A stretch of 64,000 bases of DNA from an uncultured Planctomycetota bacterium (GTDB taxonomy: Bacteria > Planctomycetota > Planctomycetia > Isosphaerales > Isosphaeraceae). The DNA is taken from positions 32,001 to 96,000 of the forward strand of contig CAWJTV010000018.1 of the NCBI GenBank assembly GCA_963845755.1, read 5' to 3'. How positions within the stretch are numbered: the first letter of the stretch is position 1; each line of letters starts with the position of its first letter. A model generated the notes under the pieces. It had not been told where the DNA came from. It worked only from the letters and a program-made list of their open reading frames with translations, and did no database searches. Positions 1 through 64,000 of this stretch are shown here, in pieces. The position numbers were made by a program, and so were the translations under genes.

Positions 1-920
1 GGCCCTGCTCTGTCGGCGGCTCTCCCGGCGGGCGCTCACACCGCTGACGCGGATGGTCGCGTCGGCGCGGGGCCTCGACGCCGGCGACCCCGGCTGGTGC
101 CTGGACGAGGCCGGGACTGGCGACGAGCTCGACGAGTTGGGGCGTGCGTTCAACGAACTCCTGTCCCGGCTGCACGTCGCCTATGAGCGGCAGCGGCGAT
201 TTAGCGGCGACGCCTCGCATCAGTTGCGGACTCCGCTGACGGTCCTCATCGGACAGATCGAGGTCGCGCTGCGGCAAGAGCGATCGGGCGAGGAGTATCG
301 ACGGATCCTCGCGTCCGCGCTGGGGCGTGCGGTCCAGCTCGGCCGGATCGTCGAGGCGTTGATGTTCCTGGCACGCGCCGAGGCGGACGCCCCGCTCCCG
401 GAATGTGAGCCGATGGACCTGGATCGCTGGCTGGCCGAGCACCTGGCGAGTCGATCCGAAGCCGAGGTTATCCACCTCGACTTGCACGGCGACGGCGCCC
501 GGGCTCGGGCGCATCCGGCGCTCCTGGGCCAGTTGCTCGACAACCTGCTGGACAACGCCCGAACGCACGGCGGGCCGGGGACACCGATCCGCGTCGAGAC
601 GAGCCGGGAGGGCGATATGCTGGTCCTCGCCGTCGAGGATGCCGGCCCCGGCATCCCGACGGAGGACATCCCGCACATCTTCGAGCCATTCTATCGATCG
701 GCGCAGGCGCGCCGCCGGGGCACGTCCGGCGTCGGCCTGGGCCTGGCCGTGGCCCGGCGCATCGCGGTCGCCTTCGGTGGGACACTCAACGTCCGGAGCC
801 GGCCGGGGAAAGGCGGCTCGTTTCGAGGTCCGACTCGTCGCGATCCTGCCCCTCCTCGGATCGTCAGAGGACCGTGATGGGAATGCTCTGCTCCTGGGTC
901 GGACTCAAGGTAGTCCATAA
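1..920 (+). CDS. Sensor histidine kinase (HAMP-HisKA-HATPase), 5' partial, probable frameshift near the C-terminus
   Basis: H-box FSGDASHQLRTPL, N-box LLDNLLDNA, DAGPGI, GVGLGLA. The natural end (RFEVRL...*) lies in the frame ending at 920. Confidence 0.9.
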
Positions 921-964
921 CGTCGAGCGGGCGGATCCTCGCAGGCTTCGACAGCGCCGCGGAT

Positions 965-1654
965 TCAGCTCGGCGGAGTGGTCGGATCTTCGGCTGGGGC
1001 CGGTGCCACGGTCTTCTCCCTCGCCGCTTTCGCAGAATCCTTCCTGGCGCGATCGCCGGGGGCGGGCGTGTCCTCGTTTTTCTCCGTGTCCGGCTTCCGC
1101 GGCTCGTTCGCGGGGATGACCCGGAACTTCACGGTCTGGCGGATGGGGGCACCCTGGGCGATCTCGTCGCGGAGGGTGATCACGAAATCGTACTCACCCG
1201 GTTCGAGCCCTTTGAGGGAGACCGTGTTCCGCAGGTAAATCAGCTCCGGGGGCCTATCCATCTTGGGCGTGGTGTAATCCAGCACCTTGAGCTTCTGCCG
1301 TACGAACTTCTTGGCTCCCCGTTTCCGGATCTCTCCGTCCTGGCTGAGATGCGCCTGGTACTGTCCCTTGTTGAGACTGGAGCGATAGTTGAGGGGACGA
1401 TAGTAGATCAGGAGCTTCTCGTCGGCGGTCATGGCCGCGCCCGGCAACGGCTCGTAGTCTTCATAGCCCTCGATGGAGCGGCAGACGACGCCCTCCGTCA
1501 TGCGGAAGATCCGGCGAGCCAGCGACTTCCGGCTGTCCGGCGTTTGACTCGACTGGCCATTGGCAAAGGAGGATGAGCCCGTGGGAAGACCCAGGGGAAT
1601 CACGAGACCGAACCACGCACCCAACGCGATGGCCAGTGCCTTACTCGTGAGCAT
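965..1654 (-). CDS. Hypothetical exported protein
   Basis: ATG at 1654 starts a signal-peptide-like MLTSKALAIALGAWFGLV. A beta-rich body ends ...LKGLEPGEYDFVITLRD. Confidence 0.65.
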   Translation of the reverse strand: MLTSKALAIALGAWFGLVIPLGLPTGSSSFANGQSSQTPDSRKSLARRIFRMTEGVVCRSIEGYEDYEPLPGAAMTADEKLLIYYRPLNYRSSLNKGQYQAHLSQDGEIRKRGAKKFVRQKLKVLDYTTPKMDRPPELIYLRNTVSLKGLEPGEYDFVITLRDEIAQGAPIRQTVKFRVIPANEPRKPDTEKNEDTPAPGDRARKDSAKAAREKTVAPAPAEDPTTPPS

Positions 1655-2070
1655 TAGCGGATACCCGGGAAGATGCCCTGTGCAATCTGGCCGTCCCGAC
1701 CGTGTCGATTCGCCGAGAACATTACGCGCAGATTCAGCGGACCGTCGCCGAATCCGCAAGCGGCGCCTCGCCGGGGATCCGGACCATCGGGACGACTGGG
1801 TGAGCCGCCAGCTTCGGTAGATCCCGCGGGCGCGGAGGAAACGGGCTCTGCACGCAAGTCCTTCGAGGCGACCCAGAAGGGGATGAGGGTCGGAGTGTTC
1901 GCAGGAGATGGTGGGGGAGTTCCGCCCGGGAGGGGGAGCTTGAGCGGAGGGAGGCAAATCGGCCGGACTTCGCCTGCGAGCCGGGCCGATGAACAAGACG
2001 GCGACCTCAAGGAACGGCCGCCGTCTTGCGCAGGGATGCAATTATGTTAATGAGTTCGAAGGACCGGACT

Positions 2071-2922
2071 TCAGGGGCTCGCTCGCCGGGAACGGCGGAG
2101 TCGCAGGGCGGCCCCACCTGCCAGCGCAGCCCAGACCATCCATGTGGTCGGCTCGGGGAGTTGCTGCTCACCGATCGCGGGGACCTTGATCCAACCGCTA
2201 CTGACTTCACCCGAGATGACATCCTGGCCCGAGCCGGCATAGACCTGGATGTAAAACCCGTTGGCCGGGTTCAGTCCGGGGATCTGGCTGAAATTCTTGA
2301 TCGTGAACTCCACGTCGGGATGGGCCGCCGAGGGGTTGAAGGCCAGGGTGCCCGTGTACTGGGCGAGCTGCTGGCCGAAGCTGTACTGGGGGAGCCCCGG
2401 CGTGTTGGTGTCGCTCGAAACGGTGAAGCCGTCGGTACCGCTGCCCACCTTGGTCTTATCCGCGGGGATTCCCGCGATGACGGCGGGCGTGCCGGGTACC
2501 TGTTGACCGGCGATACTGACGGTCGGGGCGAACTGGATGGCGATCGCCTTGTCCCCGGTCATGTTGGGGTTGTTATCCAGACTCGGATTCAGGTTGCCGC
2601 TGGAGTCGCCGAAGATGGCCTCCTGGCCGGCGACGTTCTGGTATCCCTGGACTCCCACGTACATCGTGTTGCTCGCGGCGTCATAGCTGGTCCGGATGTC
2701 CTGGATCATGAAGCCACTGGCCAACTGGCTCGCGGTATTGCCGGTGGGGCCGTCGATCACGCCGGGACCTTCGTTGATCGGGGTGATCTGGACGCCGCTA
2801 TTGGTGCCGGCGAAATCCGTAGCGACATTGCCGGTGAACGTGATGGGGCCGGCCAGGGCCGGACGATTTCCGGCGACCACCAGGCACGCCAGGACCCAAA
2901 CGATGCCACGAACACGAACCAT
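2071..2922 (-). CDS. PEP-CTERM sorting domain surface protein
   Basis: N-terminal signal peptide and C-terminal LPEPTTWMVWAALAGGAALRLRRSRR (PEP, transmembrane helix, basic tail). Confidence 0.9.
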   Translation of the reverse strand: MVRVRGIVWVLACLVVAGNRPALAGPITFTGNVATDFAGTNSGVQITPINEGPGVIDGPTGNTASQLASGFMIQDIRTSYDAASNTMYVGVQGYQNVAGQEAIFGDSSGNLNPSLDNNPNMTGDKAIAIQFAPTVSIAGQQVPGTPAVIAGIPADKTKVGSGTDGFTVSSDTNTPGLPQYSFGQQLAQYTGTLAFNPSAAHPDVEFTIKNFSQIPGLNPANGFYIQVYAGSGQDVISGEVSSGWIKVPAIGEQQLPEPTTWMVWAALAGGAALRLRRSRRASP

Positions 2923-3195
2923 GACGAGTCTCCTTCCACGTTATGGTTGTTCTCGTCCCAATCCCGTTGTGACACGTCGGCCGTGCCGGTCGTGATGGTT
3001 GGGGACAAGCTGGTTCTCGATTAACGCTCAGGCAAGCGGGGGACTTCGCTTGCGCCTCTACGTTGTGATCCGGACCGCGGATTGAGTCGCACCTCCGGAT
3101 CGCCTCGAACCAGGATGGCTCGTCCATCGGTTCGAGCGATTCATCCCGTGGGATCCCCTTCCGTGGGGAAGGGTCGCGAAAGAAAGGATGGCGCG

Positions 3196-4737
3196 ATGTC
3201 TCTGTTCACCAAGCTGCTCCAGGCCGTTCAGACGTGGCGCCGCCGTCGCGGACCGAAGACCGCAAAGCGCGCAGGCGTCTCGCTCGAACAACTGGATCAT
3301 CGGCAACTCCTGAGCGTCAACTTTACCGGAAACGTCCCAGTCGATTTTCCCGCTACACAGAACCCAGGCGTCGTGGTCATACCGGTGCCCCAAAGCGTGC
3401 AACCACAGATTCCAACTGTCCTCCAGCCCTTCATTCCGGTCTCGGGGTTCTCGGTTTCGGACATCCGGGTCTCGTACGACGCCGCGGACGACACACTCTC
3501 CGTAGGCCTCAGTGGCCCCCCCAGCGGAAATGCCGGTCAGGGCGAGGTCATCGCTGGTGATGCGGACGATAACGGGAATCCAGGGACAGTCAATCCCAGT
3601 GTGACGGGAGTTAGTCCCGGGTTCATCGATTTCCCGGACTTCACCGGATCGGAGTATATGGGGGCCATCCTGGGCTTTACGGCGCCCAACACTCCCCAGA
3701 TCGTCGCGGGCTTCTCCGAGGTGAGTCCCATCCCGTCGACGCCCTCAAACCCGATCCCGGCCAAGCCTTACGAAGTGGCCGTCGCGAATCCGTCGAACCT
3801 CCCGATGTTCGGTACGGAGCTCCCTCAATTCGTGGGGGGCTACTTCCTGCCGACCTCGCCGACCGCCCCGAATATGGAATTCACGATTACCCATTTCTCC
3901 CAGCTTTACCAGCAGGAGACGGGGAAACCCTTGACTTCCAGCAGCGTGATTTATGTCGGTACCCAGGCGGGCTCGAGCAATGACGGCGGGATCAACGAGT
4001 TGAGCTTCCCCCCCAGTTCGTCGTTCACGATCGGTGCCGCCACGCTCCCCGGGACCTGCCCGCCGCAATCGCCGACGATCTACGTCAATCCGCACGAGCA
4101 TCGAATCGTCGACACACTCCATCGCGATTTGATCCGAGTCACCATCGAGGGGACGTCCGGGTTCAACGTCAAGGACATCAACCCCTCGACGGTGACCCTG
4201 GACGGCGTCCACGCCATCGCTCACGTCACCCGGAAGGTCCGGCGGGACGAGTTCCCGATTGCGACCTACGTCTTCGTGGCCGACCAGTTGCACCTGCCTC
4301 CGGGCCTGAACAATGTCACACTCTCGGGCACGCTCGAAAACGGCCTGACCACGTTCTCATCCTCCCGGGCGGTCCTGAACATCCCCGACGCGGGGCGGGT
4401 CTCCGGCCCCTTGCATCGCTACATGGGGGGCGGGTCGATCTATCGGGCCCTGTCCAAGATCGAGGCGAAGCATCCGGGGACGGTGGCCATCCCTTCGTCC
4501 AACGCCACGGCGGTGAGCGTCTCGAACAACCCCGCGCCGCACGGCCTGGCCAAACTCAAGGTGAGCTACGCGCCGGTGGTGTCCACAGCCACGAACGCCG
4601 GGACCAAGGCAGCACGAACCGAGAAGGCCCGACAGGTGGTCTCGATCCCCAAACGCTCCGAGGCTGGCTCCGAGGCATCCTCCAAGCTCCCCACGAAGCT
4701 GCGACACAGCATGAGCGATTTCTTGCATCACACCTGA
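3196..4737 (+). CDS. Planctomycete extracellular protein with LExR.LL leader; paralog of the adjacent PEP-CTERM protein
   Basis: Basic leader ending SLEQLDHRQLLS. Shares FTGNV.DF, DIR.SYDAA and P..EFTI..FSQ motifs with 2071-2922. Confidence 0.8.
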   Translation: MSLFTKLLQAVQTWRRRRGPKTAKRAGVSLEQLDHRQLLSVNFTGNVPVDFPATQNPGVVVIPVPQSVQPQIPTVLQPFIPVSGFSVSDIRVSYDAADDTLSVGLSGPPSGNAGQGEVIAGDADDNGNPGTVNPSVTGVSPGFIDFPDFTGSEYMGAILGFTAPNTPQIVAGFSEVSPIPSTPSNPIPAKPYEVAVANPSNLPMFGTELPQFVGGYFLPTSPTAPNMEFTITHFSQLYQQETGKPLTSSSVIYVGTQAGSSNDGGINELSFPPSSSFTIGAATLPGTCPPQSPTIYVNPHEHRIVDTLHRDLIRVTIEGTSGFNVKDINPSTVTLDGVHAIAHVTRKVRRDEFPIATYVFVADQLHLPPGLNNVTLSGTLENGLTTFSSSRAVLNIPDAGRVSGPLHRYMGGGSIYRALSKIEAKHPGTVAIPSSNATAVSVSNNPAPHGLAKLKVSYAPVVSTATNAGTKAARTEKARQVVSIPKRSEAGSEASSKLPTKLRHSMSDFLHHT

Positions 4738-4939
4738 TCGGTTGACTCGGCCTCGCGAGCCAGTCGGTCAAGGTCGGGGCGCGCCGTAGCCCGATGGCGG
4801 CGCGCCCGACCGGACCTGGCTTGACCGGTTCGGGGCCGACCGGTTCTCATCATCCGTGTTCGCGCCGGGTCTCGCCCGGCCCACGGACGTTCCGGCAGCG
4901 ATCCACATCACGAGGTGCGACCGGTGGAGAGATGAGACC

Positions 4940-5203
4940 ATGGCGGACTACTCGCCGTACCAGCAGAAGATCATCAAGCGCTATTATCGGAACTACGACG
5001 CGATCAAGCTCCAGAGGCTCTCCGAGCTGACAACCGAGCTCTACCTCGCCGAGGGGAAAAAGCGCGATCGCCTCTGGAATCAGGTCGAGGAGAGTCTCCG
5101 GAAGCTCGAATTCCCCGAGTCGCGGATCGGGCATCTGCTCGAGAAGCGAGACCCCGCGCTCCTCGTGGGAATCCTGAAGGAGCTGGAGGGTCCAGGGAAA
5201 TAG
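4940..5203 (+). CDS. Small hypothetical protein
   Basis: MADYSPYQQKIIKRYYRN... with an upstream GGAGA and coding-like composition. Confidence 0.75.
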   Translation: MADYSPYQQKIIKRYYRNYDAIKLQRLSELTTELYLAEGKKRDRLWNQVEESLRKLEFPESRIGHLLEKRDPALLVGILKELEGPGK

Positions 5204-5377
5204 AGCGCGTCACGAATGGATGGAGATCGCCGGACGGAGCCGGCTCCTACAAGGAGACGTCGGGCCGGCCGATGGAGGAGGGACCCTGTCGCCCGACCGT
5301 CGGACTTGCTAACTTTGATACGCATCCCACGCCGAACCTGCGGCTGACGTCCCGGGATCGATCCGAGGGCCCCTGTC

Positions 5378-8300
5378 ATGGAGCCGGACAAAAGCGACGC
5401 GAACTTGCTGTTCGGCATCCTGGCGATGAAGTTGCACTTCATTCGCCCGGACGATTTGCTCGAGGCGATGGGGATCTGGTTCCTCGACCGGCAGAAGACC
5501 CTCGGTGAGATTCTGACCGAACGGCAGGCGATCTCCGCGAAGGATCGCGATCTCCTCGAAGCGATGGTCCGCGAGAGCCAGGGTCGCCAGGACCCGCTCG
5601 CCAAGTCGAACGGGCAAGACCGTCCCAAGACCCCGGCGAATCCGCTCGAACGGAACGGGGCGAATGGGGCGATCGAGCGCGACGAGGCTCAGCTCACGAC
5701 CGAGGTCGGTCCGTCGAGCGCCGGCGAATTAACGGTGGACTGGTCGGATCGCCAGAGAGGGAGCGAGGACGAGCGCTATGTCGTCGTTCGTCCTCACGCC
5801 AAGGGGGGAATCGGCAAGGTCTCGGTCGCCCTCGATGTGCAGTTGAACCGCGAGGTCGCCCTGAAAGAGCTGCTGGAGGAGCATCTCGAGAAACGAGACA
5901 GCCGGTCGAGATTCCTCGTGGAAGCCGAGGTGACGGCGCAACTGGAGCATCCCGGAATCGTTCCTGTCTACGGGATCGGCCTGAACGCCCAAGGTGAACC
6001 GTTCTACGTGATGCGATTCATCAAGGGCGAGAGTTTCAAAGAGGCGGTCCAGCAGTTTCACAAGGGCCGCGGCCCTCGTTCGGGCCGGTCCTCGTTGCGA
6101 TTCCAGCAGTTGCTCCGGAGTTTCGTTCGACGTCTGCTATACGATCGAATATGCTCACAGCCGCGGGGTGATCCATCGTGATCTCAAGCCTTCGAACGTG
6201 ATCCTTGGCAAGTATGGCGAAACCCTGGTCGTCGACTGGGGCCTGGCCAAGTGCGTCGGCAAGCACGAGAAGCGGGTCGTGCAGGACGAGGCGACGATCC
6301 GGCCGTCGTCGCACAGCGGTTCGACCGACACGATCGCCGGGTTCGCCGTCGGGACTCCGGCGTTCATGAGTCCGGAGCAGGCGGAAGGCGAGACGAGCCA
6401 CATCGGGTTCGCCAGCGATGTCTACGGTCTGGGGGGGACCCTGTACTACCTGTTGACCGGACAGAATCCGATCACGGACCGAGAGGTCACGACGATCCTC
6501 CGTCACGTACGGCGCGGCGAGTTCCTCCGCCCGCGCGAGGTCAAGCCGGAAATCCCGCTCCCCCTGGAAGCGATCTGCTTGAAAGCCATGGCGTATCGTC
6601 CCGAGGATCGCTTCGCCTCGCCCCAGGTCCTGGCGCACGACCTGGAGCTCTGGCTGGCCGACGAGCCGGTGTCGGCCTGGCCGGAGCCTCCGTGGCTGAA
6701 GCTGCGACGCTGGGTAAACCGAAACCGGACGCTGGTCAGCTCGACCGCGGCGGCATTGCTGGTCGCCCTGGTGACCGGAGCCTATCTGGCCCACGAGTTC
6801 AACCTGAGTAAAGCCCGCCGACAGATTGAGGCCAATGCCCGGGTGAACGCCCTCTCGACGGCCGAGGTCCGGTCTGTGCCGCAGATCGTCGAACAGCTCG
6901 GTGTCGATCGTTCACTCGTCCGGGAGCGGCTGAATTCGCTGTTGAGCGATCGGTCGAGATCCGCCAGTCGGATCGGAGCCGCGCTGGCACTCCTGCCTGA
7001 CGACCCATCGCAAGCACAATTCCTGGTCGACCACCTTATGAAGACGGAGGCGACTCCCGAGGAGCTGCTCGTCATTCGCGACGGCCTGAGGCGTAACAAC
7101 GCCCTGGAGCGGTTCATCGACCCGCTCATGGCCAGTCTCCCCTCGCCTCCAGGGGCACTCAGCAACACTGCACTCCGGGCTCTCGGTGTAGTGGCGCTGG
7201 CCCGACCCGACTGGAGCCGTTGGCCGGAGTTCGCCGACCGGCTCGCCACGAAGCTGGTGCAGGTCAATCCGTTCGAGATCGCAGCCTGGCAGGAGGTCTT
7301 TCGGCCGGTGAGCCTCGAGCTGAATCCACCGTTGCGCCGGATCTATTCGGACCGCTCCCAGGTTGAGCCGCGGGCCCTGGCCTTCTCGCTCCTCCTCGAA
7401 TTCGCGTCTCAATCGGACAATCGCGAGCGTCCCGAGGCGCTGGCCGGATTGTTGCCCGACGCCGACCCGGACCAGTTCCGGTCGATCCTTGACCGCCTGT
7501 CCTCGCCGGCCGATCGCGATCGGGCCCTCGCCGTGATCCTGCCGGCAATCCAGGCGCCGGCGCAGCGCGACCTCGCGCTGGAGGAGCGCCAGGCTCGGCT
7601 GGCGCCGGCCTTGCTCGAGTTCGCGCGGCCGGAATTGGTCTGGCCCATGCTCATGCACCGCGACGACCCGAGTCTGAGTACGGAGTTGATCCACATCCTG
7701 GCCGATTACGAGGTCGATCCGAAAGTCCTGATCGAGCGCCTCAAAGTGGAAACGGATCGTAGCGTACGCCGGGCGCTGATCCTCGTCCTCGGCGGTTTCG
7801 CACCGGATCGCGTCCCGCCACCGCTGCGCGCCGATCTGAAGGTCTTGCTGTTGTCCTGGTACAGCTCGGACCCCGATCCCGGCATCCATGGCGCGGTCAA
7901 CTGGGTCTTGCGGCAGGGGTGGAAAGCCGGCGGCGATTTGAACGCCATCGACCGAGGGATGTCCGGGCCGGAGATCCCGTCCGACCGAAACTGGTTCGTC
8001 AACTCCTCGGGTCGAACCTTCACGATCGTTCGTGGACCGGTCTCTTTCCGGATGGGGACGGTGCCCGGTTCGGACCCGTTCGCCGGCGGTGACGAAACGC
8101 CTCGGGACCGGACGATCACGCGGTCATTCGCGATCGCCAACCGGGAGGTCACGTTGTCGGAATTCCGGCCGTTCCTTAAGGACAATCCCGACATCCTTCC
8201 CGTTTTCAACAGGGCGGGAGTCCGGATGAGAATCCCTTCGGACGACTGCGCCGTCGGCGCGCTGACCTGGTATGACGCGGCCCGTTATTGCAACTGGCTG

Positions 8301-8819
8301 AGCGCTCGAGAGAAGATCCCGGAGGACCAGTGGTGCTATCCCAAGTCGATCGCAGGGGGGATGACCCTGCCCGCGAACGTGGTCGAACGTACGGGTTATC
8401 GCCTCCCGACGGAGGCCGAGTGGGAGTACGCTTGCCGATCGGGGGCGACGACGCCCTGGCCTCAAGGTCTGTCGGAGCCGAGGCTGGCCGACTACGCCTG
8501 GATCCTGCGCGACTCCGGCCGGGTCACGCACCCGCCGGGAATGAAGCGCCCCAATGAAATGGGGCTGTTCGACATGCTCGGGAACGCGTCGGAATGGTGT
8601 ACGGGCACTTTGGATCCGAACTGGGACCCCAACGAGCCGGGGCCGAGGGAAGATACGATTCGGCTCCTGACGATCCAGGACGACCAGGGCGTCGATTCCC
8701 GTGGCGGTTCCTTCCTGGATCCGTCGGCCGATGTCCGCTCCGCCAATCGGAACATCCGTCGGCCGAATGAGCGGCTTCCCTTTTTCGGAATGCGACTGGC
8801 CCGGACCTTGCCCAGGTGA
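5378..8819 (+). CDS. Ser/Thr protein kinase fused to a C-terminal formylglycine-generating-enzyme (SUMF1) domain; frameshift near 6130
   Basis: AKGGIGKV, VALKE, HPGIVPVY, HRDLKPSN, DWGLAK, GTPAFMSPEQ. FGE motifs YRLPTEAEWEYACR and GLFDMLGNASEW. Confidence 0.9.
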
Positions 8820-8852
8820 GCGAGGGACCTTCTGCTGTGGAGGGGCCGGACA

Positions 8853-10275
8853 ATGTACATCGAACAGCTCAGGCTCAAGAACATTCGGACGTTCCAAGAG
8901 ACGACACTGGATTTCGTTCATCCGGATCGGAAGTTTCGTTCCGATCACTCAGCGGATCAAAACGGGCTTCGGGTTCTGCCGAGACCCCGATTTCCCAACG
9001 TCAACTTGCTTCTCGGAGACAATGGCTCGGGCAAGAGCACGGTCCTCCGGGCGATCGCGATGGCGGCGCTGGGGCCAGTCGTTTACCGAAGATACGAAGC
9101 TGCCCACCAATGGATTGATCCGGCGTGGCCGCGCCGATGGGGCGAGGGCGAAGAGCCCAGGATATCGCGGAATCGAAGCTAACACTGCATCCTCCACGAA
9201 CAAGAGAGTCGATCCGTTAGGTACCTCAACGCTTGTAGTGCATTCAACCTCACTCGCAACGTGGCGAGCTTGGAGAAAGTGACGTTCTCTGCAGATGACC
9301 CTCCTCGAGCTGGTGCCTGAGACGACGTACCAGATCGAAGCAGGTATGGGAGCCTGTTTTCGAGTCGAACAATGAAGCCTTCTTTGCCGTCGGATATGGG
9401 GCCACTCGGCGTGTCGAGACCCCCAGAATCCCTCGACCCGGCTGGCCGGTCCAAGCCGACATTTCTCCGGGCCAGCGAATCTTGAGCTTATTCGATGAGT
9501 CTTTTTCATTGATCCCATTATCGAGCGTGGTTACCTCGGCCTAAGAGTGAGCAACGCGGAGTCGGTATTCAGAGGTCGAGCAACTGCTGAACCGATTGCT
9601 GAAGCCTAGTCATTGCCGGTATCGGGGGATGTCGCGAGAAGATGTCAGTTCTCGATTATCGCAGCCCGGCAGGGGTTATGGCGAAGGTGGTTACGGTGAA
9701 GGTGGTTACGGCGGAGGTAAGTGGCAAGGGGAAGACGATTCTCTGTTTGAACAAGGGGGGGTGAAGATCGAGTTCCGAAAATCTCTCCGATGGTTACCGA
9801 ACCTTTATCGGCTGGGTCGGAGATTTGCTCTTTCACGCCTACTATGGATGCTCACGCGGCAAGAGACTTGTCGATCTTCGCGGGATCGTCATGGTCGACG
9901 AGATCGACCTGCACCTCCACCCGAGGTGGCAGATGACTGTCATCGGGACCGTGGCGAGGACCTTCCCACGAATGCAGTTCATCTTCACATCACACAGTCC
10001 TCTCGTTGCCAGCAGCCTGGAGTGGATGAACATCATCACCCTGAAAGCTCTCAGCCAAGACAAACCGGACCATCGCCAAGCGCTGGAAGGAGAGCATTCA
10101 CGGCCTCGATGCCGACCAGGTGCTGCTCACCGATTTCTTCGGGCTGAAGACGACGAGAGCACCAGGAAAGGTCAGTCAGCTCGAGGAGTTGGAAAAGAAG
10201 GCCCGGCATGGCGATCAAGAGGCCGCACGGAAGATCATCCTCGCAATGAGCCGCGGGATGGAGGAGCCGGAATGA
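8853..10275 (+). CDS. ABC/AAA-type ATPase (PtuA/AAA_21-like), several frameshifts
   Basis: MYIEQLRLKNIRTF start, Walker A GDNGSGKS, LSDGY signature near 9784, Walker B VDEIDLHLHPRWQ, TSHSP. Stop TGA at 10273-10275. Confidence 0.8.
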
Positions 10276-11161
10276 TCCGCTCACGCGGCCACGCTTGATT
10301 CTCTCCTACGATCTCGGATTCAGGCGATCAGTCCCAACCTGGTTCGATCGTGCGAAGGCCATCTTGACTGAACTTCCGGCACACCCAAGTCTCAAGGACT
10401 TTCGGCCAATATGGCGTGATATCAAGAAGATTTACATTGAGTTACAGCACTCGAAATGTGCGTTCTGCGAGAAGCCGCTCGAAGGGCGAGATCGAACAGG
10501 ACGTCGAACATTTCCGACCCAAGGCCGAGGTCGAGCCGTGGAGTGTGCCACCGGATCTCGTGCAGGCCGGCGTAAGCTTCGTTCAGCCAGATGATGGCTC
10601 GGCCGAGTTGGGGTACCGGTTCCTGGCCTACCATCCTTTCAATTACGTGATGGCATGCAAGCCCTGCAACTCAGTCCTCAAGAGGAACTTCTTCCCGGTG
10701 GCGAAAGCCCGGAAGACCGGGCGAAGAAGCCACCCTCCTTTGCTACCGAGAAACCCTTGCTGATCTATCCGATCGGTGAAATTGACGTCGATCCCGAGAC
10801 ATTGATTACGTTCGTTGCAGGAGTTGTCCCTCAGCCAGTACAAAGGTCGGGCTTCGGTCGATTGCGGGCACTGGTGACGATCACTATCTTCCAGTTGGGC
10901 GATCCCGTCGAAAGGAAGGTGTTCTATCAAGGCCGTGGCAAGGCAATTCAGAACCTTTACCTCAACCTGAGAGCGACTCGTGAGGATTCGGATCCCGTGA
11001 TCGTGGCTGCGGCCCAGAAGAACGTGGCCCGGATGCTGAAACCGGAAGAACCATTTGCGAGTTGCCTGCGCTCGTTCAACCGCCTTTTCCGGAATTCGCC
11101 GGACCAAGCCCGCCAGGTTTTCAGTGATCTCGCGGAATTCCTCGACACGAACTCACCGTAG
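10272..11161 (+). CDS. HNH endonuclease (PtuB / retron-effector HNH-like), frameshifted
   Basis: ATGA overlap with the ATPase. KCAFCE, DVEHFRPK and NYVMACKPCN..KRNFFP motifs. Confidence 0.8.
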
Positions 11162-11202
11162 ATCCGGCTGGGTGGGCTAGGAATGATCCACGCTGGCAAG
11201 TC

Positions 11203-12485
11203 TCAAAACAAGTCCGCCGGATTGGCACTCCAGACCTTGTTGAGCGTGAACACGGCGGACACCAGCCCGACCACGAGCGTCAGGAGGAGAGTGAGGGCCA
11301 GGATGCCGGCGGTCATCCGCATCGGGATTCCGGCCAGGGCCTCCGTGATCCGGTAGAGGCCGAAGCCGAGAATCCCGGCGATGAGGTAAGCGGCGACCGC
11401 GTACAGGATGGCCTGGATCACGACGACGCGCGCCAGGTATCCGTTCGAATGCCCCATGGCCTTGAGCGTCGCGTACTCGGGCAAATGGTCGCGCACGTCG
11501 TTGGAGAGGACCTGGTACACCACCGCCGACGCCACGATCGTCGCGACCAGCACACCAAACGCGAACAGCTTCCCGGTCGAGGTCTGGCGGACCCAGTGAT
11601 CCGACTCGCGGGCGAGGATCTCGGAGCGGGAATAGGGGACGACGTCGGGCGGGAGGATCGCGCGGAGCGCCCGGCACGTGGCGTCGATCGTCGCACCATC
11701 GCTGCGGCGGAGTGTCAAGAAGCCGAACTCGACCGGCTCGATTGAGGGTCGCTCGCACAGCCGCGCGAAATTGACGTCGCTGCAGATGGCCACGCCATCG
11801 GCGGCGAATCCGCGCAGCAGGGAGAAACCCCCCACGATCTGAACCGCCGATCGGCCCATCTCCCACTCGTCATGCCGGCCGACCAGCGGCCAGCCGAAGT
11901 CGAGGTTGGACAGCTCGTCGAGCAGCACGCGCGCCGGACTCCTGTAGCCGCGGCCTGGCATTCTCGATCGATTTCCGAATGGTTCCCCCAAAAGGGTCCT
12001 CTTCCAGGTCGACGCCCAGCACCAGCAGCTCGCGGCGCTTGATCGGCCGGGGGAGCCGGTCGCCGAGTAGCCATCGACGCAATGCCCCGGGCTCGGGTCG
12101 CTCGTCGTCCCAGGCCACGGACGCGTCGTCCGGCGGGTAAGGCGGGCATCGCCAGAGGTTGAACTGGGAATACAGCGGCCGGGCACTCGCGACCACCTCC
12201 AGCGACCGGGCCTGCCGGAGCCGCTCTCGGGGAAACTCACCCGGGGCGTAGAACTGGTCGTACGTCGGGGCCAGGAGGACGATATCGAAATCCAACTGCT
12301 CGTAGAGGTTCGTGGCCGTGATCTTCACGGCCTCGTAGAAGCCCAGTTGGAGCAAGACCATCGTCACCGCGAACGCCACGCCGGCAATCGCCACGACCGT
12401 GCGCCGGGCGCCGTGGACCACGTTGCGCACGCGCCAGAGGGGGATGGGGCGACTTCAACCGCCAGGAGTCGGGCAGGGAGCTCAT
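11203..12485 (-). CDS. devC: DevC-family ABC exporter permease (FtsX-like), frameshifted
   Basis: VAIAGVAFAVTMVLLQLGF, VVYQVLSNDVRDHLPEYATLKAMG, C-terminal ANPADLF. Confidence 0.8.
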
Positions 12486-12516
12486 CCGCGGTTCGGCCTC
12501 GGTGCGAGTACGTGGG

Positions 12517-13603
12517 TTAACGAGTTCCGCGAGTCTCGGGGGACACTGCCAGCGGCTCCGCGGACGTTCGGATCGTGGCCTCGACCTCCATATTCACGTA
12601 GCGCGCCGCCGAGCCGGCGTCATCGAGCTGGATCGTGACCTCGACCACGCGCAGGTCGCGCAAGGCCCGCGGGTCCACGCTGGTCAGCCGGTTCTTGCCG
12701 ACCATCGAGCCAATCCGCGTGACCTTTCCCTTGACGAGCGTGCCGAGGATGTTCACTTCCGCCGAGTCGCCCAGGTGGATCCGCGGCACGTCGCTCTGGT
12801 AGACCTCGGCCGTCGCGACCATTGAGGATACGTCCCCCATCTCCAGCAAGGTGCCGGCACTGAGCTCTCCGGGGTGGATCAACATATGGAGCACGCGTCC
12901 GCGCGTGGACGCGTGGACCTCTGTTTCCTTCAGTGCGGCTTCGGCGAGCGCGATCTGGGCGTCGAGGATCTCGTCCTCGGGGCCGCGGTCGCCCGCCGCG
13001 CCGCTCGGCTGGGCACTCTTGCGGGCTTCGGCTCCCTTCCCGGCCTCCAGCAACTGGAGGTCGAGATCGGCCTTGAGGGACTGCATCTCAACCTGGTAGA
13101 GCGCCAGCTCCGCGTCGTAGCGGTCCTTGCCCTTGAGCGTCCCGCTGAATTGCTTGTAGAGCCCGCGCGCTTCGTCCAGGCGGGCTTTCGAAGTCTTGGC
13201 CGCCTCGCGAGCCGCGGCCAGGCGTGCGCTCCGCTGGCGGTCGGCGAGCGTCTTGCGGGCGATCGCCAGCGTGCGCTGGTGCTCGGCCGCATCATGACCC
13301 TCCAGGATGGCGAGTATCGCCCCTGGGGAAACGGGTTCGTCTTCCTTGACCGGGATCGCCTCGACGCGCATTCCGGGGCGGACTCCCACGGAGATCAATC
13401 CGCCCGCCGGTTCCAGCCGTGCGAGGGCGACCACCGCGGAGCGGCCCGATCCCTGGCCCGTCCGCCTCTCCTGCGCCGAGGCGGGATCGATCGGCCGCAG
13501 GATCCAGCCGCAGGCTCAGGAACACGGCGGCCGAGACCGCAGAGAGTCCGACAAGCCGCCACACCCGGCGAACCGCGATGAGTGGAATTCCCGGGCGATT
13601 CAT
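12517..13603 (-). CDS. devB: DevB/HlyD-family membrane fusion protein, frameshifted
   Basis: VALARLEPAGG, AEVYQSDVPRIHLG, RVVEVTIQLD, NMEVEATI. Confidence 0.75.
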
Positions 13604-13618
13604 GGACGGCGATCCTCT

Positions 13619-13706
13619 CGGCAGTAGGCAGGAGACGACGGCAACACGAGAGCGCTTCTATTCTCTGGTCTTCACTGCCTACTGCCTACTGCCTACCGCC
13701 GACTGC
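13619..13706. repeat. Heptamer (ACTGCCT)n array with an inverted partner
   Basis: ACTGCCT-ACTGCCT-ACTGCCT-ACCGCCG-ACTGC at about 13674-13706, complementary to CGGCAGTAGGCAG at 13619-13632. Confidence 0.6.
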
Positions 13707-13718
13707 GTCGAAGGCGGA

Positions 13719-14480
13719 TCAACCGACCTTCGCCAGGGCCGGCATGCTGCGCGACGACGTCGCGGCGGCGACGAACGCCTCGATCAGTTGCATGTCCAGC
13801 GAGATGTTCCCCTCGTTCTCGGGGTGCCATTGCACGCCGGTGACCCACCAGGACGGATCCTTCCCTTCGAAGGCTTCGATGAGTCCATCAGGAGCCAGCG
13901 CCGCTACGCGGAAGTTCGGCGCCAGTTTGCGGACCCCCTGGTGATGGTAGCTGTTGACGCGAATCTCGCCCGGTCCGTAGATGTCTTCGAGCCGGGTCTT
14001 GGGTTGCATGACAACGGTGTGGCGATGCGCGCCGCCGTGCAAGTCGCGATGAGGGATGCCCTTGGGCATGTCCTCGGGCAGGTGGAGGAACAACCCGCCA
14101 CCGGCGACCACGTTCAACTCCTGCATGCCCAGGCCGATGCCCAGCACGGGCATCCGGCGCTGTTGCACGACCTTGCAGAGCAGGCGATCCGCCAGCTCGC
14201 GACGCTCGGTCACCATCGTGACGGCCGGATGAGGCGCCAACCCCATCTTGCGCGGATCCAGGTCGTCGCCTCCCGTCAGCATCACGCCGTCCACCCGATC
14301 GAGGATCGGTATGAGATCGGCCTCCTTCGTGAACGGGGGAATGACGATCGGCAGCGCATTGGCGGCCAGCAGGCACTCGAAATAGCCGCTGTGGATGAAG
14401 CTGTGAGGTGTGCGGCCCTTCGCCGAAGCGCGATAGTCCGTGTTGATTCCGATGAGCGGACGGTATTTCATAGCAGCCAT
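13719..14480 (-). CDS. Peptidase C26 / PuuD-like class I glutamine amidotransferase with the nucleophile Cys replaced by Gly
   Basis: RPLIGIN, DGVMLTGGDDLDP, LGIGLGMQELNV, VNSYHHQGV, GVQWHPE. Confidence 0.85.
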   Translation of the reverse strand: MAAMKYRPLIGINTDYRASAKGRTPHSFIHSGYFECLLAANALPIVIPPFTKEADLIPILDRVDGVMLTGGDDLDPRKMGLAPHPAVTMVTERRELADRLLCKVVQQRRMPVLGIGLGMQELNVVAGGGLFLHLPEDMPKGIPHRDLHGGAHRHTVVMQPKTRLEDIYGPGEIRVNSYHHQGVRKLAPNFRVAALAPDGLIEAFEGKDPSWWVTGVQWHPENEGNISLDMQLIEAFVAAATSSRSMPALAKVG

Positions 14481-15023
14481 CCCTTCCTTGAAATGGTCTC
14501 GGCGAAATCCGTTCTCGGCACGCCGCCATCATCTGCGGCCCGGTCCCGTTCGAGGCGGAAAAAACCCGGCCCGAAGAACTTCCTGAGATCGAACACGTCA
14601 ACAAATTTGAGATTTTTGATGACGGTCTTCCGCGGCGTACCTTCCTGGTGTCCCCTCGGTCGCCGAGGGGAGCGGTCCTCCGATCATTCCTCCTTTTTCT
14701 TGTGATGTGAATCGTTGTGGAGAAGCCAACCTGACTGATCCTTCAATCGCCTCGCCTTTGGGTTGGGCTGAGGTACGTAGAGTCTACCGATCCGACTCGG
14801 CGGAATTCAAGAAAAATCCCGCGAATCGGCCGGTTTTTTCGCCGGTTTTTTCGTTTCGATCAATCGGGAAGCGAAGTAATCGCTGGCGAGACGAACCTGG
14901 CGGGAGGATGTATCCGCCTGACCACCGATGGGGTCGCCGGCCGCATCAGTGTGTGCGCAAGACGCGCAATGGCTTGCGCAGTCGAAGCGGAGAGCGGTCC
15001 GCCTTCGAGGTCGTCTCGCGTCC

Positions 15024-16848
15024 TCACGGCGACTTCGCCGGAGCGGCGGGCTGGTCCGCTGAGGACTTCGCGACGACGGGGCTCGGGCCGGGCTTGACGT
15101 AGTCCCCTTTCAGATATCGTATCATCATGTCCACGTCATTGGATGTGAGCTGCTCCGGACCGAAGGCGGGCATCTTCTGGTCCTCTTCCAGGAAGCCGTA
15201 TCGGTCGGCGGCGTTGGGCTTGCGGATCATGCGAGCGATCCACTGGGGAGAGCCCCAGGCGAAGAGGTCGGGGGCATCGCGCAGACCCCCCTTGCTGAGC
15301 GCCGCGAGGACGTGACACTCACCGCACTCGCCACCAGTACGAAAGAGCTTGAGAGCCGGATGGCCGGAGACCTCAGGGCTCTTGAGCCACTCGCTGGGGG
15401 TCGTGTCCGGAGGGATCCGGGCGAACGAGGCGACGAATTCGGCGATCTCATCAAGTTGTGCACCCTTGAGCTTGGAGCTTTCCTTCCACTGGGCCATCCC
15501 GTCGCACTGAGGGACTTTGCCGAAGTAGCCCGGCGCCTGCGGATTCTCGAGGAAGCCGCGGATCCAGGTCCGGGAGCCGAATCCCGCCAGGTCGGGCGCC
15601 GTCTGCGTCCCCGATCCGATGCCGCCGTTGACGTGGCAGCCGAGGCATCGCCGCTCCAGGACGGCGCGCCCATGGGTCGCCGGGTCGCGACGAGGAGGTA
15701 CGCCGCGCCATCCGGCGGGATGCCAACCTCGGAGCCGGCCAGCTCAAGCGCCCGCTCGCGCGCGGCATCGGCTTTCTTCCGGGCCTCCTGGAAGAGCGGG
15801 TTGCGGTAGTCATCCCACAACGCCTGCACGGTCAGGAACCCGGCGCCCCCCGCGAGTACGAACACGAATCCGCAGGCCAGGAAGTGGGCGAGCTTGCGCG
15901 GCAGGACCCGATCGAGCAACGGCAGGATCAGCATGACGAGCAGGAGTGACGAGGGGATCACGATCGTGCCGATCACCTCGCGTTTGCCGGGGAAGTACTT
16001 GAGCATCTGGAACAGCGACAGGTAGTACCACTCCGGACGTGCCGGGTACTCGGCACTCGAGGGATCCGCCGGCGCGTCCAGGCTGGCGCCTCCCTCGAAC
16101 AGGACCACTCCTACCACGACGCCGAGCACGAGCACGCCGAAGACCACGTTCCGGAACACCTGCTCGGGCCAGTACGGGGTGGCCGGCAGCGTCTCGGCAC
16201 CGGCGGGCGGCGTCAAGCGGTGTCGATGGGACAGGACGATATGGACCACAAGGAAGGTCACCAGGAGCGCCGGCAACACCGCGACGTGCAGGGCGTAGAA
16301 CCGCGTGAGCGTCTGGTTACCGAACTCGCTGCCGCCCACCACGATCTTCTGGAGGTACGGGCCGACCACCGGGGTCCCGCCGATGATGCTGGTCACGACC
16401 TTGGTCGACCAGTAGCCTTTCTGGTCCCAGGGGAGCTGGTAGCCGGTGTGGCCGAATCCGATCGTGAGGAGCAGCAGGGCCACCCCGAACCACCAGTTGA
16501 ACTCGCGCGGTCGACGATAGGCCCCCGCCCAGACCACCTGGAGCAAGTGCAGACCGAGCAGCACCATCATCGCCTGGGCCGAGAAGTGGTGGAGGCCGCG
16601 GATGAACCAGCCGTACCAGACGTCGTGGCTGATGTAGAAGACGCTCGCCCAGGCCATCGTGGACGACGGGCTGTACGAGGCCATCAGCAGGATCCCGGTG
16701 AACGCCTGGACAAGAAACACCATGGTCAAGGCCGAGCCGAAGACGTACCTCCAGGCGCGCCCCCCGGGATCGAGTCATCGAGAGCCGCGCGCGTGAGCGT
16801 ACGGAACCCCGTCCGGTCGTCGAGCCAGTCGGCCAGTTGCTTAAACAA
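15024..16848 (-). CDS. Cytochrome b fused to a di-haem cytochrome c (bc-type complex), frameshifts near 15690 and 16755
   Basis: IRGLHHFSA, LHLLQV, LPWDQKGYW, RFYALHV, PARPEWY, then CLGCH and CGECH. TTG start overlaps the Rieske stop. Confidence 0.85.
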
Positions 16849-17425
16849 GGGGGATCTTCTCCTCGCTCACGGTGCGGAAACGCTGGAACTTCACGCGGAC
16901 CTCCGGGTCATCGCCCGGCGTGATCTCGACGTCGAGCCGATCCATGGCACGGGGCGGCACCTGGTTTTTCGGCTTCCCGGTCAGGTCGAACGCGCTGGTG
17001 TGGCAAGGGCAGAGGAACCCTTTCCCGTCGGCCGACAGGTTGACGGGGCACCCCAGGTGGGGGCACTCCGACGTCAAGGCGAGCACCGGTGGATCGGCGC
17101 CTTCCGACTGTCGGATCAGCCAGACCGAGCCAACGGGCTCGCGGGGATACTTGACCCAGGCATCCTGCCGCTCATCGATGATCGCGAACGATCGTGGGAC
17201 GCCGACTTCCAGTTCCTTCAAGTGGGTGAGCGGGCGATATTCCCCTTCCCGGGCCCGCTTCCGCAAGGGTGAGAGGACATACGCCGCGCCCGGTACGGCC
17301 AGGATGAGGCCGAACAGGCTGCCGAGGGCGACGGTGAGGCCGCCGAGAAATCCTCGTCGCGACGTTGGAGAACCGCGATCGGCCGGCTTCTCGGCCGTGG
17401 AGACTCTGACCGACGCTTCATCCAT
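16841..17425 (-). CDS. Rieske iron-sulfur subunit with Tat signal
   Basis: SRRGFL, CPHLGC and CPCH. Confidence 0.92.
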   Translation of the reverse strand: MDEASVRVSTAEKPADRGSPTSRRGFLGGLTVALGSLFGLILAVPGAAYVLSPLRKRAREGEYRPLTHLKELEVGVPRSFAIIDERQDAWVKYPREPVGSVWLIRQSEGADPPVLALTSECPHLGCPVNLSADGKGFLCPCHTSAFDLTGKPKNQVPPRAMDRLDVEITPGDDPEVRVKFQRFRTVSEEKIPLV

Positions 17426-17998
17426 TTCAGAAACTTCCTCGCTGTTCGTCGGCTTGGCCGGTGACCCCGATCGCCCGAGAGGCGAGCATACCTATCTGGT
17501 CGGCGTCCTGCGAATGGTGCAAGACGAACCAGGGAACGCCGGTTTCTCATGCGACCTTGACGTCAGGTAGATGTCGCTGGGTCGGGGTCGAACTCCAATG
17601 ATCTCTTGGTAGTTAGAGCCGGCTCGGTCGATGTTGGTTCTGTCTGAGGCGGGTAACGGGCGGTGAGACTGCGATGTCCCCATATAGTCTAGGTAAACCG
17701 ACGAATCGGCTCAAGAGTCTGACCGCCCGTCCCGATTACGGAACGTCGGAACAGCAGTCTGCGGCGCCGCTTCGGATACCCGGAGGCCTGCGCCGAACCG
17801 TCGGCCGCCGCCCACCGGGAATCAGGAAAGTCTTCCCGGCCCCATTCTTGGGATGGCTCGGAAGCAACAATTTCTGGGGGATCGAGCCCTGAACGGGGAA
17901 CCTCCTCAGAAAGTTGGACAACCCGCCCCTTGGCTGCTTTACTGGGGAAGAGTCGGTTCGCTACGGGAGTGCCGGATCCGGCATTGATGGGGGCTCGA

Positions 17999-19051
17999 AT
18001 GATGAAGATGCGACTCATCCGTCGAAGCCCGTCGTACCTGTTCCCCATGGTCCTGATTACCATGTTTTCCCCGGCCACTCCGGCCGAAACGTTTCCCTGG
18101 CGAGTCTACGCGAACAAGCCGGACGACTGGTACCGCGGCAACGACGGATCGCGAATCGCGGACAATGTCCTCTCTTACCAGTCGGAACACGGGGACTGGC
18201 CCAAGAACATCGATACATCGAAGATGCCCTATCGCGGCGACCGTGCCCGACTTCAGGGGACCTTCGATAACGGAGCGACGATCGGCGAGATCCGATTCCT
18301 GGCGAGGGCCTACGTCGCGACCGATCGCGCGCGATATCGCGACGCGTTTTCCAAAGCCCTCGATCATGTCCTGTCCGCCCAGTATCCGAGCGGGGGCTGG
18401 CCTCAGACCTTTCCGCCGGGAAAGGGGTATGCCCGGCATATCACCTTCAATGACAACACGATGGTAAACATCCTCGAGTTGTTGCGCGACGTCTCGCAGG
18501 CGAAGGTCTTCCCATTCGTAGACGAACCTCGGCGTTCCGCCTGCGGACGGGCGTTCGAGGCGGGGATCCGCTGCATCCTCCGGTGCCAGGTCCGAGTCGG
18601 CGGGCGACCGACGGTCTGGTGTGCGCAGCACGATGAGAAGACCCTGGGACCGCGCGGAGCCCGGACCTACGAGTTGCCGTCGCTGAGCGGCATGGAGAGC
18701 GCGGGTATCCTGCTGCTGTTGATGAGCCTGGAGGACCCGAGTCCGGACGTTGTCCAGGCGGTCCACGCGGGTGCCCGCTGGTTCGAGTCCTCGAAGCTCA
18801 CGGGAATCCGGCAGCGGATCGTCAACGGCAACAAGGTGATCGTGCCGGACCCCAACGCCCCTCCGCTCTGGGCGCGGTTCTACGAGATCGAGACCAGTCG
18901 CCCGTTCTTCTGCGGCCGGGACGGCGTGAAAAAGTACGACCTGGCCGAGATCGAAGCCGAACGGCGGAACGGGTACGCGTGGTACGGCCTGTGGGGAATC
19001 CGCGTGGCCGACCAGTATGCCCGATGGAAGGAGCGCACGAGCCGCCATTGA
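17999..19051 (+). CDS. pelA: Pectate lyase, PL10 (PelA/Pel10A family); start uncertain
   Basis: GDWPKN, TFDNGAT, AQYPSGGWPQ, HITFND, VWCAQHD, ARTYEL, ERRNGYAWY. Confidence 0.9.
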   Translation: MMKMRLIRRSPSYLFPMVLITMFSPATPAETFPWRVYANKPDDWYRGNDGSRIADNVLSYQSEHGDWPKNIDTSKMPYRGDRARLQGTFDNGATIGEIRFLARAYVATDRARYRDAFSKALDHVLSAQYPSGGWPQTFPPGKGYARHITFNDNTMVNILELLRDVSQAKVFPFVDEPRRSACGRAFEAGIRCILRCQVRVGGRPTVWCAQHDEKTLGPRGARTYELPSLSGMESAGILLLLMSLEDPSPDVVQAVHAGARWFESSKLTGIRQRIVNGNKVIVPDPNAPPLWARFYEIETSRPFFCGRDGVKKYDLAEIEAERRNGYAWYGLWGIRVADQYARWKERTSRH

Positions 19052-19066
19052 TGGAGCCAAACGGGA

Positions 19067-20071
19067 TCATCCGAGAGCCTGGCCTGGCATCAGAACCTGT
19101 CGGACCGCCTGAAGGACCCGCGCGACGACGTCGGGCACGGGTCCGAAGATCGTGGCACCGGCGGCGGCCCGATGTCCGCCGCCGCCGAACTGGCCGGCCA
19201 GAGCCGAGCAATCCAGGCCGTTGCGAGCGCGGAAGGAGACCTTGACGCCCCCGCGCATCTGTTCGATGAAGAGCAGGCCGACGTCGACGCCGCGCAGGCT
19301 GACCGTGAAATCGATGAGGTCTTCGGAGTCCTGGGGAATCGCCCCGGTGCGCAACAGGTCGTCGCGCATGATGGTCGCATACGCAACGCGCCCATCCACG
19401 TCGGTCTTCATGCCGGCGAGGGTCTCGCCGATCAGCTTGAGCCGTCCGAAGGTATTCCGCTCGAAGAGTTGCCGGTAGATGGTATCGATCGGCGCACCGG
19501 CCTCGATCAACTCGGCGGCCGCTCGCAAGGTGCCAGGCTTCGTGTTCGAGTGCCGGAACCAGCCGGTGTCCATGGCAATCGCCGTCAGCAGGCCGGTGGC
19601 CACTTCGGGCGTGACCGTACCTCTCAGGGCGCGGATGGCCTGGAGGACCAGGCTCCCGGTCGCCTCCGCCGACGTATCTTTGAAGAAGACGGCTCCCAGG
19701 TCGTCCTGGCTGACATGATGGTCGATGACCACCTTCGTGCCCGCAAAATCACGGATGGCCCCGGCCATGTCGCCGAGCTGGTTCCACGCGGACAGGTCCA
19801 GGATGACCACGACCTCGCGATCGATCAACGCCTCGGGTCCAGCGGCGGTCCCGAAGTGCTCGAAGAGCGTATTGTCCGGATCGAGGAAGTCATAGCGCGG
19901 GGGCGTCGGGCTGGCGTTGACCACGCGCACGTCCTTGCCCTTCTGACGGAGCAGGCCGGCCATGCCGACCTCCGACCCCAGGGCATCGCCGTCGGGCCGA
20001 ACGTGCGTCGTGACCAGGAAGCGGTCGTGGGTCTCGATCAGGTCGGCCAGCGGAGTCCAGTCGATGCTCAT
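19067..20071 (-). CDS. nrnA: DHH/DHHA1 oligoribonuclease / pAp phosphatase
   Basis: THVRPDGDALGS, IDHH, DTGWF, GGGGHRAAAG. Confidence 0.9.
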   Translation of the reverse strand: MSIDWTPLADLIETHDRFLVTTHVRPDGDALGSEVGMAGLLRQKGKDVRVVNASPTPPRYDFLDPDNTLFEHFGTAAGPEALIDREVVVILDLSAWNQLGDMAGAIRDFAGTKVVIDHHVSQDDLGAVFFKDTSAEATGSLVLQAIRALRGTVTPEVATGLLTAIAMDTGWFRHSNTKPGTLRAAAELIEAGAPIDTIYRQLFERNTFGRLKLIGETLAGMKTDVDGRVAYATIMRDDLLRTGAIPQDSEDLIDFTVSLRGVDVGLLFIEQMRGGVKVSFRARNGLDCSALAGQFGGGGHRAAAGATIFGPVPDVVARVLQAVRQVLMPGQALG

Positions 20072-20480
20072 CTTGGTCCTTGGGGCAGGAAAACCTGGGA
20101 TCCTCGAATCCTTTTCAGCTTAGCGGGCGTTGATCGAGATTGGCAATCGGTCCTCCATCCACGGATCACCCTGGCCGGCCTCCTGAGAGACTCAGCGTTC
20201 GATGTAGCACGGTTGATTGTTACGATAACGGCGATGACCGTCGGAGCGGGCGAGTGGGTCAGCAATTCAACTCGATTCCGTACCGCCTCACGGAAATGGG
20301 GATGGCGAGGCTCTGTCCGAGCCTTTTCCCAATGCGGACCCGCACGGAGGCTCGGCCTTTCGAGGGGATTCCGAGCCTTTTCTCAGGGGAGCGCTACTCT
20401 GCAATCCCTATTGCGCGATGTCCAGGCCCTTGCTGCGAGGCTGAACTTGTCCCTGGAACTCGTCTCGGGCGTTCGCGAGA

Positions 20481-20843
20481 TCAATGCCGCAGTTGTACCG
20501 GCACCTGGTTGATCTTGGCCGCGAGGATGAAGTCATTCTCGGTCAGTCCGTTGACGGCATGGGTCCACAGGGCGATGGTCACATTTCGGTAACCTTCCAG
20601 ATGAATGTCGGGGTGGTGGTCTTCCTCCTCGGCCAGGCCAGCGACCTTGTTGAAGAAGTCGATGCCGGCCATGAAGTCCTTCACGGTCCAGGATCGGCGG
20701 ATTCGCTTGCCATCCGGGTCGAGCGTCCAGCCCTCGACGTTGCGGACCATCGCCTCGGCCTGCTCGCGAGAGAGCCGCGGCACGCCTCCCTCGCAGGGGA
20801 CGCATCGCTTTTGAGTCAATTCTTTCTGGGTCGGAACGTTCAT
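20481..20843 (-). CDS. phhB: Pterin-4a-carbinolamine dehydratase
   Basis: CVPCEGG, AEEEDHHPDI, WTHAVNGLTENDFILAAKI. Confidence 0.92.
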   Translation of the reverse strand: MNVPTQKELTQKRCVPCEGGVPRLSREQAEAMVRNVEGWTLDPDGKRIRRSWTVKDFMAGIDFFNKVAGLAEEEDHHPDIHLEGYRNVTIALWTHAVNGLTENDFILAAKINQVPVQLRH

Positions 20844-20907
20844 CGGCGTGTCCTTCTCCCCTCATCATGACGATGTTGGGGGTTCGCGTGCCGCGGCAAG
20901 GCCGCGA

Positions 20908-20972
20908 CGAGATTCGAGATTCGAGATTCCCGATTCCGGATTCAAATCTCGTTCCGGAAACGGGGATTCCAG
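20908..20972. repeat. Heptamer (GAGATTC/CCGATTC)n intergenic array
   Basis: gagattc-gagattc-gagattc-ccgattc-cggattc. Confidence 0.6.
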
Positions 20973-21011
20973 GAGCTGCGCGGACTGAGCCCCGACCCTG
21001 CATCTGACAGG

Positions 21012-21812
21012 CTATCGGAAGCTCTCGACCTCTCCCGGAAAGCGTCCCTCGGTGACGTCGGCGACGTAAGCCGCGACGGCGGCGCGGATCTGCTGGCCGA
21101 GCTCGGCGTAATGGCGGACAAACTTGGGCCGGAACTGCTCGATCAGGCCCAGCATGTCGTGGACGACCAGGACCTGGCCGTCGCATTGCGGCCCGGCACC
21201 GATGCCGATGGTGGGGATGGGAAGCTCCTCGGTGATCCGGGCGGCGAGACTCGAGGGGATGCACTCCAGGACGACGGCAAACGCCCCGGCGGCGGCGACG
21301 GCCTGGGCGTCGGCCAGGATCTCGTCGGTCGAGCGCTGGACTTTGTTTCCGCCCAGCCTGCGGATCGTCTGCGGTTGGAGTCCGACATGCCCCATCACGG
21401 GAATTCCGGCATCGACCAGGGCGGAGATGGTCGCCGCCATCTTGCGGCCCCCCTCCAGCTTGACGGCCTGGCAATTCGTCTCCTTGAGGAGCCGACCGGC
21501 CGAGCGGAGTGCCTGTCGCGGCGAGACCTGGTAGCTCAGGAACGGCAGGTCGGAGACGACCAGGGCGCACTGCGCCGCCCGGGCGACCATCTCCGCGTGA
21601 TAGATGACCTGGTCGAGCGTGACGCGGAGCGTCGTCTCCCAGCCCTGAATCACGGTCCCCAGCGAGTCGCCGACCAGGAGGCAATCGACGCCGGCTCCAT
21701 CCAGCAGCCGGGCCGTGGGGAAATCGTAGGCCGTCAGGACGCTGATCCTGCGACGGCGTGACTTCCACACCGCGAAATCGGGGATGATCACCGGCCGGGC
21801 GTCAGTTGGCAT
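21012..21812 (-). CDS. panB: 3-methyl-2-oxobutanoate hydroxymethyltransferase
   Basis: LTAYD, LVGDSLG, SDLPFLSY, VKLEGG, GHVGLQPQ, IGIGAG..CDGQVLV. Confidence 0.95.
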   Translation of the reverse strand: MPTDARPVIIPDFAVWKSRRRRISVLTAYDFPTARLLDGAGVDCLLVGDSLGTVIQGWETTLRVTLDQVIYHAEMVARAAQCALVVSDLPFLSYQVSPRQALRSAGRLLKETNCQAVKLEGGRKMAATISALVDAGIPVMGHVGLQPQTIRRLGGNKVQRSTDEILADAQAVAAAGAFAVVLECIPSSLAARITEELPIPTIGIGAGPQCDGQVLVVHDMLGLIEQFRPKFVRHYAELGQQIRAAVAAYVADVTEGRFPGEVESFR

Positions 21813-23319
21813 GCGGATTCATCTCGGCAACGACCAGGTCAACGACGATGACCTCGGGACGATCCACAATGACCTTGTATCGTCGCCGCACTCCATCGTG
21901 CAAGGCCATTCGTCGCGGGTCGGCTTGACAGTCGCCCAGATCGGCGAAGTAACGGGCACCCCGTCGTCGGTAGTATTCGACCAGTTCAAGGGGGTTCTGG
22001 ACCTCTCCCTCAGCCCCCCATTCCCCGGCGGCTCTCCGCGCCGCGGACGGCGTCCATTCCAGCCGGCAGCCGCGGCGGTCGGCCTGGAACAGCAGCGCCT
22101 CCGGCGCGATGACCCAGGCGTCGGCGGGGGTCGTTGTCCCGACGGCCCGGGACGCCGCGATCAGGTCTCGCCACTCGTCCGGCATCCGCCACGTCAACCG
22201 GGTCTGGAGCAGGCAAAGCACGATCAACACCGCGAGGGCCCCGAAGCCGCGTGCCCGTCCCGCGCGGGCCAGATCGTCGAGCGCGTAGCCGATTCCGGCC
22301 GCCGCCACCGGCGCCAGGATCAGGAAGTAGTACTCGTGATGGAGCTTCCGGGCCAGCATGGCCAGGACGACCGAAGCCGAGAGTCCCCAGATCCACCAGA
22401 GCCGGCGGTCATCCGCTGCGACGGACCGGCGCCCGAGCAGCCCCACGATGGCCAGCCCGGCTCCCAACGGCGTGAACGCCCGGACGAACAGGAACCGGAC
22501 GATCCACTCCCAGGTCTCGCGCCGGATCAGTGCGGAAGGCCCGACGAGTCCCATCCAGATGGCACGGTTGTCGGCCGAGGCCCGGGAGCCGCTCCCCCCA
22601 CCGACCAGGTGATCGGCCCAGAAGTACCACGCGAGTGCCGGCAGGAGCGTCGTGCACGCCGCCAGGATTCGGGCGATCCGTCTCCTGCGGGGAAGTGTCA
22701 AGCTCAAGGGGATCAGCAGGAACACGGCGATGATCTTGATCGCGAACCCCAGCGCCAGGAGCAGCCAGCCGGCAGCGAGCCAGTATCGGCGCCCTCCGGA
22801 CTCCCAGCGATCCCAGCAGGCCAGGCCCGCCACGGTGGCACCCAGCATAACCGCGTCGGGCTGGAAGGCGCGGCCATATCGGATCGTCAGCGGGAGGAAC
22901 GCGAAGGTGCCGACGGCCAGGAGCGCCGCGCGACGGGAGCTGCGTCGCCGCAACAACTCGAAGAGCCCCCAGCCCGCGGCCGTCATTGCCGCCGCCGAAA
23001 GGACCCGCCCGGCTTCCTCCAGCGTCAAACCGGAGAGCCGCCTCAGCGACACGACACCGAATTCATACAACGGCGGCTCGACGAGGAAGTAGTTCGGGAA
23101 TGGCGCCGTGTCAACCTGCGGCCGGAGGAAACCCGATCCCCGCTCGAGATTGCGCGCCGCCATGGCCGTCGGGATTTGCCGTCCCACGTAATTCTCGACG
23201 ATCGGCTGGTCGATCCGGGCCAACCGGATCAGGAACATGACCCCGAGAAGAAGGCCCGGCAACCATCCGCCTCCACGCGGGGCCGGCGCGGGCGAAAAGC
23301 CGGCATTCCTGGCATCCAT
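21802..23319 (-). CDS. ArnT/PMT-like integral membrane glycosyltransferase (GT-C)
   Basis: RQIPTAMAARN, EPPLY, GRAFQPD, HEYY and multiple transmembrane helices. Confidence 0.75.
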   Translation of the reverse strand: MDARNAGFSPAPAPRGGGWLPGLLLGVMFLIRLARIDQPIVENYVGRQIPTAMAARNLERGSGFLRPQVDTAPFPNYFLVEPPLYEFGVVSLRRLSGLTLEEAGRVLSAAAMTAAGWGLFELLRRRSSRRAALLAVGTFAFLPLTIRYGRAFQPDAVMLGATVAGLACWDRWESGGRRYWLAAGWLLLALGFAIKIIAVFLLIPLSLTLPRRRRIARILAACTTLLPALAWYFWADHLVGGGSGSRASADNRAIWMGLVGPSALIRRETWEWIVRFLFVRAFTPLGAGLAIVGLLGRRSVAADDRRLWWIWGLSASVVLAMLARKLHHEYYFLILAPVAAAGIGYALDDLARAGRARGFGALAVLIVLCLLQTRLTWRMPDEWRDLIAASRAVGTTTPADAWVIAPEALLFQADRRGCRLEWTPSAARRAAGEWGAEGEVQNPLELVEYYRRRGARYFADLGDCQADPRRMALHDGVRRRYKVIVDRPEVIVVDLVVAEMNPHAN

Positions 23320-23606
23320 TCCACGTTCCTCCGTTTCCTCGCCTCGAGCGACTCAACCCTGATTTCAGGGGCCGCCTCTCCTGTTCCGTCCCGCAACGAA
23401 TTCCTTCGTGATTTTGATGCGCGACCCATTTCAAGAGCCGTCACTGTTGCAATTCGCGGGATTGCCGAAAAACCATTTGCAATAGCCGCGGAATGGTGAC
23501 AGGATGAAGGCACGTCTCATTTCGCAAACCTCAGATCCAGAGCGTCGGTCGGTGGACTCTCGGAGCCGTTGGCTACGCTCGATTCTTGCCTGTGAGGGAG
23601 AGTCCC

Positions 23607-24041
23607 ATGTTGGTCCGAGACGTCCTGGAATCCAAGGGGCGCCGCATGGTCACCATCGACAGCGACGCGACCATCAGCGAGGCCATCGCCAAACTCGTTC
23701 AGAATAACATCGGTTCCCTCCCCGTCGTCGACCACGAGGGCCATCTGACCGGCATCTTCAGCGAACGGGACGTGCTCCGGATCATCCATAACCGCGGCGA
23801 GGGGTTCGGCCGGCTGCGGGTCAGCGAGGTGATGACCCGCGACCCCGTAACCTGCCGGCTCGAAGACGATGTAGCCGACGTCATGGGACAGATGAGCGAA
23901 CGGCATATCGCCAAGATCCCGGTCACGACCGGTGCGGAGCTCGTCGGTATCGTCTCGGTCGGAGACGTCATCAAGGCCCTTCATGATAAGGTTCACACCG
24001 AGAACCAACACCTCATGTCCTATATTCATGGGTCTGTTTGA
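23607..24041 (+). CDS. CBS domain protein
   Basis: NIGSLPVV, GIFSERD, VSEVMT, VGIVSVGDV. Confidence 0.92.
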   Translation: MLVRDVLESKGRRMVTIDSDATISEAIAKLVQNNIGSLPVVDHEGHLTGIFSERDVLRIIHNRGEGFGRLRVSEVMTRDPVTCRLEDDVADVMGQMSERHIAKIPVTTGAELVGIVSVGDVIKALHDKVHTENQHLMSYIHGSV

Positions 24042-24112
24042 TGTTCGCAGTGGTCAGTGGTCAGACAGTACGGATGCGCGTCAATTCCTAACGCGGCCTT
24101 CGGCCGCAACCC

Positions 24113-24205
24113 AATCGGGATTCCCGATTCGCGATTCCGGATTCCCGAAGGGGAATGATCCGGGAATCCGGAATCGCGAATCCGGAATTCGGAATCCCCA
24201 GATCC
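24113..24205. repeat. Inverted heptamer arrays (GATTCCC...GGAATCC) between convergent genes; probable long hairpin
   Basis: gggattc-ccgattc-gcgattc-cggattc-ccg followed by gggaatc-cggaatc-gcgaatc-cggaatt-cggaatc-cc. Confidence 0.7.
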
Positions 24206-24251
24206 GCGAGGGCGCAGGGATCCTACGGAGGACGACTCTAACCACTGACCT

Positions 24252-25808
24252 CTAAGGACGATAGTGCGGGTCCCATCTGGCTGGTGCGGCCCCATTCCAT
24301 CGGCTGTAAAGGGCCGTGAGGTCCGCGAGCCGGTCGCGAACGGTCCCATCCAGTTGGTCCTTGCGAAACCGCCATCGCCAGTTTCCTTCGGCCTTGCCGG
24401 GGAAGTTCATCCGCGCCGGGCTATCGAGCCCGAGGATGTCCTGCATGGGGATGATGGTCGTATCGGCGACCGAGGCGAAGACCATTCGGATCAAGCTCCA
24501 GTGAATCTCGTCGGCCGTCGCATGGGCGTAGCGGAGGGCGAAGGCCCGCGCGGCGGCGACCTCGGCCCGGGGCTGGGTGGTCGTGACGGAAGTCGAGTGG
24601 AACCATCCGTAGGTCGTGTCGTTGTCGTGCGTCCCCGTGTAGGCGAGACAATTCGGGACGTAGCGGTGGGGCAGGTGCTTCTCCGAGGCCGGGTCGGCAT
24701 CGAATCCGAACTGGATGATCCGCATCCCCGGTAAGTTGAACTCGTCACGCAGTTCCTCCACGTCTGGTGTGATCACGCCCAGATCCTCGGCGATGAGCGG
24801 GACCAGTCCCAGCTCCCGGCGAATGGTCCTGAAGAAGTCGTGCCCCGGCGCGGGGACCCATCGACCAGTTGCCGCTGTCTCCGACCCGGCAGGAATCTCC
24901 CAGTAGGCCGCAAAGCCGCGGAAATGATCGATCCGGATCAGCTCCACCCGGCTGAGCAGGGCACGCAGCCGGGAGAGCCACCAGCCATAGCCATCCCGCG
25001 TATGGACCTCCCAGCGATAGATCGGGTTTCCCCAGAGTTGGCCGGTCTCGCTGAAATAATCCGGCGGCACCCCGGCCATGAACAGCGGCCGGCCATGTTC
25101 ATCGAGGTAATAGAGCTCGGGGTGGGCCCAGACGTCGGCGCTATCGTGCGCGACGAAGATGGGCAAGTCTCCGATCAGCATAACGTTTTTCGCTCTGCAA
25201 GCCGCGCGCAGCGCCTGCCACTGGGTCTCGAAGGCGTACTGAACGAACTCGTGGAAGCGAATGCCGTCGAACAGGAGCTTCCGCGACCGGGCGCAGGCGG
25301 TCGGGTTCCGATTCAAAAGCTCCGTCTCCCACTCGAACCAGGGCCGGCCGTCGTGGGCGTCGCGCAGGGCCTGGAAGAAGACATAGTCGTCCAGCCAGCC
25401 GCGATTCGCTGCGCAGAATTCCTCGAAAGCGGGGTCTGCTCCTGCCTCCTGGAATCCTTGGAATGCCCGGCGGAGTAGTGGCAGCTTGAGCTTGGCGACC
25501 GCGTCGAAATCGGCGTGATCTTCGGGTAGGTGGGGAACATCAGCGATTTCCCTCGCGTCGAGCCAACCCTGCTCGACCAGTCCATCGGGACTGATCAGGA
25601 GGGGGTTGCCGGCGAACGACGAGGGAGACTGGTAAGGCGACGCGCCGTAACCGGTCGGCCCCAGCGGCAACATCTGCCACCACGTTTGGCCCGTCTCGGC
25701 CAGGAAATCCACGAAAGCATGGGCCTCAGGGCCCAGGTCGCCAATCCCGAATCGGCCTGGCAGTGAAGTCGGATGCAACAGGATGCCGCTGGCCCGCCGG
25801 AGTTCCAT
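24252..25808 (-). CDS. malQ: 4-alpha-glucanotransferase (amylomaltase, GH77)
   Basis: GILLHPTSLP, GDLPIFV, GQLWGNP, RIDHFRG, AEDLG, YTGTHDNDT. Confidence 0.95.
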   Translation of the reverse strand: MELRRASGILLHPTSLPGRFGIGDLGPEAHAFVDFLAETGQTWWQMLPLGPTGYGASPYQSPSSFAGNPLLISPDGLVEQGWLDAREIADVPHLPEDHADFDAVAKLKLPLLRRAFQGFQEAGADPAFEEFCAANRGWLDDYVFFQALRDAHDGRPWFEWETELLNRNPTACARSRKLLFDGIRFHEFVQYAFETQWQALRAACRAKNVMLIGDLPIFVAHDSADVWAHPELYYLDEHGRPLFMAGVPPDYFSETGQLWGNPIYRWEVHTRDGYGWWLSRLRALLSRVELIRIDHFRGFAAYWEIPAGSETAATGRWVPAPGHDFFRTIRRELGLVPLIAEDLGVITPDVEELRDEFNLPGMRIIQFGFDADPASEKHLPHRYVPNCLAYTGTHDNDTTYGWFHSTSVTTTQPRAEVAAARAFALRYAHATADEIHWSLIRMVFASVADTTIIPMQDILGLDSPARMNFPGKAEGNWRWRFRKDQLDGTVRDRLADLTALYSRWNGAAPARWDPHYRP

Positions 25809-25859
25809 GTCCAGTGTCTCCTGATCCCGTCTCGGAACTTGATGAAGGGACGCGCGTCG

Positions 25860-26663
25860 TCAAGCATTCGGCTGGTCCAGGAACCGCTCGACTTCTCGGC
25901 GAAAGCCGAGGTGATCCTCGACGTGCGGCATGTGACCGACGCCCGGCAGGACGACACAGTGTGCCTGGGAGATTCGTTCCGCCAGGTCGCGGGCCATCGG
26001 TGGCGGGTTCACCAGGTCCAGCTCGCCCACCAGGACCAGGGTGGGGGCACGAATCGCGCCGAGCCGGTCCCGGGCGTTATGCTCGATCGCCGCATTCGCC
26101 TGGCGGACAAACGCATCGGGCTCCTGCGGCCACGGGTTGCGCTCGGCGAACTGGATCATCCCCTCGACCTGACCCGGAAGGCGATAGAACGGCGGTGCGA
26201 CCAGCCAGGGGAGGACGGCCCGCGTGAATGCACCGGCGTCGAGCTTGGTCCGGATCGCGACCCACGAGTTGATGACGGCCTCACGCCAGGGGTCGCCCCC
26301 GGCGTGCGTCGATACCAGGATCAGGCTCTTCACCACTCCGGGATGACGCAAAGCCAGTTCCTGCGCGACCAGGCCCCCGAGCGACTGGCCGACGACATGA
26401 GCCGGTAACGCCCCCACTTCTTCGAGCCAGCCCGCCACGTCGTCGGCCATGTCCGCCGTCGTGTAGGGACCGTCCGCCCGATCGCTTTGACCGGCGTCCC
26501 GCGCGTCGAGGCTCATCGTCCGAAACTTTGTCCCGAAATGGCGTTGCGATCGCGGAAACGCCCGGTGGTCGCCCCCGAGTCCGCTCAAGAAGACGAGGGG
26601 ATCGCCCTGGGAGCCGATTACCTCATAATAAAACGAGCGACCTCGAACGACGATCTTGGGCAT
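25860..26663 (-). CDS. Alpha/beta hydrolase
   Basis: GQSLGG nucleophile elbow, GELD, GHMPH. Confidence 0.9.
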
Positions 26664-27269
26664 AGGTGGACCGGAATCGTAGGCATTGGCTGATCGGATC
26701 GGCGCACACGGCGAAGCCCTTGAGCCTGATCCCCATCAGCGTAAACAGTTACTCGATGTTGAGAAGGGCAAAAACCGGACCGTGCGCCTCTCCTGATAAT
26801 CGATGCGGCTCCGTGGTCGCCAGGATCAGGTTTAGACTTCCGCATTCGGGCAAACATTCGAGATGAGGGACGATCTCTCCGTAGCACACTACCATTACCA
26901 GGACTGTAAACGGGTCATGGCCAGTCTGTATCGTCCGCGAGGGCATCGGGCAGACAGACCGGGTCGCCCGAGTTTCACCCGGATTCGCTATTGCATGCAT
27001 CGTTCGACGTGTGGTTTCATTGATTATTGAGTATGCGCACCCCGTGTCTTGGGGATGACTGCGTCACGAACGTCTATTTCGATCGTAAATTGAAATGAGC
27101 CAGTTTACACCAAATCCTGCAATCACTCATAGATTCTTCCGGCCGACGAATCATCGTCCGAAGTCATCATGGGAATCGAAAGTGCCGAACTTCAGGCCGC
27201 CGCTGCTTGTGACTCGTAGGAAAATTACGGCGTCACTCGGAGTCAACATCGCAATCGAGGTGACTATCC

Positions 27270-28943
27270 ATGGAAAAACGATCAGCATGGGTGTCCTTCA
27301 ACAAACGGTGGCGGCCGTCGCTGGCTCTCGGTGCACTCGGGGTTTTCCTTGGCGCCATCCTGGGGATCCTGGACCCGGCTACGGCCGGTGATCAACCGCC
27401 CCGGCAATCCGCCAGCCAGAAACACACCGCCACGTCTTCCCAGGTGGCCGCCATCGACCAGGCGATCGCCGCGGTATGGGAAAGAGCGGGGGTCAAGCCG
27501 GCGCGGCCGGCGACGGACGACGAGTATCTCCGTCGCGCTTATCTCGATCTACTCGGCCGGATCCCGAATATTCAGGAGGCTCGGGCCTTCCTGAACATCC
27601 GGGACCACGATAAGCGGGGGAAGCTGGTCGAGTATCTGCTCAATCATCCGGACTATCCCAAGAACTTCGCGACCCAGTGGACCGTCCTCCTGATCGGCCG
27701 TGGTAACCAGGGTCGGATGGTCGACCGCGCGGCACTCACGAGTTGGCTGCGCAAGCAGTTCGGCTCGGAGCGGCCCTGGAACGAGGTGGTTCACGAGCTG
27801 GTGTCATCCTCCGGCTCCAACAAGGACAACGGGGCGGTCAACTACATCCTGGCACACATGGGGTTCGAGGCCGTCCCCTTGACGTCGCGAACCACCCGGT
27901 TGTTCCTGGGACAGCAGATCCAGTGCACGCAGTGCCACGATCACCCTTCCAACGACTGGAAGCAGATCGATTTCTGGGGGATCAACGCCTTTTTCAAGGG
28001 CATCAAGGCCGACCCGGTTCGCAGGCCCAATGCCACCGGTATGCAGGTCGTCGATCACATCGAGGTGAGTGATGAACCGACCGACGCCTATGTCCGCTTC
28101 GACAAGCGTAATGGGATGGTCGGCATCGCCTTCCCGCGGTTCCTCGATGGCCGGAAGATCAGCCAGGGGACCGATGTGAACCGACGCGCCGAGTTGGGGA
28201 AGCTGATCGCCGACCCGAACAACGAGGCGCTGGCCAAAGCGTTCGTCAATCGCATGTGGGGCCACTTCCTCGGCCGGGGTTTCGTCCATCCGGTGGACGA
28301 CTTCGGTCCACACAACCCGCCCAGCCATCCCGCGTTGCTCGACCGGCTCGGCAAGGACTTCCGGGAGAGCGGATATGACGTCAAGAAGCTCATCCGGTGG
28401 ATCATGGCCAGCCGGGCCTATCAGCTCAGCAGCATCAAGACGAAGGGGAGCGAGAAGGAAGAGAGCCTATTCACCTCGATGCAACTCAAACCGATGACCC
28501 CGGAGCAATTGTTCGACTCGCTCCTGACAGCGACCTCGGCTCATCGCGCCGGGGCGGCCGATGAGGGGGGAAGGAGACGCGACGACTGGATGAGGCAGTT
28601 CCTTTTCGCCTTCGCCAACGATGAGGGCGAAGAATCGACGAACTTCCAGGGCACTATTCCCCAGGCGCTGATGATGATGAACGGCGACCTGATGCGGGAG
28701 GCACTCTCGGGCAAGCCCGGCAGCTTATTGTGCGACTTGCTCGAACATTCCGGCGCGCAGTCCCGATCGCCCGAGAACACCATGATTGATTCGCTGTACC
28801 TGGCGGCCCTGAGCCGGCATCCCACGCCCCGGGAACTGACGCAGGCGCGGGAGTACCTTGGAAAGTATCCCGACAGTCTCCAGGTCTTGCAGGACCTGTT
28901 CTGGGCATTGCTGAATTCCAACGAGTTCATCCTCATCCACTAA
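27270..28943 (+). CDS. DUF1549/DUF1553 domain protein
   Basis: YLRRAYLDLLGRIP, CTQCHDHP, VNRMWGHFLGRG, PSHPALLD, WALLNSNEF. Confidence 0.92.
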   Translation: MEKRSAWVSFNKRWRPSLALGALGVFLGAILGILDPATAGDQPPRQSASQKHTATSSQVAAIDQAIAAVWERAGVKPARPATDDEYLRRAYLDLLGRIPNIQEARAFLNIRDHDKRGKLVEYLLNHPDYPKNFATQWTVLLIGRGNQGRMVDRAALTSWLRKQFGSERPWNEVVHELVSSSGSNKDNGAVNYILAHMGFEAVPLTSRTTRLFLGQQIQCTQCHDHPSNDWKQIDFWGINAFFKGIKADPVRRPNATGMQVVDHIEVSDEPTDAYVRFDKRNGMVGIAFPRFLDGRKISQGTDVNRRAELGKLIADPNNEALAKAFVNRMWGHFLGRGFVHPVDDFGPHNPPSHPALLDRLGKDFRESGYDVKKLIRWIMASRAYQLSSIKTKGSEKEESLFTSMQLKPMTPEQLFDSLLTATSAHRAGAADEGGRRRDDWMRQFLFAFANDEGEESTNFQGTIPQALMMMNGDLMREALSGKPGSLLCDLLEHSGAQSRSPENTMIDSLYLAALSRHPTPRELTQAREYLGKYPDSLQVLQDLFWALLNSNEFILIH

Positions 28944-29038
28944 GGACCCGACCGGCCGGAATCGTCCCGTAAGCGGCATTGCCCTTCGACGAGGCGGACT
29001 GGCGGGCGGTCCGGGCGGATCGCTGGAGAAAGGTTCCC

Positions 29039-30325
29039 ATGTCCGACTTACCCGGGTTCTTCGGTCCGATGACGAGACGCCACTGGCTGGGGCATCTGAC
29101 TGCGACCGCCCTGGGCGTCCCCGCGATCCAGTTTTTCTCATCCCTCGAGGCCAACGCGGCGCACCTCCGAAAGACCAATCGGAGCATCATCGTGCTCTGG
29201 ATGGGTGGTGGCCCCAGCCATCTGGACATCTGGGACCTGAAGCCCGACAGCGAGAAGAACGGCGGACCGTTCCGCCCGATCGACACCTCCGCGCCTGGGG
29301 TGAAGATCAGCGAGCATCTGCCCAAGGTGGCCAGGCAGATGCATCACTTGTCGATCCTCCGGTCGCTCGACTCCAAGGAGGGGAACCACGACCGGGGCCG
29401 CTACCTTATGCACACGGGCTATGCTCCCAACCCGACGGTGGTGCATCCCGGATTCGGATCCTACTGTGCTGTGGAGCTGGGCGAGCGGCTGTCCAATTTC
29501 AGCCTGCCGCATTGCATCGCCATCAATGGCCCGGGCGTCGGTGCGGGGTTCCTCGGCATGTCGTATGCGCCGTTCGTCGTCCAGAACCCGAATGCCCCGA
29601 TCGCCAACCTGAAGCCGCCCAAGGATGTCGAGAACTGGCGGCTGGATCGGCGCCTCGCCATGCTCGGTCAGGTCGAAAATCAGTTCATCTCGACGCGCAA
29701 ATCCCAGGCGGCCCTCGATCACAAGGCGGTCTATAACAAGACGCTGAATATGATGAACTCGCAGTATCAGGACGCGTTCAACCTGGCCAGGGAGTCGGAC
29801 GCGGTGCGCGACAAGTACGGCCGCGGCTCGTTCGGCTCGGGTTGTTTGATGGCCCGTCGGCTGGTGGAGCTGGGGGTCACCTACGTCGAAGTCTCCCTCG
29901 ACGGCTGGGACACCCACGCCAACAACTTCGACGCGCTCTCGCAACGGCTGCTCCCGGAGTTGGACAAGGGGATGTCGTCGCTGGTGGCCGACCTGGCGGC
30001 CCGCCGCCTGCTCGACAACACGACGATCGTCTGGATGGGCGAGTTCGGCCGCACGCCCCGGATCAATCAGAACGCCGGCCGAGACCACTGGCCCCGAAGC
30101 TGGTCGGTCGTCGTCGGAGGCGGCGGCATGAAGAATGGCCAGGCCATCGGAGCGACCGACAAGGACGGCGTGGATATCGTCAACAAGCCGATCGGAGTGA
30201 TGGACCTGGTCGCCACGCTCACCAAGGCCATGGGCATGAACCTCGAGCAACAGTACACCACGCCGCTCGGTCGCCCGATCAAGATCGTCAACGGCGGGAA
30301 ACCCGTCCAGGAGCTCTTCGGCTGA
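29039..30325 (+). CDS. DUF1501 domain protein with Tat-like leader
   Basis: TRRHWL, LWMGGGPSHLD, ARRLVE.GV, GWDTH, GEFGRTP, GRDHW. Confidence 0.92.
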   Translation: MSDLPGFFGPMTRRHWLGHLTATALGVPAIQFFSSLEANAAHLRKTNRSIIVLWMGGGPSHLDIWDLKPDSEKNGGPFRPIDTSAPGVKISEHLPKVARQMHHLSILRSLDSKEGNHDRGRYLMHTGYAPNPTVVHPGFGSYCAVELGERLSNFSLPHCIAINGPGVGAGFLGMSYAPFVVQNPNAPIANLKPPKDVENWRLDRRLAMLGQVENQFISTRKSQAALDHKAVYNKTLNMMNSQYQDAFNLARESDAVRDKYGRGSFGSGCLMARRLVELGVTYVEVSLDGWDTHANNFDALSQRLLPELDKGMSSLVADLAARRLLDNTTIVWMGEFGRTPRINQNAGRDHWPRSWSVVVGGGGMKNGQAIGATDKDGVDIVNKPIGVMDLVATLTKAMGMNLEQQYTTPLGRPIKIVNGGKPVQELFG

Positions 30326-30378
30326 AACGGACCACTCGACCCGCGGACGGCCCACGGGGGTTGGCCGCGGGTCAGTGC

Positions 30379-33300
30379 TCATCGTCTCAAGACTCCCTGC
30401 GTCCTGGTCGCGCGACCCTGTCTCCATCCGATCGCCGCCAGGCCCAGTCCGCCCGCCAGCAGGGTTGGACCTCCGGTCAATGCGGCGCCCCCCAGGACGA
30501 GGGCCATCGCGGCGGCGCAGGCCGTTCGGTAGCCGGACCAGAAGGTGGCGGCGATGGCGGCCGTTACCAGCAGGAGTACGGCGATCGCGGAGCGGTTGAT
30601 GGACGGATCCAGCCTCGGGACGATCCGCCGGTCCTCGAGCGTCAACGCGGCCTGCGACGACGTGTCATCGGTCCCCTTGGTGATCCCTATCATCGCGGTC
30701 GGCTTGCCGAAGGCCCGGATCCGGCCGAGCGACATGGGCTCGGGGATACCAGCCGCGGGACGACTGGCGCCGGCTGCCGATTCCCCCAGGTAACTCCGGG
30801 CCGCTTCCTGGTCTTCCCGCAGTCCGGCGGAGGCCACCGCATCGGCCAGGGCGGTGCGCCGACGGAACCCTCTCGAGGTCCGGATCGCTGGGCGTCCGGA
30901 CACGTCCGGACTCGCGCCACGAGGCGCTCCGCACGGCGCCGCGGAGGGCCAGTTCATGATTGATCAAGAGCGAGACCAGTCGGTTGTGATCGCGCCCGGA
31001 ACTGCGGTCGAGCTGGGCGAGGATACTCCGGATCGACTGCGAAATCCAATCGGCGCGGGCCATCTCGAGTCGCGTCATCGTGGTGGACTCGAAGCCTGCG
31101 GGAAGTCCCGCAACGGCCACCCCGGGCGGTGTGAACACCTCCAGGAAGGACCTCGAAGGCCCGACGCCTACCTTCGGTAGAACGGCCGGCCAGTCGCTCG
31201 ACCGGGACACGCGGGGTGTAAGAAGGCCATTGGTCTTCCAGATGAGGAAGATCCGGTCCTCACGCCGCGCATCCAGGACGATCGACCACCTGCCGGGCGC
31301 GATCGGAAGGGGATGGTAGGATTGGAATCGACGGCCGCCCAGAGGATTGCGCTGTCGGCTGGAAGCTCGATCGTCAGCAGGCGGCCGCTGTCGCGAACCG
31401 TCTCGTAGACCGCGCAGCCGAGGATCGACCGATCGGGCATGACAGTCATCATGAGGTCCGCAATCGCGACCTTGGCGGCATCGTCCTGCGACATGCCCGA
31501 TTCGGGGAATCCCCGCGGCAATCGCTGACGTAGGACCCACGACGGCCTACGCACCCAGTAGGCGCCGGCTGCCGATCCGTGATCTCGGACGAACTCCTTC
31601 GCCTGGAAGTGCATGGCCGGATCGATCTTCTGCAAACCAATGGACTCCTCGGAAGTTAACGGGTAGCCGGTCGCGTTCACGATGGCCAGGTAGGCATCGA
31701 AGGCCCCGTTCCCGCGCGGCACGATCTCGGGATAGACGATGTCGCCGTCGGCCGGCAACGGGCGCTTCGAACGGACGACTAGCCGATGCGAGCCCCAGAG
31801 GGGACGCCTCGGAGTGATCATCCAGCGCACGAAAGGTCCTCGGATCTCGGATGTCAACTGGAAGTTTTCTCCGGAGAGATGAAGCTTCGCCTCGTCGGCC
31901 CACGCTAAAGGGATCTCCAGCAGGATCGACTCGAGCGCGCCTCCCATGACGTCATAGCGCAGGACGGCCACCCATTGGGCGGAGTCCGGGAAGAGCGTCA
32001 TCTGGCTCTCGATGGTGACGGCGACGCGCGGCGGCGGCGGCTCCCATCGAATCTCGCCAAGCCGGCTCGCGTCGTCCACCTGATAGGCCGTTCGAGACGA
32101 CGCCGACCTCGAGCCGGTCACCTCGAGAGGCACCGGGGTCGTCGGAATTGGGGTCAATCCGTCGGCTCCCGTGAGCTCCGGTTTCGAATCGGATGAGACC
32201 ACGAGCGAACCCGTCCCAGCCTCGGCGCCGATCCAGTCGACCCACGGGGTACGGACCCGATGCTGGCGCGATCCGACCTTGAGCGGATCTTCACTCAAAG
32301 GGATCCACCCCGAGATCCGGACGTGCCGGCGCGGACCATTGCCGGGACGTTGCCAGATCAGGTGCAGGTGAAAGTCGGTGGAAATGGTCCAGTCCATCAG
32401 CCCATCGCCGGAGACCTGCGTGACCTGGATTCCCTGGGGCAGCACGGCTTCGGTCGGCGGGGAATGGCCGGAGAGCTCGATCAAATCGGCGTCTAGGATC
32501 AGGGCGATCCGACCCGATTCGATCTGGAGCTGCAGCGCGGGACGGACCTGGACCCTGCCGGGTGCCGGGCCGGTCTGGAACGTCGCAGCGAGCTCGCGCG
32601 AATCGGCTGGTCCCGCTGAGGGTCAGCGGCTCTGGGGGGAGCTGTCCCCACGCTTTGACGAACGACTCATCGTTGATCGGGTCGGTGTTGGGCAGCGGTT
32701 CGAGCCGGCCGGTCCAATCGCCGGGCCTGCGGACGCCGAGCGAACCGGCAAACCGTTCCACGCCCACGGGCTGGATTCGGGGTAGTTGCCGGACGACGAC
32801 GTCGGGACGTCCGGGCGCGACCCGCGGCTTTCCCGAATCGCCCGCTGCCGCGTCCCGCGGTCGCCAGCAGTCGATGGCGAGGGTTGCCCCGGGCGGCAGG
32901 GGTGGATCGATACTCAAGAGCCATTGGCCGTCCTGGGTCTCGTCGAAGAAGACTCTGGACCGGCCTGGCGCCTGCACCGAGCGAAGGATCAACTCCGGAT
33001 CGTGCGACAGCCGAATCGTGGACATCTCGGTCGGCTGATGGTAGCTGAACCGGCAGCGCAGCCGGTCGCCGGCCGGGTTGACGTCCCAGAGCATCAATCC
33101 CTCGACACTTCCCACCGACCGCGGAGCCTGCGGTGCACCGGGTCTTGCCCAACGAATTACGAGCCGGTCGGTGGGGCCGAGCAGGCCGACGAGAGCCCGA
33201 TCCGGCTTCCGCTCGGTGCGACCGCGAGAGGCCAGATCCCCCTGGGGGACCTCGTCACGAGGCGGGTCAAGGATGACGCGAGCTGTCGGCAACGGATTGA

Positions 33301-36300
33301 TAGGCAGGCTGAGCTCCTCGGAGCCTGTCTCGTCGACGGTCGCCGCGGCCCGGCGGCGGAGACTCAGGACATGGCTGCCAGCCTTCGGGATCATCACTCG
33401 GGCCTGATTCCCACCCGGCACCACCGCCAACGGGCAGGACTCCCCATCCAGCGTGGCCTCGATCTCCCTCGCGAGCGAGACGGGGACCTCCCAGGAGAAG
33501 GGACCCTGGCCGTGCGCCGTCAGCTCGATTCGGCTCTCCACGACGATGTCTTGTGCCCCAAGTCGCGTGATGCGGTGGACGGCCGAGATGGCTGTGACCG
33601 TCGCGAAAGTTATCGGCTCCGGATTCGCCAGGCGGGACAGCCGGTCGAAATCCTCCAGACGGAGGATGACCCGATCCGCCGGTCTTTTGGGATCGAATGC
33701 CCCTTCGTAAGGGAAAAGGGCCAGGATGGGCGATTCGCCCGTCGACGGTGCCGTGCGCAGCGAGTGGATCGCTCCGGCGATCAGAAGGACCAGCGATGCC
33801 CCCACCGCCGATCGCACCGCGACACGTTGAATCGAGCTCTCCGAGTGAACGGCGGAGAGGTCCGGCTGGGGGGCTCGGCGGACCCTCCGGCCGAGCTCGA
33901 GGAGCAACATCGCAACGGCCCCGACGAACCCGGCCGCTGTGGCGAAACTGAATCGCTCCGGAAGAGCCCGATCCAGGATTGCGCACGATGCCGCCATGAT
34001 CGTGAGGAGGATTGGCCAGCCGCGCGTGAGCCGGCTTCCGGCGGCCAGCCGGCCGGTTGCGACCAGCGCGACGATGATCCACGCCATCACGATCTGACCG
34101 CGAACGTCGATCAGATGGATGTAAGAATCACTTCCCGGCCAGCTCGCACCCGAGAACCTCCAGATTGACCGACCGGGTGGAAGCTTGAGCCGTCCAGCCG
34201 CCTCATCCTCGACGGTCGCCGCGGATCGTGGCGAAGCTTCCCTGCGCCAGCGGGCCGGCGTCTCGAAGCGGTCGGTCCGGTCGGACCCCCACGCCAGCGT
34301 CTCAGCGATCGCGCCGGCCCACGCCGACGGCTGGGCCAGACTCGCCGACTCGGCTGTGGTCGTGATCAGGAGGGCGTCCGGGAACGACACCACGGCCAGG
34401 CCGTTCTGCTGGAGCGTGGCCAGCGAGACTCCCTGGCGACCGGTCCTGGACCGGCCGGGAACGCACGGCGTCTTCGGGCCGAGCCCTGCGGCGTTCAGCG
34501 CCAGGCGGTCGATCACGATTGGCCACGGGCCTGCATCCCATCGGCTGAACCATTCGGCGAGCGTTACCTCGCCCGGGGCGGACAGATCGAGCCGGTCATC
34601 GAGCGTGTTGAGCCGCGCAGCGGCCCCCGGCGTGGCATGTCCGAGGAATGCGCTCCAGGCCGGGCTCCACAGTCCCAGCGCGCCTCCCGGCCAGTTGGCC
34701 GGATCGTCACGGTCGTTGGCGATCAGGCCCGGACCACCGTCCACGGCCTTCCAGCTCGCCGGGGTCGCGATCTCCCAGACGAAGGACAGGCAGGGCAGGC
34801 CGATCTCGGGGAGTTCGGGGTGGCGGAGCGAACCCGGGACTCCGTTTGCGCTCTCCGTGACATAGTCGATGAGGATCGTGCTCGATCGGGTGCCTCGCCC
34901 GGTGGCCGTCGCCGGCAGCAAGAACCGGTCCCCCGACCCTACGGGGGCAATCTCGGTCCCGTCGCGACGTACCCGGACCAGCGAGGAGCGGGCGGGCATG
35001 GCCAGTTCCAGGGACTCGGTCTGCTCGAGCTGAACCGACAGGCGGAGACGGTTGAGAGACCGGCCCGAGGCATCCACCGAGGTCGTCAGGACGGCCTCGC
35101 TCACGACCCCCGGCGCCGTGGATGGTGCGAGGGGCTCGGTGACGAGCTCCAGCTTGTCGCCGGGCTCGGTGTAGGCGAAGGCGTGGACGGCCCGGTTCTT
35201 CAAGGGAGAGCGATCACCTCGGAGGCCGCCCGCGTCCTCAGGTACTCGCCCGGTCCTCAGCATGTCGACGACGGAGGGGTTCAAGCGACCGAGCCCCACG
35301 TTCTCCACGCGGGAGCGCATGCCCGCCGGCGTCTCGATCACGATCGTACCGGAGCGGAACTCTTCACGGGGGACCGAGAGCAGGGGAATGGAACCGCGAG
35401 TATTCCACGGCGAGGCCGCCTCGAAATGAATGGCCTTCTGGGCCTGGGGCGACAGGTTGACGATCAACGCGCGGGCGGATCCTCTGGCGGGAAACCCCAG
35501 GCGCGCGCGGACCGGTTCCTCGATCGGACCTAGCGTCAACTCGGCACCATTCTCGTCGCGGAACCGCCACGACGCGAGGCGATCTTCGGGCTGATCGATC
35601 CAGAGCGGGAGGGATTCCAGGGGCGCGGCACCCGAGGTGAGCACGATCGTACCCTCGAGGGTGAGTTCACGCTGGTCCGGGCGGATCCGGGCTCGGGAGT
35701 AGATCGAGGCCATCGGGTCCTGATCGATCCGTTTGCGGTCAACGCGGCCCTCGGCGGCGGAAGACGTCCAGCGCCATGCGAGGGCCTCGCGGAGATGCGC
35801 ATCGGGGGCCCGCGGTGACGGCCCGGTCACCTCGGCGGGATCGATCCACGCCAGCCCTCGGGCCCGGGTGGGGCGAATCATGATGTCGTCGTCGGCCCAC
35901 GCCAGCCACGCCTCGTCCGCAGTCGCGGCCCCGACGGCGCGCACCCGAGGAAGCTCGAGGGGACCGCGGCCGCCCGGGACCGTCGAGGTCGCGCCGATCC
36001 GCAACGTCCATCGCTTCCTGGCCAGGACGGTTGCCGGGACCATTACATGCAGCCGGGTCGCGCCGGAAGCGAGTATAGCGGGGTGCCAGACCACCGGATC
36101 GTCCAGGCCCTCGATATGAACCTGTTCGGGCAGCCAAGTCGGTCCCATGTCAACCTCCAGCTCGGTGGCGGAACCGCGGTGGAGGTCCCAGTCGAGGCGG
36201 CACTCGAGCCGGGGCGAAGTATTGGTGATGAAGAGCTGCCCGCGCACGGTGCAAGCGAGGTCCACTCGGGGCCCGAGGAACACCAGCTCGGCGACGGAAC

Positions 36301-37546
36301 GGGGCGATTCTGCCTCGAAGATCAGCCGATTCGTGCCGCGCGGCTCGCGCGCGCCCGGACATGACGAGCCGGCCTGCCGCCTCCCGGCACTCCCGGACCA
36401 CGTGGAGCTCGTCCAGGACGACCGTCGTCCGGCCGCTCGTCCAGGTTGCGTCCAGGGGCCTCATCGCCGGGATCCGCCAGGGGCCCTCCGACGGGATCGA
36501 GGCATGGGCCAGGAACCGGATCACCGCGGAGGGAGACCCTCCATCCAGCGCGACGTTTACCCGTAGCGCCGAGCCCGCCGGCTCGATTCGATAGCCCCGG
36601 ACCGCCTGCCCTTGCACGTCGATCAGCTCGAGACCCGCGTCCAGCTCGGCCTCGATTCGTCCCGCGTGCCTCGGATCGATCTCCACTTGCCATTCTGTCG
36701 TCCAGTTGATGAGTTCTCCGGCGCGCTCCGAAATCCGCCGAAGGTCGATCTCCGTGAGTCCGCTCACCCAGGGCGCCGAGCCAAGGGATCGACCGGCCCG
36801 GCCCCTGCGTCGCCCGCACCTCGATGTCGAAGCGGCCGGACTCTCCCTCGATTTCCCAGAGCGCGCGTGGGGGATCCGCGGCGGCCCGCGGCGCTCGGCG
36901 TGCGCCACGCGGGCCCGAGGCGACCCATCCTCGGGGGAGGTCCAGCTCCAGGACTGTGGTCGCATCGCCGGGAAGGCCGAGCGTGAAACCGCGCCCCTGG
37001 GATTGGGGCCGCGCGCTCATTTCCCAATTGATGGTGAGGGTCTGTTCGCGGGGCGACCCGTCCAGCTCCAAGACCACCGTGCCGGCGGCTCGTGCGCCCA
37101 GCGTTTTCACCGAGTTCGACACGGAGAGGATCGCTGGGGTCCAGGGATCCAGGGCGTATTCCAAGGGACCGGCCGCCGAGACGGCCAGAACCAGTTCGCT
37201 CTGGCCGGTCAACACGCCTTCGGTCCATCGGGCGCGGTGCCGGGCCCGAACCAGCCGGGGCGAAGGCGTCGGCCGCCTGGCGTCGGCGCCGCGTTGCACG
37301 GCGGCCGATCAGTGACTGGAACGCCTTGGGGGAGAGGATGCGCAGCTCGGTGCCGGGGACGAAGTACTTCGAGACGTCTGGCGCTGGGAGATTGATGCCG
37401 ACCACGTCGGGGTCCGCCGCCGCCGTGAGGGCCAGCGACATCATCGCCGCCAGCAGGAGACGGACTCGCCCCGCAACCCGGACTCGGCCCGACAGCCGCG
37501 CGAGCAAGGTCATGGCCGATGACATGATAGGGCGATGGATCATGAT
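30379..37546 (-). CDS. Very large hypothetical membrane protein (about 2400 aa), broken by several frameshifts
   Basis: Consecutive overlapping minus-strand ORFs (36764-37615, 36322-37299, 36150-36965, 32291-36283, 31168-32484, 30665-31540, 30379-30957) with signal-like and transmembrane segments. Confidence 0.6.
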
Positions 37547-37604
37547 CGATCGGGACTCCAGGGCTTCTTCGGGAAGACGGAGGGCTGAGTCAGACCGGAT
37601 TGAT

Positions 37605-37627
37605 TCATCCTTCATCCTTCATCCTTT
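37605..37627. repeat. Heptamer (TTCATCC)x3
   Basis: ttcatcc-ttcatcc-ttcatcc-tt. Confidence 0.6.
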
Positions 37628-37638
37628 CCGGGAAGCCT

Positions 37639-40600
37639 TTACGTCCGTCCCAGTGTGGAGCTCCTCAATGGGTCCTCCGACGTGGAGCCGGCGATTGGTG
37701 ACGGGATGAAATCCATCGTGGAGGGGACGCGGACGCGAATGGCCGTCGAGTCATCCGACCCGACGATCGCCGGTCGTTCGACCGACGAATCGGAGAGGAC
37801 CTGGCCGGTCGCGGGGCTCGATTCCCTGGTCGGGGGGACTGTGGCCTTGTGCCGATCGAGCAGTCCTTGGATCAACAGGCCCAGGAAAGTCAGGGCCGCC
37901 CCCATGAATGACGATTGCAGGACGAGCCAGGTCACGCTCGGCTGCAAGAGCGCGGCGGCCAGCAGGGTGAGAACGGCCGCGCAGGCCCAGGCCGTCCGGA
38001 AGCGGATCCGCGCGAACATCGCGAGGAAGCCGAGGATCAGGGTCGCGCCCGAGCAGACCGCGACGATCCAGGCCCGGGAAAGGACCCAGACGCTCAGGTC
38101 GGTGGGCGGCCCGGCCCGGCTGAAGAGCCAATGATACGAGTCATCGTCGCTGGCCGCGCTTCGCTCGGCGCTCGCTGGCGCGGAGACGGCGTCTCCGATC
38201 CACTGGTCCAGCTCGGCCACGTCCTTCCCGGGCCGGCGCCTCCAGAGTTTGCCGCTCCAGTACCACTGGTTCTCATCGGACCAGCCCGTCGGGACACCGA
38301 CAATCACCCGATCCCAGGGGAGCTGCACATCCCAGAGCGTCTCGAGCACGACGGCACCGTCGAGGAGCTGCGGCATGCGCCAAGGCGATCCGGCGGCGGG
38401 GCCATCGAGCTGGTACTCCAGCTCGACCAGCGTGGGGCGAGAGCCGGCCTCAGGCGGCAGGCGCAACCGGTAGCCGGGTCGCGTCGCATCGTAATCCACC
38501 TGTTCGGTGACCCGGCCGTCAACCCGGGCGGCGAGCCAGCGGGCTCCGTCGGGCATCGCGAAGGAGACGACCGGCCCGTGAGTCTCGACCCAGTACCGCG
38601 CCTGGCTGCGGGTCGTTCCGTCGAAGCCTTGCACCGTGCGAATCAGCAGGCGGGGAACGACAAGGGACGGCATTGCGACCGGATCCCGCGCCAGGACCTT
38701 GAACGCAAACGGGCGGGCCGGCCCGTCCGGTCTGGCGGTGAAGGCCAGGGTGGAGGACGGGTTCCCTCGATTCGCCTGGGTGCCGTCGGCAACGGAGATC
38801 CAGGCCGGGTCGTTCCCCTGGAACTGGATTCCGGGTGCCATGGAGAGCTCCAACCGGACCGGTCCCGCGGCCTCCGGGAACGAGATCCAGGGTATCGTCA
38901 ATTCCCGCTGCGCGGTCGCGTCGAGATGCGGAGCGATCGGCAGGTGGCAGCCGAAGCGCAGCACGGCCTTGTCGAGCGCCGGTCGGGCGAAGGATAAACG
39001 GTAGTGCCGCGTTCCATCGGTCTCCTTGTCGAGCTCCTCGCGCTCGACGTCGCGGTCGAGCAGGTCCCAGCGATCCGCGATCGCCGCCGGCACGCGGACT
39101 TCCAGCGAGGTCAAGGTCCCGTGCCGGACGGTGAGGGTCGTTTCCTGGAGCAGGTCGACCGACCGCCGCGCAGACCTCGGCGGTGAGCACGGTCTGATGA
39201 GTGAGCGACCGCGCGTGCCGCACGATCCGGATCGGTAATGACCGGGCGGCTCCGCTGCCGGAGAGGAGCAGGGGGGGCGTGCCGGTCCGCCGTCGGTGGG
39301 CGACACTGGCCGATCGAGGGGATTCGTGGTCTTGGCCTGGGCCGGGAGGTCAATGGAGCGCGTGACCTGGCCGCTGTCGTCATCGAGCTCCATCGCGAGG
39401 CTGCGATCGGCGGAGACCGTGTAGGAAGTGGCGACGGACGTCGCGGCGTCGGGGGCGAACAGGCCGAGCTTCACCGGGCCGTCGCGGGGAATGCGTTGAT
39501 AGCCCTTGAGCTGGAGACTGGCCTTCATCCGTTCGCGTGCCACGGAAGTCAGGCCGATCTTCAACACCCGCGCCGCGGCGGGCCGAGCCCCGCGATCTTG
39601 ACTCTCCGCTGAGGCTCCATCCCTCGACCACGTCGTTCGGGCCCACGGAGACGACCTCGAGCCCCGGCCCGATGTCGAGCTCGACCTCGAAGAGCTGGCC
39701 GCGGACCCACTGCAGCTCGATGGTCGCTTCGCAACGGGCCTGGTCGGCATCGATTCGAAACGCCGTCTGCGATCGGGTCCGGAGCAACGGTGGCGAGGCT
39801 TCGACGTCCAGTTGCAGCAGGAAGGGTTGTTCCACGAATTCGAAGGCGAGCCGCGTCGAGGGCCGTTCGCGCAGGTCCGCGGGCAGCCCTCCGGTTTCGA
39901 TCCGGCGCAATCCTCGCGACACCGCCGGGCTGATCCAGAGGTTCGGGCTCTGCGTGATGCCGATGGCGCCAGACTGTTCCCGCGCATGGAGCAGGGGAAA
40001 CCCGCCGAACGCGAGCCGATGGGCGGCGGCCTTGGAGTAGGATCGCCGGGTTTTCATGACCAGCCGCCTGGGCGGTGCGTCCGGGCGGAGCGGAGTCCCC
40101 AGCGGGATCGTCAGCAGTCCGGCCTTGCGTGCCCCCTCGATGCCGGCGGCGTCCGTCGGCTGGTCGTCGAGGCGCAGCTCGGTCACCTGGTCTCGATCGT
40201 CGAGGCGGATCTCCAGGCTGCGCGTCATCCCGCGAACGCACCAGATCTGCCACAACGATCGGGTCAACATCTGCTCCGAGTCGATGTCGATCGCGATCTC
40301 CCCTTGCGCCGTCAGCAGCGGAGGAGCCTGGCCGCTCGAATCCGTGTCGTTGGCCCAGCTCACCTCGATCCGGGGCCGGATCGTGAGCGCGGCCGTCAAC
40401 TGCATCCCCTTGCCATCCCGGCGTTCGACCGTGGGAAAGACTTCATTCGCACCGATGATGATGTCGGACTCATGGCGGGAGAACGTAACGTCCAGCGAGG
40501 TCGAGGCGGCTTCGGGGATCGCCAGCGCGAGGACCTTACGCGCGGGCTTCGCCGTCACCTGGGCCCGGAGTTCGACCTCGACACGATGACGGCCCCTGGC

Positions 40601-41140
40601 GCATCAACTCGACTTCCCACTGGGACTGGCCGTTCCTCCGCAAGGTCAAGGCCCGGTCCCCCTCGCGCGCATCCGGCGAGCTTCTGGTCATCCAGTCGGA
40701 TCGGCACCCAGGTCGCGTCATCCGACGGCGTGACGATGGCCAGCTCGACCACGAGGTTCGCGGAATCCTCCTCGATCCGGCCTCGGACTCGGACCGATTG
40801 CACGAAGCCGGGAGTCGACGCCGGCCGGACGCCGGGCGCATTGCCACCCACCCCTTGCGCCGCCGGCGCGACCCGCCTGAGTTCCAGGTCGGGGTGGGCG
40901 ATCCTCTTCAGGAGTGAGTCGAGGTCAGCCGGGCCGGGGAGGATGATATAGATGGGATCGGCCGGTCGACGGACCTCCTCGCCCGGCGTCGACGACGACA
41001 CCGGGAGCCTGCGCCGCCAGGGCCGGCAGTGCGACCAGCGGGGCCAGGAACAGGCACCCCAGGCTCCCGATCAGTTTGCGGGGGAAATCCAAGGAGCAGC
41101 ACCTTCTCGAAGTGGCAAAACCTGGTAGAACCAGCCGCAC
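37639..41140 (-). CDS. Large hypothetical membrane protein (about 1150 aa), frameshifted; start uncertain
   Basis: Chain of minus-strand ORFs (40925-41140, 40555-41001, 39380-40558, 37639-39987) with a signal-like N-terminus and three C-terminal transmembrane helices. Confidence 0.6.
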
Positions 41141-41214
41141 CCTCCTCGTCGCCGGCTGTCGTGCTCTCGAGTCGGACGATGGGCACGGATGCGTGCAGAC
41201 GTCCGTCCGCCCAC

Positions 41215-43084
41215 CTAGTATCCACTATAACATAACATCGGCGTACAGTACCCTCCACGAGGCGGTTGTCCGGATTGCGACCCGGCATCTCGACAGGCGA
41301 TCGGGGATGTTTGCTGATACGTCACGCGCGGGATTGTTCCCTTTCGAGATGGCGAGGCACGTGAGGTGAATAGGGCGTGTTGACTTGTTGAAATCGCCCT
41401 GTCACGTCTTCCCCGTTCTGTCGTGATGGGCTCATCCGGATGACCATGGTCAAGCCCGCCCGGCCGCAGCCGTTCCCGGATCGACCGCCAAGGCAGTCCC
41501 GGAGGCTCACCCACGGCGTCTGCATCGAACGGAACCACTCGGCGAGGCGCCGAGATGGCTTCGTTTTGCCGGTTTTGATGATCGGCAGTAATGGCAGTGG
41601 GTTCGTTTTGCGAGCTCCGATGATTACGGGCCACGCTACCGGAGAGAATGACGAGAATCATCGCGAGCACGACGGTACGGTGAAAGGGTAGCGTGGAACG
41701 CGCGGTCAGCGCAACCTGCGGCGAGGTCGGTTCGTCCTGCCGAGTCGCATGATCGGCCGACGGGGTGGTGGGTTCGTATTGCAGGTTCTCGCGATCGATC
41801 GTCATGGGCCTCGGATCGACTTCGACCGTGGGGTCGGCGATTCCGCCAGTCACCGCCGGATCGAACTCTCCCGCCTCGGATCCTCGTCCTTCCGCGGTAT
41901 CCGCGGTGAAACCCCCGACGGCCTGGGTATCGGCGGGAATCTCACAAAGGCACGACGCAAGATCGTCGCTCGGGCAGGGGGGCGTCCCGTCCCGGGTCGG
42001 GGCGTCGGACTCTGGCTCGTCGGACAAAGGCGGAGCTTCCTCGCTCGACTCGGTTCGTATTCCGCTCCTCGCTCTCGAGCCCGATCGGCGGACTTTGAGG
42101 AGGGTGTCGAGGCTCCGGAATAGCGCTCGGCTGCACGAGAAGTGGTACCGGCGCAGCCGCTCTCCCTCGGTGCTGGTGTCGAACGACAGGAGGGCCGCCT
42201 GCCGGGCCACATCCGCCTCGGCGCGCTGACGATGCTCGGCGGTCAGCGGTTCCAGCCGCGCGATCGCCTGCTCAGCGACGCTCCGCAGCTCCTCGATCGT
42301 CGCCGCCTGGTCCTGCGCCAGTCCCTCGACCAACTGCCGGTCCAGCTTGCGGGCCAGGTACCCGTCGATTTCCGGATGAGGGTTGGCCCGCCGGCGTTCG
42401 CAGTGGTTTTCCCACTCCTCGGCCGTCAGGTTCAGCGGCGGTTTCCCCAGCAGGCGGATCGCCCTGGACTTCTCGATCGACGGCCAGGTCTGGCCCTGGT
42501 CGAGGATCGCGCGGAGCTCGATCCAGCGGTCGAGCATCCACTGGCAGCCGGGACCGGTGGATTCGAGGCGGCGGACGATGGCCCCGGCGTGATCCAGGAC
42601 GTCGAGGGGCCGGGAGGTCTGGGACTTGCGGCCCGGGAGCAGGGCTTCGAGGATCTGGCTCTGAAGCTTGAGGCTTCCCGATCCATTGCGATCGCTGAAG
42701 AGCCGACGGCCCAGGGCGGCGGCCTCTTCCTGCTGACGGTTCGCCTCCAGGACCGGCAGCGTTTCGATGATGTGGGAGAGCCGGGCGACCTCGGCGCGAT
42801 CGGCCCGATCTAATTTCCAGGAGGACTGCACGGCCTGCTCGACCAGGAACTGCTCGACCTCGTTCTGCGGCTGAAGGTCGCCGACTCCAGGACTCCAGCC
42901 GCGCCTGGAGTACCTCGGGATCCTCGCCGGGCAAGACGAGAGTCCTGGCGGTCATGCCGTGTTTCACGGCATTGAACCGCGAGCGGTTCTTGCCCTCGGG
43001 GGTCCGGGGTCCGGTGCTCTTCTGGGCATTGCGGCGGTTGATCTCGGCCCGATCGGACCTGGGCGGGGTCATGGTGGTGGTCAT
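41215..43084 (-). CDS. Hypothetical protein of the NRRNAQKSTGPRTPEGK..SRFNA.KHG family with C-terminal QNEP repeats; frameshift near 42885
   Basis: The N-terminal motif, ERLRRY, and repeats LQYEPT, RQDEPT, SQNEPT, RQNEA. Confidence 0.7.
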
Positions 43085-43329
43085 GGTGCTCTGACCCTGG
43101 TGTGGATGCAACGGCAGTCGTCCCCGGGGCGACACCCGTTTGATCGCTTCGGGTGTCGCCACCGCCTCTTACCCTTACGATCCGCACATGCGCGTTCCCA
43201 GTTGCATAAAAATTGTTACATGTCACAGTTTTCCGACGGGGGAGCACGGGGATCATTCATTGCAACGCGATGGTAAGTCCAGGGTTACATCGAAGCGTGG
43301 GAGGTCTGGGAAGGCCTAAAAAAACCGCG

Positions 43330-43912
43330 ATGACAACCGTGCCCCGAGGAACCGGGTCCTGCCGCCTTGAGCTGGGAGAAGGCCCGACCGAACGCCTCGA
43401 TCTCAAGGCCCGGTCGCTGGAGCCGATGCGGGAGCTTCGTCAAGCCGAAGAAGCCGTCCGGCCAGCGCGTCAAACGTGCCCGGTCGGTCCAGCCCCAAGA
43501 TCAGCCGCGTTCCATCGAGGAACTCCCCCGGCCGCTGATGGCGCACGGCCTCATCACCCGCCTCCCCGATCCCGCGTGGACATCGACGAAGACGACCCGG
43601 GCGATCCGCCTATCCCCATCGTGGGCGAGCCTTCGTCGGAAGCCATCATCCGGGAGCGGCGCTGAAGCGGCGTTGTCGTATTTCGTCGATCCGAGTGCTC
43701 GGATCCGACGCGAGGTTCAGGAAATCCGAACCACCTGGGTTCGCGGCAGCACGGCCACGGCCCGTCCAACGTGATCGACATCGCCCGGCACACCGCCGTC
43801 GAATTCACCGGCCCCGTCGCGTGAGGGCGTAAAGGAAAACGCTCACCCCCCTGCGGCGCATCGTCGATTCTCCACCGCTTCGGCCCGCCTCTCGGTGGTC
43901 GGCATACCGTCG
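43330..43912 (+). pseudogene. Decayed antitoxin plus VapC/PIN toxin pair, toxin 3'-truncated
   Basis: Antitoxin-like end IPIVGEPSSEAIIRERR* at 43665, then YFVDPSARIRREVQEIRTTWVR..VIDIARHTAVEF (PIN pattern YF.DSSAL.KRY..E.GT.WV) with a stop and indels. Confidence 0.55.
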
Positions 43913-44096
43913 AGGCCGCGACGTTTCCCTCGGACGCCCGATGGCTCAGGGAGTCTTCGAACTCGCCTTCGCCCACTTCGAGAAGACGCCGCTCGCCATG
44001 AACGAGGATGAGCCGCTTGATCCACTGGAGGTAGGCAACCCTCGTGCGAATGCTGTAATGCAACCTCCAGACAACTTCACGGACCCGGTCGAGCAA
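43908..44096 (-). pseudogene. intI: Integron integrase N-terminal (SAM-like) fragment; catalytic domain absent
   Basis: LDRVREVVWRLHYSIRTRVAYLQWIKRLILVHGERR..EVGEGEFEDSLSHRASEGNVAAST follows the IntI N-terminus. It is divergent from the cassette array and no tyrosine-recombinase box follows. Confidence 0.85.
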
Positions 44097-44149
44097 GGTG
44101 GGCGTCTTATCTCGTCGCGTTTGGTCTGGATAAACCTTGGAAGGTCTGG

Positions 44150-44178
44150 TTGCAAATGTGGCCTTTCTCGATCATAAT
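44150..44178 (+). promoter_or_regulatory. Candidate cassette promoter Pc
   Basis: TTGCAA-N17-CATAAT about 70 bp upstream of attI, facing the array. Confidence 0.6.
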
Positions 44179-44194
44179 CAATCCCGTGATCCGT

Positions 44195-44200
44195 ATTATA
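44195..44200 (-). promoter_or_regulatory. Candidate PintI -10 box
   Basis: Perfect TATAAT on the minus strand upstream of intI, with no clear -35. Confidence 0.35.
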
Positions 44201-44235
44201 CGCCCATGAGGGCGGGAAAAAAGACGCCCATGCGG

Positions 44236-44256
44236 GCTTCGAAACAATGGTTAGCC
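44236..44256 (+). other. Candidate attI site; crossover G^TTAGCC at 44250/44251
   Basis: CGAAACAATG-GTTAGCC has no attC stem. GTTAGCC is the exact reverse complement of cassette 1 R'' GGCTAAC at 44892. Confidence 0.7.
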
Positions 44257-44286
44257 CGCGCCAGGCGGCAGCAGAGGGGGGCGGAG

Positions 44287-44934
44287 TTGGCGACCTTCAC
44301 CGGATACGACCAGGACCGCATCGTCTTCGAGACGATCGCTGATGAGCGGGCCCCCGGCTTGCTACTCCTGATCCACGGGGCCGTCTTCGCAGGGGCACCT
44401 CTCTACGCCTCGGCACTGTACGGGCTGAAGGGGGCCTCAGCTTGGCTGCTCCTCGTCGTGGGAGTCCTGGCGGGCCTCGCCGAGACCGCCTTCGCCTCGA
44501 TCGTGCTGCTCAAATCCGAGTGGCTCGTCATCGACCTGCGGCGGCGGTCCTATACCGGGCATCGCGGGGTCTTGTTCTGGGGCGACAAGTGGTCCGGGCC
44601 CATCGGCGACTTCCATCATATCCGGCTGAGTGAGGTCCCTCGCGGGCGACATGGCCGTCATCGCCGCCTGGTCGTCGAATGGGTCTGGGCCGAGCCGGGA
44701 CGCCCTCCGTTCCGCGTCACCGGCTGGGGCCGCCTCAAGTCCTTCCGTATCACCCGATGTCCGCAGGGGGGTGACGGTCGAGGATTCCTGCGGGATCTCC
44801 GCGCCGTCGCTGAGGATGTGGGCCTCCCGTTGGTCGTCCCGGAGCGATATGTCGATGGCCTCGGCGTCAACGACCGGGAAGTCGACGGCCCGGCTAACAA
44901 GGCGATGCAGCGGACCCGCTGCGCGGGCCGCTGA
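44287..44934 (+). CDS. Cassette 1: hypothetical membrane protein (reads through its attC)
   Basis: TTG start after a G-rich RBS, two transmembrane helices, stop within attC. Confidence 0.65.
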   Translation: MATFTGYDQDRIVFETIADERAPGLLLLIHGAVFAGAPLYASALYGLKGASAWLLLVVGVLAGLAETAFASIVLLKSEWLVIDLRRRSYTGHRGVLFWGDKWSGPIGDFHHIRLSEVPRGRHGRHRRLVVEWVWAEPGRPPFRVTGWGRLKSFRITRCPQGGDGRGFLRDLRAVAEDVGLPLVVPERYVDGLGVNDREVDGPANKAMQRTRCAGR

Positions 44935-44950
44935 TCTTGCGTCGTTAGGC
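44892..44950 (+). repeat. attC site (59 bp)
   Basis: GGCTAAC..TGCAGCGGACCCGC..GCGGGCCGCTGA..GTTAGGC. Confidence 0.92.
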
Positions 44951-44967
44951 GGCTTACCGGAGGCACT

Positions 44968-45471
44968 ATGAACTACAAGCAAATAGCCTCGCGTCTCACC
45001 GGCATCAGTTGTCCCGTCTTCGGCGTTTCGTGGAATCCCCCGGCCACAGAGGTCGATGTCGCCCAGCGAGTCCTTTCGTTTCTCGAAGACCGCCGTGTAC
45101 TCTACAACGAGTACGAGATGGAGTTGCCTGACCATTGCATGATGTCGGTCATCGACATTCGCCGCTTTCTCACTGACGTTCTTGGCCGCCTTCCCAACAA
45201 GCAAGGGCTTCCGGCCCATCTGCGTATGATGCGTGCAGCTTGTCGTCAGTTCCTGGACAAGAATGGCGGCGAACGATTCCGCGATCACCAACCGCACATG
45301 TTTGGTGGCCCGGAGACGTGGGTTTTTGCCAGCGCACTTGGCGATCTCCGAACCACAATCGGGCTACACGTGGGAATCGTCTGCACCATGTATGGCCTTG
45401 GCGTCGAGGGCGACCTTGCGAAGATACTCCCCCCGCTGCCGAATGACGATAACGAGGAGGCCGATGCCTAA
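44968..45471 (+). CDS. Cassette 2: hypothetical protein (DUF6650-like)
   Basis: GGAGG RBS; IASRLTGISCPVFGVSWNPP..FLEDRRVLY. The stop TAA lies in R''. The family name is recalled, not searched. Confidence 0.75.
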   Translation: MNYKQIASRLTGISCPVFGVSWNPPATEVDVAQRVLSFLEDRRVLYNEYEMELPDHCMMSVIDIRRFLTDVLGRLPNKQGLPAHLRMMRAACRQFLDKNGGERFRDHQPHMFGGPETWVFASALGDLRTTIGLHVGIVCTMYGLGVEGDLAKILPPLPNDDNEEADA

Positions 45472-45525
45472 CAGGCGGTTGCAGCGGACCCGCCTGCGGC
45501 GGGCCGCTGAACCTTTTCGTTAGGC
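45466..45525 (+). repeat. attC site (60 bp)
   Basis: GCCTAAC...GTTAGGC with the conserved stem. Confidence 0.92.
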
Positions 45526-45545
45526 GGCAGTGTGGAGGCGACGCT

Positions 45546-45812
45546 ATGCGGTCGGCCACCCGATCTTCTCTATTCGTGGTCGCGTGGTCGGTCGGGCTGG
45601 CCTCGCGCTACGCGAACCGCGGTGATCCTCAGTGGGCCACGAAGTTGCGGGTGGCGTGCCTGTTCTTCGTCCTCGGAGGAGCCTTGCTCTGGTCGATCCA
45701 GAAGATCTCCAAGCGGCCGTGGCCTTGGTTCGTAGAAGGCATCGCACTACCGTTCGTCGCCGGCGGCTTGATCTACGGGATCGTCGCCGTACGCAACGCG
45801 TTCAGGGGATAG
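45546..45812 (+). CDS. Cassette 3: small membrane protein
   Basis: GGAGG RBS and three hydrophobic segments. Confidence 0.65.
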   Translation: MRSATRSSLFVVAWSVGLASRYANRGDPQWATKLRVACLFFVLGGALLWSIQKISKRPWPWFVEGIALPFVAGGLIYGIVAVRNAFRG

Positions 45813-45816
45813 CTTT

Positions 45817-45874
45817 GTCTAACAATGCGATGCAGCGGACCCGCTGTGCGGGCCGCTGATCTTGGGCGTTAGCC
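45817..45874 (+). repeat. attC site (58 bp)
   Basis: GTCTAAC...GTTAGCC. Confidence 0.92.
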
Positions 45875-45886
45875 AGCGGAGGGCTC

Positions 45887-46169
45887 ATGGCCGACGATCT
45901 TGTGCACCTCCTGCTCGACATCAAGCTCGCCGGCGACGGGTTCGCATCGCCGGACGAGTTTGATCTCCGGGACCGGCTCGTTGAGCGGATCGAGCGACTG
46001 GGCATCGGTGAGGTCGGCGGCTATGGCTCGGGAGTCGGCGGCATGGACATCTCCGTGCTCGTCGCTGATGAAGCTGAAGGTCGGGGGCGGCTGAGTCGAA
46101 CTCATGCAGGAGGTCGCGCCGGATGCTCGCTTCACCATCGAGGTACTTGCAGACGAGGATGACGGCTAA
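45887..46169 (+). CDS. Cassette 4: small acidic hypothetical protein, frameshift near 46090
   Basis: GGAGG RBS; GIGEVGGYGSGVGGMDISV. The alternative frame ends FTIEVLADEDDG* at the R'' TAA. Confidence 0.65.
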
Positions 46170-46224
46170 CGAGGCGATGCAGCGGACCCGCCTGTCGGCG
46201 GGCCGCTGATCTATGGCGTTAGCC
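46164..46224 (+). repeat. attC site (61 bp)
   Basis: GGCTAAC...GTTAGCC. Confidence 0.92.
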
Positions 46225-46234
46225 GGCGTGGGTC

Positions 46235-46564
46235 ATGACACACGATATCGAGGCCGAGTTGACCCTCCTTCCGACCGAGCACGGCGGGCGCCACCTTCCA
46301 GTGTCCTCCGGCTACCGCCCCCAGTTCTATTACAGCGGCCACGACTGGGACGCGGTCCATACATACGTCGATGTCACGGAAGCCCGTCCCGGCGATACCG
46401 TCACCGTCCGGTTGTCCTTCCTTAGCCCGGAAGCGCACGCGGGCAGGATCTTCGCCGGCATGCCGTTCCTCGTGCGCGAGGGTAATCGGGTCGTCGGATA
46501 TGGTCGCGTGACTCGCATCCTTGACTTGGAGGCGGCACATCGACAATCTTCGAAGGAGGGCTAA
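46235..46564 (+). CDS. Cassette 5: stand-alone EF-Tu C-terminal (domain III)-like protein
   Basis: EAELTLL.TEHGGRH.PV.SGYRPQFY..PGD.V....F.VREGNRVVGYG.VT.I parallels EF-Tu domain III. Confidence 0.8.
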   Translation: MTHDIEAELTLLPTEHGGRHLPVSSGYRPQFYYSGHDWDAVHTYVDVTEARPGDTVTVRLSFLSPEAHAGRIFAGMPFLVREGNRVVGYGRVTRILDLEAAHRQSSKEG

Positions 46565-46616
46565 CAAAGCGATGCAGCGGACCCGCTGCGCGGGCCGCTG
46601 AATTTGGGCGTTAGCC
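46559..46616 (+). repeat. attC site (58 bp)
   Basis: GGCTAAC...GTTAGCC. Confidence 0.92.
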
Positions 46617-46641
46617 AGCATTCCGATTGCACGGGGGGGAC

Positions 46642-47005
46642 ATGAGGGCCGATGATGACCCGTACTTCACGGCGACCGACAAGGCCAAGCCGCATCCGCC
46701 CCGCGGCATGGCGCAGCTCGTGGTGCGAATCCCTTGGTGCCTCTCCTGGGTCGCCGTGGCGCTCCTGTCTATGCAGGTGTTCGTCTCGCCGATCATCTAC
46801 CAGTCGCGGCTGGCGACCGGGGCCTATATCATGACGGAGATCGGGGCCGGGGCGGCTCGGTGCCATCTCGGCCTTCGGCGTGCTGGCCATCCGACTGGTG
46901 CGTTCAGGAGGCTCGCCCGATCCGTACACGAGGAGACTGGCTTGGTCGATACTGAGGGGCCTGCTGGTTGTCATCCTCATAATGACGGGGCTCGAGGTCG
47001 CCTGA
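46642..47005 (+). CDS. Cassette 6: membrane protein, frameshift near 46850
   Basis: Hydrophobic segments continue in the shifted frame (LGAISAFGVLAIRL..GLLVVILIMTGLEVA*). Confidence 0.55.
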
Positions 47006-47015
47006 GGGAGGCCCC

Positions 47016-47075
47016 GGCTAACAAGGCGATGCAGCGGACCCCGCTGCGCGGGGCCGCTGATCTGGGGCGTTAGAC
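47016..47075 (+). repeat. attC site (60 bp)
   Basis: GGCTAAC...GTTAGAC. Confidence 0.92.
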
Positions 47076-47084
47076 GGTGGGGCA

Positions 47085-47420
47085 ATGAGCGTCAGCGACG
47101 ATCTTGACCGGTTGTTTCCAGGCCACCGCTCGCCCGAGCGGGTTGCCGATTGGGAGGCGCTCGAGCAGCGCCTTGCCTACGGGCAGTCCGTCACTGGTAC
47201 GGTCGTCGTCAAATCCCCGTTCGGGGCGTGGGTCGACCTCGGCGTCGGTTTCCCTGCCCTGCTGGAGATCATCGTCATTGTGGGCCTGACGCCCGAGAAA
47301 TATCGTGCGGGTGACTGGTGCCCTGTCGGTAGCGAAGTCTCGGCGTTTGTCGGTGGATTCCGCGATGACTCTCATCAGATAGGGCTGTGGCAGGTGCCGG
47401 TCGGCCATGGCCGCGTCTAA
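47085..47420 (+). CDS. Cassette 7: stand-alone S1/OB-fold-like protein
   Basis: GQSVTGTVV...PFGAWVDLGVGFPALL..VGSEVSA.V.....QIGL. The stop lies in R''. Confidence 0.7.
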   Translation: MSVSDDLDRLFPGHRSPERVADWEALEQRLAYGQSVTGTVVVKSPFGAWVDLGVGFPALLEIIVIVGLTPEKYRAGDWCPVGSEVSAFVGGFRDDSHQIGLWQVPVGHGRV

Positions 47421-47473
47421 CTCCGCGTTGCAGTGGACCCGCCTGCGGCGGGCCGCTGAACTTTCCGTTAGGC
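47415..47473 (+). repeat. attC site (59 bp)
   Basis: GTCTAAC (complements the preceding GTTAGAC)...GTTAGGC. Confidence 0.92.
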
Positions 47474-47492
47474 TGCGGAGGCGCAGCGGGTT

Positions 47493-47810
47493 GTGGAGTG
47501 GCTCGTGCCATGGCATTCTGTCGCTGATGATCCAGCCTAGGTGGAGGGCATGGTACGTGAGTTACTCCGCGAGCTTGCTGAAGGTCACCCGCTCTACCGC
47601 CTCCCGGTGCGGACGTGGGGTCGCAGGCAGGACCGCGACGACGTGCTGTTCGCCATAGAAGATGGTAGCGGGCGCGTCGCGGTCGTCCATCTGGCGTGGA
47701 CTTGGAATCCACCCGATCCTCCGCCCTGGCCATGGACCATGCTGTATCGAAGCTTCGATGCGTGGATCGTCGAGGGTGTGCGCCGCGATTACGACGAGTT
47801 GCATGCCTAA
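47493..47810 (+). CDS. Cassette 8: hypothetical protein with an in-frame TAG at 47538 (or a start at ATG 47550)
   Basis: ELAEGHPLY..RRQDRDDVLF...VAVVHLAW..PWP. The stop lies in R''. Confidence 0.65.
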
Positions 47811-47862
47811 CCTGCGGTGGCAGCGGACCCGCTCCGCGGGCCGCCGATCTTGGGCGTGAGGT
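47805..47862 (+). repeat. attC site (58 bp), R' degenerate (GTGAGGT)
   Basis: GCCTAAC plus the conserved stem. Confidence 0.85.
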
Positions 47863-47917
47863 GGCGACAGGAGACACTCGGATTGTGGCTCGCGCGGGCG
47901 TGATGTACGCTGAGTGA

Positions 47918-48212
47918 ATGAGCCCGTCGATTCGAGAGGTCAACCCTGGCGAATTGCGGCTCCCACCGAGTCGGGCCAGCGGGGCCGACCCATGGAAGCT
48001 CCACCAGCAGATCCGACAATTTGGAGCGTCGAGGAACGGGATGCCCCCGATCCTTGTACGAGGATCCGGACGGCATCTTGGAGATCTCCGACGGGGTCAC
48101 CCGCGCCACCCGGATCGCCAAGCTGGCACCAGACCAGACAGTCCCGATCGTGGTGATCGGTCAGTATCGACGAAGCCGGGCAGGCTCCCCTTGCGTGAGG
48201 GACCGGTTATGA
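47918..48212 (+). CDS. Cassette 9a: small ParB/Srx-N-like protein, frameshift near 48058
   Basis: MPPILV-YEDPDGILEISDGVTRATRI..TVPIVV resembles the ParB-N PI.V...I.DG..R pattern. Confidence 0.55.
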
Positions 48213-48469
48213 GCGAGAGCGATACCCGTGTGGAATTGTTCGCCGCCCTCCAGGAATTGTCCGAGGTCATCCCCGAGATGCGGTCCGGCCAGCTCGTGGC
48301 GGCGGTCGGGGAGCTGTGCGCCGATCTCCACGGGCGCGGCCTCTGGGACGCCGCCGACGGCGAGTTGCTCAAGGCCGTATGGCTGTTCCGCCGCAACTAT
48401 GAGGCGGCTCTTACCCCGAGCCGGGACGATACCTTCTATGAACCCGCTGAAGTCAAGCCCCCCGACTGA
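48209..48469 (+). CDS. Cassette 9b: small helical protein whose original stop was displaced by the IS
   Basis: ATGA overlap with 9a; PEMRSGQLV..LWDAADGELL. The empty site restores GAT ACC TAA. Confidence 0.7.
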   Translation: MSESDTRVELFAALQELSEVIPEMRSGQLVAAVGELCADLHGRGLWDAADGELLKAVWLFRRNYEAALTPSRDDTFYEPAEVKPPD

Positions 48470-48800
48470 TTTTTTCCGGGCGTCCCGCGGGGCGCGGACA
48501 GCGATCGCTCCGAGTCCGACAGCGTATGTCCTGGCTCCCCGTTTGCGGGGAGCCAGGACACACGCTGTCTCTCGTTCTCCAGACAACGCCGGTGGTCCTG
48601 CGATCGACACTCTCCTTGTCCTTCTCGAAGAACTCCCGAGACCGCGGCTGGTGGCTTCGTCACGCGCGTCGCGCCTGCCAGGAGGCCGCGACCACCTTCT
48701 CTCCGTGTGGATCCTCACTCAAGGGACCGAGCACCCGTTACTCTGTTCGTCCGCGGACGACTCCGAAGCCAGGTGTGGGGACAAACCCATCTAACTCACG
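48435..48800 (-). ncRNA. Candidate bridge/seek RNA region of IS110 copy 1
   Basis: About 360 nt downstream of the transposase, conserved in copy 2, with strong hairpins and the junction-matching 7-mers GTTAGAT and AGAAGGT. Confidence 0.5.
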
Positions 48801-49950
48801 GTCGGCTGCCGCCGACCAGGCGCTTTCCGCCCCCTCGGGGACCTCGCCCTGCTCCAGGTATCGCCACAGCGCGATCAACAACTTGCGGGCCAGGGCCACA
48901 ATCCCCACCTTGCGCCGCCGCGTTGCCCTCGCCGAACCGACGCTGATACCACTGGCTCAAGGCGCTGTGGAGCTGCCAGTGCAGCCAGCCCCAGGCGATC
49001 TCCACCGCCATCCACCGCAGACGACAGTTCCCCGCCTTGCTGATCCCTTGCTCGCGCTGACCGTCGCCACTGGCGTACGGCGTCGGGGCCAAACCGGCGA
49101 GGCTCGCCAGCTCGCGGCGGTTCTGGATCTGCCGCCAGCCGAAGAACTCGCGGACGAACCGCGTCGCGCTCATCGGACCGATCGCCTTGAGGTTCAGCAG
49201 CAGCCGCGGCTTCTCGACGTCGGCCGTCGCGTCGTCGCGGAACGCTCGCCGCTGGGCGTTCTCCAGGTCGCGCACCTGGCGGTCCACCAGTGTCCATCGC
49301 TTGAACTCGCGGCGGATGCGGGCACTCAGCTCGGCCGGGACCGGCCTGCCGTCCCATTGGCGAAGTTGGCCGAGGCGTTCCGGCAACGGGTCATCGACCA
49401 CGACGTCAAGGCCGAGGTTGGCGAGGAGTCCCTTGATGCGATTGGAGTGCTCGGTGCGCTGGCCCTTGACGGCGATCAGCTCGCGGTGGGGCTGACGGCG
49501 GTCCTCATCGTCGGGGGTGGGGATGCGGACGACGCTCCAGAGCTTGTGCTCGCCGCCGTGATAACGGATCAACATCGTCAGGAGCTTGCCGACGTCGAGC
49601 CGATCGCTCTTGGCGCGACGCGCGCGGCGGTTGACCTCGATGCTGGCGGCGTCAACGACGAGGTTCGTGACTGCGTGATGTTGGAGATCGCGATGGAGCC
49701 AGAAGCCGTCGCGGCCGGCCTCGTAGCAGGAGACGAGGGGGACATCGCCGGAAAGGGCGAAGCGTTGCCTGGCGAGGAGGATCTCGCGCTGGAGACCTTC
49801 GAGATCGCGAGCGGGGATGGTGCGGAGCCGCGGCTTCTGGGCCATGGCGGTGGTGAAGGCGAGGTTCAAGGACGTCCAGCCGAGGTCGAAGGCGAGGAAG
49901 AGCGTGTTCGAGGCGGTGGTGGTAGGATGAAGGTCGTGGGTCGCTGACAT
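48796..49950 (-). CDS. IS110 DEDD recombinase/transposase, frameshift near 48915
   Basis: AFDLG, YEAG, AKSDRLD, GLAPTPYASG, GISKAGN.RLR. The tail KVGIVALARKLLIALWR is in a shifted frame. Confidence 0.92.
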   Translation of the reverse strand: MSATHDLHPTTTASNTLFLAFDLGWTSLNLAFTTAMAQKPRLRTIPARDLEGLQREILLARQRFALSGDVPLVSCYEAGRDGFWLHRDLQHHAVTNLVVDAASIEVNRRARRAKSDRLDVGKLLTMLIRYHGGEHKLWSVVRIPTPDDEDRRQPHRELIAVKGQRTEHSNRIKGLLANLGLDVVVDDPLPERLGQLRQWDGRPVPAELSARIRREFKRWTLVDRQVRDLENAQRRAFRDDATADVEKPRLLLNLKAIGPMSATRFVREFFGWRQIQNRRELASLAGLAPTPYASGDGQREQGISKAGNCRLRWMAVEIAWGWLHWQLHSALSQWYQRRFGEGNAAAQGGDCGPGPQVVDRAVAIPGAGRGPRGGGKRLVGGSRP

Positions 49951-50050
49951 GGTAAGACTCCGAGGTTGAGAGGGATTTGGTGAAAGACCTCTTCTGAGGA
50001 GCTTACCGTCGGCGGCTCACCGTTTTCAGCCCGGTCGCTCCGGACATAGT

Positions 50051-50100
50051 ATCTAACCAGGCGATGCAGCGGACCCGGCCCGCTGAGCTTGACGTTAGGC
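50051..50100 (+). repeat. attC site (50 bp, short loop); R'' ATCTAAC rebuilt by the IS end
   Basis: ATCTAAC..TGCAGCGGACCCGGCCCGCTGA..GTTAGGC. Confidence 0.8.
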
Positions 50101-50111
50101 GGCTTCGAGCG

Positions 50112-50357
50112 ATGGCTCGTGAAGACGTGAAGCTCGACATCCTGCGGCTGGTCGCCCGCCATGACGGAGAGTGGTTCTGGTATCACATCGATCGCGCACT
50201 CAGCGGCGCTCGCATCGGATGCGTCGGCCCCTTCACGGCCGAGATCGGTGATTTGGAGTCCGCAGGACTGATCGAGACCCGCCCGAACTTCGCGCTTGGC
50301 GATCAGGGGCGTTACTGGCGAACTGAGGCGGGACGCGCGGCGGTCGCGGACGCCTAA
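50112..50357 (+). CDS. Cassette 10: small winged-helix-like protein
   Basis: LESAGLIE..RYWRTEAGRAA pattern; stop in GCCTAAT. Confidence 0.6.
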   Translation: MAREDVKLDILRLVARHDGEWFWYHIDRALSGARIGCVGPFTAEIGDLESAGLIETRPNFALGDQGRYWRTEAGRAAVADA

Positions 50358-50449
50358 TCGGCGCGGCAGGGGACCTGAACCGCCACAGCACTTAAGGATG
50401 CGAACGAACTCATCTCGGTGGCCCCGGACACTGGCCCAAGTGGTCATGC
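50352..50449 (+). repeat. Degenerate long attC (98 bp)
   Basis: GCCTAAT..GGCAGGGGACC...GTCATGC with weak pairing. Confidence 0.45.
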
Positions 50450-50457
50450 GGCTTCCA

Positions 50458-50485
50458 TTGCTGGTCGGTCCGATCGCGGTATAAT
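50458..50485 (+). promoter_or_regulatory. Promoter of the toxin-antitoxin cassette
   Basis: TTGCTG-N16-TATAAT, followed by GGAGG and ATG at 50502. Confidence 0.6.
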
Positions 50486-50501
50486 GTTGGGGGAGGTGTC
50501 C

Positions 50502-50721
50502 ATGATCCAGACAGTTGAAGCGGTGGTCAACGCGACCGGCCACGTGCGATTGCTCGGCGAAGTGCGAGTCGAACGCGCCCCGTCGGGCTTTGGTGACCGT
50601 GCTCGAAGAGCCGGCCGCTGTACCCGGTGAGGCGGCGCTGCTGGCCGAGGCGGCCTTGGCCGCCGATTGGTCGAGGCCGGAGGAGGATGCCGCGTGGTCG
50701 TACCTTCAGCCGGCGAAGTAG
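50502..50721 (+). CDS. Cassette 11a: putative antitoxin, frameshift near 50575
   Basis: MIQTVEAVV..G.VRLL..RRALVTVLEE..LAADWSRPEEDAAW; overlaps the toxin. Confidence 0.7.
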
Positions 50722-51038
50722 TGCTGGTCCCGTTCCCCTTCTCGGACCTGTCGCAGTCCAAGTTGCGGCCGGCAGTCTGCCTGGCCCCCGCCGGCCGGGG
50801 CGACTGGGTGCTCTGCCAGATCACGAGTAGTCCCTACGGCGATCCCTCGGCGGTGCCGTTGGACGCAACGGACTTCACCACGGGCGGGCTGCTGGTGGCG
50901 AGTTTCGCCCGGCCGGGTAAGCTCTTCACCGCCAGCGTCGGCCTCATGGTGAAATCGGTCGGCATTCTTTCTCCCGCTGCGCTGGCCCGGGTACTTTCGG
51001 TGGTCGCTGCACTCTTCCAGCCACCTTCGGGGCCCTGA
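50694..51038 (+). CDS. Cassette 11b: PemK/MazF-family endoribonuclease toxin
   Basis: GEVVLVPFPFSDLSQSKLRPAV..CQITS..S.ARPGKLFT; GGAGGAGG RBS. Confidence 0.88.
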   Translation: MVVPSAGEVVLVPFPFSDLSQSKLRPAVCLAPAGRGDWVLCQITSSPYGDPSAVPLDATDFTTGGLLVASFARPGKLFTASVGLMVKSVGILSPAALARVLSVVAALFQPPSGP

Positions 51039-51039
51039 C

Positions 51040-51098
51040 GCCTAACGAGGCGATCCAGCGGACCCGCTGGCGCGGGCCGCTGATCTTTAACGTTAGGA
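51040..51098 (+). repeat. attC site (59 bp)
   Basis: GCCTAAC...GTTAGGA. Confidence 0.92.
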
Positions 51099-51117
51099 AG
51101 CAAGAAAAGGGGCTGGC

Positions 51118-51453
51118 ATGAAAGCCTTCGTGGTGTCTCTCAACGGCCAACCGTTCGTGACAGCCGGGGTCGGTGATGATGGCGTCCTCGCCACAGGGCT
51201 CAGCTGGGTCGGTGGCTCCCCACCACGTCCCGTCGAGGGCCGGCTAGATTTTCGCGTGGGCGGCGTTGACGGGCGCACTGGGGAGCACATCAATTGGTCG
51301 GTCCCCGAGATCGGCGTTGGCGACGAGATCACGATCAAGGTCATCGAGACGGCTCAGGTGACGCCTGAAGACGAGCGCTACCGCTTCGACGAGTCGAACT
51401 GCCATATCGGCGTCAGGGGCGAAGAGACCGAGGCGGGAGAAGAGGAGCCTTGA
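51118..51453 (+). CDS. Cassette 12: hypothetical protein
   Basis: MKAFVVSLNG..AGVGDDGVL..VGDEITIKVIE; fills the cassette. Confidence 0.75.
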   Translation: MKAFVVSLNGQPFVTAGVGDDGVLATGLSWVGGSPPRPVEGRLDFRVGGVDGRTGEHINWSVPEIGVGDEITIKVIETAQVTPEDERYRFDESNCHIGVRGEETEAGEEEP

Positions 51454-51456
51454 GTT

Positions 51457-53024
51457 CTTCTATGAAACCGCTGAAGTCAAGCCCCCCGACTGATTCTTTC
51501 CGGGCGCCCCGCGGGCGCGGACAGCGATCGCTCCGAGTCCGACAGCGTGTGTCCTGGCTCCCCGCAAACGGGGAGCCAGGACACACGCTGTTTCTCGTTC
51601 TCCAGGCAACGCCGGTGGTCCTGCGATCGGCACACTCCTTCCTCTTGCGAAAGAACTCCCGGGACCGCGGCTGGTGGCTTCGTCACGCGCGTCGCGCCTG
51701 CCAGGAGGCCACGACCACCTTCTCTCCGTGTCGGTCCTCATTCCAGGGACCGAGCACCCGTTACTCTGTTCGTCCGCGGACAACTCCGAAGCCAGGTGTG
51801 GGGACAAACCCATCTAACTCACGGTCGGCTGCCGCCGACCAGGCGCTTTCCGCCCCCTCGGGGACCTCGCCCTGTTCCAGGTATCGCCACAGCGCGATCA
51901 ATAACTTGCGGGCCAGGGCCACAATCTCCACCTTCGCGCCGCGCGTTGCCCTCGCCGAACCGACGCTGATACCACTGGCTCAAGGCGCTGTGGGGCTGCC
52001 AGTGCAGCCAGCCCCAGGCGATCTCCACCGCCATCCACCGCAGACGACAGTTCCCCGCCTTGCTGATCCCTTGCTCGCGCTGACTGTCGCCACAGGCGCA
52101 CGGCGTCGAGGCCAAGCCGGCGAGGCTCGCCAGCTCGCGGCGGTTCTGGATCTGCCGCCAGCCGAAGAACTCGCGGACGAACCGCGTCGCGCTCATCGGA
52201 CCGATCGCCTTGAGGTTCAGCAGCAGCCGCAGCTTCTCGACGTCGGCCGTCGCGTCGTCGCGGAAGGCACGCCGCTGGGCGTTCTCCAGGTCGCGCGCCT
52301 GGCGGTCCACCAAAGTCCAGCGGTCGAACTCGCGGCGGATGCGGGCACTCAGCTCGGCCGGGACCGGCCTCCCATCCCATTGGCGAAGTTGGCCGAGGCG
52401 TTCCGGCAACGGGTCATCGGCCTCGACGTCAAGGCCGAGGTTGGCGAGCAGGCCTTTGATGCGATGGGAGTGCTCGGTGCGCTGACCCTTGAGGGCGATC
52501 AGCTCGCGATGGGGCTGGCGGCGATCTCCGTCGTCGGGCGTGGGGATGCAGACGATGCTCCAGAGCTTGTGCTCGCCGCCGTGATAACGGATCAACATCG
52601 TCAGGAGCTTGCCGACGTCGAGCCGATCGCTCTTGGCGCGGCGGGCGCGGCGATTGCCCTCGATGCTGGCGTCGTCGACGACGCAGTTGGTGACGGCGTG
52701 GTGTTGGAGATCGCGATGGAGCCAGAAGCCGTCGCGGCCGGCCTCGTGGCCGGAGAGCACGGGGGCGTCGCCGGGGAGGGCGAAGCGGTCTCGGGCGCAG
52801 AGGATCTCGCGCTGAAGGGCGTCGAGATCGCGAGCGGGGATGGTGCGGAGCCGCGGCTTCTGGGCCATGGCGGTGGTGAAGGCGAGGTTCCAGGACGTCC
52901 AGCCGAGGTCGAAGGCGAGGTCGAGCGTGTTCGAGGCGGCGGTGGTAGGATGAAGGTCGTGGGTCGCTGACATGGTAAAACTCCGAGGTTGAGAGGGATT
53001 TGGCGAAAGACCTCTTCTGAGGAG
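51457..53024 (-). mobile_element. IS110-family element, copy 2 (diverged, upstream end truncated)
   Basis: Collinear with copy 1 from CTTCTATG (51457) to CTTCTGAGGAG (53024); lacks about 50 bp of that end. Confidence 0.88.
51819..52973 (-). pseudogene. IS110 recombinase, probably inactive
   Basis: Same motifs as copy 1, but PYASG has become PCACG (conserved Ser lost), with a frameshift near 51935. Confidence 0.8.
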
Positions 53025-53076
53025 GTTAGAGCGCCCCACCGTTGGGTGGCACCCACTCGAAGCCTGCTCCCGAAGA

Positions 53077-53115
53077 ACCCCCTGAACCCCCCCTGCGAAG
53101 GGGGGGTTCGGGGGT
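53077..53115. repeat. REP-like hairpin
   Basis: ACCCCCTGAACCCCCCC-TGCGA-AGGGGGGGTTCGGGGGT; relatives at 57928-58012. Confidence 0.65.
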
Positions 53116-53449
53116 GAGTTCGCAGCGCCTCAGGGCGTGCGCAACGCAAGAGTTAAGCGCTCTAGCTGGCGGCCCGCGGAGGTGGCTGCGTGGGCGGGTT
53201 GCTGGTGGAGCTCAACTTCAGGACCATAGTCGAGGTCTTCAAGGCAGCCTGGCGACATGACTTCCCCAATTCCCCGTGAGGTCCCCGGCGCGCAGATGTC
53301 ATTGAGGTCGCCTCGCAGCCAATGCCCTCACATCCCCTCTGGGACCGCGAGATCGACGGCCGTTAGTTGTCCCGGGGTTCGACGGTCGTTATTGTAACGG
53401 GGAGAAGTCGCCTCTCACGAAGGGAGGTGACGCTCGAGAGACTGCGAAA

Positions 53450-53854
53450 ATGCATTTGGAGTTTGTCGTAGTCGGTGTTCCCATCTCAAACCAGTCGGCA
53501 GGAACTGCCGCCCTTCAAGCCTGGCGGACGGCGGTAGAGACCGAAGTAAAGAAGAACTGGACTGGTACTCCACTGACCGGCAGGCTGAAGGCGGTTATCA
53601 TCAACTTTCACACGGGTGATAAGCCATCCCTCGACCTCGACAACATGACGAAACCGATACTGGACGTCATGCAGCAAATCGTCTACGACGATGACCGCCA
53701 GGTTCGGCAGGCCGAACTCACACACGTCCGGATCGACGCGCCGTTCGTCTTCGTCGGGGCCTCGAAACTTATCGTGGCCGCCGTGCAAGCCGGTAATGAG
53801 TTTGTGTACGTGAGAATAGAGGACCCGATCGATCCATTCCCATTACCGACGTGA
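53450..53854 (+). CDS. Cassette gene: RusA-family Holliday junction resolvase-like protein
   Basis: EFVVVGVPIS.Q, DLDNMTKPILDVM, VYDDDRQV. Confidence 0.85.
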   Translation: MHLEFVVVGVPISNQSAGTAALQAWRTAVETEVKKNWTGTPLTGRLKAVIINFHTGDKPSLDLDNMTKPILDVMQQIVYDDDRQVRQAELTHVRIDAPFVFVGASKLIVAAVQAGNEFVYVRIEDPIDPFPLPT

Positions 53855-53858
53855 TACC

Positions 53859-54542
53859 ATGGATTACGAACAAGAGTTGAATCGTTTGGCAGACATTTAT
53901 CGAGGTCACGGCTACGACGTGACCGTCCGGCCTGGCCCGGATCAATTGCCTCCGTTCGCCAGAGATTTCAGGGTGGAAATCCTCGGCCGCCGCGGAGCCG
54001 AGGGTGTGCTCGTTGCAGTCAGGAGAAACCGCGACGAAGTTGCAGCCGACAGCGACATGCAGCGGTATGCTGAGACCACGGGAGCTCAGCCTGGGTGGCG
54101 ATTCGATTTCGCCATTCTCGAGTCGGAGCAGCCGAATGCCAGAGAGGTGCGGGGAGCGAAGGAGCTTTCGCAGGACGACATCAACAAGTCACTTGAACAG
54201 GCACGGGAACTCAGCCGAATGGGCTTCACAGGGTTTGCGGTCGTCGCAGCTTGGGCCACGTTGGAAGCGGCCATGCGGATGCGGCTCCGGGCTCTCGGAC
54301 AGGAAGCGGGTTGGGGAAGCATCCCCAGGCAGATGACAAGAGAACTCTATTCCGCAGGCGCGTTATCCCCAGACGAATTCCGTCGAATTGAGAGCGCGTC
54401 CCAGCTCAGGAACCAGATCGTTCACGGCTTCGCGTCGCAGCCCGCTGAGCCAGGCGATTCTGAGGCTGCGATGGTCGAAGTTCTGAGCGGCGTCGCTCAT
54501 CGCCTCGTTAATGAATCCCAACCCGCAGCGCAATCCACTTGA
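53859..54542 (+). CDS. Cassette gene: REase_AHJR-like N-domain plus HEPN-like C-domain
   Basis: LADIYRGHGYDV..P...LPPF..PGWRFD, then AWATLEAAMR...LRNQIVHG (Rx4H). Confidence 0.65.
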   Translation: MDYEQELNRLADIYRGHGYDVTVRPGPDQLPPFARDFRVEILGRRGAEGVLVAVRRNRDEVAADSDMQRYAETTGAQPGWRFDFAILESEQPNAREVRGAKELSQDDINKSLEQARELSRMGFTGFAVVAAWATLEAAMRMRLRALGQEAGWGSIPRQMTRELYSAGALSPDEFRRIESASQLRNQIVHGFASQPAEPGDSEAAMVEVLSGVAHRLVNESQPAAQST

Positions 54543-54556
54543 GCCGACTACCTATC

Positions 54557-54614
54557 GGCTAACCCGCGGTTGCAGCGGACCCGCTGCGCGGGCCGCTGAA
54601 CCTGGGCGTTAGCC
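54557..54614 (+). repeat. attC site (58 bp)
   Basis: GGCTAAC...GTTAGCC. Confidence 0.92.
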
Positions 54615-54631
54615 GGCGGGGGAACGTAATC

Positions 54632-54946
54632 ATGAAAGCGATCTCGTCCGTGCTGCTCATCCTGGCAGTCGCCTGCTCCGGCACGGGGCAAGAGCCGGAG
54701 GACGGCTACGTCCCGGACGATGGATTCGTCCCAAGCAAGGAAGTTGCTATCAAGATTGCCGTCGCGGTCTGGGAGCCGATCTACGGCGCGGAGAAAATCG
54801 CCAAGGAGAAGCCCTACCGTGCGACCCTGGCCGACGGCGTTTGGACCGTCGAGGGATCGCTATCGAAGGGCAGCAACGGCGGTGTGGCCCTCGCCAGGAT
54901 CGCGAAGAAGGACGGCCGCATCCTTCGCGTCACCCACGGCAAGTGA
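54632..54946 (+). CDS. Cassette gene: YbbC/YhhH / NTF2-fold immunity-like lipoprotein
   Basis: Lipobox-like LAVAC; VPSKEVAIKIA.AVW.PIYG..I..EKPY..VW.VEGSL..GG....I.K.DG.IL...HGK. Confidence 0.8.
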   Translation: MKAISSVLLILAVACSGTGQEPEDGYVPDDGFVPSKEVAIKIAVAVWEPIYGAEKIAKEKPYRATLADGVWTVEGSLSKGSNGGVALARIAKKDGRILRVTHGK

Positions 54947-54975
54947 CTCTGAACCGGGGCGCCATCGAGGGTCGC

Positions 54976-55032
54976 GCCTAGCCTTGCGATGCAGCGGACC
55001 CGCTTTGCGGGCCGCTGAGCTTTGTGTGAGGT
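54976..55032 (+). repeat. attC site (57 bp), both cores degenerate
   Basis: GCCTAGC, conserved stem, GTGAGGT. Confidence 0.8.
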
Positions 55033-55038
55033 GGCGTA

Positions 55039-55386
55039 GTGAGAGCGTCCACGCGACAACGTGACCATGGACTCCCGCTCGTCCTTCGTTGGTCGCGGGA
55101 CGTCCTGGGAGCGTTCGTCACTCTGGTAGCCCTCGTGTTCACGACCCGGAACTGGGGGACGCCAGCGGCGGCAGTCAACTGCGCCCTCGCTGTCGCCGGG
55201 GCCGTCGGGCTCCGGCTGCGATCGTGGCCGGTCCTCGCAGCCTTGTCTGGTGCGTATCTCGGCGCCATCGCGGGGACCTCCATGGGGGACTCGGCGGTAA
55301 ACGCGCCGGTTCATGGTCTGTTGCTCGCCATCTGCGGGACGGTTGTGGGATATGGCTTTCAAATGATGGAGCGGGGACCGGCCTAA
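55039..55386 (+). CDS. Cassette gene: small membrane protein
   Basis: Four hydrophobic segments; stop in R''. Confidence 0.6.
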   Translation: MRASTRQRDHGLPLVLRWSRDVLGAFVTLVALVFTTRNWGTPAAAVNCALAVAGAVGLRLRSWPVLAALSGAYLGAIAGTSMGDSAVNAPVHGLLLAICGTVVGYGFQMMERGPA

Positions 55387-55439
55387 CGAAGCATGGCAGC
55401 AGCCCCACTGCGCGGGGCCGCTGATCCTGGGCGTTAGGC
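55381..55439 (+). repeat. attC site (59 bp)
   Basis: GCCTAAC...GTTAGGC. Confidence 0.88.
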
Positions 55440-55461
55440 GGCGGAAGGGGAGGGTTTGGGG

Positions 55462-56100
55462 ATGCGTTCGTTCTGGGGCGAGTTCGTTCGCGCGCGTGCC
55501 TTCTGGGTGAGCTACGTCAGCGCGGGGGTGGATTTCGTCGGTTGCGGCAGCCTCCAGGCTGACCAACGGCTGCTCTGGGAGGAGCCGACGTGCGGGGCGA
55601 CGCTGATGTTCCGCTTCCCCGACTCCCACCGGCTGCGCCTGGATGTTGCGGCGGGGGAGCATAAGCTGCAACTGCTGCACCCCGACTACGACGAGCCGCA
55701 ACTTGTTGGCACGATGGACTGTCACCAGATGAGCGATCTCTTCCGGTGGGACGAGTTCCGGGCGGTCACCCGGCACCTGGCCACGACTTCCGGCCCGACG
55801 TCGGCGCACGAACTGTTGCTGAGTTTCTACGTCGCCGTCACCGAGGATTGTGCGGATGAGCATGCGGTGGTGCTGCGGCGGACCCTGGAAGCGTCGGAGG
55901 TATTTGCCGTCCCGGAAATCGAGCATATCTTGGCCTATACGCGTCGGGTTGCGGTGCGTCGGGATTTCCGATGGGTCCACACCCCGGGGTTGGGGTGGCT
56001 GGCAGAGGGCCGCGACACCTACTGCATGCGGCACACGCGGGGTGAGCTCGACTTCGATCGGTTCAGCCGGTTCCTGGGAGCGCTGGCCAGCGACGCGTGA
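55462..56100 (+). CDS. Cassette gene: hypothetical protein
   Basis: GGGAGG RBS; fills the cassette; stop in R''. Confidence 0.7.
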   Translation: MRSFWGEFVRARAFWVSYVSAGVDFVGCGSLQADQRLLWEEPTCGATLMFRFPDSHRLRLDVAAGEHKLQLLHPDYDEPQLVGTMDCHQMSDLFRWDEFRAVTRHLATTSGPTSAHELLLSFYVAVTEDCADEHAVVLRRTLEASEVFAVPEIEHILAYTRRVAVRRDFRWVHTPGLGWLAEGRDTYCMRHTRGELDFDRFSRFLGALASDA

Positions 56101-56194
56101 CCTGCGCTGCAACGGAACCGGACCGCGGCTGCGGCTTTCTGGTAGAATCGAGGCAGATGCTCGGCGGGCCGGGCTGTTGAGCTTGTTGTTACGC
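56095..56194 (+). repeat. Long-type attC (100 bp), degenerate
   Basis: GCGTGAC..TGCAACGG..CCGGACCGC...GCGGGCCGG.CTGTTGA..GTTACGC. Confidence 0.65.
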
Positions 56195-56256
56195 GGCGGC
56201 CAATCTACCGACAGTGGTGATGTCGCGGGGGACCACGCCTGCAGTCGGGGGCTACT

Positions 56257-56604
56257 ATGCAAGAATTCGGGCCCTACTTCCTTCTTGCCTCAATGCTCGG
56301 TTCGCTCCTCGCTCCTCTCCTCATCGGAATCTTACCGAGGGAGGCAGCCAGGCGTGTGGTGGTATGGGCTCTCCGCATCTTGGTCCCGACCTTCCTCGTA
56401 AGTTTCATCTCGCTCGCGGCACAAGGGGATCGAGGCTTCCTCAGCAACTCGCAATCCGTGCTAACGGGCTCCGTCTTCTTGATCCTGTCCGTAGGCCTCG
56501 GCTACTTCGTATCATGGCTGCGTCACACATTGTCGAGCCGAGGTATTCAAGGCTCCCGGGGTGGGAAAATCAAGGCGGGACTATTGGACGATGAATTGGC
56601 CTGA
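56257..56604 (+). CDS. Cassette gene: small membrane protein
   Basis: Three transmembrane segments; stop in GCCTGAC. Confidence 0.65.
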   Translation: MQEFGPYFLLASMLGSLLAPLLIGILPREAARRVVVWALRILVPTFLVSFISLAAQGDRGFLSNSQSVLTGSVFLILSVGLGYFVSWLRHTLSSRGIQGSRGGKIKAGLLDDELA

Positions 56605-56645
56605 CCTGCGGTTGCAGCGGGCCGCTGCAACCTTCACGATTGGAG
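56599..56645 (+). repeat. Collapsed attC remnant
   Basis: GCCTGAC followed by the perfect palindrome GGTTGCAGCGG-G-CCGCTGCAACC; no GTT core. Confidence 0.55.
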
Positions 56646-56654
56646 GCTCTCTCG

Positions 56655-56918
56655 ATGGTCCGTCAACTCTTCACTGTCGAGGATGTCTTCACGATCCGTC
56701 AGCGTGGCACCATCCTCGTGCCGGGAATCGTGCCCGAGGGCGATGAGTGGTTCCATATCGGCGACGGCTTGTGCCTGCGCCGCCCCGATGGGTCGGAAGT
56801 TCGGACGGCGATCGATGGCATCGACTTCTTCAACGTCAGCGAGCACGGTGCTTACGCGATCGTGGTGCCCTTACCTGCATCCGATGTGCCACTTGGCATC
56901 GAGGTCTGGTCGGCATAG
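56655..56918 (+). CDS. Cassette gene: stand-alone EF-Tu domain II-like beta-barrel
   Basis: FTVEDVFTIRQRGTILV.G......IGD.L......RTAIDGIDFF parallels EF-Tu IEDVFSI.GRGTV..G..VG...T.VTG.EMF. GGAGG RBS. Confidence 0.65.
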   Translation: MVRQLFTVEDVFTIRQRGTILVPGIVPEGDEWFHIGDGLCLRRPDGSEVRTAIDGIDFFNVSEHGAYAIVVPLPASDVPLGIEVWSA

Positions 56919-56924
56919 GCTGGA

Positions 56925-56985
56925 GCCCAACAATTGGTTGCAGCCGACGCGCCTGTCGGCGGGCCGCTGAACCTTCGCGTTAGGC
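56925..56985 (+). repeat. attC site (61 bp)
   Basis: GCCCAAC...GTTAGGC. Confidence 0.88.
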
Positions 56986-57036
56986 GGTGGGAGTCTTGGA
57001 GCATCCTTGAGGCGCTGGTGTCGATCGAGGGGTCAT

Positions 57037-57579
57037 ATGCCTTCATCCGTCCGCGGCCTGCTGGGGGCTGTCCCCGTCGTGATGATCGGTTGCCTCGCCA
57101 TCCGGGGCGCTGCTCTGCCGGCTCCCTGGGTCATCACGACCGCGGCGTTCTTGTTCGGCCTCCCCGCATTACTCAGTCCCTCGGCTCGGCCCGAGTGGCG
57201 ATCCGCCTTGATTGCGTTCGCCTGGGCCGGCTCGCTTTACCTCGTGCTGTGCTTCGGCCCCGGCCTCGACCTGTGCGAACTCGAGTACCTCCCCTCCACG
57301 GCGGCACTCAATCGCCTCTTCCCGGTGATATTCACAGAAGGCTATCTCCAAGACCTGGCGGTCGAGCGTGAAGGCTGCACTTGCGACCGATGTGTCACTG
57401 ATGTCCGGGACGGCCTCCGTAGCGGATTTCTCCAGGCAGGCCACATCGTCACCGCGTTGCTCGCGGCGGCACTCTCTGGGCTGGCAGCTTGGGCGCTGTC
57501 ATCGTATCGTGGGGTGGGCGTACGAAAAGAGGCCCGGCCTAACCCACGGTTGCAGCGGACCCCTGCCGCGGGCCGCTGA
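57037..57579 (+). CDS. Cassette gene: membrane protein with CxCxxC (reads through attC)
   Basis: Four hydrophobic segments and GCTCDRC. Confidence 0.6.
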   Translation: MPSSVRGLLGAVPVVMIGCLAIRGAALPAPWVITTAAFLFGLPALLSPSARPEWRSALIAFAWAGSLYLVLCFGPGLDLCELEYLPSTAALNRLFPVIFTEGYLQDLAVEREGCTCDRCVTDVRDGLRSGFLQAGHIVTALLAAALSGLAAWALSSYRGVGVRKEARPNPRLQRTPAAGR

Positions 57580-57594
57580 CCTCGAGCATTAGGC
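57537..57594 (+). repeat. Last clear attC (58 bp), R' mutated to ATTAGGC
   Basis: GCCTAAC plus the conserved stem. Confidence 0.82.
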
Positions 57595-57747
57595 CGACCG
57601 TCGCTGGGCCGTGGTGTTGCGTCCGCCTGACGCCACCGTTACGCTGGGGCCGCGTGAGTCGGTGGGCGACGGCGGCCTAACCATCGGGCCAGGCCCAATA
57701 CCTTTGAATTAGCGTTAAGACTAAGAAAAGTCGAGATTTGCAAATAT

Positions 57748-57879
57748 CTTGTTCCCACGCTCACGCGCGGGAACACGCTTCCTGGACGCTCTGTGTCCCC
57801 GCGGTTTCCTTGCCGCCCCGATGCGAAACCGGCGTGGAGCGTCGAGACGGACAATCCCACGCAGGAGCGTGGGAACGAG
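57748..57879. repeat. REP doublet / miniature inverted-repeat element
   Basis: CTTGTTCCCACGCTC...GAGCGTGGGAACGAG terminal inverted repeats, each with an internal palindrome. Confidence 0.75.
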
Positions 57880-57927
57880 AAGTAAGTCCTCGTCTGCCTT
57901 CAATTTACCACTAATTCAACGCTATTG

Positions 57928-58012
57928 CCCCTAACCCCACCTTCGCAAGGGGGAAACTATGGCGGGATGGCTCGGTCCCTTTCCCCCCATTGCGAAGGGG
58001 GTAGGGGGGGCT
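57928..58012. repeat. REP-like doublet (CCCC..TTCGCAAGGGGG / CCCCCC.TTGCGAAGGGGG)
   Basis: Two inverted C-run/G-run hairpins. Confidence 0.6.
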
Positions 58013-58170
58013 TCGGTCGAGGACTCCGAGAGTGTGCAAGCCAGCCGCTAAGCGTTCTCGAACGACCAACTCGCAACTCTCGTTGTGAGCGAATTCCATA
58101 GCTCGGACTATCACTTCGCCCCTGGTGGTTCCATCCTCGTGTTTGGGCCAGAAAGCGATGTCGGAGTTCC

Positions 58171-59603
58171 ATGAAAAAGGTCCGCGAAGCACTTCCTGTC
58201 GACTTGCGACGGCCCTCTGTCGAAAAACCCTATACCTTTGCGTCGCGCCCTTCGCGGTCTGAACTGATCGCGCGCGGAGAGGCCATGCGGAAACAATGCC
58301 CGCGCAACTCCCACGCCGTCTGGAGTGCGCCGGATGACCGACCGGACCCGGTCCGGCTGGTTGAAGAAGGCAACAGCGGGCGAATTGCTGAACTGATCCC
58401 CCTGCGCCACGGCCGCATGCTGCCGTCGCCGTTCACCTTCTATCGCGGGACGGCGCTCAACATGGCGGTGGACCTGGCCGGCACACCCACCACGGGCTTT
58501 CGCGTGCAGGCTTGCGGCGATGCGCACCTGGGCAACTTCCGCTGCTTTGCCACGCCCGAGCGGCGGGTCATCTTCGACATTCACGACCTGGATGAAACGA
58601 TTCCGGCGCCATGGGAGTGGGACATCAAACGCCTGGCCGCCAGCTTTGTCCTCGCATGCCGCACGAACGGCTTCAGCGACACGCTCGCCCGTGATGCCGT
58701 GCTGACCTGCGTCCGCTCGTACCGCGAAGCCATGGCCCTGTTCAGCACGATGCGGGCCCTGGACGTGTGGTATGCCCGATTTGACGCCAAGAAGCTCGTC
58801 GCGGACATCGATGACGCCGACATCCGCGCCGGACTCGAAAGCTCCTGACCAAGGCGAAGAAGGTCTGCATCGTTGAGCACGTTTTCCCCAAGATCGCCGA
58901 CAAATCGGGAGAGACCCCGACAATCAAAGACAACCCGCCGTTCATCTACCACCACCTGGAGCGCGGGGAGGAGGAATTCTACGCTTCGATCGAGGAAGTC
59001 TTTGCTTTCTACCGCGAATCGTTGCCGGACGATCGGCGTGTCCTCCTGGACCGATATGTCCTCAAGGACAAGGCCATCAAGGTCGTGGGGGTCGGCAGCG
59101 TCGGCACGGTTTGCAGCGTCGCTCTCCTGATGGCGGGTGACAAGGACCCCCTCTTCCTCCAGCTCAAGGAAGCGCGCCCTCGGTCCTGGAGGCCTATGCG
59201 GGACCGAGCGTTTATCCCAACCACGGGCAACGGGTCGTGACGGGGCACCGTCTCATGCAATCGGCGAGCGACATCTTCCTCGGTTGGACGCAGGACAGCA
59301 GCGGCCGGCATTTCTACGTCCGGCAGTTGCGGGACATGAAGCTCAAGTTCCCCGTCGAACACTTCAAGTCGGCCAAGATGGTCATCTTCGCCGAATGGTG
59401 TGGGGGCACGCTGTGCGTGCGCCCACGCCCGTTCCGGTGAACCCGCCTTGATCAGCGGCTATCTCGGCAAAGCCGACACGTTTGATCAAGCGATCACCGC
59501 CTTTGCAGTGACTTATGCCGACCAGGTCGAGCGCGATTACGAAAGCTTCACGAAGGCGGTTCGCGAGGGGAGAATCGAAGCCCGATTGGATGACGTCGTC
59601 TGA
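58171..59603 (+). CDS. DUF2252 family protein, several frameshifts
   Basis: LIPLRHGRM..SPFTFYRG, CGDAHLGNF, FDIHDLDE, KVVGVGSVGT, LFLQLKEA, FYVRQLRDMK, YADQ.ERDY. Confidence 0.88.
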
Positions 59604-60018
59604 TTCGTGCCGGCCGATGCTCAACGACCCTAATCCCGCGCGGACTTCGGGTCAACGGTGCCGAAAAGGGCGAAGAATGGCAAGCTTGGGGTCAGGCCGC
59701 ACCTGGAGCCTCTGGAGGCAGTCCCGAAGGTCCTGAGATGCGGGGAGGAGGCTTGTCAGAGACCCTCGGGCTTGTTATGTAACAGGATCAGACTTCTCGA
59801 TGTTGAGCACGGAAAGGACCAAGCGTGACGACAAACCGCGCCGCCGAACCAGGGTCACGCGCCGATGCGGGCGACACGCCGTCGCCCAGTACGCCGTTAC
59901 ACACGCGGGCCTTCCGTTTTCTAAAAAAGATTTTCATAATATCCGATACCAAAAATCTCTGTGCACTCGCATACTACCAGTGCGTTCAACAACGAGTACC
60001 AGGGGCTCGAGGGATTGA

Positions 60019-61002
60019 TTGGCATCCCGGAGGACCCGAAAGCGGCGCGAGACGGCCAATGCCATCAGGAAGAAGGCCGAGGTGTGTTCCCGCTCCCTCA
60101 CGATCGGGGACGCGATCCTGTTCGAAAGGATGTTGATCCGGCTGCTACCGGAGGCGTACCTCCGGCGCAAGGCGTCGGGCCTGCGCGAGCGGTTTCGCCG
60201 GCTCATCGAGCCCGAGGAGTATCAGTTCTACCTGGAGAGCGGCCCACCCGACCCCCTCCAGGGGGACCTGGCTCAGCTCCGGACCGACGTTGACGAAGTC
60301 CTCAATAGGATTAATTATATTTATGTCATTTCTCCATTTAAAGAGGAGATGCGCACCCGGATCTCGTCCCGAATCTCCGGCCTTCTCCTGCTGTTCCTGT
60401 CATCCGTCGGGATCTTCATCTTCTATCGGACTTCGGATCCCAGCACCAGGCTGATCCCCGCCCTGGTTCCCGTCGTGATCGCCGGGGCGATCGGGGGGTT
60501 CGTGAGCGTCCAGCAGCGAATCCAGACGGCGCCCACGGGTGGGGACGCGATCCGCGGGGTCCTCTCGCTCTACGACGGCTGGTTCAGCGTCTACCTCTCC
60601 CCGCTCACGGGGTCGATCTCCGCAACGATCCTCTACTTCTTATTCGTCGGTGAATTCCTGAAAGGGAGTATGTTCCCCGAGATCAACGACCCGGCGGTTG
60701 CAGGCAGGGCGATCGACTTTCAAGCCTTCTTTTCGACCATCGGGCCGAAGAACGGCGTCGAATATGCGAAGCTCATCGTCTGGGCGTTCGTCGCGGGATT
60801 TGCCGAGCGTCTCGTCCCCGACACGTTGAATCGCCTCGTCGAATCGGTCGAGAGCGGCTCGAAGTCGAAGCCGGTGGCGGTGGTCGAGGCGAAGGGTAAA
60901 GCCCCTACAGGCCAGGCCGAGAACGCCGGTCTGCCGAAGAAGGGCAAACCGGAGGTCGTGGGCAACTCGGAGGCTGGAGCCACGGTCACCAAGCCGGTCT
61001 GA
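60019..61002 (+). CDS. Hypothetical membrane protein; true start probably upstream (frameshifted)
   Basis: AGAIGGFVSVQQRI, LSPLTG, WAFVAGFAERLVPDTL. Confidence 0.7.
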   Translation: MASRRTRKRRETANAIRKKAEVCSRSLTIGDAILFERMLIRLLPEAYLRRKASGLRERFRRLIEPEEYQFYLESGPPDPLQGDLAQLRTDVDEVLNRINYIYVISPFKEEMRTRISSRISGLLLLFLSSVGIFIFYRTSDPSTRLIPALVPVVIAGAIGGFVSVQQRIQTAPTGGDAIRGVLSLYDGWFSVYLSPLTGSISATILYFLFVGEFLKGSMFPEINDPAVAGRAIDFQAFFSTIGPKNGVEYAKLIVWAFVAGFAERLVPDTLNRLVESVESGSKSKPVAVVEAKGKAPTGQAENAGLPKKGKPEVVGNSEAGATVTKPV

Positions 61003-61034
61003 GAGTCGGTCCCTGAAGCCTCAATTGCCGTCTC

Positions 61035-61100
61035 GTAGGGTGCACTGTGAGCACCGAATTCGGCAAAGTCCGCCGGATCGGTGCTCACAGAGCACCCTAC
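61035..61100. repeat. GTAG-family REP pair
   Basis: GTAGGGTGCACTGTGAGCACC...GGTGCTCACAGAGCACCCTAC. Confidence 0.8.
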
Positions 61101-61377
61101 AAAGACCTTCCGAGACAGTCACTGAGTTATCACGTCCGATGAACTCTCGACTGGCCATGCTGGCGCGGCCTTTGCAGGTGACCCGAAATAGGGGACGGGG
61201 GGCCCGGCCATACCTCGAGGACAAGCGACCTCTTCCCTTCATTGCCGCTTCCTACCAGAATACCGGTAGGGCGGTATTCCGCGTGTCGAGGCATCGCGCG
61301 GGGCGAGATGGGGTCGCCCGTCTCGACGTGAGACGATGCTGATGCCGGCCTGGGGGTGGTTGCTGATGGTCGAAACT

Positions 61378-62391
61378 ATGATACCGGCCACCGTCATCGG
61401 GAGCTGGTCGTTACCGGGCTGGTTCGAGAAGTTCATCGAGGACGTCAAGGCGGAGCCGGACCGCTTCGGGCCGTCGGATCGCGAGGAGGCCGTGCGCGAC
61501 GCGGTCCGCCTGGCCGTCGACGACCAGCTTCGTGCCGGGCTCGGCCGGATCACCGACGGCGAGATCCAGCGCGTCGACTTCAACCTGGGCTTTTACGAGT
61601 ATCTCGGCGGCCTCGAGCCAATTCCGAACGCGCGGCGATGGGGCGCGCCGGCGCACGATCAGCGCGATCGCTATCGATGCGTCGCGCCGCTCTCCGCGCC
61701 CGGCGGCCTGGGCATCGTGGCGGAGTATTGCCGGCTCCGGGAGATTACCTCGGCACCGGTCAAGATGCCCGTCCCCGGGCCGTTCACCCTGGCGGGCTGC
61801 ATCGACGGCGGCGCGGTTTACGCCGATCGCGACGCGGTGACCGCCGCGCTGATCCCGATCGTCAATGCCGAGCTCCGGTCGCTCGTCATCGCCGGCGCGG
61901 ACTTCATCCAGCTCGATGAACCCAGTTTCGCCTGCCATCCCCACGCCGCCGGGGAATTCCTCGACACGATCGCCCGCACAGTCGAGGGCGTGGTCTCTTA
62001 CATCAGTATGCACATGTGCTTCGGCAACTACCGGGCGCGCGCCGTCGGGCACCGGTCGTACCGGCCGCTGTTCCCCCACCTCGGACGGGTGCCGGTCGAT
62101 CAACTCGCACTCGAGTTCGCCAGCCGGGAGATGGCCGAGATCGAGCTGCTCGCCGAGCTGCCCGAGACGCTCGACGTCGCCGTGGGGCTGGTCGACGTGA
62201 AGAACACGTGGATCGAGCCCGCGGAGCTGGTCGCCGATCGGCTGCGTACCGTGTTGAAGTATGTTGCTCCGTCGCGGGTCTCGGTCACCCCCGACTGCGG
62301 ATTCTCCCAGACCGCGCGGCACGTCGCCGTCGCCAAGGCCAGGGCGATGGTCGAAGGCGTGAACCTGGTGCGGAACGAGCTGAAGTCATGA
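61378..62391 (+). CDS. Cobalamin-independent methionine synthase II (MetE C-terminal-like) family protein
   Basis: VIGSWSLP, ITDGE, PGPFTL, IQLDEP, HMCFGN, LEFA, PDCG. Confidence 0.85.
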   Translation: MIPATVIGSWSLPGWFEKFIEDVKAEPDRFGPSDREEAVRDAVRLAVDDQLRAGLGRITDGEIQRVDFNLGFYEYLGGLEPIPNARRWGAPAHDQRDRYRCVAPLSAPGGLGIVAEYCRLREITSAPVKMPVPGPFTLAGCIDGGAVYADRDAVTAALIPIVNAELRSLVIAGADFIQLDEPSFACHPHAAGEFLDTIARTVEGVVSYISMHMCFGNYRARAVGHRSYRPLFPHLGRVPVDQLALEFASREMAEIELLAELPETLDVAVGLVDVKNTWIEPAELVADRLRTVLKYVAPSRVSVTPDCGFSQTARHVAVAKARAMVEGVNLVRNELKS

Positions 62392-63233
62392 TCGAGCCGG
62401 TCCGTCGCGGTGCCGAACTGGTCGAGGAGATCGCGGGGACGATCCCCGCTCCGGGGACGCTCAGCGTCTGGTGGCTGGGTCAGAGCGGGTACGTGATCAG
62501 GTCGTGCGAGGGGTTGCTCGCCATCGACCTCTACCTGTCGGAGCACCTGACGAAGAAATACGCGGCCACGAATCGCCCCCATGTCCGGATGACCCGGGCA
62601 CCTCTGGGCGGCGGCGACCTGCGCCAGGTCGACCTGGTCCTGGCCAGTCACAAGCATTCCGATCACCTTGATCCGGGGACTTTGCCGGACCTCATGACGG
62701 TCACGCCGGGCGCGATTCTCGCCCTGCCGGAGGCGATCCGGGATCACGCCATCGGCCTGGGACTGCCTTCCGAGCGAATCGTCGGCCTGGACGCCGGGGG
62801 CGACTTGGAGCGCGCCGGGTTCCGGGTCCGCGCGATCCCCTCGGCGCACGAGGGACTCGACACCGACGAGTCCGGGCGTCATCTTTACCTGGGATACGCG
62901 ATCGAATCCGAAGGATTGAGGCTGTATCACAGCGGAGACAGCCTGGCTTACGAGGGACTGACCGGCCGGCTCGGCCCCGATCGATTCGACGTCCTGTTCT
63001 TGCCGATCAACGGGCGGGACCCGGTGCGCGGGGTCCCCGGCAACATGTCGGCGGCCGAGGCGGTCAACCTGGCCGTCCGGGTCCGTCCTCGCTTCGTCGT
63101 GCCCCATCATTATGACATGTTTACATTCAACACGATCCCCGTCGAGGCGTTCGCGGAGGAGGCCCGCCGGCTCCCGGCCGGGGTCCAGCCGCGGATCCTC
63201 CGTTGCGGGGAGCGTTGGGAGGTCGCGCCGTGA
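62388..63233 (+). CDS. MBL-fold metallo-hydrolase (UlaG-like)
   Basis: WWLGQSG, SHKHSDHLD, HSGD, LPING, PHHYDMF. Confidence 0.88.
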   Translation: MIEPVRRGAELVEEIAGTIPAPGTLSVWWLGQSGYVIRSCEGLLAIDLYLSEHLTKKYAATNRPHVRMTRAPLGGGDLRQVDLVLASHKHSDHLDPGTLPDLMTVTPGAILALPEAIRDHAIGLGLPSERIVGLDAGGDLERAGFRVRAIPSAHEGLDTDESGRHLYLGYAIESEGLRLYHSGDSLAYEGLTGRLGPDRFDVLFLPINGRDPVRGVPGNMSAAEAVNLAVRVRPRFVVPHHYDMFTFNTIPVEAFAEEARRLPAGVQPRILRCGERWEVAP

Positions 63234-64000
63234 GCATCACGTTGGGCATCGACATCGGGACCTCGGGGACCAAGACGCTGGCGATTGATGAGACGGGGGC
63301 GATCCTTGCGTCGGCGACGCTCGAGTATCCCTGCGACCATCCGCGGCCAGGGTGGTCCGAGCAGCAGCCGGAATTCTGGTGGAATGCCACCGTCCAGACG
63401 GTGAAGCAAGTCCTAGGCTCGGGCAAGTTCCGCCCGGAGGACGTGGCCGGGCTCGGGCTGAGCGGGCAGATGCACGGCTCGGTCTTCCTCGACGCGGCGG
63501 GTCGGGTCATCCGCCCGGCCCTGCTGTGGAACGACCAGAGGACAGCGGCCGAATGCCGGGAGATCGAGGAGAAGGCGGGAGGTCGCGAGGCCCTGATCCG
63601 CCTGGTCGCCAACCCGGCCTTGACGGGATTCACCGCGCCCAAGCTGCTGTGGGTCCGCACGCACGAGCCCCGGAATTGGGACCAGGTCCGCCAGGTCTTG
63701 TTGCCGAAGGACTATGTCCGCTACCGGCTGACCGGGACGTATGCCACCGAGGTGAGCGACGCGTCGGGGACGCTGTTGCTCGACGTCGCCAACCGTCGAT
63801 GGAGCCGCGAGCTGCTCGGCAAGCTCGAGATCGACCCGGCGCTCTTGCCTCCCTGTTACGAGAGCGCGGAGGTCTCGGCCAGGGTGAGCGAGCTGGGCTC
63901 GATGGCGACCGGCCTGCCGACCGGGACGCCGGTGGTCGGCGGGGGCGGCGACCAGCCGGCCGGCGCGGTCGGCAACGGGATCGTTCGCCAGGGGGTGGTT
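63230..64000 (+). CDS. xylB: Xylulokinase (FGGY kinase), 3' partial
   Basis: Read from DNA: LGIDIGTSGTK, GWSEQ, GLSGQMHG, LLWNDQRT, GFTAPKLLW, LLPKDY, SDASGT, GGGDQ. Confidence 0.9.
   Translation, partial: MSITLGIDIGTSGTKTLAIDETGAILASATLEYPCDHPRPGWSEQQPEFWWNATVQTVKQVLGSGKFRPEDVAGLGLSGQMHGSVFLDAAGRVIRPALLWNDQRTAAECREIEEKAGGREALIRLVANPALTGFTAPKLLWVRTHEPRNWDQVRQVLLPKDYVRYRLTGTYATEVSDASGTLLLDVANRRWSRELLGKLEIDPALLPPCYESAEVSARVSELGSMATGLPTGTPVVGGGGDQPAGAVGNGIVRQGVV

Follow-up and report, generated by a model that had tools for sequence, protein, structure and literature searches.

The closest described counterparts of the locus analysed here are CALIN and sedentary chromosomal integrons, which the relevant parts of Cury et al. 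2016 (PMC4889954) treat as co-oriented attC arrays with small promoterless ORFs. Those parts define "sedentary" by more than 19 attC, record intI pseudogenes near 15 of 279 CALIN and carry the authors' proposal that CALIN cassettes are mobilised in trans. Integrons have been reported in Planctomycetes in passages of PMC4889954 and PMC8618304, and a Planctomycetes-specific attC covariance model has been published, as outlined in PMC8352920 (Ghaly, Tetu and Gillings 2021). Elements of this kind are already well covered in the literature, and the remark of the initial annotation that integrons are little studied in this phylum holds only in a relative sense. By the description in PMC8352920, which is the level at which we compare them, the present sites resemble the published chromosomal Planctomycetes sites, being homogeneous enough for a taxon-specific model.

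Within the window, by which we mean the whole 64-kb stretch of DNA analysed, the region around 43908..57720 is very probably a genuine integron gene-cassette array with a broken intI, composed of a Pc-like promoter, an attI and 16 attC-bounded units. No working integrase lies in cis, so that in IntegronFinder terms it counts as a CALIN accompanied by an intI pseudogene rather than as a complete integron. As in the CALIN covered by the cited parts of PMC4889954, small ORFs accompany a co-oriented attC array, an intI pseudogene adjoins it, an intact IntI is encoded elsewhere in the genome and IS elements lie within the array; one difference is that this genome carries five attI-bearing platforms, three of them with the same truncated intI. 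The integron cassette array proposed initially is borne out by the attC structure, the attI, the intI remnant and the mobility of cassettes as units.

The intI remnant (43908..44135, minus strand) comprises 76 codons homologous to the N-terminus of integron integrases; its start codon is lost and homology stops at 43908. It matches positions 1-63 of 315 of TIGR02249 at 41.6 bits (cut-off 265), also matches PRK15417 and PF13495, and shares 84% DNA identity with the 5' end of an intact intI on contig C3. A Pc-like promoter, TTGCAA-17-CATAAT (44150..44178, plus strand), matches the consensus, points into the array and is the sole plus-strand promoter-like match upstream of it. Its hexamers and spacing are invariant across all five attI platforms of the genome, and from the sequence we infer that it acts as a promoter. 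The attI (44200..44256, plus strand) contains direct repeats ACGCCCATGNGGGC at 44200-44213 and 44224-44237 and the crossover core GTTAGCC at 44250-44256. All five platforms (C18, the contig of the window, and C47, C41, C3 and C39) are identical over GGGCTTCGAAACAATGGTTAG and diverge directly past GTTAG; homology of the window platform to those on C47, C41 and C3 stops at 44254-44256.

Matches to TGCAGCGGACCCGC with at most two mismatches occurred 16 times in the window, against 1.67 expected, a count reached in 0 of 100 shuffles; 14 of the 16 lay on the plus strand, from 44906 to 57564. A covariance model, R1, was trained on 70 repeat copies, all from other contigs, and run on the window with filters off. 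It returned 15 strong matches of 40.9-81.2 bits (E 4.9e-22 to 1.2e-9), every one on the plus strand and within 44892-57594, and a weak sixteenth at 56599-56644. The remaining 28 of the 44 listed matches were weaker minus-strand echoes of the same sites or had E >= 0.18, and outside the array the top match in the window had E 0.35. Fourteen strong sites measured 57-61 nt and one 50 nt, so that a model built on other contigs arrived at the same 14 sites of 57-61 bp as the initial annotation. Among the variants listed there, the short one was recovered as attC 9. The long one (56092-56198) has boxes that look attC-like by eye, a fold z-score of 0.10 and no R1 match, and the decayed sites at 50338-50402 (fold z -1.53) and 57670-57722 (fold z -0.60) were unsupported. 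Because the long and decayed variants lack support, the earlier figure of about 20 cassettes is an upper estimate; we count 16 attC-bounded units, 12 simple (341-694 bp) and 4 compound.

The attC sites have R''/R' cores and an L stem that carries two bulged bases and ends in a loop of 3-4 nt. Across the 70 training sites, 89.8% of cells were paired, versus 26-44% after sliding the 3' partner, with compensatory changes at columns 14/49 (AU 33, UA 23) and 13/50 (GC 55, AU 5). The bottom strands fold into an R stem, a spacer, a bulged L stem and a short loop, with z-scores of -3.2 to -6.7 in 11 of 16 sites (mononucleotide shuffles). Top-strand bulges were tallied over 100 genome sites, 18 of which did not fit the regular expression: the unpaired G and A noticed at the outset occurred in 67, C and A in 10, T and A in 3, and C/G and G/C in 1 each. 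The short attC of mobile-integron cassettes, such as that of aadA7 (60 bp), likewise has 7-bp cores, a spacer of about 7 nt, an L stem whose two bulges are separated by 6 bp, a tiny loop and a T as the inner bottom-strand bulge. The outer bottom-strand bulge of characterised attC sites is G, whereas here it is mostly C (top-strand G in 67 and C in 10 of the 100 sites), which counts against the integron reading.

After the attI core GTTAGCC comes the first cassette, ending in GGCTAAC. Of the 13 adjacent pairs in the window, 10 have the same base at the variable core position of R'' and of the upstream R', a count that averaged 5.5 in shuffles and was reached by 127 of 20000. Agreement of R'' with the R' of its own site stands at 9 of 13, and the window alone cannot separate the two. 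Over the 82 adjacent pairs of the whole genome, R'' agrees with the upstream R' in 55 and with the own-site R' in 38; the shuffle mean is 29.2, and 0 of 20000 shuffles reached the upstream count. The cassette-by-cassette matching of cores described previously is sustained at the scale of the genome. On the mechanism we propose, each attC is a 57-61 nt imperfect palindrome whose bottom strand folds into the standard recombination hairpin, with a 7-bp R'/R'' stem, a short unpaired spacer, an L stem from which a T and either a C or a G bulge, and a loop of 3-4 nt. An IntI-type tyrosine recombinase would cut at G|TT, free cassettes as circles (attC x attC) and insert them at attI.

The ORFs of the attC-bounded units are on the plus strand, as are the attC sites, and the cassettes look promoterless and co-oriented. 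Cassette 1 (44251-44944; ORF 44287-44934, no family) is closed by attC 1 (44892..44950, 59 nt; R1 69.2 bits, E 2.5e-18). Cassette 2 encodes a DUF6650 protein (ORF 44968-45471; PF20355, E 1.9e-15) ahead of attC 2 (45466..45525, 60 nt; 78.1 bits). Proteins of 88 and 91 aa, both without a family, are encoded in cassettes 3 (ORF 45546-45812) and 4 (ORF 45887-46162), bounded by attC 3 (45817..45874, 58 nt; 76.5 bits) and attC 4 (46164..46224, 61 nt; 81.2 bits). The ORF of cassette 5 (46235-46564) specifies a stand-alone EF-Tu domain-3-like protein (PF03143, E 6.8e-11) that EF-Tu models match at their C-terminal ~90 positions only; attC 5 follows at 46559..46616 (58 nt; 75.7 bits). Cassette 6 (46611-47069, no family) ends in attC 6 (47016..47075, 60 nt; 70.7 bits), cassette 7, with a weak S1-like domain (ORF 47085-47420), in attC 7 (47415..47473, 59 nt; 70.3 bits), and cassette 8 (ORF 47541-47810) in attC 8 (47805..47862, 58 nt; 55.5 bits), whose R' is decayed (GTGAGGT). 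Unit 9 holds ORF 47918-48469 and an IS element and is closed by the short attC 9, in which the inner stem is deleted (50051..50100, 50 nt; 45.1 bits, E 6.3e-11).

Unit 10 carries a toxin-antitoxin-like pair (50503..51038) formed by a small upstream ORF and a PemK/MazF-like toxin ORF (50667-51038; PF02452, E 8.4e-07). The small antitoxin-like ORF appears to be frameshifted, judging from the sequence and from a soil-metagenome contig that lacks one base at 50572. In attC 10 (51040..51098, 59 nt; 71.3 bits), for which the fold was computed, the outer bulge is a top-strand C and hence a bottom-strand G. The cargo of unit 11 (53450..54542) comprises a RusA-like resolvase (53450-53854; PF05866, E 1.4e-10) and an AHJR-like nuclease-fold protein (53859-54542; PF18743, E 7.4e-17), with attC 11 at 54557..54614 (58 nt; 74.4 bits). 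An NTF2-fold immunity protein (ORF 54632-54946; PF15631, E 2.4e-21) occupies cassette 12, the attC of which has decayed cores (54976..55032, 57 nt; 53.3 bits); attC 13 (55381..55439, 59 nt; 40.9 bits, E 1.2e-09), with a divergent L stem, closes cassette 13 (ORF 55039-55386). The weak, decayed attC 14 (56599..56644, 46 nt; 18.9 bits, E 0.0072) closes compound unit 14 (ORFs 55456-56100 and 56257-56604). Cassette 15 (ORF 56640-56918) and cassette 16 (ORF 57007-57579) are bounded by attC 15 (56925..56985, 61 nt; 61.0 bits) and attC 16 (57537..57594, 58 nt; 49.7 bits), the last supported site, with R' ATTAGGC. The cargo had been called mostly uncharacterised, in agreement with the finding of a Pfam family for just 6 of the 23 ORFs scanned within 44137-57579, the two IS transposases being left out.

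Both IS elements belong to the IS110 family and lie on the minus strand. Copy 1 (48433..50050) contains a transposase gene (48796-49950) that reaches 139 bits with NF033542 (cut-off 140; model positions 5-312 of 343) and matches PF02371. It sits directly against the R'' box of attC 9 (junction CATAGT|ATCTAAC, the bar marking the boundary). Copy 2 (51457..53028; NF033542 113.5 bits, below cut-off) shares 93.5% identity with copy 1 and is truncated at the transposase-upstream end, the place of which is taken by a strongly structured dispersed repeat of 137 bp (53028..53164; fold z-score -4.43) with copies on C11 and C9. The elements are like the IS1111-attC members of the IS110 family (ISKpn4, ISPst6; Tetu and Holmes 2008, Post and Hall 2009, as cited in the pertinent part of PMC11187229) in having a DEDD transposase, in the long non-coding stretch (363 nt here) that follows the gene on its downstream side and in being inserted at one end of attC in one orientation: all 6 copies that retain this end abut an R'' box, and each of the 8 copies or fragments is located within an array or next to a lone attC. 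They differ in their planctomycete host, in that the subterminal repeats with 7/3-bp extensions that feature in the group are not demonstrated here, and in that both window copies are without 164 bp present in the C39 and C47 copies and without the last ~30 positions of the transposase model. The C-terminal part of that model is missing from both, and both are probably defective. A simple k-mer test found no guide-target match beyond chance.

The window array is one of several in a very large planctomycete genome in which a single intact integrase is kept elsewhere. A genome search for further attC clusters and an intact intI, suggested with the initial annotation, yielded about 100 sites: R1 located 100 distinct ones, distributed over six arrays, a few small clusters and some lone sites. 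Ninety-seven fall in clusters of at least two, on C3, C18, C39 (two clusters), C41, C47, C34 and C1, and five clusters lie next to an intI or what remains of one, oriented divergently from it as is canonical. The intact intI on C3 has no stops and scores 484.9 bits with TIGR02249 (cut-off 265). Over residues 16-327, its product gives an end-to-end alignment (E 4.9e-103) with VchIntIA (PDB 2A3V), the IntI4 of the Vibrio cholerae superintegron, and the IntI-specific insert is part of this alignment. The residues aligned to W219, P232, H240 and H241, which reportedly hold the bulged bases in VchIntIA (work attributed to MacDonald et al. in 2006), are conserved. In contrast to VchIntIA, C3 IntI has R at the position aligned to W157, and its gene lies on another contig, away from the window array. 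As the sole intact copy, it may service the window array in trans, and Pc may drive the proximal cassettes.

Cassettes are common to several arrays. Cassette 3 is 97% identical both to C3:160727-161091, where it is the first to follow the attI of the intact integron, and to C39:445765-446181; the homology begins at GTTAGGC. Cassette 4 shares 98% identity with C39:451597-452011, cassette 6 85% with C39:461041-461559 and 86% with an array of a congener (G001:C4:239674-240160), and cassette 15 95% with the end of contig C34. Cassette 7 is 84% identical to a sequence on G010:C9. It also matches C41:27541-27936 at 100% identity over 396 bp, although the neighbours there differ on either side, and the break falls inside R'. 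Since the same cassettes turn up in several arrays, with R' as the breakpoint, the sequences indicate that they have moved as units. Cassettes shared at 85-98% identity could date from past recombination activity, and arrays could have spread via segmental duplication.

A possible though doubtful alternative is that the integrase that built this array is dead, recombination has ceased, and the arrays are segmental duplicates of an inactivated platform that have since drifted. The intI breakpoint common to C18, C41 and C47 (the DNA past it is different in C41) and the C39 intI, a pseudogene with a stop codon, fit such a history, but the intact intI on C3 does not. Decay has reached cores or stems at 47805, 54976, 55381 and 56599, the IS copies and the dispersed repeat interrupt the array, and the antitoxin-like ORF is apparently frameshifted; attI and Pc have nevertheless stayed invariant in five platforms, despite an overall identity of ~69% for the C39 intI region. 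Moreover, the first cassette differs at each platform exactly past GTTAG, and the fully identical 396-bp cassette with differing neighbours points to a recent unit-level move, not an old duplication.

It is improbable that the multi-array picture is an artefact in which at least two strains or collapsed repeats make one integron seem several. The assembly comprises 49 contigs at 87.9% completeness and 3.3% contamination, so that some "paralogous" arrays might stem from collapsed or mixed strains, and the C47, C34 and C39 arrays reach contig ends; those on C18 and C41, however, have unique flanking DNA on both sides, the platforms differ from one another by 2-31%, all first cassettes are distinct, and congener G001 likewise has attC matches on several contigs. 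The identity of the window's own array is unaffected either way. Although the sites are GC-rich hairpins just past stop codons, it is most improbable that they are REP-like palindromes or transcription terminators unconnected with integrons, given that terminator-like matches in the array number 8 (shuffle mean 8.2) with 0 of 8 on model-supported attC, that 97 of 100 copies lie co-oriented in clusters of at least two and five clusters are positioned by intI or a remnant, that RYYYAAC/GTTRRRY-type cores whose variable base tracks the upstream site flank the hairpin, and that R1 recovers arrays beside intI in other phyla.

In favour of the integron array itself, R1 matches repeat arrays beside intI in 33 of 80 loci from many phyla. 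The R and L boxes GCCTAAC-N7-TGCAGCGGAC...CCGCTGA-N8-GTTAGGC recur beside intI in loci labelled Proteobacteria, Acidobacteriota and Verrucomicrobiota. Of the other genomes of this bacterial family, 19 of 24 carry the attC family, and so do 7 of 16 that belong to the class but not to the family. The description of the attC as lineage-specific holds only in part: the family-specific portion is the CCCGC/GCGGG inner stem with its 3-4 nt loop, the R and L boxes being generic.

The term "sedentary" was not borne out: the 15-16 sites fall below the more-than-19 rule given in the section of Cury et al. 2016 (PMC4889954) that defines it, and the one congener checked lacks the array at the corresponding locus. 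In that same-genus genome the two array flanks lie on different contigs, with no attC in ~15 kb fetched past the left-flank match or ~8 kb either side of the right-flank match. A planctomycete-like host is supported by the PSCyt2/PSD1 and DUF1501 gene pair in the flanks of the array and by the nearest IntI relatives, which come from MAGs labelled Isosphaeraceae or Planctomycetota that bear the same attC family.

Over positions 42000-59500, small plus-strand ORFs each precede a GNCTAAC-N7-TGCAGCGGACCCGC-loop-GCGGGCCGCTGA-N7-9-GTTAGNC unit. With ≤2 mismatches allowed, a 14-nt core occurred 16 times in the window versus 1.67 expected, and 14 of the 16 copies lay on the plus strand (44906-57564). 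Because G is frequent at the second core position, a strict RYYYAAC...GTTRRRY regular expression overlooked most sites and was replaced by a covariance model (R1). To avoid circularity, R1 was trained on 70 copies taken from the whole genome (14.27 Mb, 49 contigs) exclusively outside the window's own contig, C18. With filters off, R1 returned 15 window matches scoring 40.9-81.2 bits, with E from 4.9e-22 to 1.2e-9, and one further, weak match at 56599-56644 (E 0.0072). All 16 sites are on the plus strand within 44892-57594, and the remaining matches were weaker minus-strand echoes of these sites or had E ≥ 0.18. The initial annotation had listed 14 sites of 57-61 nt, and R1 recovered 14 of such lengths, plus one of 50 nt. 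A long candidate at 56092-56198 and two decayed candidates at 50338-50402 and 57670-57722 were supported by neither fold z-scores nor R1. Rfam gave no match at the gathering threshold over the whole window, which has no bearing either way on attC identity.

The sites carry the inverse core R'' (RYYYAAC) and the core R' (GTTRRRY) around an imperfect palindrome (L''/L'), as expected of attC. In the 70 training sites, with cores GNCTAAC ... GTTAGNC, 89.8% of the cells in 22 modelled base pairs were paired, and pairing fell to 26-44% when the 3' partner was slid by 1-3 columns. Compensatory changes were observed next to the L stem (columns 14/49, AU 33 and UA 23; columns 13/50, GC 55 and AU 5). 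Folded as bottom-strand DNA, the sites form a 7-bp R'/R'' stem, an unpaired spacer of 4-5 nt, the L stem, and a loop of 3-4 nt; the L stem bears two bulges 6 bp apart, T inside and C or G outside. The folds thus contain the unpaired features of attC, namely extrahelical bases, a central spacer, and a variable terminal loop. The unpaired top-strand G and A described earlier were confirmed: of 100 genome sites, 67 have this pair of bases and 10 have C and A. This layout is the plan of a minimal attC site. The 60-bp attC of aadA7 is laid out alike, its outer bottom-strand bulge being G; here the outer base, mostly C, departs from the usual G. No promoter-like sites were found on the attC sites of the window.

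Across the genome, R1 identified 100 distinct sites, after 4 reverse-strand echoes were removed from 104 matches; 150 of ~16000 first-look candidates were scored, and weak sites may be missed in this count. The sites are distributed over C39 (27, plus 4 in a second cluster), C41 (23), C18 (15), C47 (10), C3 (8), C34 (8), C1 (2), and C5, C29, and C38 (1 each). The arrays on C3, C18, C39, C41, and C47 each adjoin intI or an intI remnant in divergent orientation, and therefore a set of repeats scattered without relation to genes or intI can be dismissed. Mean pairwise identity of the sites was 77.7% within the window and 77.0% genome-wide; the arrays have one attC pool in common.

A genome search with TIGR02249 detected one full intI, at C3:161245-162186 (484.9 bits, cut-off 265, no stops). 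Residues 16-327 of its product align to VchIntIA (PDB 2A3V; E 4.9e-103), with the IntI-specific segment included. The model also matched fragments, including 43908-44096 of the window, which covers only model positions 1-63 of 315. This window remnant comprises 76 codons (43908-44135), has lost its start codon, and scores 41.6 bits against the cut-off of 265; its top NCBIfam matches are both integron-integrase models. The window array is thus not a complete integron, since the adjacent intI with its IntI-specific domain is absent and the full copy resides on C3. The breakpoint at 43907/43908 is common to C18, C47, and C41, with different DNA past it in C41, and C18 and C47 are 97.7% identical over 42083-44254. 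Inside the C41 array, a 445-aa open frame (C41:17824-18642; loci L003 and L006) matches the integron-integrase model over positions 3-180 and 215-309. Because these two pieces leave out the region of the IntI-specific insert, the frame appears to be a Xer-like recombinase lying among the cassettes.

We also noted a multi-copy gene family with a frameshifted member at 41215-43256 (minus strand) and others on C28, C5, C11, C15, C39, C41, and C47. Its proteins (535-859 aa) have a conserved N-terminal part of ~350 residues (~90% DNA identity between copies), beginning ...RPDRAEINRRNAQKSTGPRTPEGKNRSRFNAVKHG..., and variable C-terminal parts, with no Pfam or NCBIfam match. Three copies adjoin the truncated intI remnants on C18, C41, and C47.

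We aligned the five platforms. They are identical to the end of ...AATGGTTAG and diverge directly after it. The 21-nt sequence GGGCTTCGAAACAATGGTTAG is identical in all five, with divergence beginning right after GTTAG, and the homology of the window to the other platforms stops at 44254-44256. Such divergence is the expected footprint of different first cassettes at a conserved attI. The two attI direct repeats ACGCCCATGNGGGC, at 44200-44213 and 44224-44237, are conserved for the most part across platforms. As in integrons, attI lies next to intI and the first cassette is joined at G|TT. Furthermore, a promoter-like TTGCAA-17-CATAAT (44150-44178), a candidate Pc upstream of attI recognized by consensus match only, has invariant hexamers and spacing in 5/5 platforms.

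Several cassettes of the window recur elsewhere in the genome. Over 396 bp, cassette 7 (47070-47467; numbering starts at attI) shows 100% identity to C41:27541-27936, while the DNA beyond either end is unrelated; the right-hand break falls within R' (GTTA|). Cassette 3 matches, at 97% identity, the cassette that comes first after attI in the intact integron of C3, and the homology begins precisely at GTTAGGC. C39 or C34 carry counterparts of cassettes 4, 6, and 15 (85-98% identity), the match of cassette 15 extending into the end of contig C34. At the inspected junctions (cassettes 3, 4, and 7), the breaks lie at or beside R'. Cassettes 3, 4, 6, 7, and 15 thus behave as gene cassettes, that is, units of an ORF and an attC found in different contexts at 85-100% identity. 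Among 25 relatives, cross-species homologues were found only for cassette 6 (86%, in the congener genome G001) and cassette 7 (84%, in the relative G010), and both sit within attC clusters there. Among public sequencing runs, none of RNA was listed, and three soil-metagenome DNA runs contain small shares (0.07-0.12). Their contigs are short and of low depth, some being identical to single cassettes and one running from attI into cassette 1, and they show neither excision joints nor circle joints.

The core boxes likewise point to cassettes moving as units. Of 82 adjacent pairs genome-wide, 55 have the same variable base in R'' as in the R' of the upstream site (shuffle mean 29.2; 0 of 20000 shuffles reach 55), against 38 of 82 in which R'' agrees with the R' of its own site; pairs more than 3 kb apart were left out. 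In the window alone the counts are 10/13 and 9/13, and therefore the signal needs the whole genome. The cassette-by-cassette matching of cores proposed for the window thus holds genome-wide, but is inseparable from within-site matching in this array by itself.

With its 16 sites, a largest gap of 3458 bp (51098 to 54557), and an intI stub, the array is a CALIN, defined as ≥2 attC sites ≤4 kb apart with no functional IntI nearby. The term "sedentary", used in the initial annotation, is not supported. The rule given by Cury et al. 2016 (PMC4889954) asks for >19 attC sites, or else for occurrence in 100% of a species' genomes, and the 15-16 supported sites fall below this number. In G001, the one congener compared, the counterpart of the left flank is on contig C16 of that genome and that of the right flank on its C10 and C8. 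Neither has attC nearby, and the congener therefore offers no orthologous array for comparison and lends the term no support.

These features may fit a distributed integron, in which one intact IntI, encoded on C3, would serve five attI platforms and ~100 cassettes in a 14-Mb genome, three of the platforms descending from one already truncated. We advance this reading tentatively, at slightly less than even confidence. It would explain why attI and Pc are invariant at integrase-less platforms, because these would still be sites of capture and expression. Cassettes would shuttle between arrays, as suggested by the identical cassette in C18 and C41 and by the first cassette of C3 being the third here. 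We infer that the C3 IntI could act in trans on the window array.

Integrons have been reported in Planctomycetes (PMC4889954, PMC8618304, PMC9668308), a Planctomycetes-specific attC covariance model exists (PMC8352920), and Cury et al. 2016 (PMC4889954) describe CALINs with intI pseudogenes, multi-IntI genomes, and the idea of trans-mobilisation. The kind of element is already known, and the general understanding of integrons is unchanged by the window array; what merits follow-up is the multi-platform, single-integrase arrangement. A very large soil planctomycete genome with several cassette arrays and a single integrase provides a well-resolved example of an integron outside Proteobacteria. 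Comparison of arrays within it supplies direct evidence, in sequence, for the transfer of whole cassettes from one array to another, attI and the promoter-like site stay conserved where the adjoining integrase is dead, and trans servicing of integrase-less arrays becomes testable in one organism.

The window array contains 16 attC-bounded units, 12 simple and 4 compound. Simple units span 341-694 bp and carry one plus-strand ORF, whose stop often lies within the TAA of R''. Pfam matches identified DUF6650, a stand-alone EF-Tu domain-3-like protein, a PemK/MazF-like toxin whose small upstream ORF appears frameshifted, RusA, an AHJR-like nuclease fold, and an NTF2-fold immunity protein. The other cassette ORFs of the window matched no Pfam family, and NCBIfam added nothing on the cassette ORFs beyond partial EF-Tu and S1-like matches. 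The small ORF before the toxin (50503-50700) has its apparent frameshift near 50572, where a soil-metagenome contig has one base fewer. Base composition of the array (GC 0.63-0.66) is not distinct from that of the flanks.

Units 9 and 11 contain two IS110-family elements with 93.5% mutual identity. Genome-wide, each of the 8 copies or fragments of this IS lies either inside an attC array or next to a solitary attC. Where the transposase-upstream end is kept (6 copies), it always adjoins an R'' box as ...CATAGT|ATCTAAC, with the transposase gene always opposite to the cassettes. A non-coding region of 363 nt lies downstream of the transposase gene, the same position as in IS1111-type elements using seekRNA. 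A candidate imperfect inverted repeat of ~12 bp can be made out by eye near both ends; in the IS1111-attC group such repeats are subterminal and 11-13 bp long, and a seekRNA matches the target. What the elements share with this group is the transposase family (IS110/IS1111), non-coding DNA downstream of the gene, and insertion that is specific for site and orientation at one end of attC. ISKpn4 and ISPst6 are reported to target one end of attC (PMC11187229), and the present copies extend attC-targeting IS110-family elements to Planctomycetota. An exact k-mer search of the non-coding region against the attC flank gave a longest match of 6 nt, which does not exceed chance (shuffle mean 7.0). Both window copies lack a 164-bp segment of the C39 and C47 copies (at 48822-48825 and 51845-51848). 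This loss takes away the last ~30 positions of the transposase model; the window copies end at position 312-313 of 343, scoring 139 and 113.5 bits (cut-off 140), whereas a C47 copy is full length (161.8 bits). A 137-bp dispersed repeat (53028-53164) with a very stable fold (z -4.43) and ends GTTAGAGCGC/GCGCTCTAGC stands in place of the end of the second copy; it recurs on C11 and C9.

The nearest IntI relatives come from a MAG labelled Isosphaeraceae (82%) and from 3/4 MAGs labelled Planctomycetota (72-73%). Two other loci at 70-73% are labelled Competibacteraceae and Planctomycetota, and the next (56-69%) Proteobacteria, Terriglobia, and others. Beside intI, R1 scored 57-80 bits in the four best-matching planctomycete loci and 25-58 bits in other loci; it matched arrays beside intI in 33 of 80 loci from other genomes (E ≤ 0.001). 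At E ≤ 1e-5, R1 matched 19 of 24 same-family genomes; for the other families of the class the count was 7 of 16. By sequence comparison, the R and L boxes are the same across phyla, and the lineage-specific part of attC is the CCCGC/GCGGG inner stem with its tiny loop. The proposal of a lineage-specific attC is accordingly narrowed to this stem and loop and does not extend to the boxes. At three loci labelled Acidobacteriota or Thermoanaerobaculia (L069, L053, L074), the attC matches lie downstream of intI on the same strand, an inverted rather than divergent intI orientation.

The flanks of the array encode cytochrome b, 4-alpha-glucanotransferase, pectate lyase, and a PSCyt2/PSD1 and DUF1501 pair, and the neighbourhood looks chromosomal and planctomycete-type. 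Directly past the last attC, a repeat of ~250 bp (57691-57953), with copies on C13, C41, C20, and C15 at 77-87% identity, forms the right edge of the array. A further repeat of ~130 bp at ~60990-61130 has ~40 copies across the congener genome, mostly 83-95% identical, and looks MITE-like or REP-like.

Follow-up and report, generated by a model that had tools for sequence, protein, structure and literature searches.

In polymorphic-toxin systems of the Rhs, CDI and T6SS kinds, small immunity genes lie co-oriented and directly 3' of a variable toxin tip, and orphan copies without a toxin are known. Immunity proteins of this kind usually block the toxin domain through tight binding. The Salmonella Rhs toxin TreTu is an ADP-ribosyltransferase acting on EF-Tu, and TriTu is its immunity protein. 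TriTu consists, in the part of the source consulted, of a five-stranded sheet and two helices (PMC9825190). Orphan immunity genes are also assembled in the rAID arrays of Bacteroidales which, in the consulted portion of their description, comprise a tyrosine recombinase and a run of short orphan immunity genes in one orientation, with conserved motifs between them; these orphans are 30-62% identical to the cognate immunity genes, yet protective in Bacteroidales (PMC12247911). We found no immunity family derived from EF-Tu domain 3 in the published literature.

We analysed a stretch of 64,000 nucleotides (the window) from an uncultured planctomycete of the Isosphaeraceae, and identified within it a chromosomal integron cassette array (Table 1). 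Each cassette consists of one ORF and, 3' of it, an attC site showing R''/R' cores and a hairpin, all in one orientation; the attC core pattern matched nine times, and not once in 100 shuffles, and the strong sites scored 51-81 bits with a covariance model (R1, scored alongside alignment A3). The array's own integrase has decayed, with the TIGR02249 match confined to positions 1-63 of 315 (75908-76096 on the window's contig, G000:C18) in an ORF at 43554-44096 that matches Pfam Phage_int_SAM_4 (E 1.9e-10). No intact integrase lies beside the array, and a full IntI was found elsewhere in the genome, on contig C3 (484.9 bits, cut-off 265). Six arrays, with about 98 attC sites between them, are present in the 14.3-Mb host genome; in the other five, Pfam matches (E<=1e-4) were found for 33 of 104 candidate ORFs, about half of the matches being intron or transposase ORFs. 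As in the described parts of the rAID arrays (PMC12247911), a recombinase accompanies short co-oriented genes. The window's array differs in being of the classical integron type, with attC hairpins, in its bacterial lineage, and in belonging to a genome whose cassettes mostly fall into no known family.

Three cassettes of this array encode single domains resembling parts of the translation apparatus: a domain-3 protein of EF-Tu type (D3), an S1-like protein and a protein resembling EF-Tu domain 2 (D2-like). Each ORF occupies one attC-bounded cassette, that of D3 filling 0.39 kb, and none contains a GTPase domain, as the first-pass annotation had stated. Only one flank among the three cassettes is weak, the site 5' of the D2-like cassette. 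The same annotation had proposed a search for homologues beside attC; S1-like and D2-like paralogues elsewhere in the genome are attC-flanked, while the tuf and rpsA control loci lack attC. A further cassette of the array belongs to the polymorphic-toxin immunity family Imm-NTF2-2, which we count in favour of an immunity function.

Table 1. Features of the cassette array and related copies. Positions are those of the window, except for the two entries on other contigs of the host genome (G000).
Feature	Position	Strand	Evidence or remark
Integrase remnant, about 63 N-terminal residues only, adjoining the first cassette	43908..44096	-	TIGR02249, Phage_int_SAM_4
Integron cassette array, 15 strong attC sites (50-61 nt) and 1 weak	44892..57594	all +	Repeat families, core pattern, R1
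attC ending the preceding cassette and starting the D3 cassette	46164..46224	+	R1 75.2 bits, E 1.2e-16
Stand-alone EF-Tu domain-3 protein (D3), 109 aa, probable orphan immunity protein	46235..46564	+	Pfam, PDB, family link to toxin
attC of the D3 cassette, overlapping the D3 stop codon	46559..46616	+	R1 81.1 bits, E 4e-18
attC 5' of the S1-like cassette	47016..47075	+	R1 70.1 bits
Stand-alone S1/OB-fold protein (S1-like), 111 aa	47085..47420	+	PDB, AF2, Foldseek, VIA
attC of the S1-like cassette	47415..47473	+	R1 66.8 bits
Cassette of immunity family Imm-NTF2-2	54632..54946	+	PF15631 E 2.4e-21, 76.1 bits
Degenerate attC-like site 5' of the D2-like cassette	56599..56644	+	R1 only 15 bits, E 0.3
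Stand-alone EF-Tu domain-2-like beta-barrel protein (D2-like), 87 aa	56655..56918	+	hhalign, AF2, Foldseek, VIA
attC of the D2-like cassette	56925..56985	+	R1 58.4 bits, E 2.4e-12
D2-like paralogue	G000:C34:800240-800503		attC-flanked
Identical copy of the S1-like gene	G000:C41:27597-27926		attC-flanked

The D3 protein matches Pfam GTP_EFTU_D3 (PF03143) above the gathering threshold across the whole domain (E 6.8e-11; 42.9 bits, threshold 27), its residues 3-95 aligning with positions 6-105 of the 106 in the profile. This bears out its annotated resemblance to EF-Tu domain III, and its translation contains the motifs GGRH, GYRPQFY and REGNRVVGYG. Searches of the PDB with phmmer retrieved 61 sequences at E<=1, with EF-Tu or EF-Tu-containing constructs accounting for 59 of the best 60, and 6gfu_A giving the best match (E 3.5e-14; residues 5-99 on 305-396). 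It is not a full EF-Tu, scoring 51 bits where TIGR00485 requires 522 and matching only positions 304-393 of 394, and it differs from the elongation factor in lacking both the GTPase domain and domain 2. Where EF-Tu has RTTDVTG, the D3 family shows a signature of its own, GHDWDA, and the Thr of the EF-Tu motif GGRTVGAG, which we take to be the site of the Doc kinase, is replaced by Val in the D3 protein.

We investigated the neighbourhoods of the D3 family in 69 genomic loci from a collection of 185,579 species. At two of these a toxin gene ends where the D3 gene starts: in one (L091) a 982-aa frame with RHS repeats precedes a 101-aa D3 gene, and in the other (L096) an RHS core is followed by a 233-aa D3 fusion, with the toxin C-termini of both belonging to one family. 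A third locus has a SUKH immunity gene upstream. The shared toxin domain, of about 95 aa and with the consensus LYRAVS..E..D...EGKFFAE..DA..WG...RLDGIGPARF, has 145 relatives at E<=1e-3, in proteins of 86-2857 aa; in all but two proteins with multi-stretch matches (P0250, P0272), the match is C-terminal or nearly so. RHS repeats were found in 16 of 21 long carriers, four of these 16 also containing SpvB and TcdB_midN, and PT-TG was found in one of the 21. The domain thus appears, from these architectures, to be true polymorphic-toxin cargo, carried mostly on RHS proteins. The toxin domain itself matched no Pfam family at E<=1e-3 in any of 50 carriers, and none recurred at E<=10 among 26 members of the domain family. 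A protein-language-model search placed the domain near Tox-ART-HYD1 (0.89) and TreTu_C (0.88), resemblances that serve as leads only, since both scores are below 0.9. Like TreTu it is a small RHS-borne domain, but the comparison with TreTu yielded no Pfam or PDB sequence match, and the TriTu fold, as far as the consulted part of its source describes it, is not a D3 barrel (PMC9825190).

The association was also examined in the reverse direction. Among 80 metagenome loci (227,750 bases) fetched by the toxin domain alone, 71 could be assessed, with at least 330 nt beyond the toxin ORF. A D3-like ORF, as judged by an HMM of the stand-alone D3 family, came next on the toxin's strand in 50 of these 71 and was absent from the other 21. 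After the toxins were clustered at 90% identity to collapse redundancy, 28 of 45 clusters had a D3-like downstream ORF, and at 70% identity 12 of 20 did. There were no D3 matches away from toxin ORFs in the 227,750 bases, although at one locus (L192) the match lies just upstream of the toxin ORF, not downstream. The downstream ORFs align with the stand-alone D3 family by hhalign (probability 99.25%, E 5.7e-20, 97 columns), a score that may be inflated because the first row of the downstream alignment (L091) itself resembles the stand-alone family. None of 52 downstream ORFs reached Pfam GTP_EFTU_D3 at E<=1e-3, and their alignment matched the host's EF-Tu with a probability of only 15% (E 0.0017). 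The cassette D3 family is homologous to the toxin-linked family, whose members are likewise small, co-oriented and directly 3' of the variable RHS toxin tip, on the same strand as the toxin C-terminal domain. It differs from described immunity families in a predicted fold derived from EF-Tu domain 3 and in a partner toxin that has no Pfam model.

The window's own copy does not follow a toxin and is, in contrast to described immunity genes, borne by an integron cassette. The toxin model found no match in the host assembly, although the assembly, at 87.9% completeness, could still be missing the toxin; since no such toxin is evident in the host genome, the cassette is most likely an orphan immunity gene. 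Orphan D3 copies without a toxin are likewise scattered across phyla. A quick tree puts the window protein and the toxin-linked L091 into one group of 20 rows (SH-aLRT 92) and L096 within a Bacteroidota/Bacillota clade; its topology is poorly resolved (59 of 108 branches open), with L091 on a long branch. Among the 69 genomic loci, none at least 50% identical to the window protein is toxin-linked, and the function of its clade is accordingly an extrapolation.

In the S1-like protein, a pair of N-terminal helices precedes a five-stranded barrel of the S1-type OB fold. It falls below the Pfam threshold for S1 (PF00575; 14.6 bits against a cut-off of 22, E 0.043), and matches bS1 in the PDB (9zcd_A, E 4.4e-7). 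Its AF2 model (pLDDT 92.3) found bS1 as the best Foldseek match (8e-7; 93 matches at E<=1e-3), and in VIA 94 residues superposed on Mycobacterium tuberculosis bS1 276-372 (Z 11.8, rmsd 4.7), so the S1 resemblance claimed in the annotation holds in sequence and in predicted structure. The stand-alone S1 proteins YabR and GSP13 and the domains of bS1 share this OB fold and are among its structural matches; the cassette protein differs in scoring under the Pfam S1 threshold and in being cassette-borne, and its family in a conserved LTPERYRAGDWCP segment of its own.

For the D2-like protein (alternative TTG start at 56640) we found no Pfam match at E<=1, PF03144 included, and no PDB match at E<=10 with the single sequence. 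A family profile matched EF-Tu in 17 of 18 PDB matches, the best E being only 0.065, and hhalign aligned the family with residues 219-302 of the host's EF-Tu (probability 85.6%, E 5.6e-6). The best AF2 model reached a pLDDT of 86.8 (76, 61, 53 and 52 for the other four). Foldseek returned nothing at E<=1e-3, EF-Tu being best at 1.2e-2 (TMq 0.70), and VIA superposed 78 of 87 residues on EF-Tu 213-298 (Z 10.3, rmsd 2.4), with EF-Tu domain 2 in all 50 listed matches. The model is a translation-protein beta-barrel superposing on domain 2, and the annotated likeness to EF-Tu domain II is therefore predicted by fold only. The suggested structural check, carried out on the S1-like and D2-like proteins, returned folds related to bS1 and EF-Tu.

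Within the host's class, each of the two belongs to a conserved family borne on cassettes. A toxin or RHS neighbour was found at none of 29 class-level loci of the D2-like family and none of 13 of the S1-like family, nor did Pfam identify toxin neighbours in 10 phylum-level loci of the two. In a phylum-wide sample, 3 to 5 of 400 genomes carried the families, and no genome other than the window's own held two of the three; the translation theme shared by the three cassettes may thus be coincidence. In a 390-genome class sample, searched for D2-like and S1-like proteins, two genomes (G637, G753) contained both.

Alternatively, the free domains might bind the partners of their parent proteins (aminoacyl-tRNA, EF-Ts, ribosome, mRNA) and tune or protect host translation under stress. 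The D3 family retains the EF-Tu motifs GGR, GYRPQFY and REG..VG.G, the invariant (L)FTVED.F..RG strand of the D2-like family aligns with IEDVFSI.GRGT of EF-Tu, and the S1-like family keeps the S1 fold and an FGA(W/F)VD strand; the motifs that the D3 and D2-like families share with EF-Tu contact tRNA in the elongation factor. We consider this unlikely, as a rare, patchy, cross-phylum cassette distribution is ill-suited to housekeeping (few phylum genomes, and 69 loci in the whole species collection), D3 relatives occupy a toxin's immunity slot, and the histidine position of the S1 'GLxHxS' motif aligns to Glu in the S1-like family.

Many toxin genes are short stand-alone ORFs, and the toxin and D3-like gene may therefore form a two-gene intracellular module for addiction or abortive infection, the cassette copy being a spare antitoxin. 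Of 81 toxin frames, 34 are no longer than 160 aa and begin away from the contig ends, many relatives measure 86-140 aa, and the genome's arrays hold other toxin-antitoxin cassettes (PemK/MazF, HicA, PIN, DUF433/DUF5615); RHS orphan modules reportedly work as toxin-antitoxin modules. This too is a rather improbable explanation, given the predominance of RHS proteins among the long carriers and the fact that orphan toxin tips typically appear as short ORFs behind rhs genes, while 31 of the 81 are cut off by the contig start and may be longer than they appear.

Defence genes could plausibly reside in integron cassettes, and the domains could instead act as decoys for proteins, of phages or of defence systems, that exploit EF-Tu domains 2-3 or S1, such as the capsid protein with Lit, Avs7 or an RNA-phage replicase. 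In the consulted part of the relevant source, Avs7 binds EF-Tu via domains II and III, and the T4 capsid protein also binds EF-Tu (PMC13581612). We regard such a role, and with it the phage defence that had been proposed, as doubtful: PADLOC (library of 2023) matched none of the three proteins at E<=1, in viral contigs the S1-like and D2-like families had no relatives and D3 had only two, both weak, a plasmid search for the families found no matches, and a bacterial polymorphic toxin is the sole conserved neighbour that emerged. That the cassettes are functionless fragments of tuf and rpsA caught by chance, each protein being one domain of a housekeeping gene, is scarcely credible, and conservation already contradicts it. 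D3 shares only 38% identity with the EF-Tu of its host, against 50-78% with 119 stand-alone proteins of diverse origin; full-length relatives with invariant columns number 17 for the D2-like family and 69 for the S1-like one; and the domains are complete, with high-confidence AF2 models for the latter two families.

We favour, with a probability of roughly 0.55, the explanation that the D3 family provides immunity to polymorphic toxins and that the window's copy is an orphan immunity gene in a mobile cassette. The proposal of mobile decoys or mimics in toxin immunity or phage defence is upheld in part: immunity gains support for D3, whose family sits in the immunity slot behind one toxin family, but not for the D2-like and S1-like proteins, and a decoy or mimic of EF-Tu would be a step beyond immunity, as no result here shows target mimicry. 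The D3 family would have descended from EF-Tu domain 3 and would serve as the immunity protein for an unannotated, mostly RHS-borne toxin C-terminal domain, which it would bind and neutralise. The orphan in the window, 45% identical to its nearest toxin-linked family member, may still protect, and we count the protective rAID orphans as a precedent. The D2-like and S1-like cassettes may play a comparable role as binders or immunity proteins. The window's D3 gene is thus probably a spare antidote held in the integron, and, kept as a mobile cassette, would be expected to guard its host against toxins from neighbouring cells.

The first-pass annotation had proposed that three cassettes encode isolated domains resembling EF-Tu domain III, an S1 domain and EF-Tu domain II, and all three resemblances are real, one by sequence and two mainly by predicted fold. 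The first protein (D3) scores 42.9 bits against Pfam (cut-off 27) and has 61 matches among PDB sequences, the best of which is EF-Tu (E 3.5e-14), aligned on residues 305-396. Its identity to the corresponding domain of the host EF-Tu (L001, 407 aa) is just 38%, ruling out a recent tuf fragment. The S1-like protein lies below the Pfam S1 threshold (14.6 vs 22 bits) and matches bS1 among PDB sequences (E 4.4e-7). Its model, predicted from a 38-sequence alignment (pLDDT 92.3), contains two helices and a five-stranded barrel, with bS1 domains as best Foldseek matches (8e-7) and S1-domain proteins as 50 of 50 among the VIA matches listed (Z 11.8, rmsd 4.7, 94 aligned). For the D2-like protein we found neither a Pfam nor a PDB sequence match; its family profile gives a weak EF-Tu match in the PDB (E 0.065), and its hhalign alignment with the host EF-Tu covers residues 219-302 of the latter (probability 85.6%). 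Of five AF2 models, the best (pLDDT 86.8, far above the rest) superposes on EF-Tu residues about 207-307, corresponding to domain 2; EF-Tu accounts for 50 of 50 among the VIA matches listed (Z 10.3, rmsd 2.4, 78 aligned), and Foldseek E-values are weak (best 1.2e-2).

Features of the cassette array (coordinates in the window) and distribution of attC arrays in the host genome
Feature	Position	Strand	Remarks
D3	46235-46564	+	109 aa; EF-Tu domain 3 by sequence
S1-like	47085-47420	+	111 aa; S1/OB fold
IS110-family transposase gene	48796-49950	-	inside a cassette
Small upstream ORF	50418-50630	+	two-gene cassette with PemK/MazF-like toxin
PemK/MazF-like toxin	50667-51038	+	Pfam E 8.4e-7
IS110-family transposase gene	51819-53039	-	inside a cassette
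RusA-like resolvase	53450-53854	+	one cassette with AHJR-like nuclease
AHJR-like nuclease, weak HEPN tail	53859-54542	+	one cassette with RusA-like resolvase
D2-like	56655-56918	+	87 aa; EF-Tu domain-2-like barrel
DUF6650			cassette in window array
Imm-NTF2-2 immunity protein			cassette in window array
Six attC arrays of host genome (sites)	C3 (8), C18 (15), C34 (8), C39 (31), C41 (23), C47 (9)		HMM of attC alignment

We identified 69 stand-alone D3 loci among 185,579 species (one genome per species), distributed over Planctomycetota, Acidobacteriota, Chloroflexota, Verrucomicrobiota, Myxococcota, Pseudomonadota, Bacteroidota and Bacillota. In a Bacteroidota-centred subgroup (L080-L109, e.g. 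L081:2968-3675), D3 is followed by a conserved C-terminal extension of ~130 aa, for which no Pfam family was found; the extension of one member, L096, has a weak Tox-ART-HYE1 match (E 0.02). Near-identical D3-fusion proteins occur in three records labelled Akkermansia, Chitinophagales and Bacteroidota (L086, L089 and L090), which suggests recent transfer or mis-binning. The nearest ORFs on each side of the D3 loci, scanned against Pfam (n=125), were mostly unrelated housekeeping genes or had no Pfam family, and at one locus (L072) the neighbours were DUF1553 and DUF1501 genes. A SUKH immunity gene lies upstream of the D3 gene at L095, and two loci adjoin RHS proteins: at L091, a 982-residue frame with RHS repeats stops 15 nt upstream of a 101-aa D3 gene, and at L096 the D3-fusion gene (233 aa) begins before the preceding RHS-core frame has ended. 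None of the loci in the close clade of the window D3 (>=50% identity) was found beside the toxin of these RHS proteins.

The last ~100 residues of the L091 and L096 RHS proteins are related (43% identity over 40 residues, E 9e-8), and both tips match one HMM. Searching 1.84 billion representatives in full with HMMER yielded 145 relatives of this toxin domain at E<=1e-3, in proteins of 86-2857 aa; the match falls on the C-terminal end or close to it, except in two multi-stretch matches (P0250, P0272). RHS repeats were found in 16 of the 21 long carriers, four of these 16 additionally containing SpvB and TcdB_midN, and a PT-TG pre-toxin domain in one of the 21, an architecture characteristic of polymorphic toxins. 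Arg, Val, Glu and Asp residues are invariant in the domain. It has no Pfam model, as none was matched by the two tips at E<=1, none fell on the domain in any of 50 carriers (E<=1e-3), and no family recurred among 26 members at E<=10; PDB sequence searches with a single toxin and with a profile gave nothing significant. A protein-language-model search (ESM Atlas) placed the domain near Tox-ART-HYD1 (0.89) and TreTu_C (0.88), both below 0.9 and to be taken as leads only.

In a reverse test, 80 metagenome loci were fetched by the toxin domain alone (A7, a subset of toxin tips), and the ORFs after the toxin were tested with HMMs of the three cassette families. The stand-alone-D3 HMM matches a downstream ORF, on the same strand, in 50 of the 71 assessable loci (those with >=330 nt after the toxin ORF), and mostly no more than a few bases separate its start from the toxin stop. 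Clustering the toxins to remove redundancy left 45 clusters at 90% identity, 28 of them with a D3-like ORF behind the toxin, and 20 clusters at 70%, 12 of them with such an ORF. At L192 a D3 match lies just upstream of the toxin ORF; across the 227,750 bases of the toxin loci we found no D3 match away from the toxin ORF, and no match to the D2-like and S1-like HMMs. One metagenome contig (L189) carries two toxin-tip and D3-like pairs in tandem, at 116-743 and 2050-2653, resembling arrays of orphan toxin-immunity modules.

Judged by their sequences, the downstream D3-like proteins are divergent. Two results count against linking them to D3: the Pfam D3 model matches none of 52 downstream proteins at E<=1e-3, and hhalign of their alignment (A8) with the host EF-Tu gives a probability of just 15%. 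Counting for the link, the proteins retain the GGR and EG..VA motifs in register. Aligned with the stand-alone family, A8, in which the first row (L091) already belongs to that family, gives an hhalign probability of 99.25% (E 5.7e-20, 97 columns). A quick tree resolves the divergent toxin-linked proteins into one clade and the true tuf domains into another, with L096 inside the fused clade and the window D3 in a weakly supported group with toxin-linked L091 (SH-aLRT 92). The predicted complex of the toxin tip (A6, full alignment) with its D3-like neighbour (A8), with a score of 0.01 and a mark of 0.32, speaks neither for nor against binding.

From this pattern of gene linkage and similarity, the D3 family is probably the immunity partner of the toxin domain. 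The toxin model found no copy in the host genome (87.9% complete), and the D3 cassette of the window is for this reason probably an orphan immunity gene. Gut Bacteroidales are reported to be protected by orphan immunity genes arrayed next to a tyrosine recombinase, the orphans being only 30-62% identical to their cognate immunity genes (PMC12247911), and the principle of recombinase-linked orphan immunity arrays is already known. What is new here is an immunity fold that originates from EF-Tu, together with a toxin domain not described before and a classical integron as the carrier; our literature searches returned no EF-Tu-like immunity protein.

It is considerably less probable that the D3 immunity protein protects by copying the surface of the toxin's target, and that the D2-like and S1-like cassettes do likewise against other toxins. 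The RHS toxin domain, perhaps a small ADP-ribosyltransferase, would then target either domain 3 of EF-Tu or EF-Tu in complex with tRNA, and protection would have evolved by releasing domain 3 as a free decoy. Toxins using EF-Tu domain 2 or ribosomal protein S1 would be countered in the same way by the D2-like and S1-like proteins. That the toxin acts on EF-Tu, with the immunity protein as a mimic of its target, is plausible by analogy only: several Rhs and CDI toxins are reported to bind EF-Tu. Interbacterial toxins described as binding or modifying it include TreTu (PMC9825190), Salmonella Rhs2 and Serratia Rhs2. TreTu is a Salmonella Rhs toxin that ADP-ribosylates EF-Tu, and its immunity protein TriTu is described as a sheet with two helices, a fold that, in that description, is not D3-like (PMC9825190).

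The D3 cassette, read as an orphan immunity gene, belongs to a plus-strand cassette array at 44.9-57.6 kb of the window, in which nearly every small ORF is followed by a repeat of 50-61 nt that has GCCTAAC ... GTTAGGC cores. The inner attC core has nine matches, against none in 100 shuffles, and a covariance model built from 15 attC sites of the window (R1, from alignment A3) gives those sites 51-81 bits; a sixteenth, weak attC-like site at 56599-56644 receives 15 bits (E 0.3). Our own attC finder (core motifs and DNA fold) recovered 9 of the 15 sites, at ~0.1 false matches per kb, and an earlier, stricter version found two sites. An integron integrase remnant on the minus strand, with only the first ~63 residues left, adjoins the first cassette, and an intact integron integrase was identified on host contig C3 (484.9 bits, cut-off 265). 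The host assembly (14.27 Mb in 49 contigs, 87.9% complete), in which the window occupies C18:32001-96000, contains 98 attC matches by the HMM of the attC alignment.

Within the window array, the PemK/MazF-like pair is a probable toxin-antitoxin cassette, and the RusA/AHJR-like cassette closes with an attC at 54557-54614. The two IS110-family copies lie 3,023 nt apart, and stretches of both are 89-100% identical. A Pfam family (E<=1e-4) was assigned to 33 of 104 candidate ORFs of the other five arrays, about half of these being mobile-element ORFs. The matches included the toxin-antitoxin toxins PemK, HicA, PIN and DUF433/DUF5615, as well as DUF4279, DUF1877, DUF2314, ankyrin, GNAT, FHA, group II intron proteins and transposases. 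Three group II intron reverse-transcriptase/maturase/HNH ORFs, each of 687 aa and with identical Pfam scores, lie inside integron arrays on C41 and C47 (L024:11496-13559, L025:1111-3174 and L027:6148-8211), with fragments on C3 and C47 and truncated copies close by. The DUF4279 cassette occurs three times on C39 and C41 (L022:1323-1760, L022:7157-7594 and L025:3513-3950), two of the copies having identical Pfam scores.

A word-indexed search returned relatives of similar length for D3 (139, of 59-191 aa), the D2-like protein (17) and the S1-like protein (69), and all three families have strongly conserved columns. The S1-like gene has further copies in the host genome on C41 (identical over 330 nt) and C39 (shorter), and the D2-like gene has one at the end of C34 (96.2% nucleotide identity, with 3 synonymous and 6 non-synonymous codon differences). 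attC sites border every S1-like and D2-like copy in this genome but were absent from the control loci, tuf and rpsA. Among 400 other genomes of the phylum, S1-like genes were found in 5, stand-alone D3 in 3 and D2-like genes in 5, with no genome carrying two of the families. Among 390 other genomes of the class, 34 carry the D2-like family (17 of the 95 in the host's family) and 13 the S1-like family (8 of those 95), and two (G637 and G753) carry both. R1 models only the attC type of the host genome, so counts elsewhere are lower bounds: attC sites lie directly beside at least 5 of 29 D2-like and at least 3 of 13 S1-like loci, attC-like sites were found at at least 8 of the 69 D3 loci, and R1 detected none at the 80 toxin loci. 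A Thermoanaerobaculia MAG (L065, 70-5618) has eight regularly spaced hairpin repeats of 129-130 nt with attC-type cores around its D3 gene, a different, longer attC type that R1 barely detects.

The D2-like and S1-like proteins represent genuine families that are conserved, cassette-borne and built of a single domain. Beside their genes, searches with RHS/toxin HMMs and phmmer (one toxin model and three RHS queries), Pfam and PADLOC detected no neighbour of the toxin, RHS or defence kind; PADLOC matched none of the three proteins themselves. Plasmids gave no match for the S1-like or D2-like protein, and viral contigs contained no S1-like, no D2-like and two weak D3 loci. The shared translation theme of the three cassettes may be chance: the families make up 6 of the ~100 cassettes in the host genome and did not co-occur in the other genomes sampled, except for D2-like with S1-like in G637 and G753.

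These results give the D3 cassette family a concrete candidate function, as part of a toxin and immunity pair that is small (~100 aa each) and easily testable, and point to a widespread toxin domain described by no family database. If the target-mimic account were true, the integrons of these bacteria would stock a library of translation-factor decoys. An immunity family descended from EF-Tu would be, according to our literature searches, the first case of a protective protein made out of part of a host factor relevant to toxins. The idea of recombinase-driven stores of orphan immunity genes is extended beyond the Bacteroidales of the gut to large genomes from the environment and their classical integrons.

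Follow-up and report, generated by a model that had tools for sequence, protein, structure and literature searches.

How did two copies of one insertion sequence (IS) come to reside inside attC sites of a planctomycete integron cassette array, and does their position reflect specific targeting of these sites? A sequence-only reading of the window (the whole stretch of 64,000 nucleotides analysed here) had proposed a distinct attC-homing IS110-family lineage that cuts in the R'' box and preserves the site. Two proteobacterial lineages, one of IS elements and one of introns, were already known to target attC sites. The IS lineage, the IS1111-attC group, is reportedly covered by Tetu and Holmes in 2008 and by Post and Hall in 2009. 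Our analysis indicates that the copies described here are very probably IS110-family (DEDD, RNA-guided) elements with a guide RNA in their right end, which insert at a CT core inside the attC R'' box.

Results

The cassette array

The array comprises the following features.

43908-44096, minus strand: integron integrase remnant at the array head, N-terminal 63 model positions
44893-47861, plus strand: eight empty attCs upstream of copy 1, starting at 44893, 45466, 45817, 46165, 46559, 47017, 47415 and 47806
47918-48469, plus strand: cassette ORF disrupted by copy 1, whose natural TAA stop had lain in the R'' box
50051-50099, plus strand: attC occupied by copy 1; R'' now ATCTAAC, with AT supplied by the IS and the CT core at 50053-54; R' GTTAGGC
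51040-51097, plus strand: empty attC opening the copy 2 cassette, from attC search and folding
51118-51453, plus strand: cassette ORF of 111 aa, its end separated by 3 nt from the CT at 51457-58
54558-57593, plus strand: five further attCs of the same array, starting at 54558, 54977, 55381, 56927 and 57537

The integrase remnant was recognised by a TIGR02249 match (C18:75908-76096, E 5e-9, model positions 1-63) within an ORF at 43554-44096, while the sole full IntI of the genome is encoded on contig C3 (484.9 bits, cut-off 265) beside eight attCs. An nhmmer search with a profile built from nine attCs of the window returned 97 hits genome-wide, 15 of them on the plus strand of the window beside the intI remnant; attCs in a single orientation adjoining an integrase gene identify this region as an integron array. 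For the upstream empty attCs, bottom-strand folding energies of -17 to -21 kcal/mol were predicted (z from -2.8 to -5.1).

Two defective copies of one element

The window harbours two copies of an IS110-family element of about 1.78 kb (about 1783 bp), which in its complete form consists of a 102-nt left end, a 395-aa transposase and a right end of about 490 nt.

48433-48434, no strand: CT core copy at the right-end junction of copy 1, read from the sequence
48435-50054, minus strand: IS copy 1 (1620 bp), derived by internal deletion from the element of about 1783 bp
48528-48559, no strand: hairpin of the IS right end with a 14-bp stem, resembling a terminator on the cassette-sense strand, its loop flipped in copy 2
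48796-49950, minus strand: copy 1 transposase frame, listed at 384 aa
48819-48820, no strand: junction of the 155-bp internal deletion in copy 1, common to both window copies
51459-53026, minus strand: IS copy 2, which has lost its left end (about 52 bp) and the attC remainder and carries the same 155-bp deletion
53024-53165, no strand: repeat of about 140 bp abutting the cut-off end of copy 2, with more than 50 copies in the genome

Both junctions that had been quoted for copy 1 were found in the sequence, reading GATAC[CT]^TCTATG (CT at 48433-34; the caret marks the junction) and CATAGTAT[CT]^AACCAGG (CT at 50053-54). Removing 48435-50054 in silico yields ACCTAAC followed by CAGGCGATGCAGCGGACCC...GTTAGGC and turns codon 48434-36 back into TAA, so that the upstream gene regains its stop as had been claimed; at present, its ORF extends 35 nt into the IS (frame checked by hand). 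The restored site had been called a normal attC: its ACCTAAC and GTTAGGC are indeed in place, but with about 50 nt it is a short one, and its predicted fold is weak (-7.5 kcal/mol, z 0.06, compared with -17 to -21 kcal/mol for three empty neighbours). Copy 2 starts as described, at GTT[CT]^TCTATG with its CT at 51457-58, 3 nt past the TGA at 51451-53, but its far end and its attC are gone, the homology stopping at 53026 where the repeat takes over. The opening cores GTGAGGT (47853-59) and GTTAGGA (51092-98) also lie where they had been reported. The copies align at 93-94%, and the proposal of two separate insertions with a CT core inside R'' is borne out. In both, the transposase is on the minus strand, and the cassette ORFs and all 15 attC hits are on the plus strand, in agreement with the proposed antisense placement. 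The two ends of the element share only CTATG/CATAG, a 5-bp subterminal inverted repeat.

Lost with the 155-bp deletion are the tail of the transposase, a stretch rich in AT and half of the target loop of the predicted guide RNA (its 5' strand; see below); the full-length form without it occurs in soil-metagenome contigs, seen as loose ends at 48822-48825. In copy 1 the transposase loses its reading frame after ...FGEGN and lacks its natural C-terminal tail, which has been deleted; the start ATG of the copy 2 transposase is located at 52973. The window copies are thus defective derivatives, which presumably could move only with transposase and RNA provided in trans. All six long copies of this genome have broken transposase frames; their state is uncertain because rpoB and rpoC are also frameshifted in the same assembly, and the transposase frameshifts may be assembly errors.

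The insertion site across the genome

Throughout the genome we identified eight loci, all in attC and beside different cassettes. NYCT precedes the IS at seven of seven right-end junctions (NYCT^TCTATGAA), and (A/C)AC plus the remainder of the attC follows at six of six left-end junctions, giving the consensus position RYCT^AAC of the R'' box, where the CT core had been predicted to lie. Every complete copy in the genome has the CT/AG core at both junctions, as expected for site-specific insertion in which a core dinucleotide is shared and nothing else of the target is duplicated; the right flank is not conserved among the copies of this genome.

It is very improbable that the copies are cassettes captured by the integrase, or were spread as duplicated cassette-plus-IS blocks rather than by transposition: although they lie between gene and attC, as cassette content does, and both window copies have the 155-bp deletion in common, no R' core (GTTRRRY) precedes the IS, which instead directly abuts the terminal bases of cassette genes that differ at seven loci (seven different flanking sequences genome-wide), the upstream 300 bp are unique to each copy apart from an unrelated repeat near C47a, and relatives from other genomes use the identical junction base.

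A predicted guide RNA matching the target

The 3' non-coding end of the element is predicted to fold as an RNA of about 210 nt with two internal loops, resembling bridge RNAs and seekRNAs. The consensus structure, derived from nine sequences with a transposase identity of 51-86%, has 45 pairs; 91.8% of its cells are paired compared with 81.7% in shuffles, none of 500 shuffles scored as high, slid controls reached 32-48% pairing, and 20 pairs show compensatory changes. An Rfam search found no matching family for the right-end RNA, and a strict promoter scan returned nothing. In copy 1, three loop strands were located.

48695-48706, minus strand: 3' strand of the donor-binding loop, ACGGAGAGAAGG, in which AGAAG copies the IS right end plus core
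48735-48744, minus strand: 5' strand of the donor-binding loop, AGAGTAACGG, with AGTA as a copy of the IS left end's bottom strand
48791-48798, minus strand: left target guide TGAGTTAG, 3' strand of the target-binding loop, identical to the attC bottom strand at R''

On its 3' strand, the first (target) loop reads T(T/G)(T/A)GTTAG, the attC bottom strand across R'' ending in the AG (= CT) core, and holds TTTGTTAG or TGAGTTAG, either a copy of the bottom strand at R''. The second, donor loop combines AGTA, for the left end's bottom strand, with (G)AGAAG, for the right end plus core; in the relatives L053 and L054 this donor motif changes from AGTA to AGCAT in step with a change of the left end from ATACTATG to ATGCTATG. 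Across five different target types, the loop 8-mer equals the left flank of its own element at 34 of 40 positions, a match reached in one of 120 permutations (derangements, at most 20), with pairs such as TTATTCAG with TTATTCAG, GGATGAG with GGATGAG and GCTTCAG with GCTTCAG. A candidate right target guide, complementary to the core plus right flank, was found in the L047, L049 and L053 types only, and none was found in L050, L054 and L055. A structured RNA whose loops match both target and donor is therefore present in silico, and the earlier suggestion of RNA guidance gains computational support from the covarying structure and from the covariation of guide and target.

Family and relatives of the transposase

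The assignment to the IS110 family was corroborated by NF033542, 'IS110 family RNA-guided transposase', which matches residues 59-370 of an intact relative at 166.2 bits (cut-off 140), and by PF02371, which was detected in both the window copy and the relative (E 1.7e-14 and 5.5e-17). For PF01548, the N-terminal RuvC-like DEDD domain, Pfam gave nothing up to E 1; by eye only, FDLG, YEAG, VVDA and SDRLD were noted as carrying candidate acidic residues. Against the solved transposases of ISCro4 and IS621, the C-terminal region gives weak matches.

An intact relative with 86% identity sits in attCs of another Planctomycetota MAG; its three copies there have the same intact 395-aa frame, and two lie at GTTAG^ of attCs. 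Among relatives' loci with both ends, the AG/CT core flanks the element in eight of nine. Outside this genome, elements with a GTTAG junction occur in attC at three loci (L047, L051, L063) and in non-attC DNA at five of the eight readable loci (L048, L050, L060, L064, L065); three others (L058, L059, L061) are cut by contig ends and stand outside these eight.

Discussion

Does the element recognise attC, or a short motif that attCs happen to contain?

The claim of attC-homing stands for this genome, with all eight loci in attC, but GTTAG-junction relatives in five of eight readable loci reside elsewhere, and attC-homing is not absolute. It is accordingly possible, if on balance doubtful, that only a short motif (about NTNGTTAG^R) is targeted, that R'' boxes are simply its commonest harmless copies in integron-rich genomes and that other insertions were lost by selection, which would make the element a motif-guided IS enriched in arrays. 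Such a reading fits a guide of merely 7-8 nt and close relatives that aim at other targets through guide changes alone. Against it, all eight loci here are attCs, although R'' boxes make up only 52 of the 436 T[CT]GTTAG sites and 21 of the 153 TTGTTAG sites in the genome (about 12-14%). The same proportions also count against our own reading, since a guide of 7-8 nt cannot by itself explain an attC occupancy of 100%. Further against the motif view, R' boxes, which carry GTTAG on the other strand, were used at none of the eight loci, the guide T at position -7 matches R'' and not R', and coincidence would hardly account for a guide that copies 7 nt from the best-conserved part of attC.

Relationship to known attC-targeting elements

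The group that shares this habit comprises ISKpn4, ISPst6, ISPa21 and ISPa25, with a seekRNA shown for ISKpn4 and ISPst6 according to part of PMC11187229. Its members have a DEDD transposase with the guide RNA encoded downstream of it and enter attC close to its 5' end, in an orientation antisense to the cassettes (in the attC-related part of PMC3001079); all of this, and a long non-coding end, also applies to the present element. Likewise, their guide reads TAAC of R'', and in the published seekRNA region of ISKpn4 the target loop has its right guide on the 5' side and its left guide on the 3' side, as here. Nevertheless, that an ordinary member of this group arrived in a planctomycete is hardly credible. 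The transposase is 23% identical to that of ISKpn4 over 206 aa (E 3e-6) and 24% identical to those of IS5075 and IS4321 over about 55% of its length, whereas ISKpn4 reaches 30-38% with other named IS1111 members over the full length. In the transposase tree, the element's clade separates from ISKpn4, IS5075, IS4321, ISEc11 and ISKpn2 at 100/100, the root not being fixed in this tree, which took in IS1111 references and no IS110-group reference such as IS621; the element is thus not monophyletic with the ISPa21/ISPst6/ISKpn4 group, and the clustering that would have undone the proposed novelty did not appear. The transposase measures 395 aa (ISKpn4, 347 aa; IS1111 members, 330-350 aa in part of PMC11187229) and the subterminal inverted repeat 5 bp (ISKpn4, 13 bp; IS1111 members, 7-17 bp in part of PMC11208160), and the hosts are Planctomycetota instead of Proteobacteria.

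The insertion point differs as well. In both of two plasmid records the ISKpn4 junction falls between R'' and L'' (GCTAACAATTCA^TTCAAGCC), 6 nt 3' of AAC in R'', a position that splits the attC, whereas the present element, inserted at RYCT^AAC inside R'', keeps CTAAC...GTTAG together. Identity, tree and insertion point hence rule out ordinary membership of the IS1111-attC group, unless broader sampling joins the clades. Because of the 23% identity, the separate clade and the ISKpn4 crossover 6 nt 3' of AAC, the element is, as judged from these sequence comparisons, an attC-targeting lineage in its own right that uses a new insertion point and is unrelated to the proteobacterial group.

Comparison with IS621 and proposed mechanism

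With IS621 and the bridge RNA recombinases of the IS110 group, as described in part of PMC11208160, the element shares the CT core dinucleotide, the NF033542 family model and a two-loop RNA whose target and donor guides each reproduce one of the strands at either side of the core. Unlike in those systems, going by the same part of that source, the RNA resides in the right instead of the left end, the guides follow the opposite order within each loop, the core lies outside the donor right guide, and the right target guide is putative.

By analogy with IS621 and ISKpn4, the element would excise as a circle, upon which the conserved TTGAC of the right end and TACTAT of the left end would create a junction promoter; the RNA would then bridge circle junction and target, and the recombinase would swap strands at the CT core, so that the IS would end up with RYCT on one side and AAC on the other, in every case antisense to the cassettes. 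At the sequence level, insertion costs the cassette its TAA stop and leaves CTAAC...GTTAG of the attC contiguous. The site may thus be preserved and the cassette still be mobile, as the sequence-only reading had put it, and the different cut point would predict that cassettes stay mobile with the IS aboard. More tentatively, and rather unlikely in our estimate, the crossover inside R'' might hand back a usable ATCTAAC, so that the attC is not destroyed and the integrase could still excise and re-insert the IS-bearing cassette as a second route of spread, while the IS1111-attC group splits and kills the site; any integron might then be entered, because the guide copies a sequence that nearly all attCs share (GTTRRRY/RYYYAAC).

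Implications

A second, unrelated RNA-guided IS lineage, from Planctomycetota, thus very probably reached attC by matching its guide to the R'' core, which represents convergent evolution of integron parasitism, integrons having been targeted by mobile DNA more than once. The relatives provide a natural series in which one scaffold is retargeted to attC, REP-like repeats, hairpins or a hexamer repeat via 6-8 guide bases, and the compact bridge-RNA scaffold with its right-end layout lends itself to comparison with IS621 and ISKpn4. Group IIC-attC introns, as treated in part of PMC3001079, are similarly mobile elements specialised on the attC of cassette arrays, but are ribozyme/reverse-transcriptase retroelements of unrelated mechanism. 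A group II intron family is also present in arrays of the genome studied here.

Junctions of the two copies and their integron setting

Both window copies of the element, an IS110-family RNA-guided insertion sequence, lie in an integron cassette array, and the junctions quoted in the sequence-only reading were found in the sequence. The features concerned are as follows (window positions, unless a contig of the genome, C, is named).

48435-50054, transposase frame on the minus strand: copy 1, with CT at 48433-34 and 50053-54 on its two sides
51459 to 53026 (end of homology), transposase frame on the minus strand: copy 2, with CT at 51457-58
43908-44096: integron-integrase remnant, model positions 1-63
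attC sites by contig: C39, 31; C41, 23; C18, 15; C47, 9; C3, 8; C34, 7; and four singles

As had been proposed, excision of copy 1 would leave ACCTAAC followed by the remainder of an attC, and it gives the open reading frame 47918-48469, which at present extends 35 nt into the copy, its TAA stop codon back. The CT at the start of copy 2 indeed lies 3 nt past a cassette TGA, and the two copies, which align at 93-94% identity, have their transposase frames on the minus strand, against the direction of the cassettes, in agreement with the antisense orientation claimed earlier. Beyond 53026 no attC remainder of copy 2 was found; a repeat of about 140 bp begins there. This repeat (53024-53165) has inverted ends, is present in more than 50 copies in the genome, adjoins the truncated left end of copy 2 and looks like a miniature mobile element. 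The right end of the element carries a hairpin with a 14-bp stem (48528-48559 and 51549-51580), the 4-nt loop of which is flipped in copy 2 compared with every other copy; since the hairpin is terminator-like on the cassette-sense strand, it could stop transcription of the array.

The setting of the copies is a genuine integron array. A profile built from nine attC sites of the window identified 97 in the genome (14.27 Mb in 49 contigs), the 15 in the window (C18:32001-96000) all being located on the plus strand. For the bottom strands of empty attCs, folding energies are -17 to -21 kcal/mol, with z from -2.8 to -5.1. The only full IntI of the genome (C3:161245-162186; 484.9 bits, cut-off 265) adjoins the C3 array, and further short intI remnants head arrays at C47:23641-23829, C41:42494-42691 and C39:443994-444658. 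With 97 attCs in six arrays, the integron complement of this genome is unusually large and multi-array.

Insertion site across the genome

BLAST identified six long copies of the element, two each on C18, C47 and C39, and two partial ones (C39:464325-464671 and C5:77323-77704); a 60-bp left-end-like fragment on C36 (82%), located at a non-attC site, is taken to be a different relative. All copies occupy the same place in attC: the right-end junction reads NYCT^TCTATGAA in 7/7 cases (ACCT, TTCT, GCCT, TTCT, TTCT, GCCT and GCCT; ^ marks the junction), and the left-end junction reads CAT(A/C)GT(A/C)TCT^(A/C)AC in 6/6, followed by an attC remainder detected by the profile. The 300 bp upstream are unique for each copy, save for an unrelated repeat near one of them, which bears out the earlier view of separate insertions and led us to reject spread through block duplication. 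Capture of the element as a cassette was likewise rejected. TTGTTAG occurs 153 times in the genome, 21 times in R'' boxes and never in R' boxes on the other strand; for T[CT]GTTAG, 52 of 436 sites lie in R'' boxes and 18 in R' boxes. No copy was found at an R' box of this genome.

Insertion turns the site into ATCTAAC...GTTAGGC. For the six occupied attCs, folding energies are -15.9, -16.0, -18.5, -13.5, -10.3 and -7.5 kcal/mol, the weakest fold being that of the attC behind copy 1; the median of the unoccupied ones is -16.5 kcal/mol (sd 3.8, n=83, with 14 flagged sites left out, 6 of them truly occupied). In five of the six minimum-energy folds the CTAAC/GTTAG pairing is retained. Public runs contained at most 0.19 of the stretch, as contigs alone, and neither an empty site nor an excision joint turned up in them.

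The predicted guide RNA

The region about 120-330 nt upstream of the right end, aligned with relatives from other genomes (51-86% transposase identity), yielded a consensus structure of 45 pairs in 8 helices with two internal loops. In this structure 91.8% of cells are paired, compared with 81.7% in shuffles (0/500 as high); compensatory changes occur in 20 pairs, and slid controls pair at 32-48%. The 3' strand of the first, target loop reads TTTGTTAG or TGAGTTAG in the genome under study, the bottom-strand sequence of attC at R'' with the AG core last. Similarly, guide and own left flank are identical at the loci of three relatives, namely TTATTCAG in L049, GCTTCAG in L053 and GGATGAG in L055. 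Over five target types, eight guide positions match the own left flank in 34 of 40 instances; among 120 permutations the true pairing ranks first, derangements reaching at most 20 matches. A right target guide is discernible in the L047, L049 and L053 types and in no others, with inconsistent registers in L050, L054 and L055. In the second, donor loop, AGTA gives way to AGCAT in elements with the left end ATGCTATG in place of ATACTATG; this loop also holds (G/T)AGAAG, matching right end and core. The logic of target and donor loops is the same as that of the IS621 bridge RNA in the excerpted text of PMC11208160, and the order of right then left guide in each loop is shared with the seekRNA region of ISKpn4, a member of the known proteobacterial IS1111-attC group.

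Looking for guide matches by plain k-mers produced too much noise, and Rfam returned nothing relevant, either for the whole window at the gathering threshold or for one full copy with E values of up to 1 allowed. Scanning the right end for the sigma-70 consensus gave no sites, and an AT-rich candidate promoter picked by eye, TTGTTC-N18-TAAAAT, was dropped because it is not conserved in L049, L050 and L056. CTTGAC close to the right end is invariant in 10/10 aligned elements and, together with TACTAT of the left end, might form a promoter at a circle junction.

How strict is homing to attC?

MFD09671, another Planctomycetota MAG with an intact relative at 86%, harbors three copies, all of which have the same intact transposase frame; two are located at GTTAG^ of attCs, the third at a non-attC site, ...CGCACGGTTAG^GC. 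Metagenome loci found via the left end have GTTAG^ at the junction in seven of eight cases; L063 is a clear attC, L060, L064 and L065 lack an attC fold or CTAAC partner, and three of the seven are cut by contig ends. L050 is also located at a non-attC site. As GTTAG junctions thus occur outside attC as well, the guide would appear to recognize a short R''-like motif, and the full attC occupancy in the genome under study requires either some additional recognition or selection in favor of harmless sites. The main alternative to homing proper, short-motif recognition with full occupancy brought about by such selection, is possible rather than probable in our view.

Other relatives have other targets. 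In L046 (G351:C1:484000-498000, about 3200-12100), a 42%-identical relative is present in four or five identical tandem copies. Between them lie runs of a hexamer repeat, GAGGCA/GAGGCG, the apparent target of this relative. For a 78% relative from another Planctomycetota MAG (L049, about 2780-2904, and L052), the target is a repeated motif, GGTCCGATTATTCAG^GCGTCAC; about 75 bp upstream the motif is present without interruption, so the target looks REP-like.

Comparison with known attC-targeting insertion sequences

Excerpts describe ISPa21 and ISPst6 as inserted close to attC's 5' end, in antisense to the cassettes (PMC3001079), and ISKpn4, ISPst6 and ISPa25 at one common position (PMC11187229). 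ISKpn4 was located in 30 plasmid records, and in the two from which the insertion point was taken it lies at GCTAACAATTCA^TTCAAGCC (top strand of attC), 6 nt to the 3' side of AAC in R'', subject to an ambiguity of 4 nt (TTCA). ISKpn4 therefore parts R'' from L'', whereas the element crosses over within R''. Their transposases share 23% identity over 206 aa, and those of IS5075 and IS4321 share 24% with the element over about 55% of the length; ISKpn4 is 30-38% identical to other IS1111 members over the full length. The distinct lineage proposed earlier was recovered in a transposase tree of 16 sequences, built from IS1111 rather than IS621 or other IS110-group references, with one of the six copies of this genome and one of the three of MFD09671, and without the broken or partial L052, L055, L056 and L057. 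Here, the family of the element forms a clade apart from that in which ISKpn4 groups with IS5075, IS4321, ISEc11 and ISKpn2 (100/100 each), and the attC elements of the two planctomycete genomes are sisters (98/95) next to a relative with a REP-like target. In the excerpted IS1111-attC, IS110/bridge-RNA and integron literature surveyed, we judged a planctomycete or R''-core attC lineage to be absent.

State of the copies

The full-length element, about 1783 bp, consists of a left end of 102 nt, a frame of 395 aa and a right end of about 490 nt. The window transposase frame matches PF02371. The intact relative scores 166.2 bits, above the cut-off of 140, with NF033542 ('IS110 family RNA-guided transposase') and shows weak matches to the transposases of ISCro4 and IS621, both of solved structure; the Pfam search did not report PF01548. 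Copies within the genome are 91.0-99.3% identical, and 35/28/73 of their variable sites fall on codon positions 1/2/3, so part of the divergence arose under selection. No long copy is free of frame breaks, and in 4/6 a break lies at one GC-rich spot where soil-metagenome contigs with related copies have two extra bases. However, rpoB (C34, about 81187) and rpoC (about 569325) are each split by a 1-bp indel in conserved motifs. The assembly thus contains indel errors, the frame breaks cannot be called real, and the window frameshifts are to be read with caution. Both window copies lack the same 155 bp, a stretch that the soil-metagenome contigs retain; this deletion takes out the tail of the transposase as well as the first RNA loop's 5' strand. 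The window copies are thus non-autonomous derivatives, and their presence at two different attCs would point to mobilization in trans.

Putative group II introns in the arrays

The cassette arrays also contain a putative group II intron family of about 2.47 kb, the copies being 98.6-100% identical.

C47:6643-9112, minus strand: group II intron, partly within L003 and L010, two stretches of this genome
C47:10482-12958 and 17974-20441; C41:22420-24892 and 27935-30408; C3:155843-156924 / 158938-160333: further copies

Each copy starts with GTGCGAC immediately after the R' box of an attC (GCGTTAGG^GTGCGAC) and encodes a reverse-transcriptase frame of 578 aa with an HNH-like tail; 81%-identical copies occur in other places. 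These introns share the orientation of the cassettes, in contrast to the known group IIC-attC introns, which are reported as antisense in the excerpt of PMC3001079.

Follow-up and report, generated by a model that had tools for sequence, protein, structure and literature searches.

The window, a stretch of 64,000 nt from an uncultured planctomycete, holds two copies of an insertion sequence (IS) within an array of integron attC sites. The attC pattern gave 22 matches in the window (at least 12 sites, most of them matched on both strands), compared with 2.67 expected. The genes and features at the two insertions are as follows.

48433..50054, minus strand: IS copy 1, 1622 nt with the AG core dinucleotide counted at both ends, delimited by reading its junctions
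48796..49950, minus strand: ORF of the copy 1 transposase, called at 384 aa; its frame agrees with that of an intact relative to residue 347 only
50053..50100, plus strand: remainder of the interrupted attC site (CTAAC...GTTAGGC), of the same design as the intact attC sites
51457..53043 (about), minus strand: IS copy 2, with the same deletion and frame shift as copy 1 and a truncated left end

The left junction of copy 1 reads ...CCTGGTT-AG|ATACTATG and the right junction ...TTCATAGA-AG|GTATCG, the IS itself ending in ...CATAGA-AG. When copy 1 was excised in silico, the attC inverse core ACCTAAC was regained, together with a TAA stop for the cassette ORF starting at 47918. Copy 2 is missing its first ~30 nt and its left junction and has its right end in common with copy 1. 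There are six copies of the IS in the genome, in addition to a solo 345-nt right-end fragment (contig C39) and one left-end fragment; copy 1 matched itself at 100% identity and the five other copies at 92–95%. Full-length copies have a left end of ~105 nt and a right end of ~480 nt. The region downstream of the transposase had been described as retained in both copies of the window, and the alignment agreed, with 300 nt at 89% identity.

The predicted guide had further been proposed to aim at the GTTA end of attC, and copy 1 does sit in an attC inverse core within the attC array. Each of the five insertions of this genome with a left junction, and one from elsewhere (L049), occupies a complete attC-type site, always at the same end and with the same orientation; these are the 6 of the 26 insertions compared here that lie in such sites. 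The target in this genome is the inverse-core end of the integron attC, that is, the complement of RYYYAAC, read as GTTAG|GC.

The protein belongs to the IS110 family. The ORFs of the window matched PF02371, the C-terminal domain of the family, and a search for the Pfam model of its DEDD/RuvC-like N-terminal domain found nothing at E ≤ 1. An intact relative of 395 aa (L014) matched the NCBI model NF033542, 'IS110 family RNA-guided transposase', at 166 bits against a cut-off of 140, and the protein of copy 1 was 86% identical to it over residues 1–347 and out of frame thereafter. Intact relatives were 395 aa and 400 aa long, and the GL-P----SG motif was found as GLAPTPYASG in the intact relative. 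Similarity to the proteins of IS621 (E = 0.0011) and ISCro4 (E = 0.00017), whose structures are solved, was weak and covered the C-terminal part only. Because bridge and seek RNAs are established and the NCBI model names this protein as RNA-guided, such an RNA was to be expected here.

To compare the element with its relatives, we collected 26 insertions, drawn from related genomes and metagenomes as well as from this genome, in each of which the left junction could be recovered; copies of one genome inherit their guide by descent, so that these 26 are not independent and counts over them are overstated. The relatives comprised 11 loci in public genome contigs, mostly metagenome-assembled genomes of Planctomycetota, and four metagenome contigs from a pattern scan, one of which (L024) added a new guide allele. 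Matches were found in 11 of 120 other genomes from the order of this genome and in none of 400 other genomes sampled across the phylum.

The first-pass annotation had singled out two 7-mers behind the recombinase gene that repeat the two junctions formed by insertion of copy 1. GTTAGAT lies at 48795-48789 and AGAAGGT at 48700-48694, both on the minus (transposase) strand; both are identical in copy 2 (51818-51812 and 51723-51717), and they equal the left (50057-50051) and right (48437-48431) junctions of copy 1, respectively. Over both strands of the window, GTTAGAT occurred three times, compared with 1.58 expected from shuffles, and all three occurrences fell in the IS: at the left junction and in the non-coding regions of copies 1 and 2. 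AGAAGGT occurred eight times, compared with 4.1 expected, the right junction and both non-coding regions being among them. Within 366 nt and on the correct strand, the chance expectation scaled from the shuffle means was ~0.005 for GTTAGAT and ~0.012 for AGAAGGT, and the joint presence of both on the right strand in that space is unlikely to be due to chance.

We aligned 17 non-coding regions and derived a seven-helix model with two loops, which was then tested against slid pairing partners and 500 shuffles. An outer stem encloses a first stem, around a loop with hairpin H1, and a second stem, around a domain with hairpins h2, h3 and h4. The elements of this consensus that are found in copy 1 are listed in their order along the minus strand.

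48646..48834, minus strand: predicted bridge/seek RNA module in the form preserved in copy 1, with a target-binding loop and, after it, a donor-binding domain, from the alignment and the consensus fold
48800..48817, minus strand: hairpin H1, between the two target guides, with 98% of cells paired and two-sided changes at 4 of 7 pairs
48777..48782, minus strand: 3' strand GTCCCC of the stem closing the target loop (helix 2), 98.6% paired in full-length copies
48747..48760, minus strand: small invariant hairpin h2, 5 pairs, 100% paired in 17 sequences
48705..48734, minus strand: hairpin h3, between the donor-side strands, 10 pairs, 97% paired, one of them with two-sided changes
48652..48692, minus strand: hairpin h4 (48692-48668), then the 3' strand of the donor-domain closing stem (48659-48652), helices 7 and 4
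48518..48569, minus strand: long hairpin beyond the 3' end of the RNA module, conserved

The 48 pairs in the seven helices were paired in 96.1% of cases across the 17 sequences, compared with at most 53.3% when the partners were slid, and changes on both sides of a pair were seen at eight pairs in the model versus two to four when slid. None of the 500 shuffles reached any of the five structure measures. The stem closing the donor domain pairs 48659-48652 with 48771-48764, and pair 114:238 of the consensus alone showed three compensatory changes. The main helices were also recovered independently by an RNAalifold consensus. Folds of single sequences were no better than those of shuffles (z = −1.19 for the full-length relative L013 and +0.21 for copy 1) and were thus uninformative, so that the structural support comes from comparison. 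In this consensus, which is backed by compensatory changes, both 7-mers lie in unpaired strands.

Two hairpins had been pointed out in the region before, at 48760-48747 and 48569-48518, and both are real and conserved. The first is h2. The stem of the second, longer one is preserved through many paired substitutions in four relatives (L013, L015, L016 and L022). A search of Rfam with the region of the window and the full-length region of L013 returned only sub-threshold microRNA matches, to this long hairpin, and no curated Rfam family covers the predicted RNA. In full-length relatives the predicted RNA measures ~205–240 nt and consists of a 5' stem-loop, the outer stem, the target-binding loop and the donor-binding domain.

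The target guides were assigned to the two strands that flank H1 in the first loop.

48818..48821, minus strand: candidate right-target guide GCCT, complementary to core AG followed by GC, where the 5' strand of the target loop ends
48789..48799, minus strand: left-target guide GTGAGTTAG, with the core AG at 48792-48791 followed by AT in handshake position; it holds GTTAGAT

Following H1, a constant CCG leads into 8 nt that end in the core AG. Were these nucleotides a guide, they should change together with the left flank of the insertion, and they did: nine alleles were found across the 26 insertions, tracking the left flank. Allele TTATTCAG sits at flank GATTATTCAG, TTAGTCAG at GATTAGTCAG, GGGTCAG at ...GGGTCAG, alleles of the GTTAG type at ...GTTAG, GGTTAG at ...GGTTAG, and GGGTTAG at ...(G)GGTTAG. 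Counting six non-core positions for each insertion, 113 of 156 matched; permuting the alleles, which allows for shared descent only in part, gave a mean of 81.1 and reached 113 in 9 of 20,000 permutations. Beyond the two core nucleotides, the identity ran unbroken from the core for 3–6 nt in 24 of the 26 insertions. The guide fitted poorly in the other two, which are one copy of this genome (c3), whose attC has GTGAG, and L037.

The strand preceding H1 is complementary to the core and the right flank. Its complementary run, anchored at the core, reached 9 nt in L044, 7 nt in L049, 6 nt in L050 and 5 nt in L034, L038 and L039. The mean run was 3.54 for cognate pairs and 2.49 for non-cognate pairs, and runs of at least 7 nt were seen in 2 of 24 cognate pairs versus 0 of 524 non-cognate ones. 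Both target guides therefore covary with the flanks of the insertions. The right guide is short in the copies of the window (GCCT), which fits an attC target whose right side offers just the final two inverse-core bases before variable cassette sequence begins. The core AG, which is CT on the other strand, was present at the left junction in 26 of 26 insertions and at all 24 of the right junctions that were recovered. Uninterrupted target sites adjoin three of the insertions (L015, L018 and L040).

The GTTAG motif lies outside the gene in full-length relatives, in which the transposase stops ~150 nt upstream of it; in the copies of the window the motif comes to lie inside a 'corrected' frame only because of a deletion. 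Taken together, the protein family, the junctions, the conserved structure and the covariation make it very probable that the region is the right-end non-coding region (NCR) of an IS110-family IS and encodes the guide RNA of the element. What the first-pass annotation had observed was confirmed, and its interpretation as a bridge or seek RNA with guides for both junctions was largely supported.

The deletion covers ~165 bp and is common to both copies of the window, while the other four copies of the genome keep that stretch. It removed the true end of the transposase (the C-terminus), an AT-rich patch, the conserved stem-loop at the 5' end of the module and the 5' strand of each of two stems, and it joined coding ...GAGGGGGCGGAA to AGCGCCTGG of the first loop. 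The place of the transposase stop had earlier been called uncertain owing to a frameshift; the frame is shifted after residue 347 and the true gene end is deleted. Near the new joint, GGGGGC (48834-48829), which derives from coding sequence, could pair with GTCCCC and so might reclose the target loop; it is the only possible partner of GTCCCC in copy 1, and the pairing was not predicted by the single-sequence fold of that copy. Because the deleted form is found at two different attC sites, it must have moved or been copied after the deletion. We regard the copies of the window as a deletion derivative that may work only in trans, if at all.

This bears on the rival that survives best, namely that the RNA module of the window is a dead relic, with both copies being decaying pseudo-elements of an ancestor that was functional. 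The loss of the C-terminus, of the AT-rich patch, of the 5' stem-loop and of one strand of the outer stem is what such decay would leave, as are the frame shift, the missing left end of copy 2 and the state of the six transposase genes of this assembly, every one of which reads in two or more frames, so that none is intact. Set against this are the presence of the deleted form at two attC sites, the integrity in both copies of the guides and of the five helices that are still whole, and the possible replacement of the lost strand of the loop-closing stem by GGGGGC. The frame shifts, moreover, could be sequencing errors, since they fall in runs rich in G+C and the assembly is a draft with a completeness of 87.9%. 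We think that the chance of the module being dead in these two copies falls slightly short of even. Either way, an RNA-encoding region in the intact element is the reading that we prefer, and the donor side of that RNA was examined in the second domain.

48737..48742, minus strand: tentative right-donor guide AGTAAC, of which AGTA complements TACT of the left end ATACTATG, assigned by analogy of position only
48694..48702, minus strand: predicted left-donor guide AGAGAAG, with the core AG at 48697-48696 followed by GT; it holds AGAAGGT

The sequence A(G/T)AGAAG stands after h3 as the target guide stands after H1, and the core AG closes both. Its identity to the right IS end ...ATAGAAG spans 5 nt in the allele of the window; in 12 of 26 elements it spans 7 nt. 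The G/T variation of the donor guide has no counterpart in the IS end. The right end is nearly invariant, and its lone variant, CATAGCAG in L022 and L032, is not accompanied by a matching change in the guide; likewise, AGTAAC does not track the left-end variants ATACC, ACACT and ATACTT (L034, L035 and L038). Because the donor ends barely vary, the assignment of donor guides rests on position and identity rather than on covariation. AGAAG had been proposed as the donor guide, and the proposal gains from the place of the motif in the second loop and from its identity to the right IS end, but not from covariation.

Handshake bases could be assessed with IS621 as the reference. Its handshake guides are described as the dinucleotides that follow the right target guide and the right donor guide and that, once the top strands have been exchanged, pair with the other DNA (PMC11208158). 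Read on the other strand, the core of the present element is CT and GTTAG stands in place of the right target guide of IS621, which puts the AT after GTTAG in handshake position, where the IS end would be its pairing partner. At this target loop, the first of these bases and the first base of the IS are both an invariant A (26/26), and both bases match in 18 of 26 elements. AGAAG is followed by GT in 22 elements and by AC in four. For the GT type, 21 insertions have a known right flank, and both bases match it in two, one in 14 and none in five, most flanks being GC with the G alone matching. The claim that the GT after AGAAG equals the right flank thus holds in full for copy 1 and L053 but not for the rest of the 21. 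For the AC type, the right flank was AC in all three cases in which it is known. The placement of AT and the link between AC and AC lend some support to handshake-type dinucleotides beside the guides, as had been suggested, whereas the exact 7-mer match to the right junction of copy 1 was partly luck.

These donor-side data also weigh on a second rival, which, in line with the short seekRNA model, takes the first loop as the sole guide, the second domain as a scaffold for the protein and its AGAAG match as incidental; the IS ends would then be recognised by the protein through the inverted repeat CATAG/CTATG. Such a scaffold would account for the missing donor-side covariation, with the right end AGCAG of L022 and L032 not mirrored in the RNA and AGTAAC indifferent to the left-end variants, and it would agree with the report that an 82-nt RNA with target matches alone sufficed for movement (Siddiquee 2024, PMC11187229). 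It does not lead one to expect that A(G/T)AGAAG should lie, like the target guide, behind a hairpin on the 3' strand of its loop and end in the same core AG, or a 7-nt match in almost half of the elements (12/26). The link between AC after AGAAG and AC in the right flank is hard to explain unless the donor strand meets DNA. We consider the scaffold reading unlikely. That the matches arose by chance or reflect DNA-level features such as protein-binding sites or a coding 3' end, with no RNA involved, is very improbable: the 7-mers were chosen after the junctions had been seen, and the frame-corrected ORF of copy 1 would run through GTTAGAT, but the covariation with the flanks over nine alleles, the compensatory changes in the helices, the position of the motif past the stop in full-length relatives and a protein family named for RNA guidance all speak against it.

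If the region does encode a guide RNA with both domains active, a working model can be proposed. The recombinase would cut out the IS in circular form and bind the RNA, and the RNA would bring the target to the circle junction. Within the target loop, the strand following H1 would offer 6–8 nt equal to the left flank and the core AG (GTTAG) for pairing with the bottom target strand, while the strand before H1 would offer the complement of core and right flank. On the donor side, A(G/T)AGAAG, equal to the right IS end, and AGTAAC, a partial complement of the left end, would probably pair with the joined ends. Strand exchange would then take place at the AG/CT core.

Several features of the element resemble those of known systems, and guide RNAs that target attC are already known in kind. 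SeekRNAs from the 3' NCR of the attC-targeting ISKpn4 and ISPst6 have been published, with the top-strand match lying 5' of the bottom-strand match (Siddiquee 2024, PMC11187229). As far as the descriptions of those two elements go, the present one is like them in its IS110/IS1111-type recombinase, in the long NCR downstream of the gene, in having one short stretch for each target strand in that same order, and in targeting one end of the integron attC. Its setting is different, namely chromosomal cassette arrays in Planctomycetota hosts. Right-end bridge RNAs were predicted in 93% of IS1111 elements (Durrant 2024, PMC11208160), and here, too, the long NCR with the predicted guide RNA lies in the right end, after the gene. 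In contrast, the recombinase of 395–400 aa is longer than the 330–350 aa given for IS1111 transposases (PMC11187229). The sub-terminal inverted repeats of IS1111 elements are given as 7–17 bp (PMC11208160), while a comparison of the first and last 100 nt of the IS found no inverted match scoring at least 7, and by eye only the 5-bp CATAG/CTATG was seen.

Compared with IS621 as described (PMC11208160, PMC11208158), the predicted RNA likewise has two pseudo-symmetric modules, for target and donor, each built as stem, guide, stem-loop and guide. The core dinucleotide is conserved in both systems (CT in IS621; AG here, which is CT on the other strand), and in both, two bases past one guide are placed for possible pairing after strand exchange. 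The differences are that the RNA of IS621 lies in the left end and that of the present element in the right end after the gene, that site polarity and guide order are inverted here relative to the direction of the gene, and that the donor domain here has two extra hairpins, h2 and h4. ISPpu9 with its small RNA Ssr9 offers another likeness by description (PMC12288879): it belongs to the IS110 family, its small-RNA gene follows the transposase gene, and the RNA region also occurs by itself at other places in the genome, comparable to the 345-nt fragment on contig C39, although the targets of ISPpu9 are REP sequences in Pseudomonas.

A protein search of a plasmid collection returned 1038 matching records, all below 60% identity (best 49.6%), and the Klebsiella rows among the matches listed were at ~26% identity. 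One match on a Klebsiella plasmid was considered as a counterpart of ISKpn4 and dropped, its locus not being in an integron. A distant-mode search of the same collection with the RNA region gave no match. Another candidate, a breakpoint inside the guide of L027 that might have indicated self-targeting, was also dropped: the break lies at TA, and the sequence upstream of it encodes another transposase, which we take to be the N-terminus of an IS630-type enzyme.

What is new here is the planctomycete lineage and, in the window, a damaged copy of it. Elements of this lineage may form a separate line of bridge RNAs, marked by the long recombinase, the 5-bp sub-terminal repeat and the two-loop RNA in the right end, and may have come to target attC independently of the proteobacterial IS1111 elements that do so. 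Within one bacterial family, the lineage may have been re-aimed by paired changes of the target guides, to attC and to at least three other repeat-type targets, ..TTATTCAG|GCGTCAC, ..GGGTCAG|ACC or GAACC, and ..GGGTTAG|GC. The copies of the window may represent a shortened form that spread after the deletion had fused the RNA to the coding end, with GGGGGC replacing the lost strand of the stem. That all three of these, a separate lineage with independent attC targeting, natural re-aiming and a shortened deletion form, should hold jointly is a tentative proposal, and one that we would rather expect to fail in some part.

Whatever the fate of that proposal, the nine guide alleles amount to a natural experiment in one bacterial family, each allele matching its own flanks on both sides of the core. 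The allele set maps the guide positions of an RNA encoded in the right end without bench work, and intact orthologues of the L014 and L015 types are on offer, with a guide layout unlike that of IS621. For the host, the data describe planctomycete integron cassette arrays invaded by an RNA-guided IS at the same end of attC each time, which bears on the decay and rearrangement of cassette arrays.

Transcription of the region would be expected under the preferred reading of it as a guide-RNA gene. Metatranscriptome contigs from three studies carry the NCR of relatives, corresponding to 48460-48825 (X15), 48634-48764 (X16) and 48684-48822 (X20), at ~87–93% identity. These contigs also span the transposase gene and carry no information on strand or ends; they point only weakly to an RNA, as they could represent carried-over DNA. 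A scan of L013 and of the copy in the window found no sigma-70 consensus promoter before the RNA, and as a guess, the AT-rich patch upstream might serve as one. A further candidate appears at the right end of the IS.

48451..48456, minus strand: TTGACT, candidate -35 box, which would form a promoter only across the circle junction

When the two ends of the IS are joined, they read TTGAC(T/C), 17 nt and GATACT, spanning the junction. Junction promoters have been described for IS621 (PMC11208158), and a putative circle-junction promoter of this kind would fit those described for the IS110 family.

The IS110-family element in the window lies within an array of integron-type gene cassettes, which is delimited as follows.

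44894-56983, integron-type cassette array, attC sites (integron recombination sites) interspersed with short plus-strand ORFs

At least 12 attC sites of a single design, CTAAC...CAGCGGACCCGC...GCCGCTGA...GTTAG, were found in the array, and the attC pattern was matched 22 times in the window, compared with 2.67 matches expected. The left end of copy 2 of the element was replaced by ~400 nt of unrelated sequence (53044-53450), which contains a hairpin of G/C runs, GAACCCCCCC...GGGGGGGTTC, and no attC site adjoined this replaced left side.

Five insertions in two other genomes (L013, L017, L047, L039, and L046) shared the left flank ...GCGGCGGGCCGGGTCCGCTGCAGCGCGAGGTTAG, which resembles an attC stem but has no CTAAC end at the usual distance, and may represent a different class of attC-like repeat. 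The TTATTCAG-guided relatives (L015:2335-2402 and L018:2014-2082) were inserted in a ~62-bp unit that is tandemly repeated at both loci, so that an empty target site lies immediately beside the filled one. A hairpin and then a run of T come after the target site, and together they look like a terminator. Insertions of the GGGTCAG-guided relatives adjoined short repeats or palindromes in the flanks of L040, L034, L035, and L044, including GGAACC...GGTTCC and tandem GGCCGAGGGT units, similar to the REP-type targets of other IS110-family elements.

Beyond the predicted bridge/seek RNA module by ~75 nt, the right end of the element carries a further structure, an equivalent of which was present in all relatives.

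48518-48569, hairpin of ~46 nt

Its stem was retained despite many paired substitutions among the relatives, and no run of T was found after it. The hairpin might serve the right end of the IS in processing or in protein binding.

A fragment of the element lies elsewhere in the same genome.

C39:464326-464671 (locus L011), solo IS right-end fragment

Here the similarity to the IS begins immediately past the target-guide core (...TATCG|ATGGGTTTG), so that other sequence now stands in place of all that lay upstream of the guide. On a metagenome contig (L027:1326), a second element was inserted at the TA within the guide-coding GTTAGAT of a relative, and the element end there encodes what we take to be the N-terminus of an IS630-type transposase. 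The choice of this spot may be attributed to the scarcity of TA sites in AT-poor genomes.
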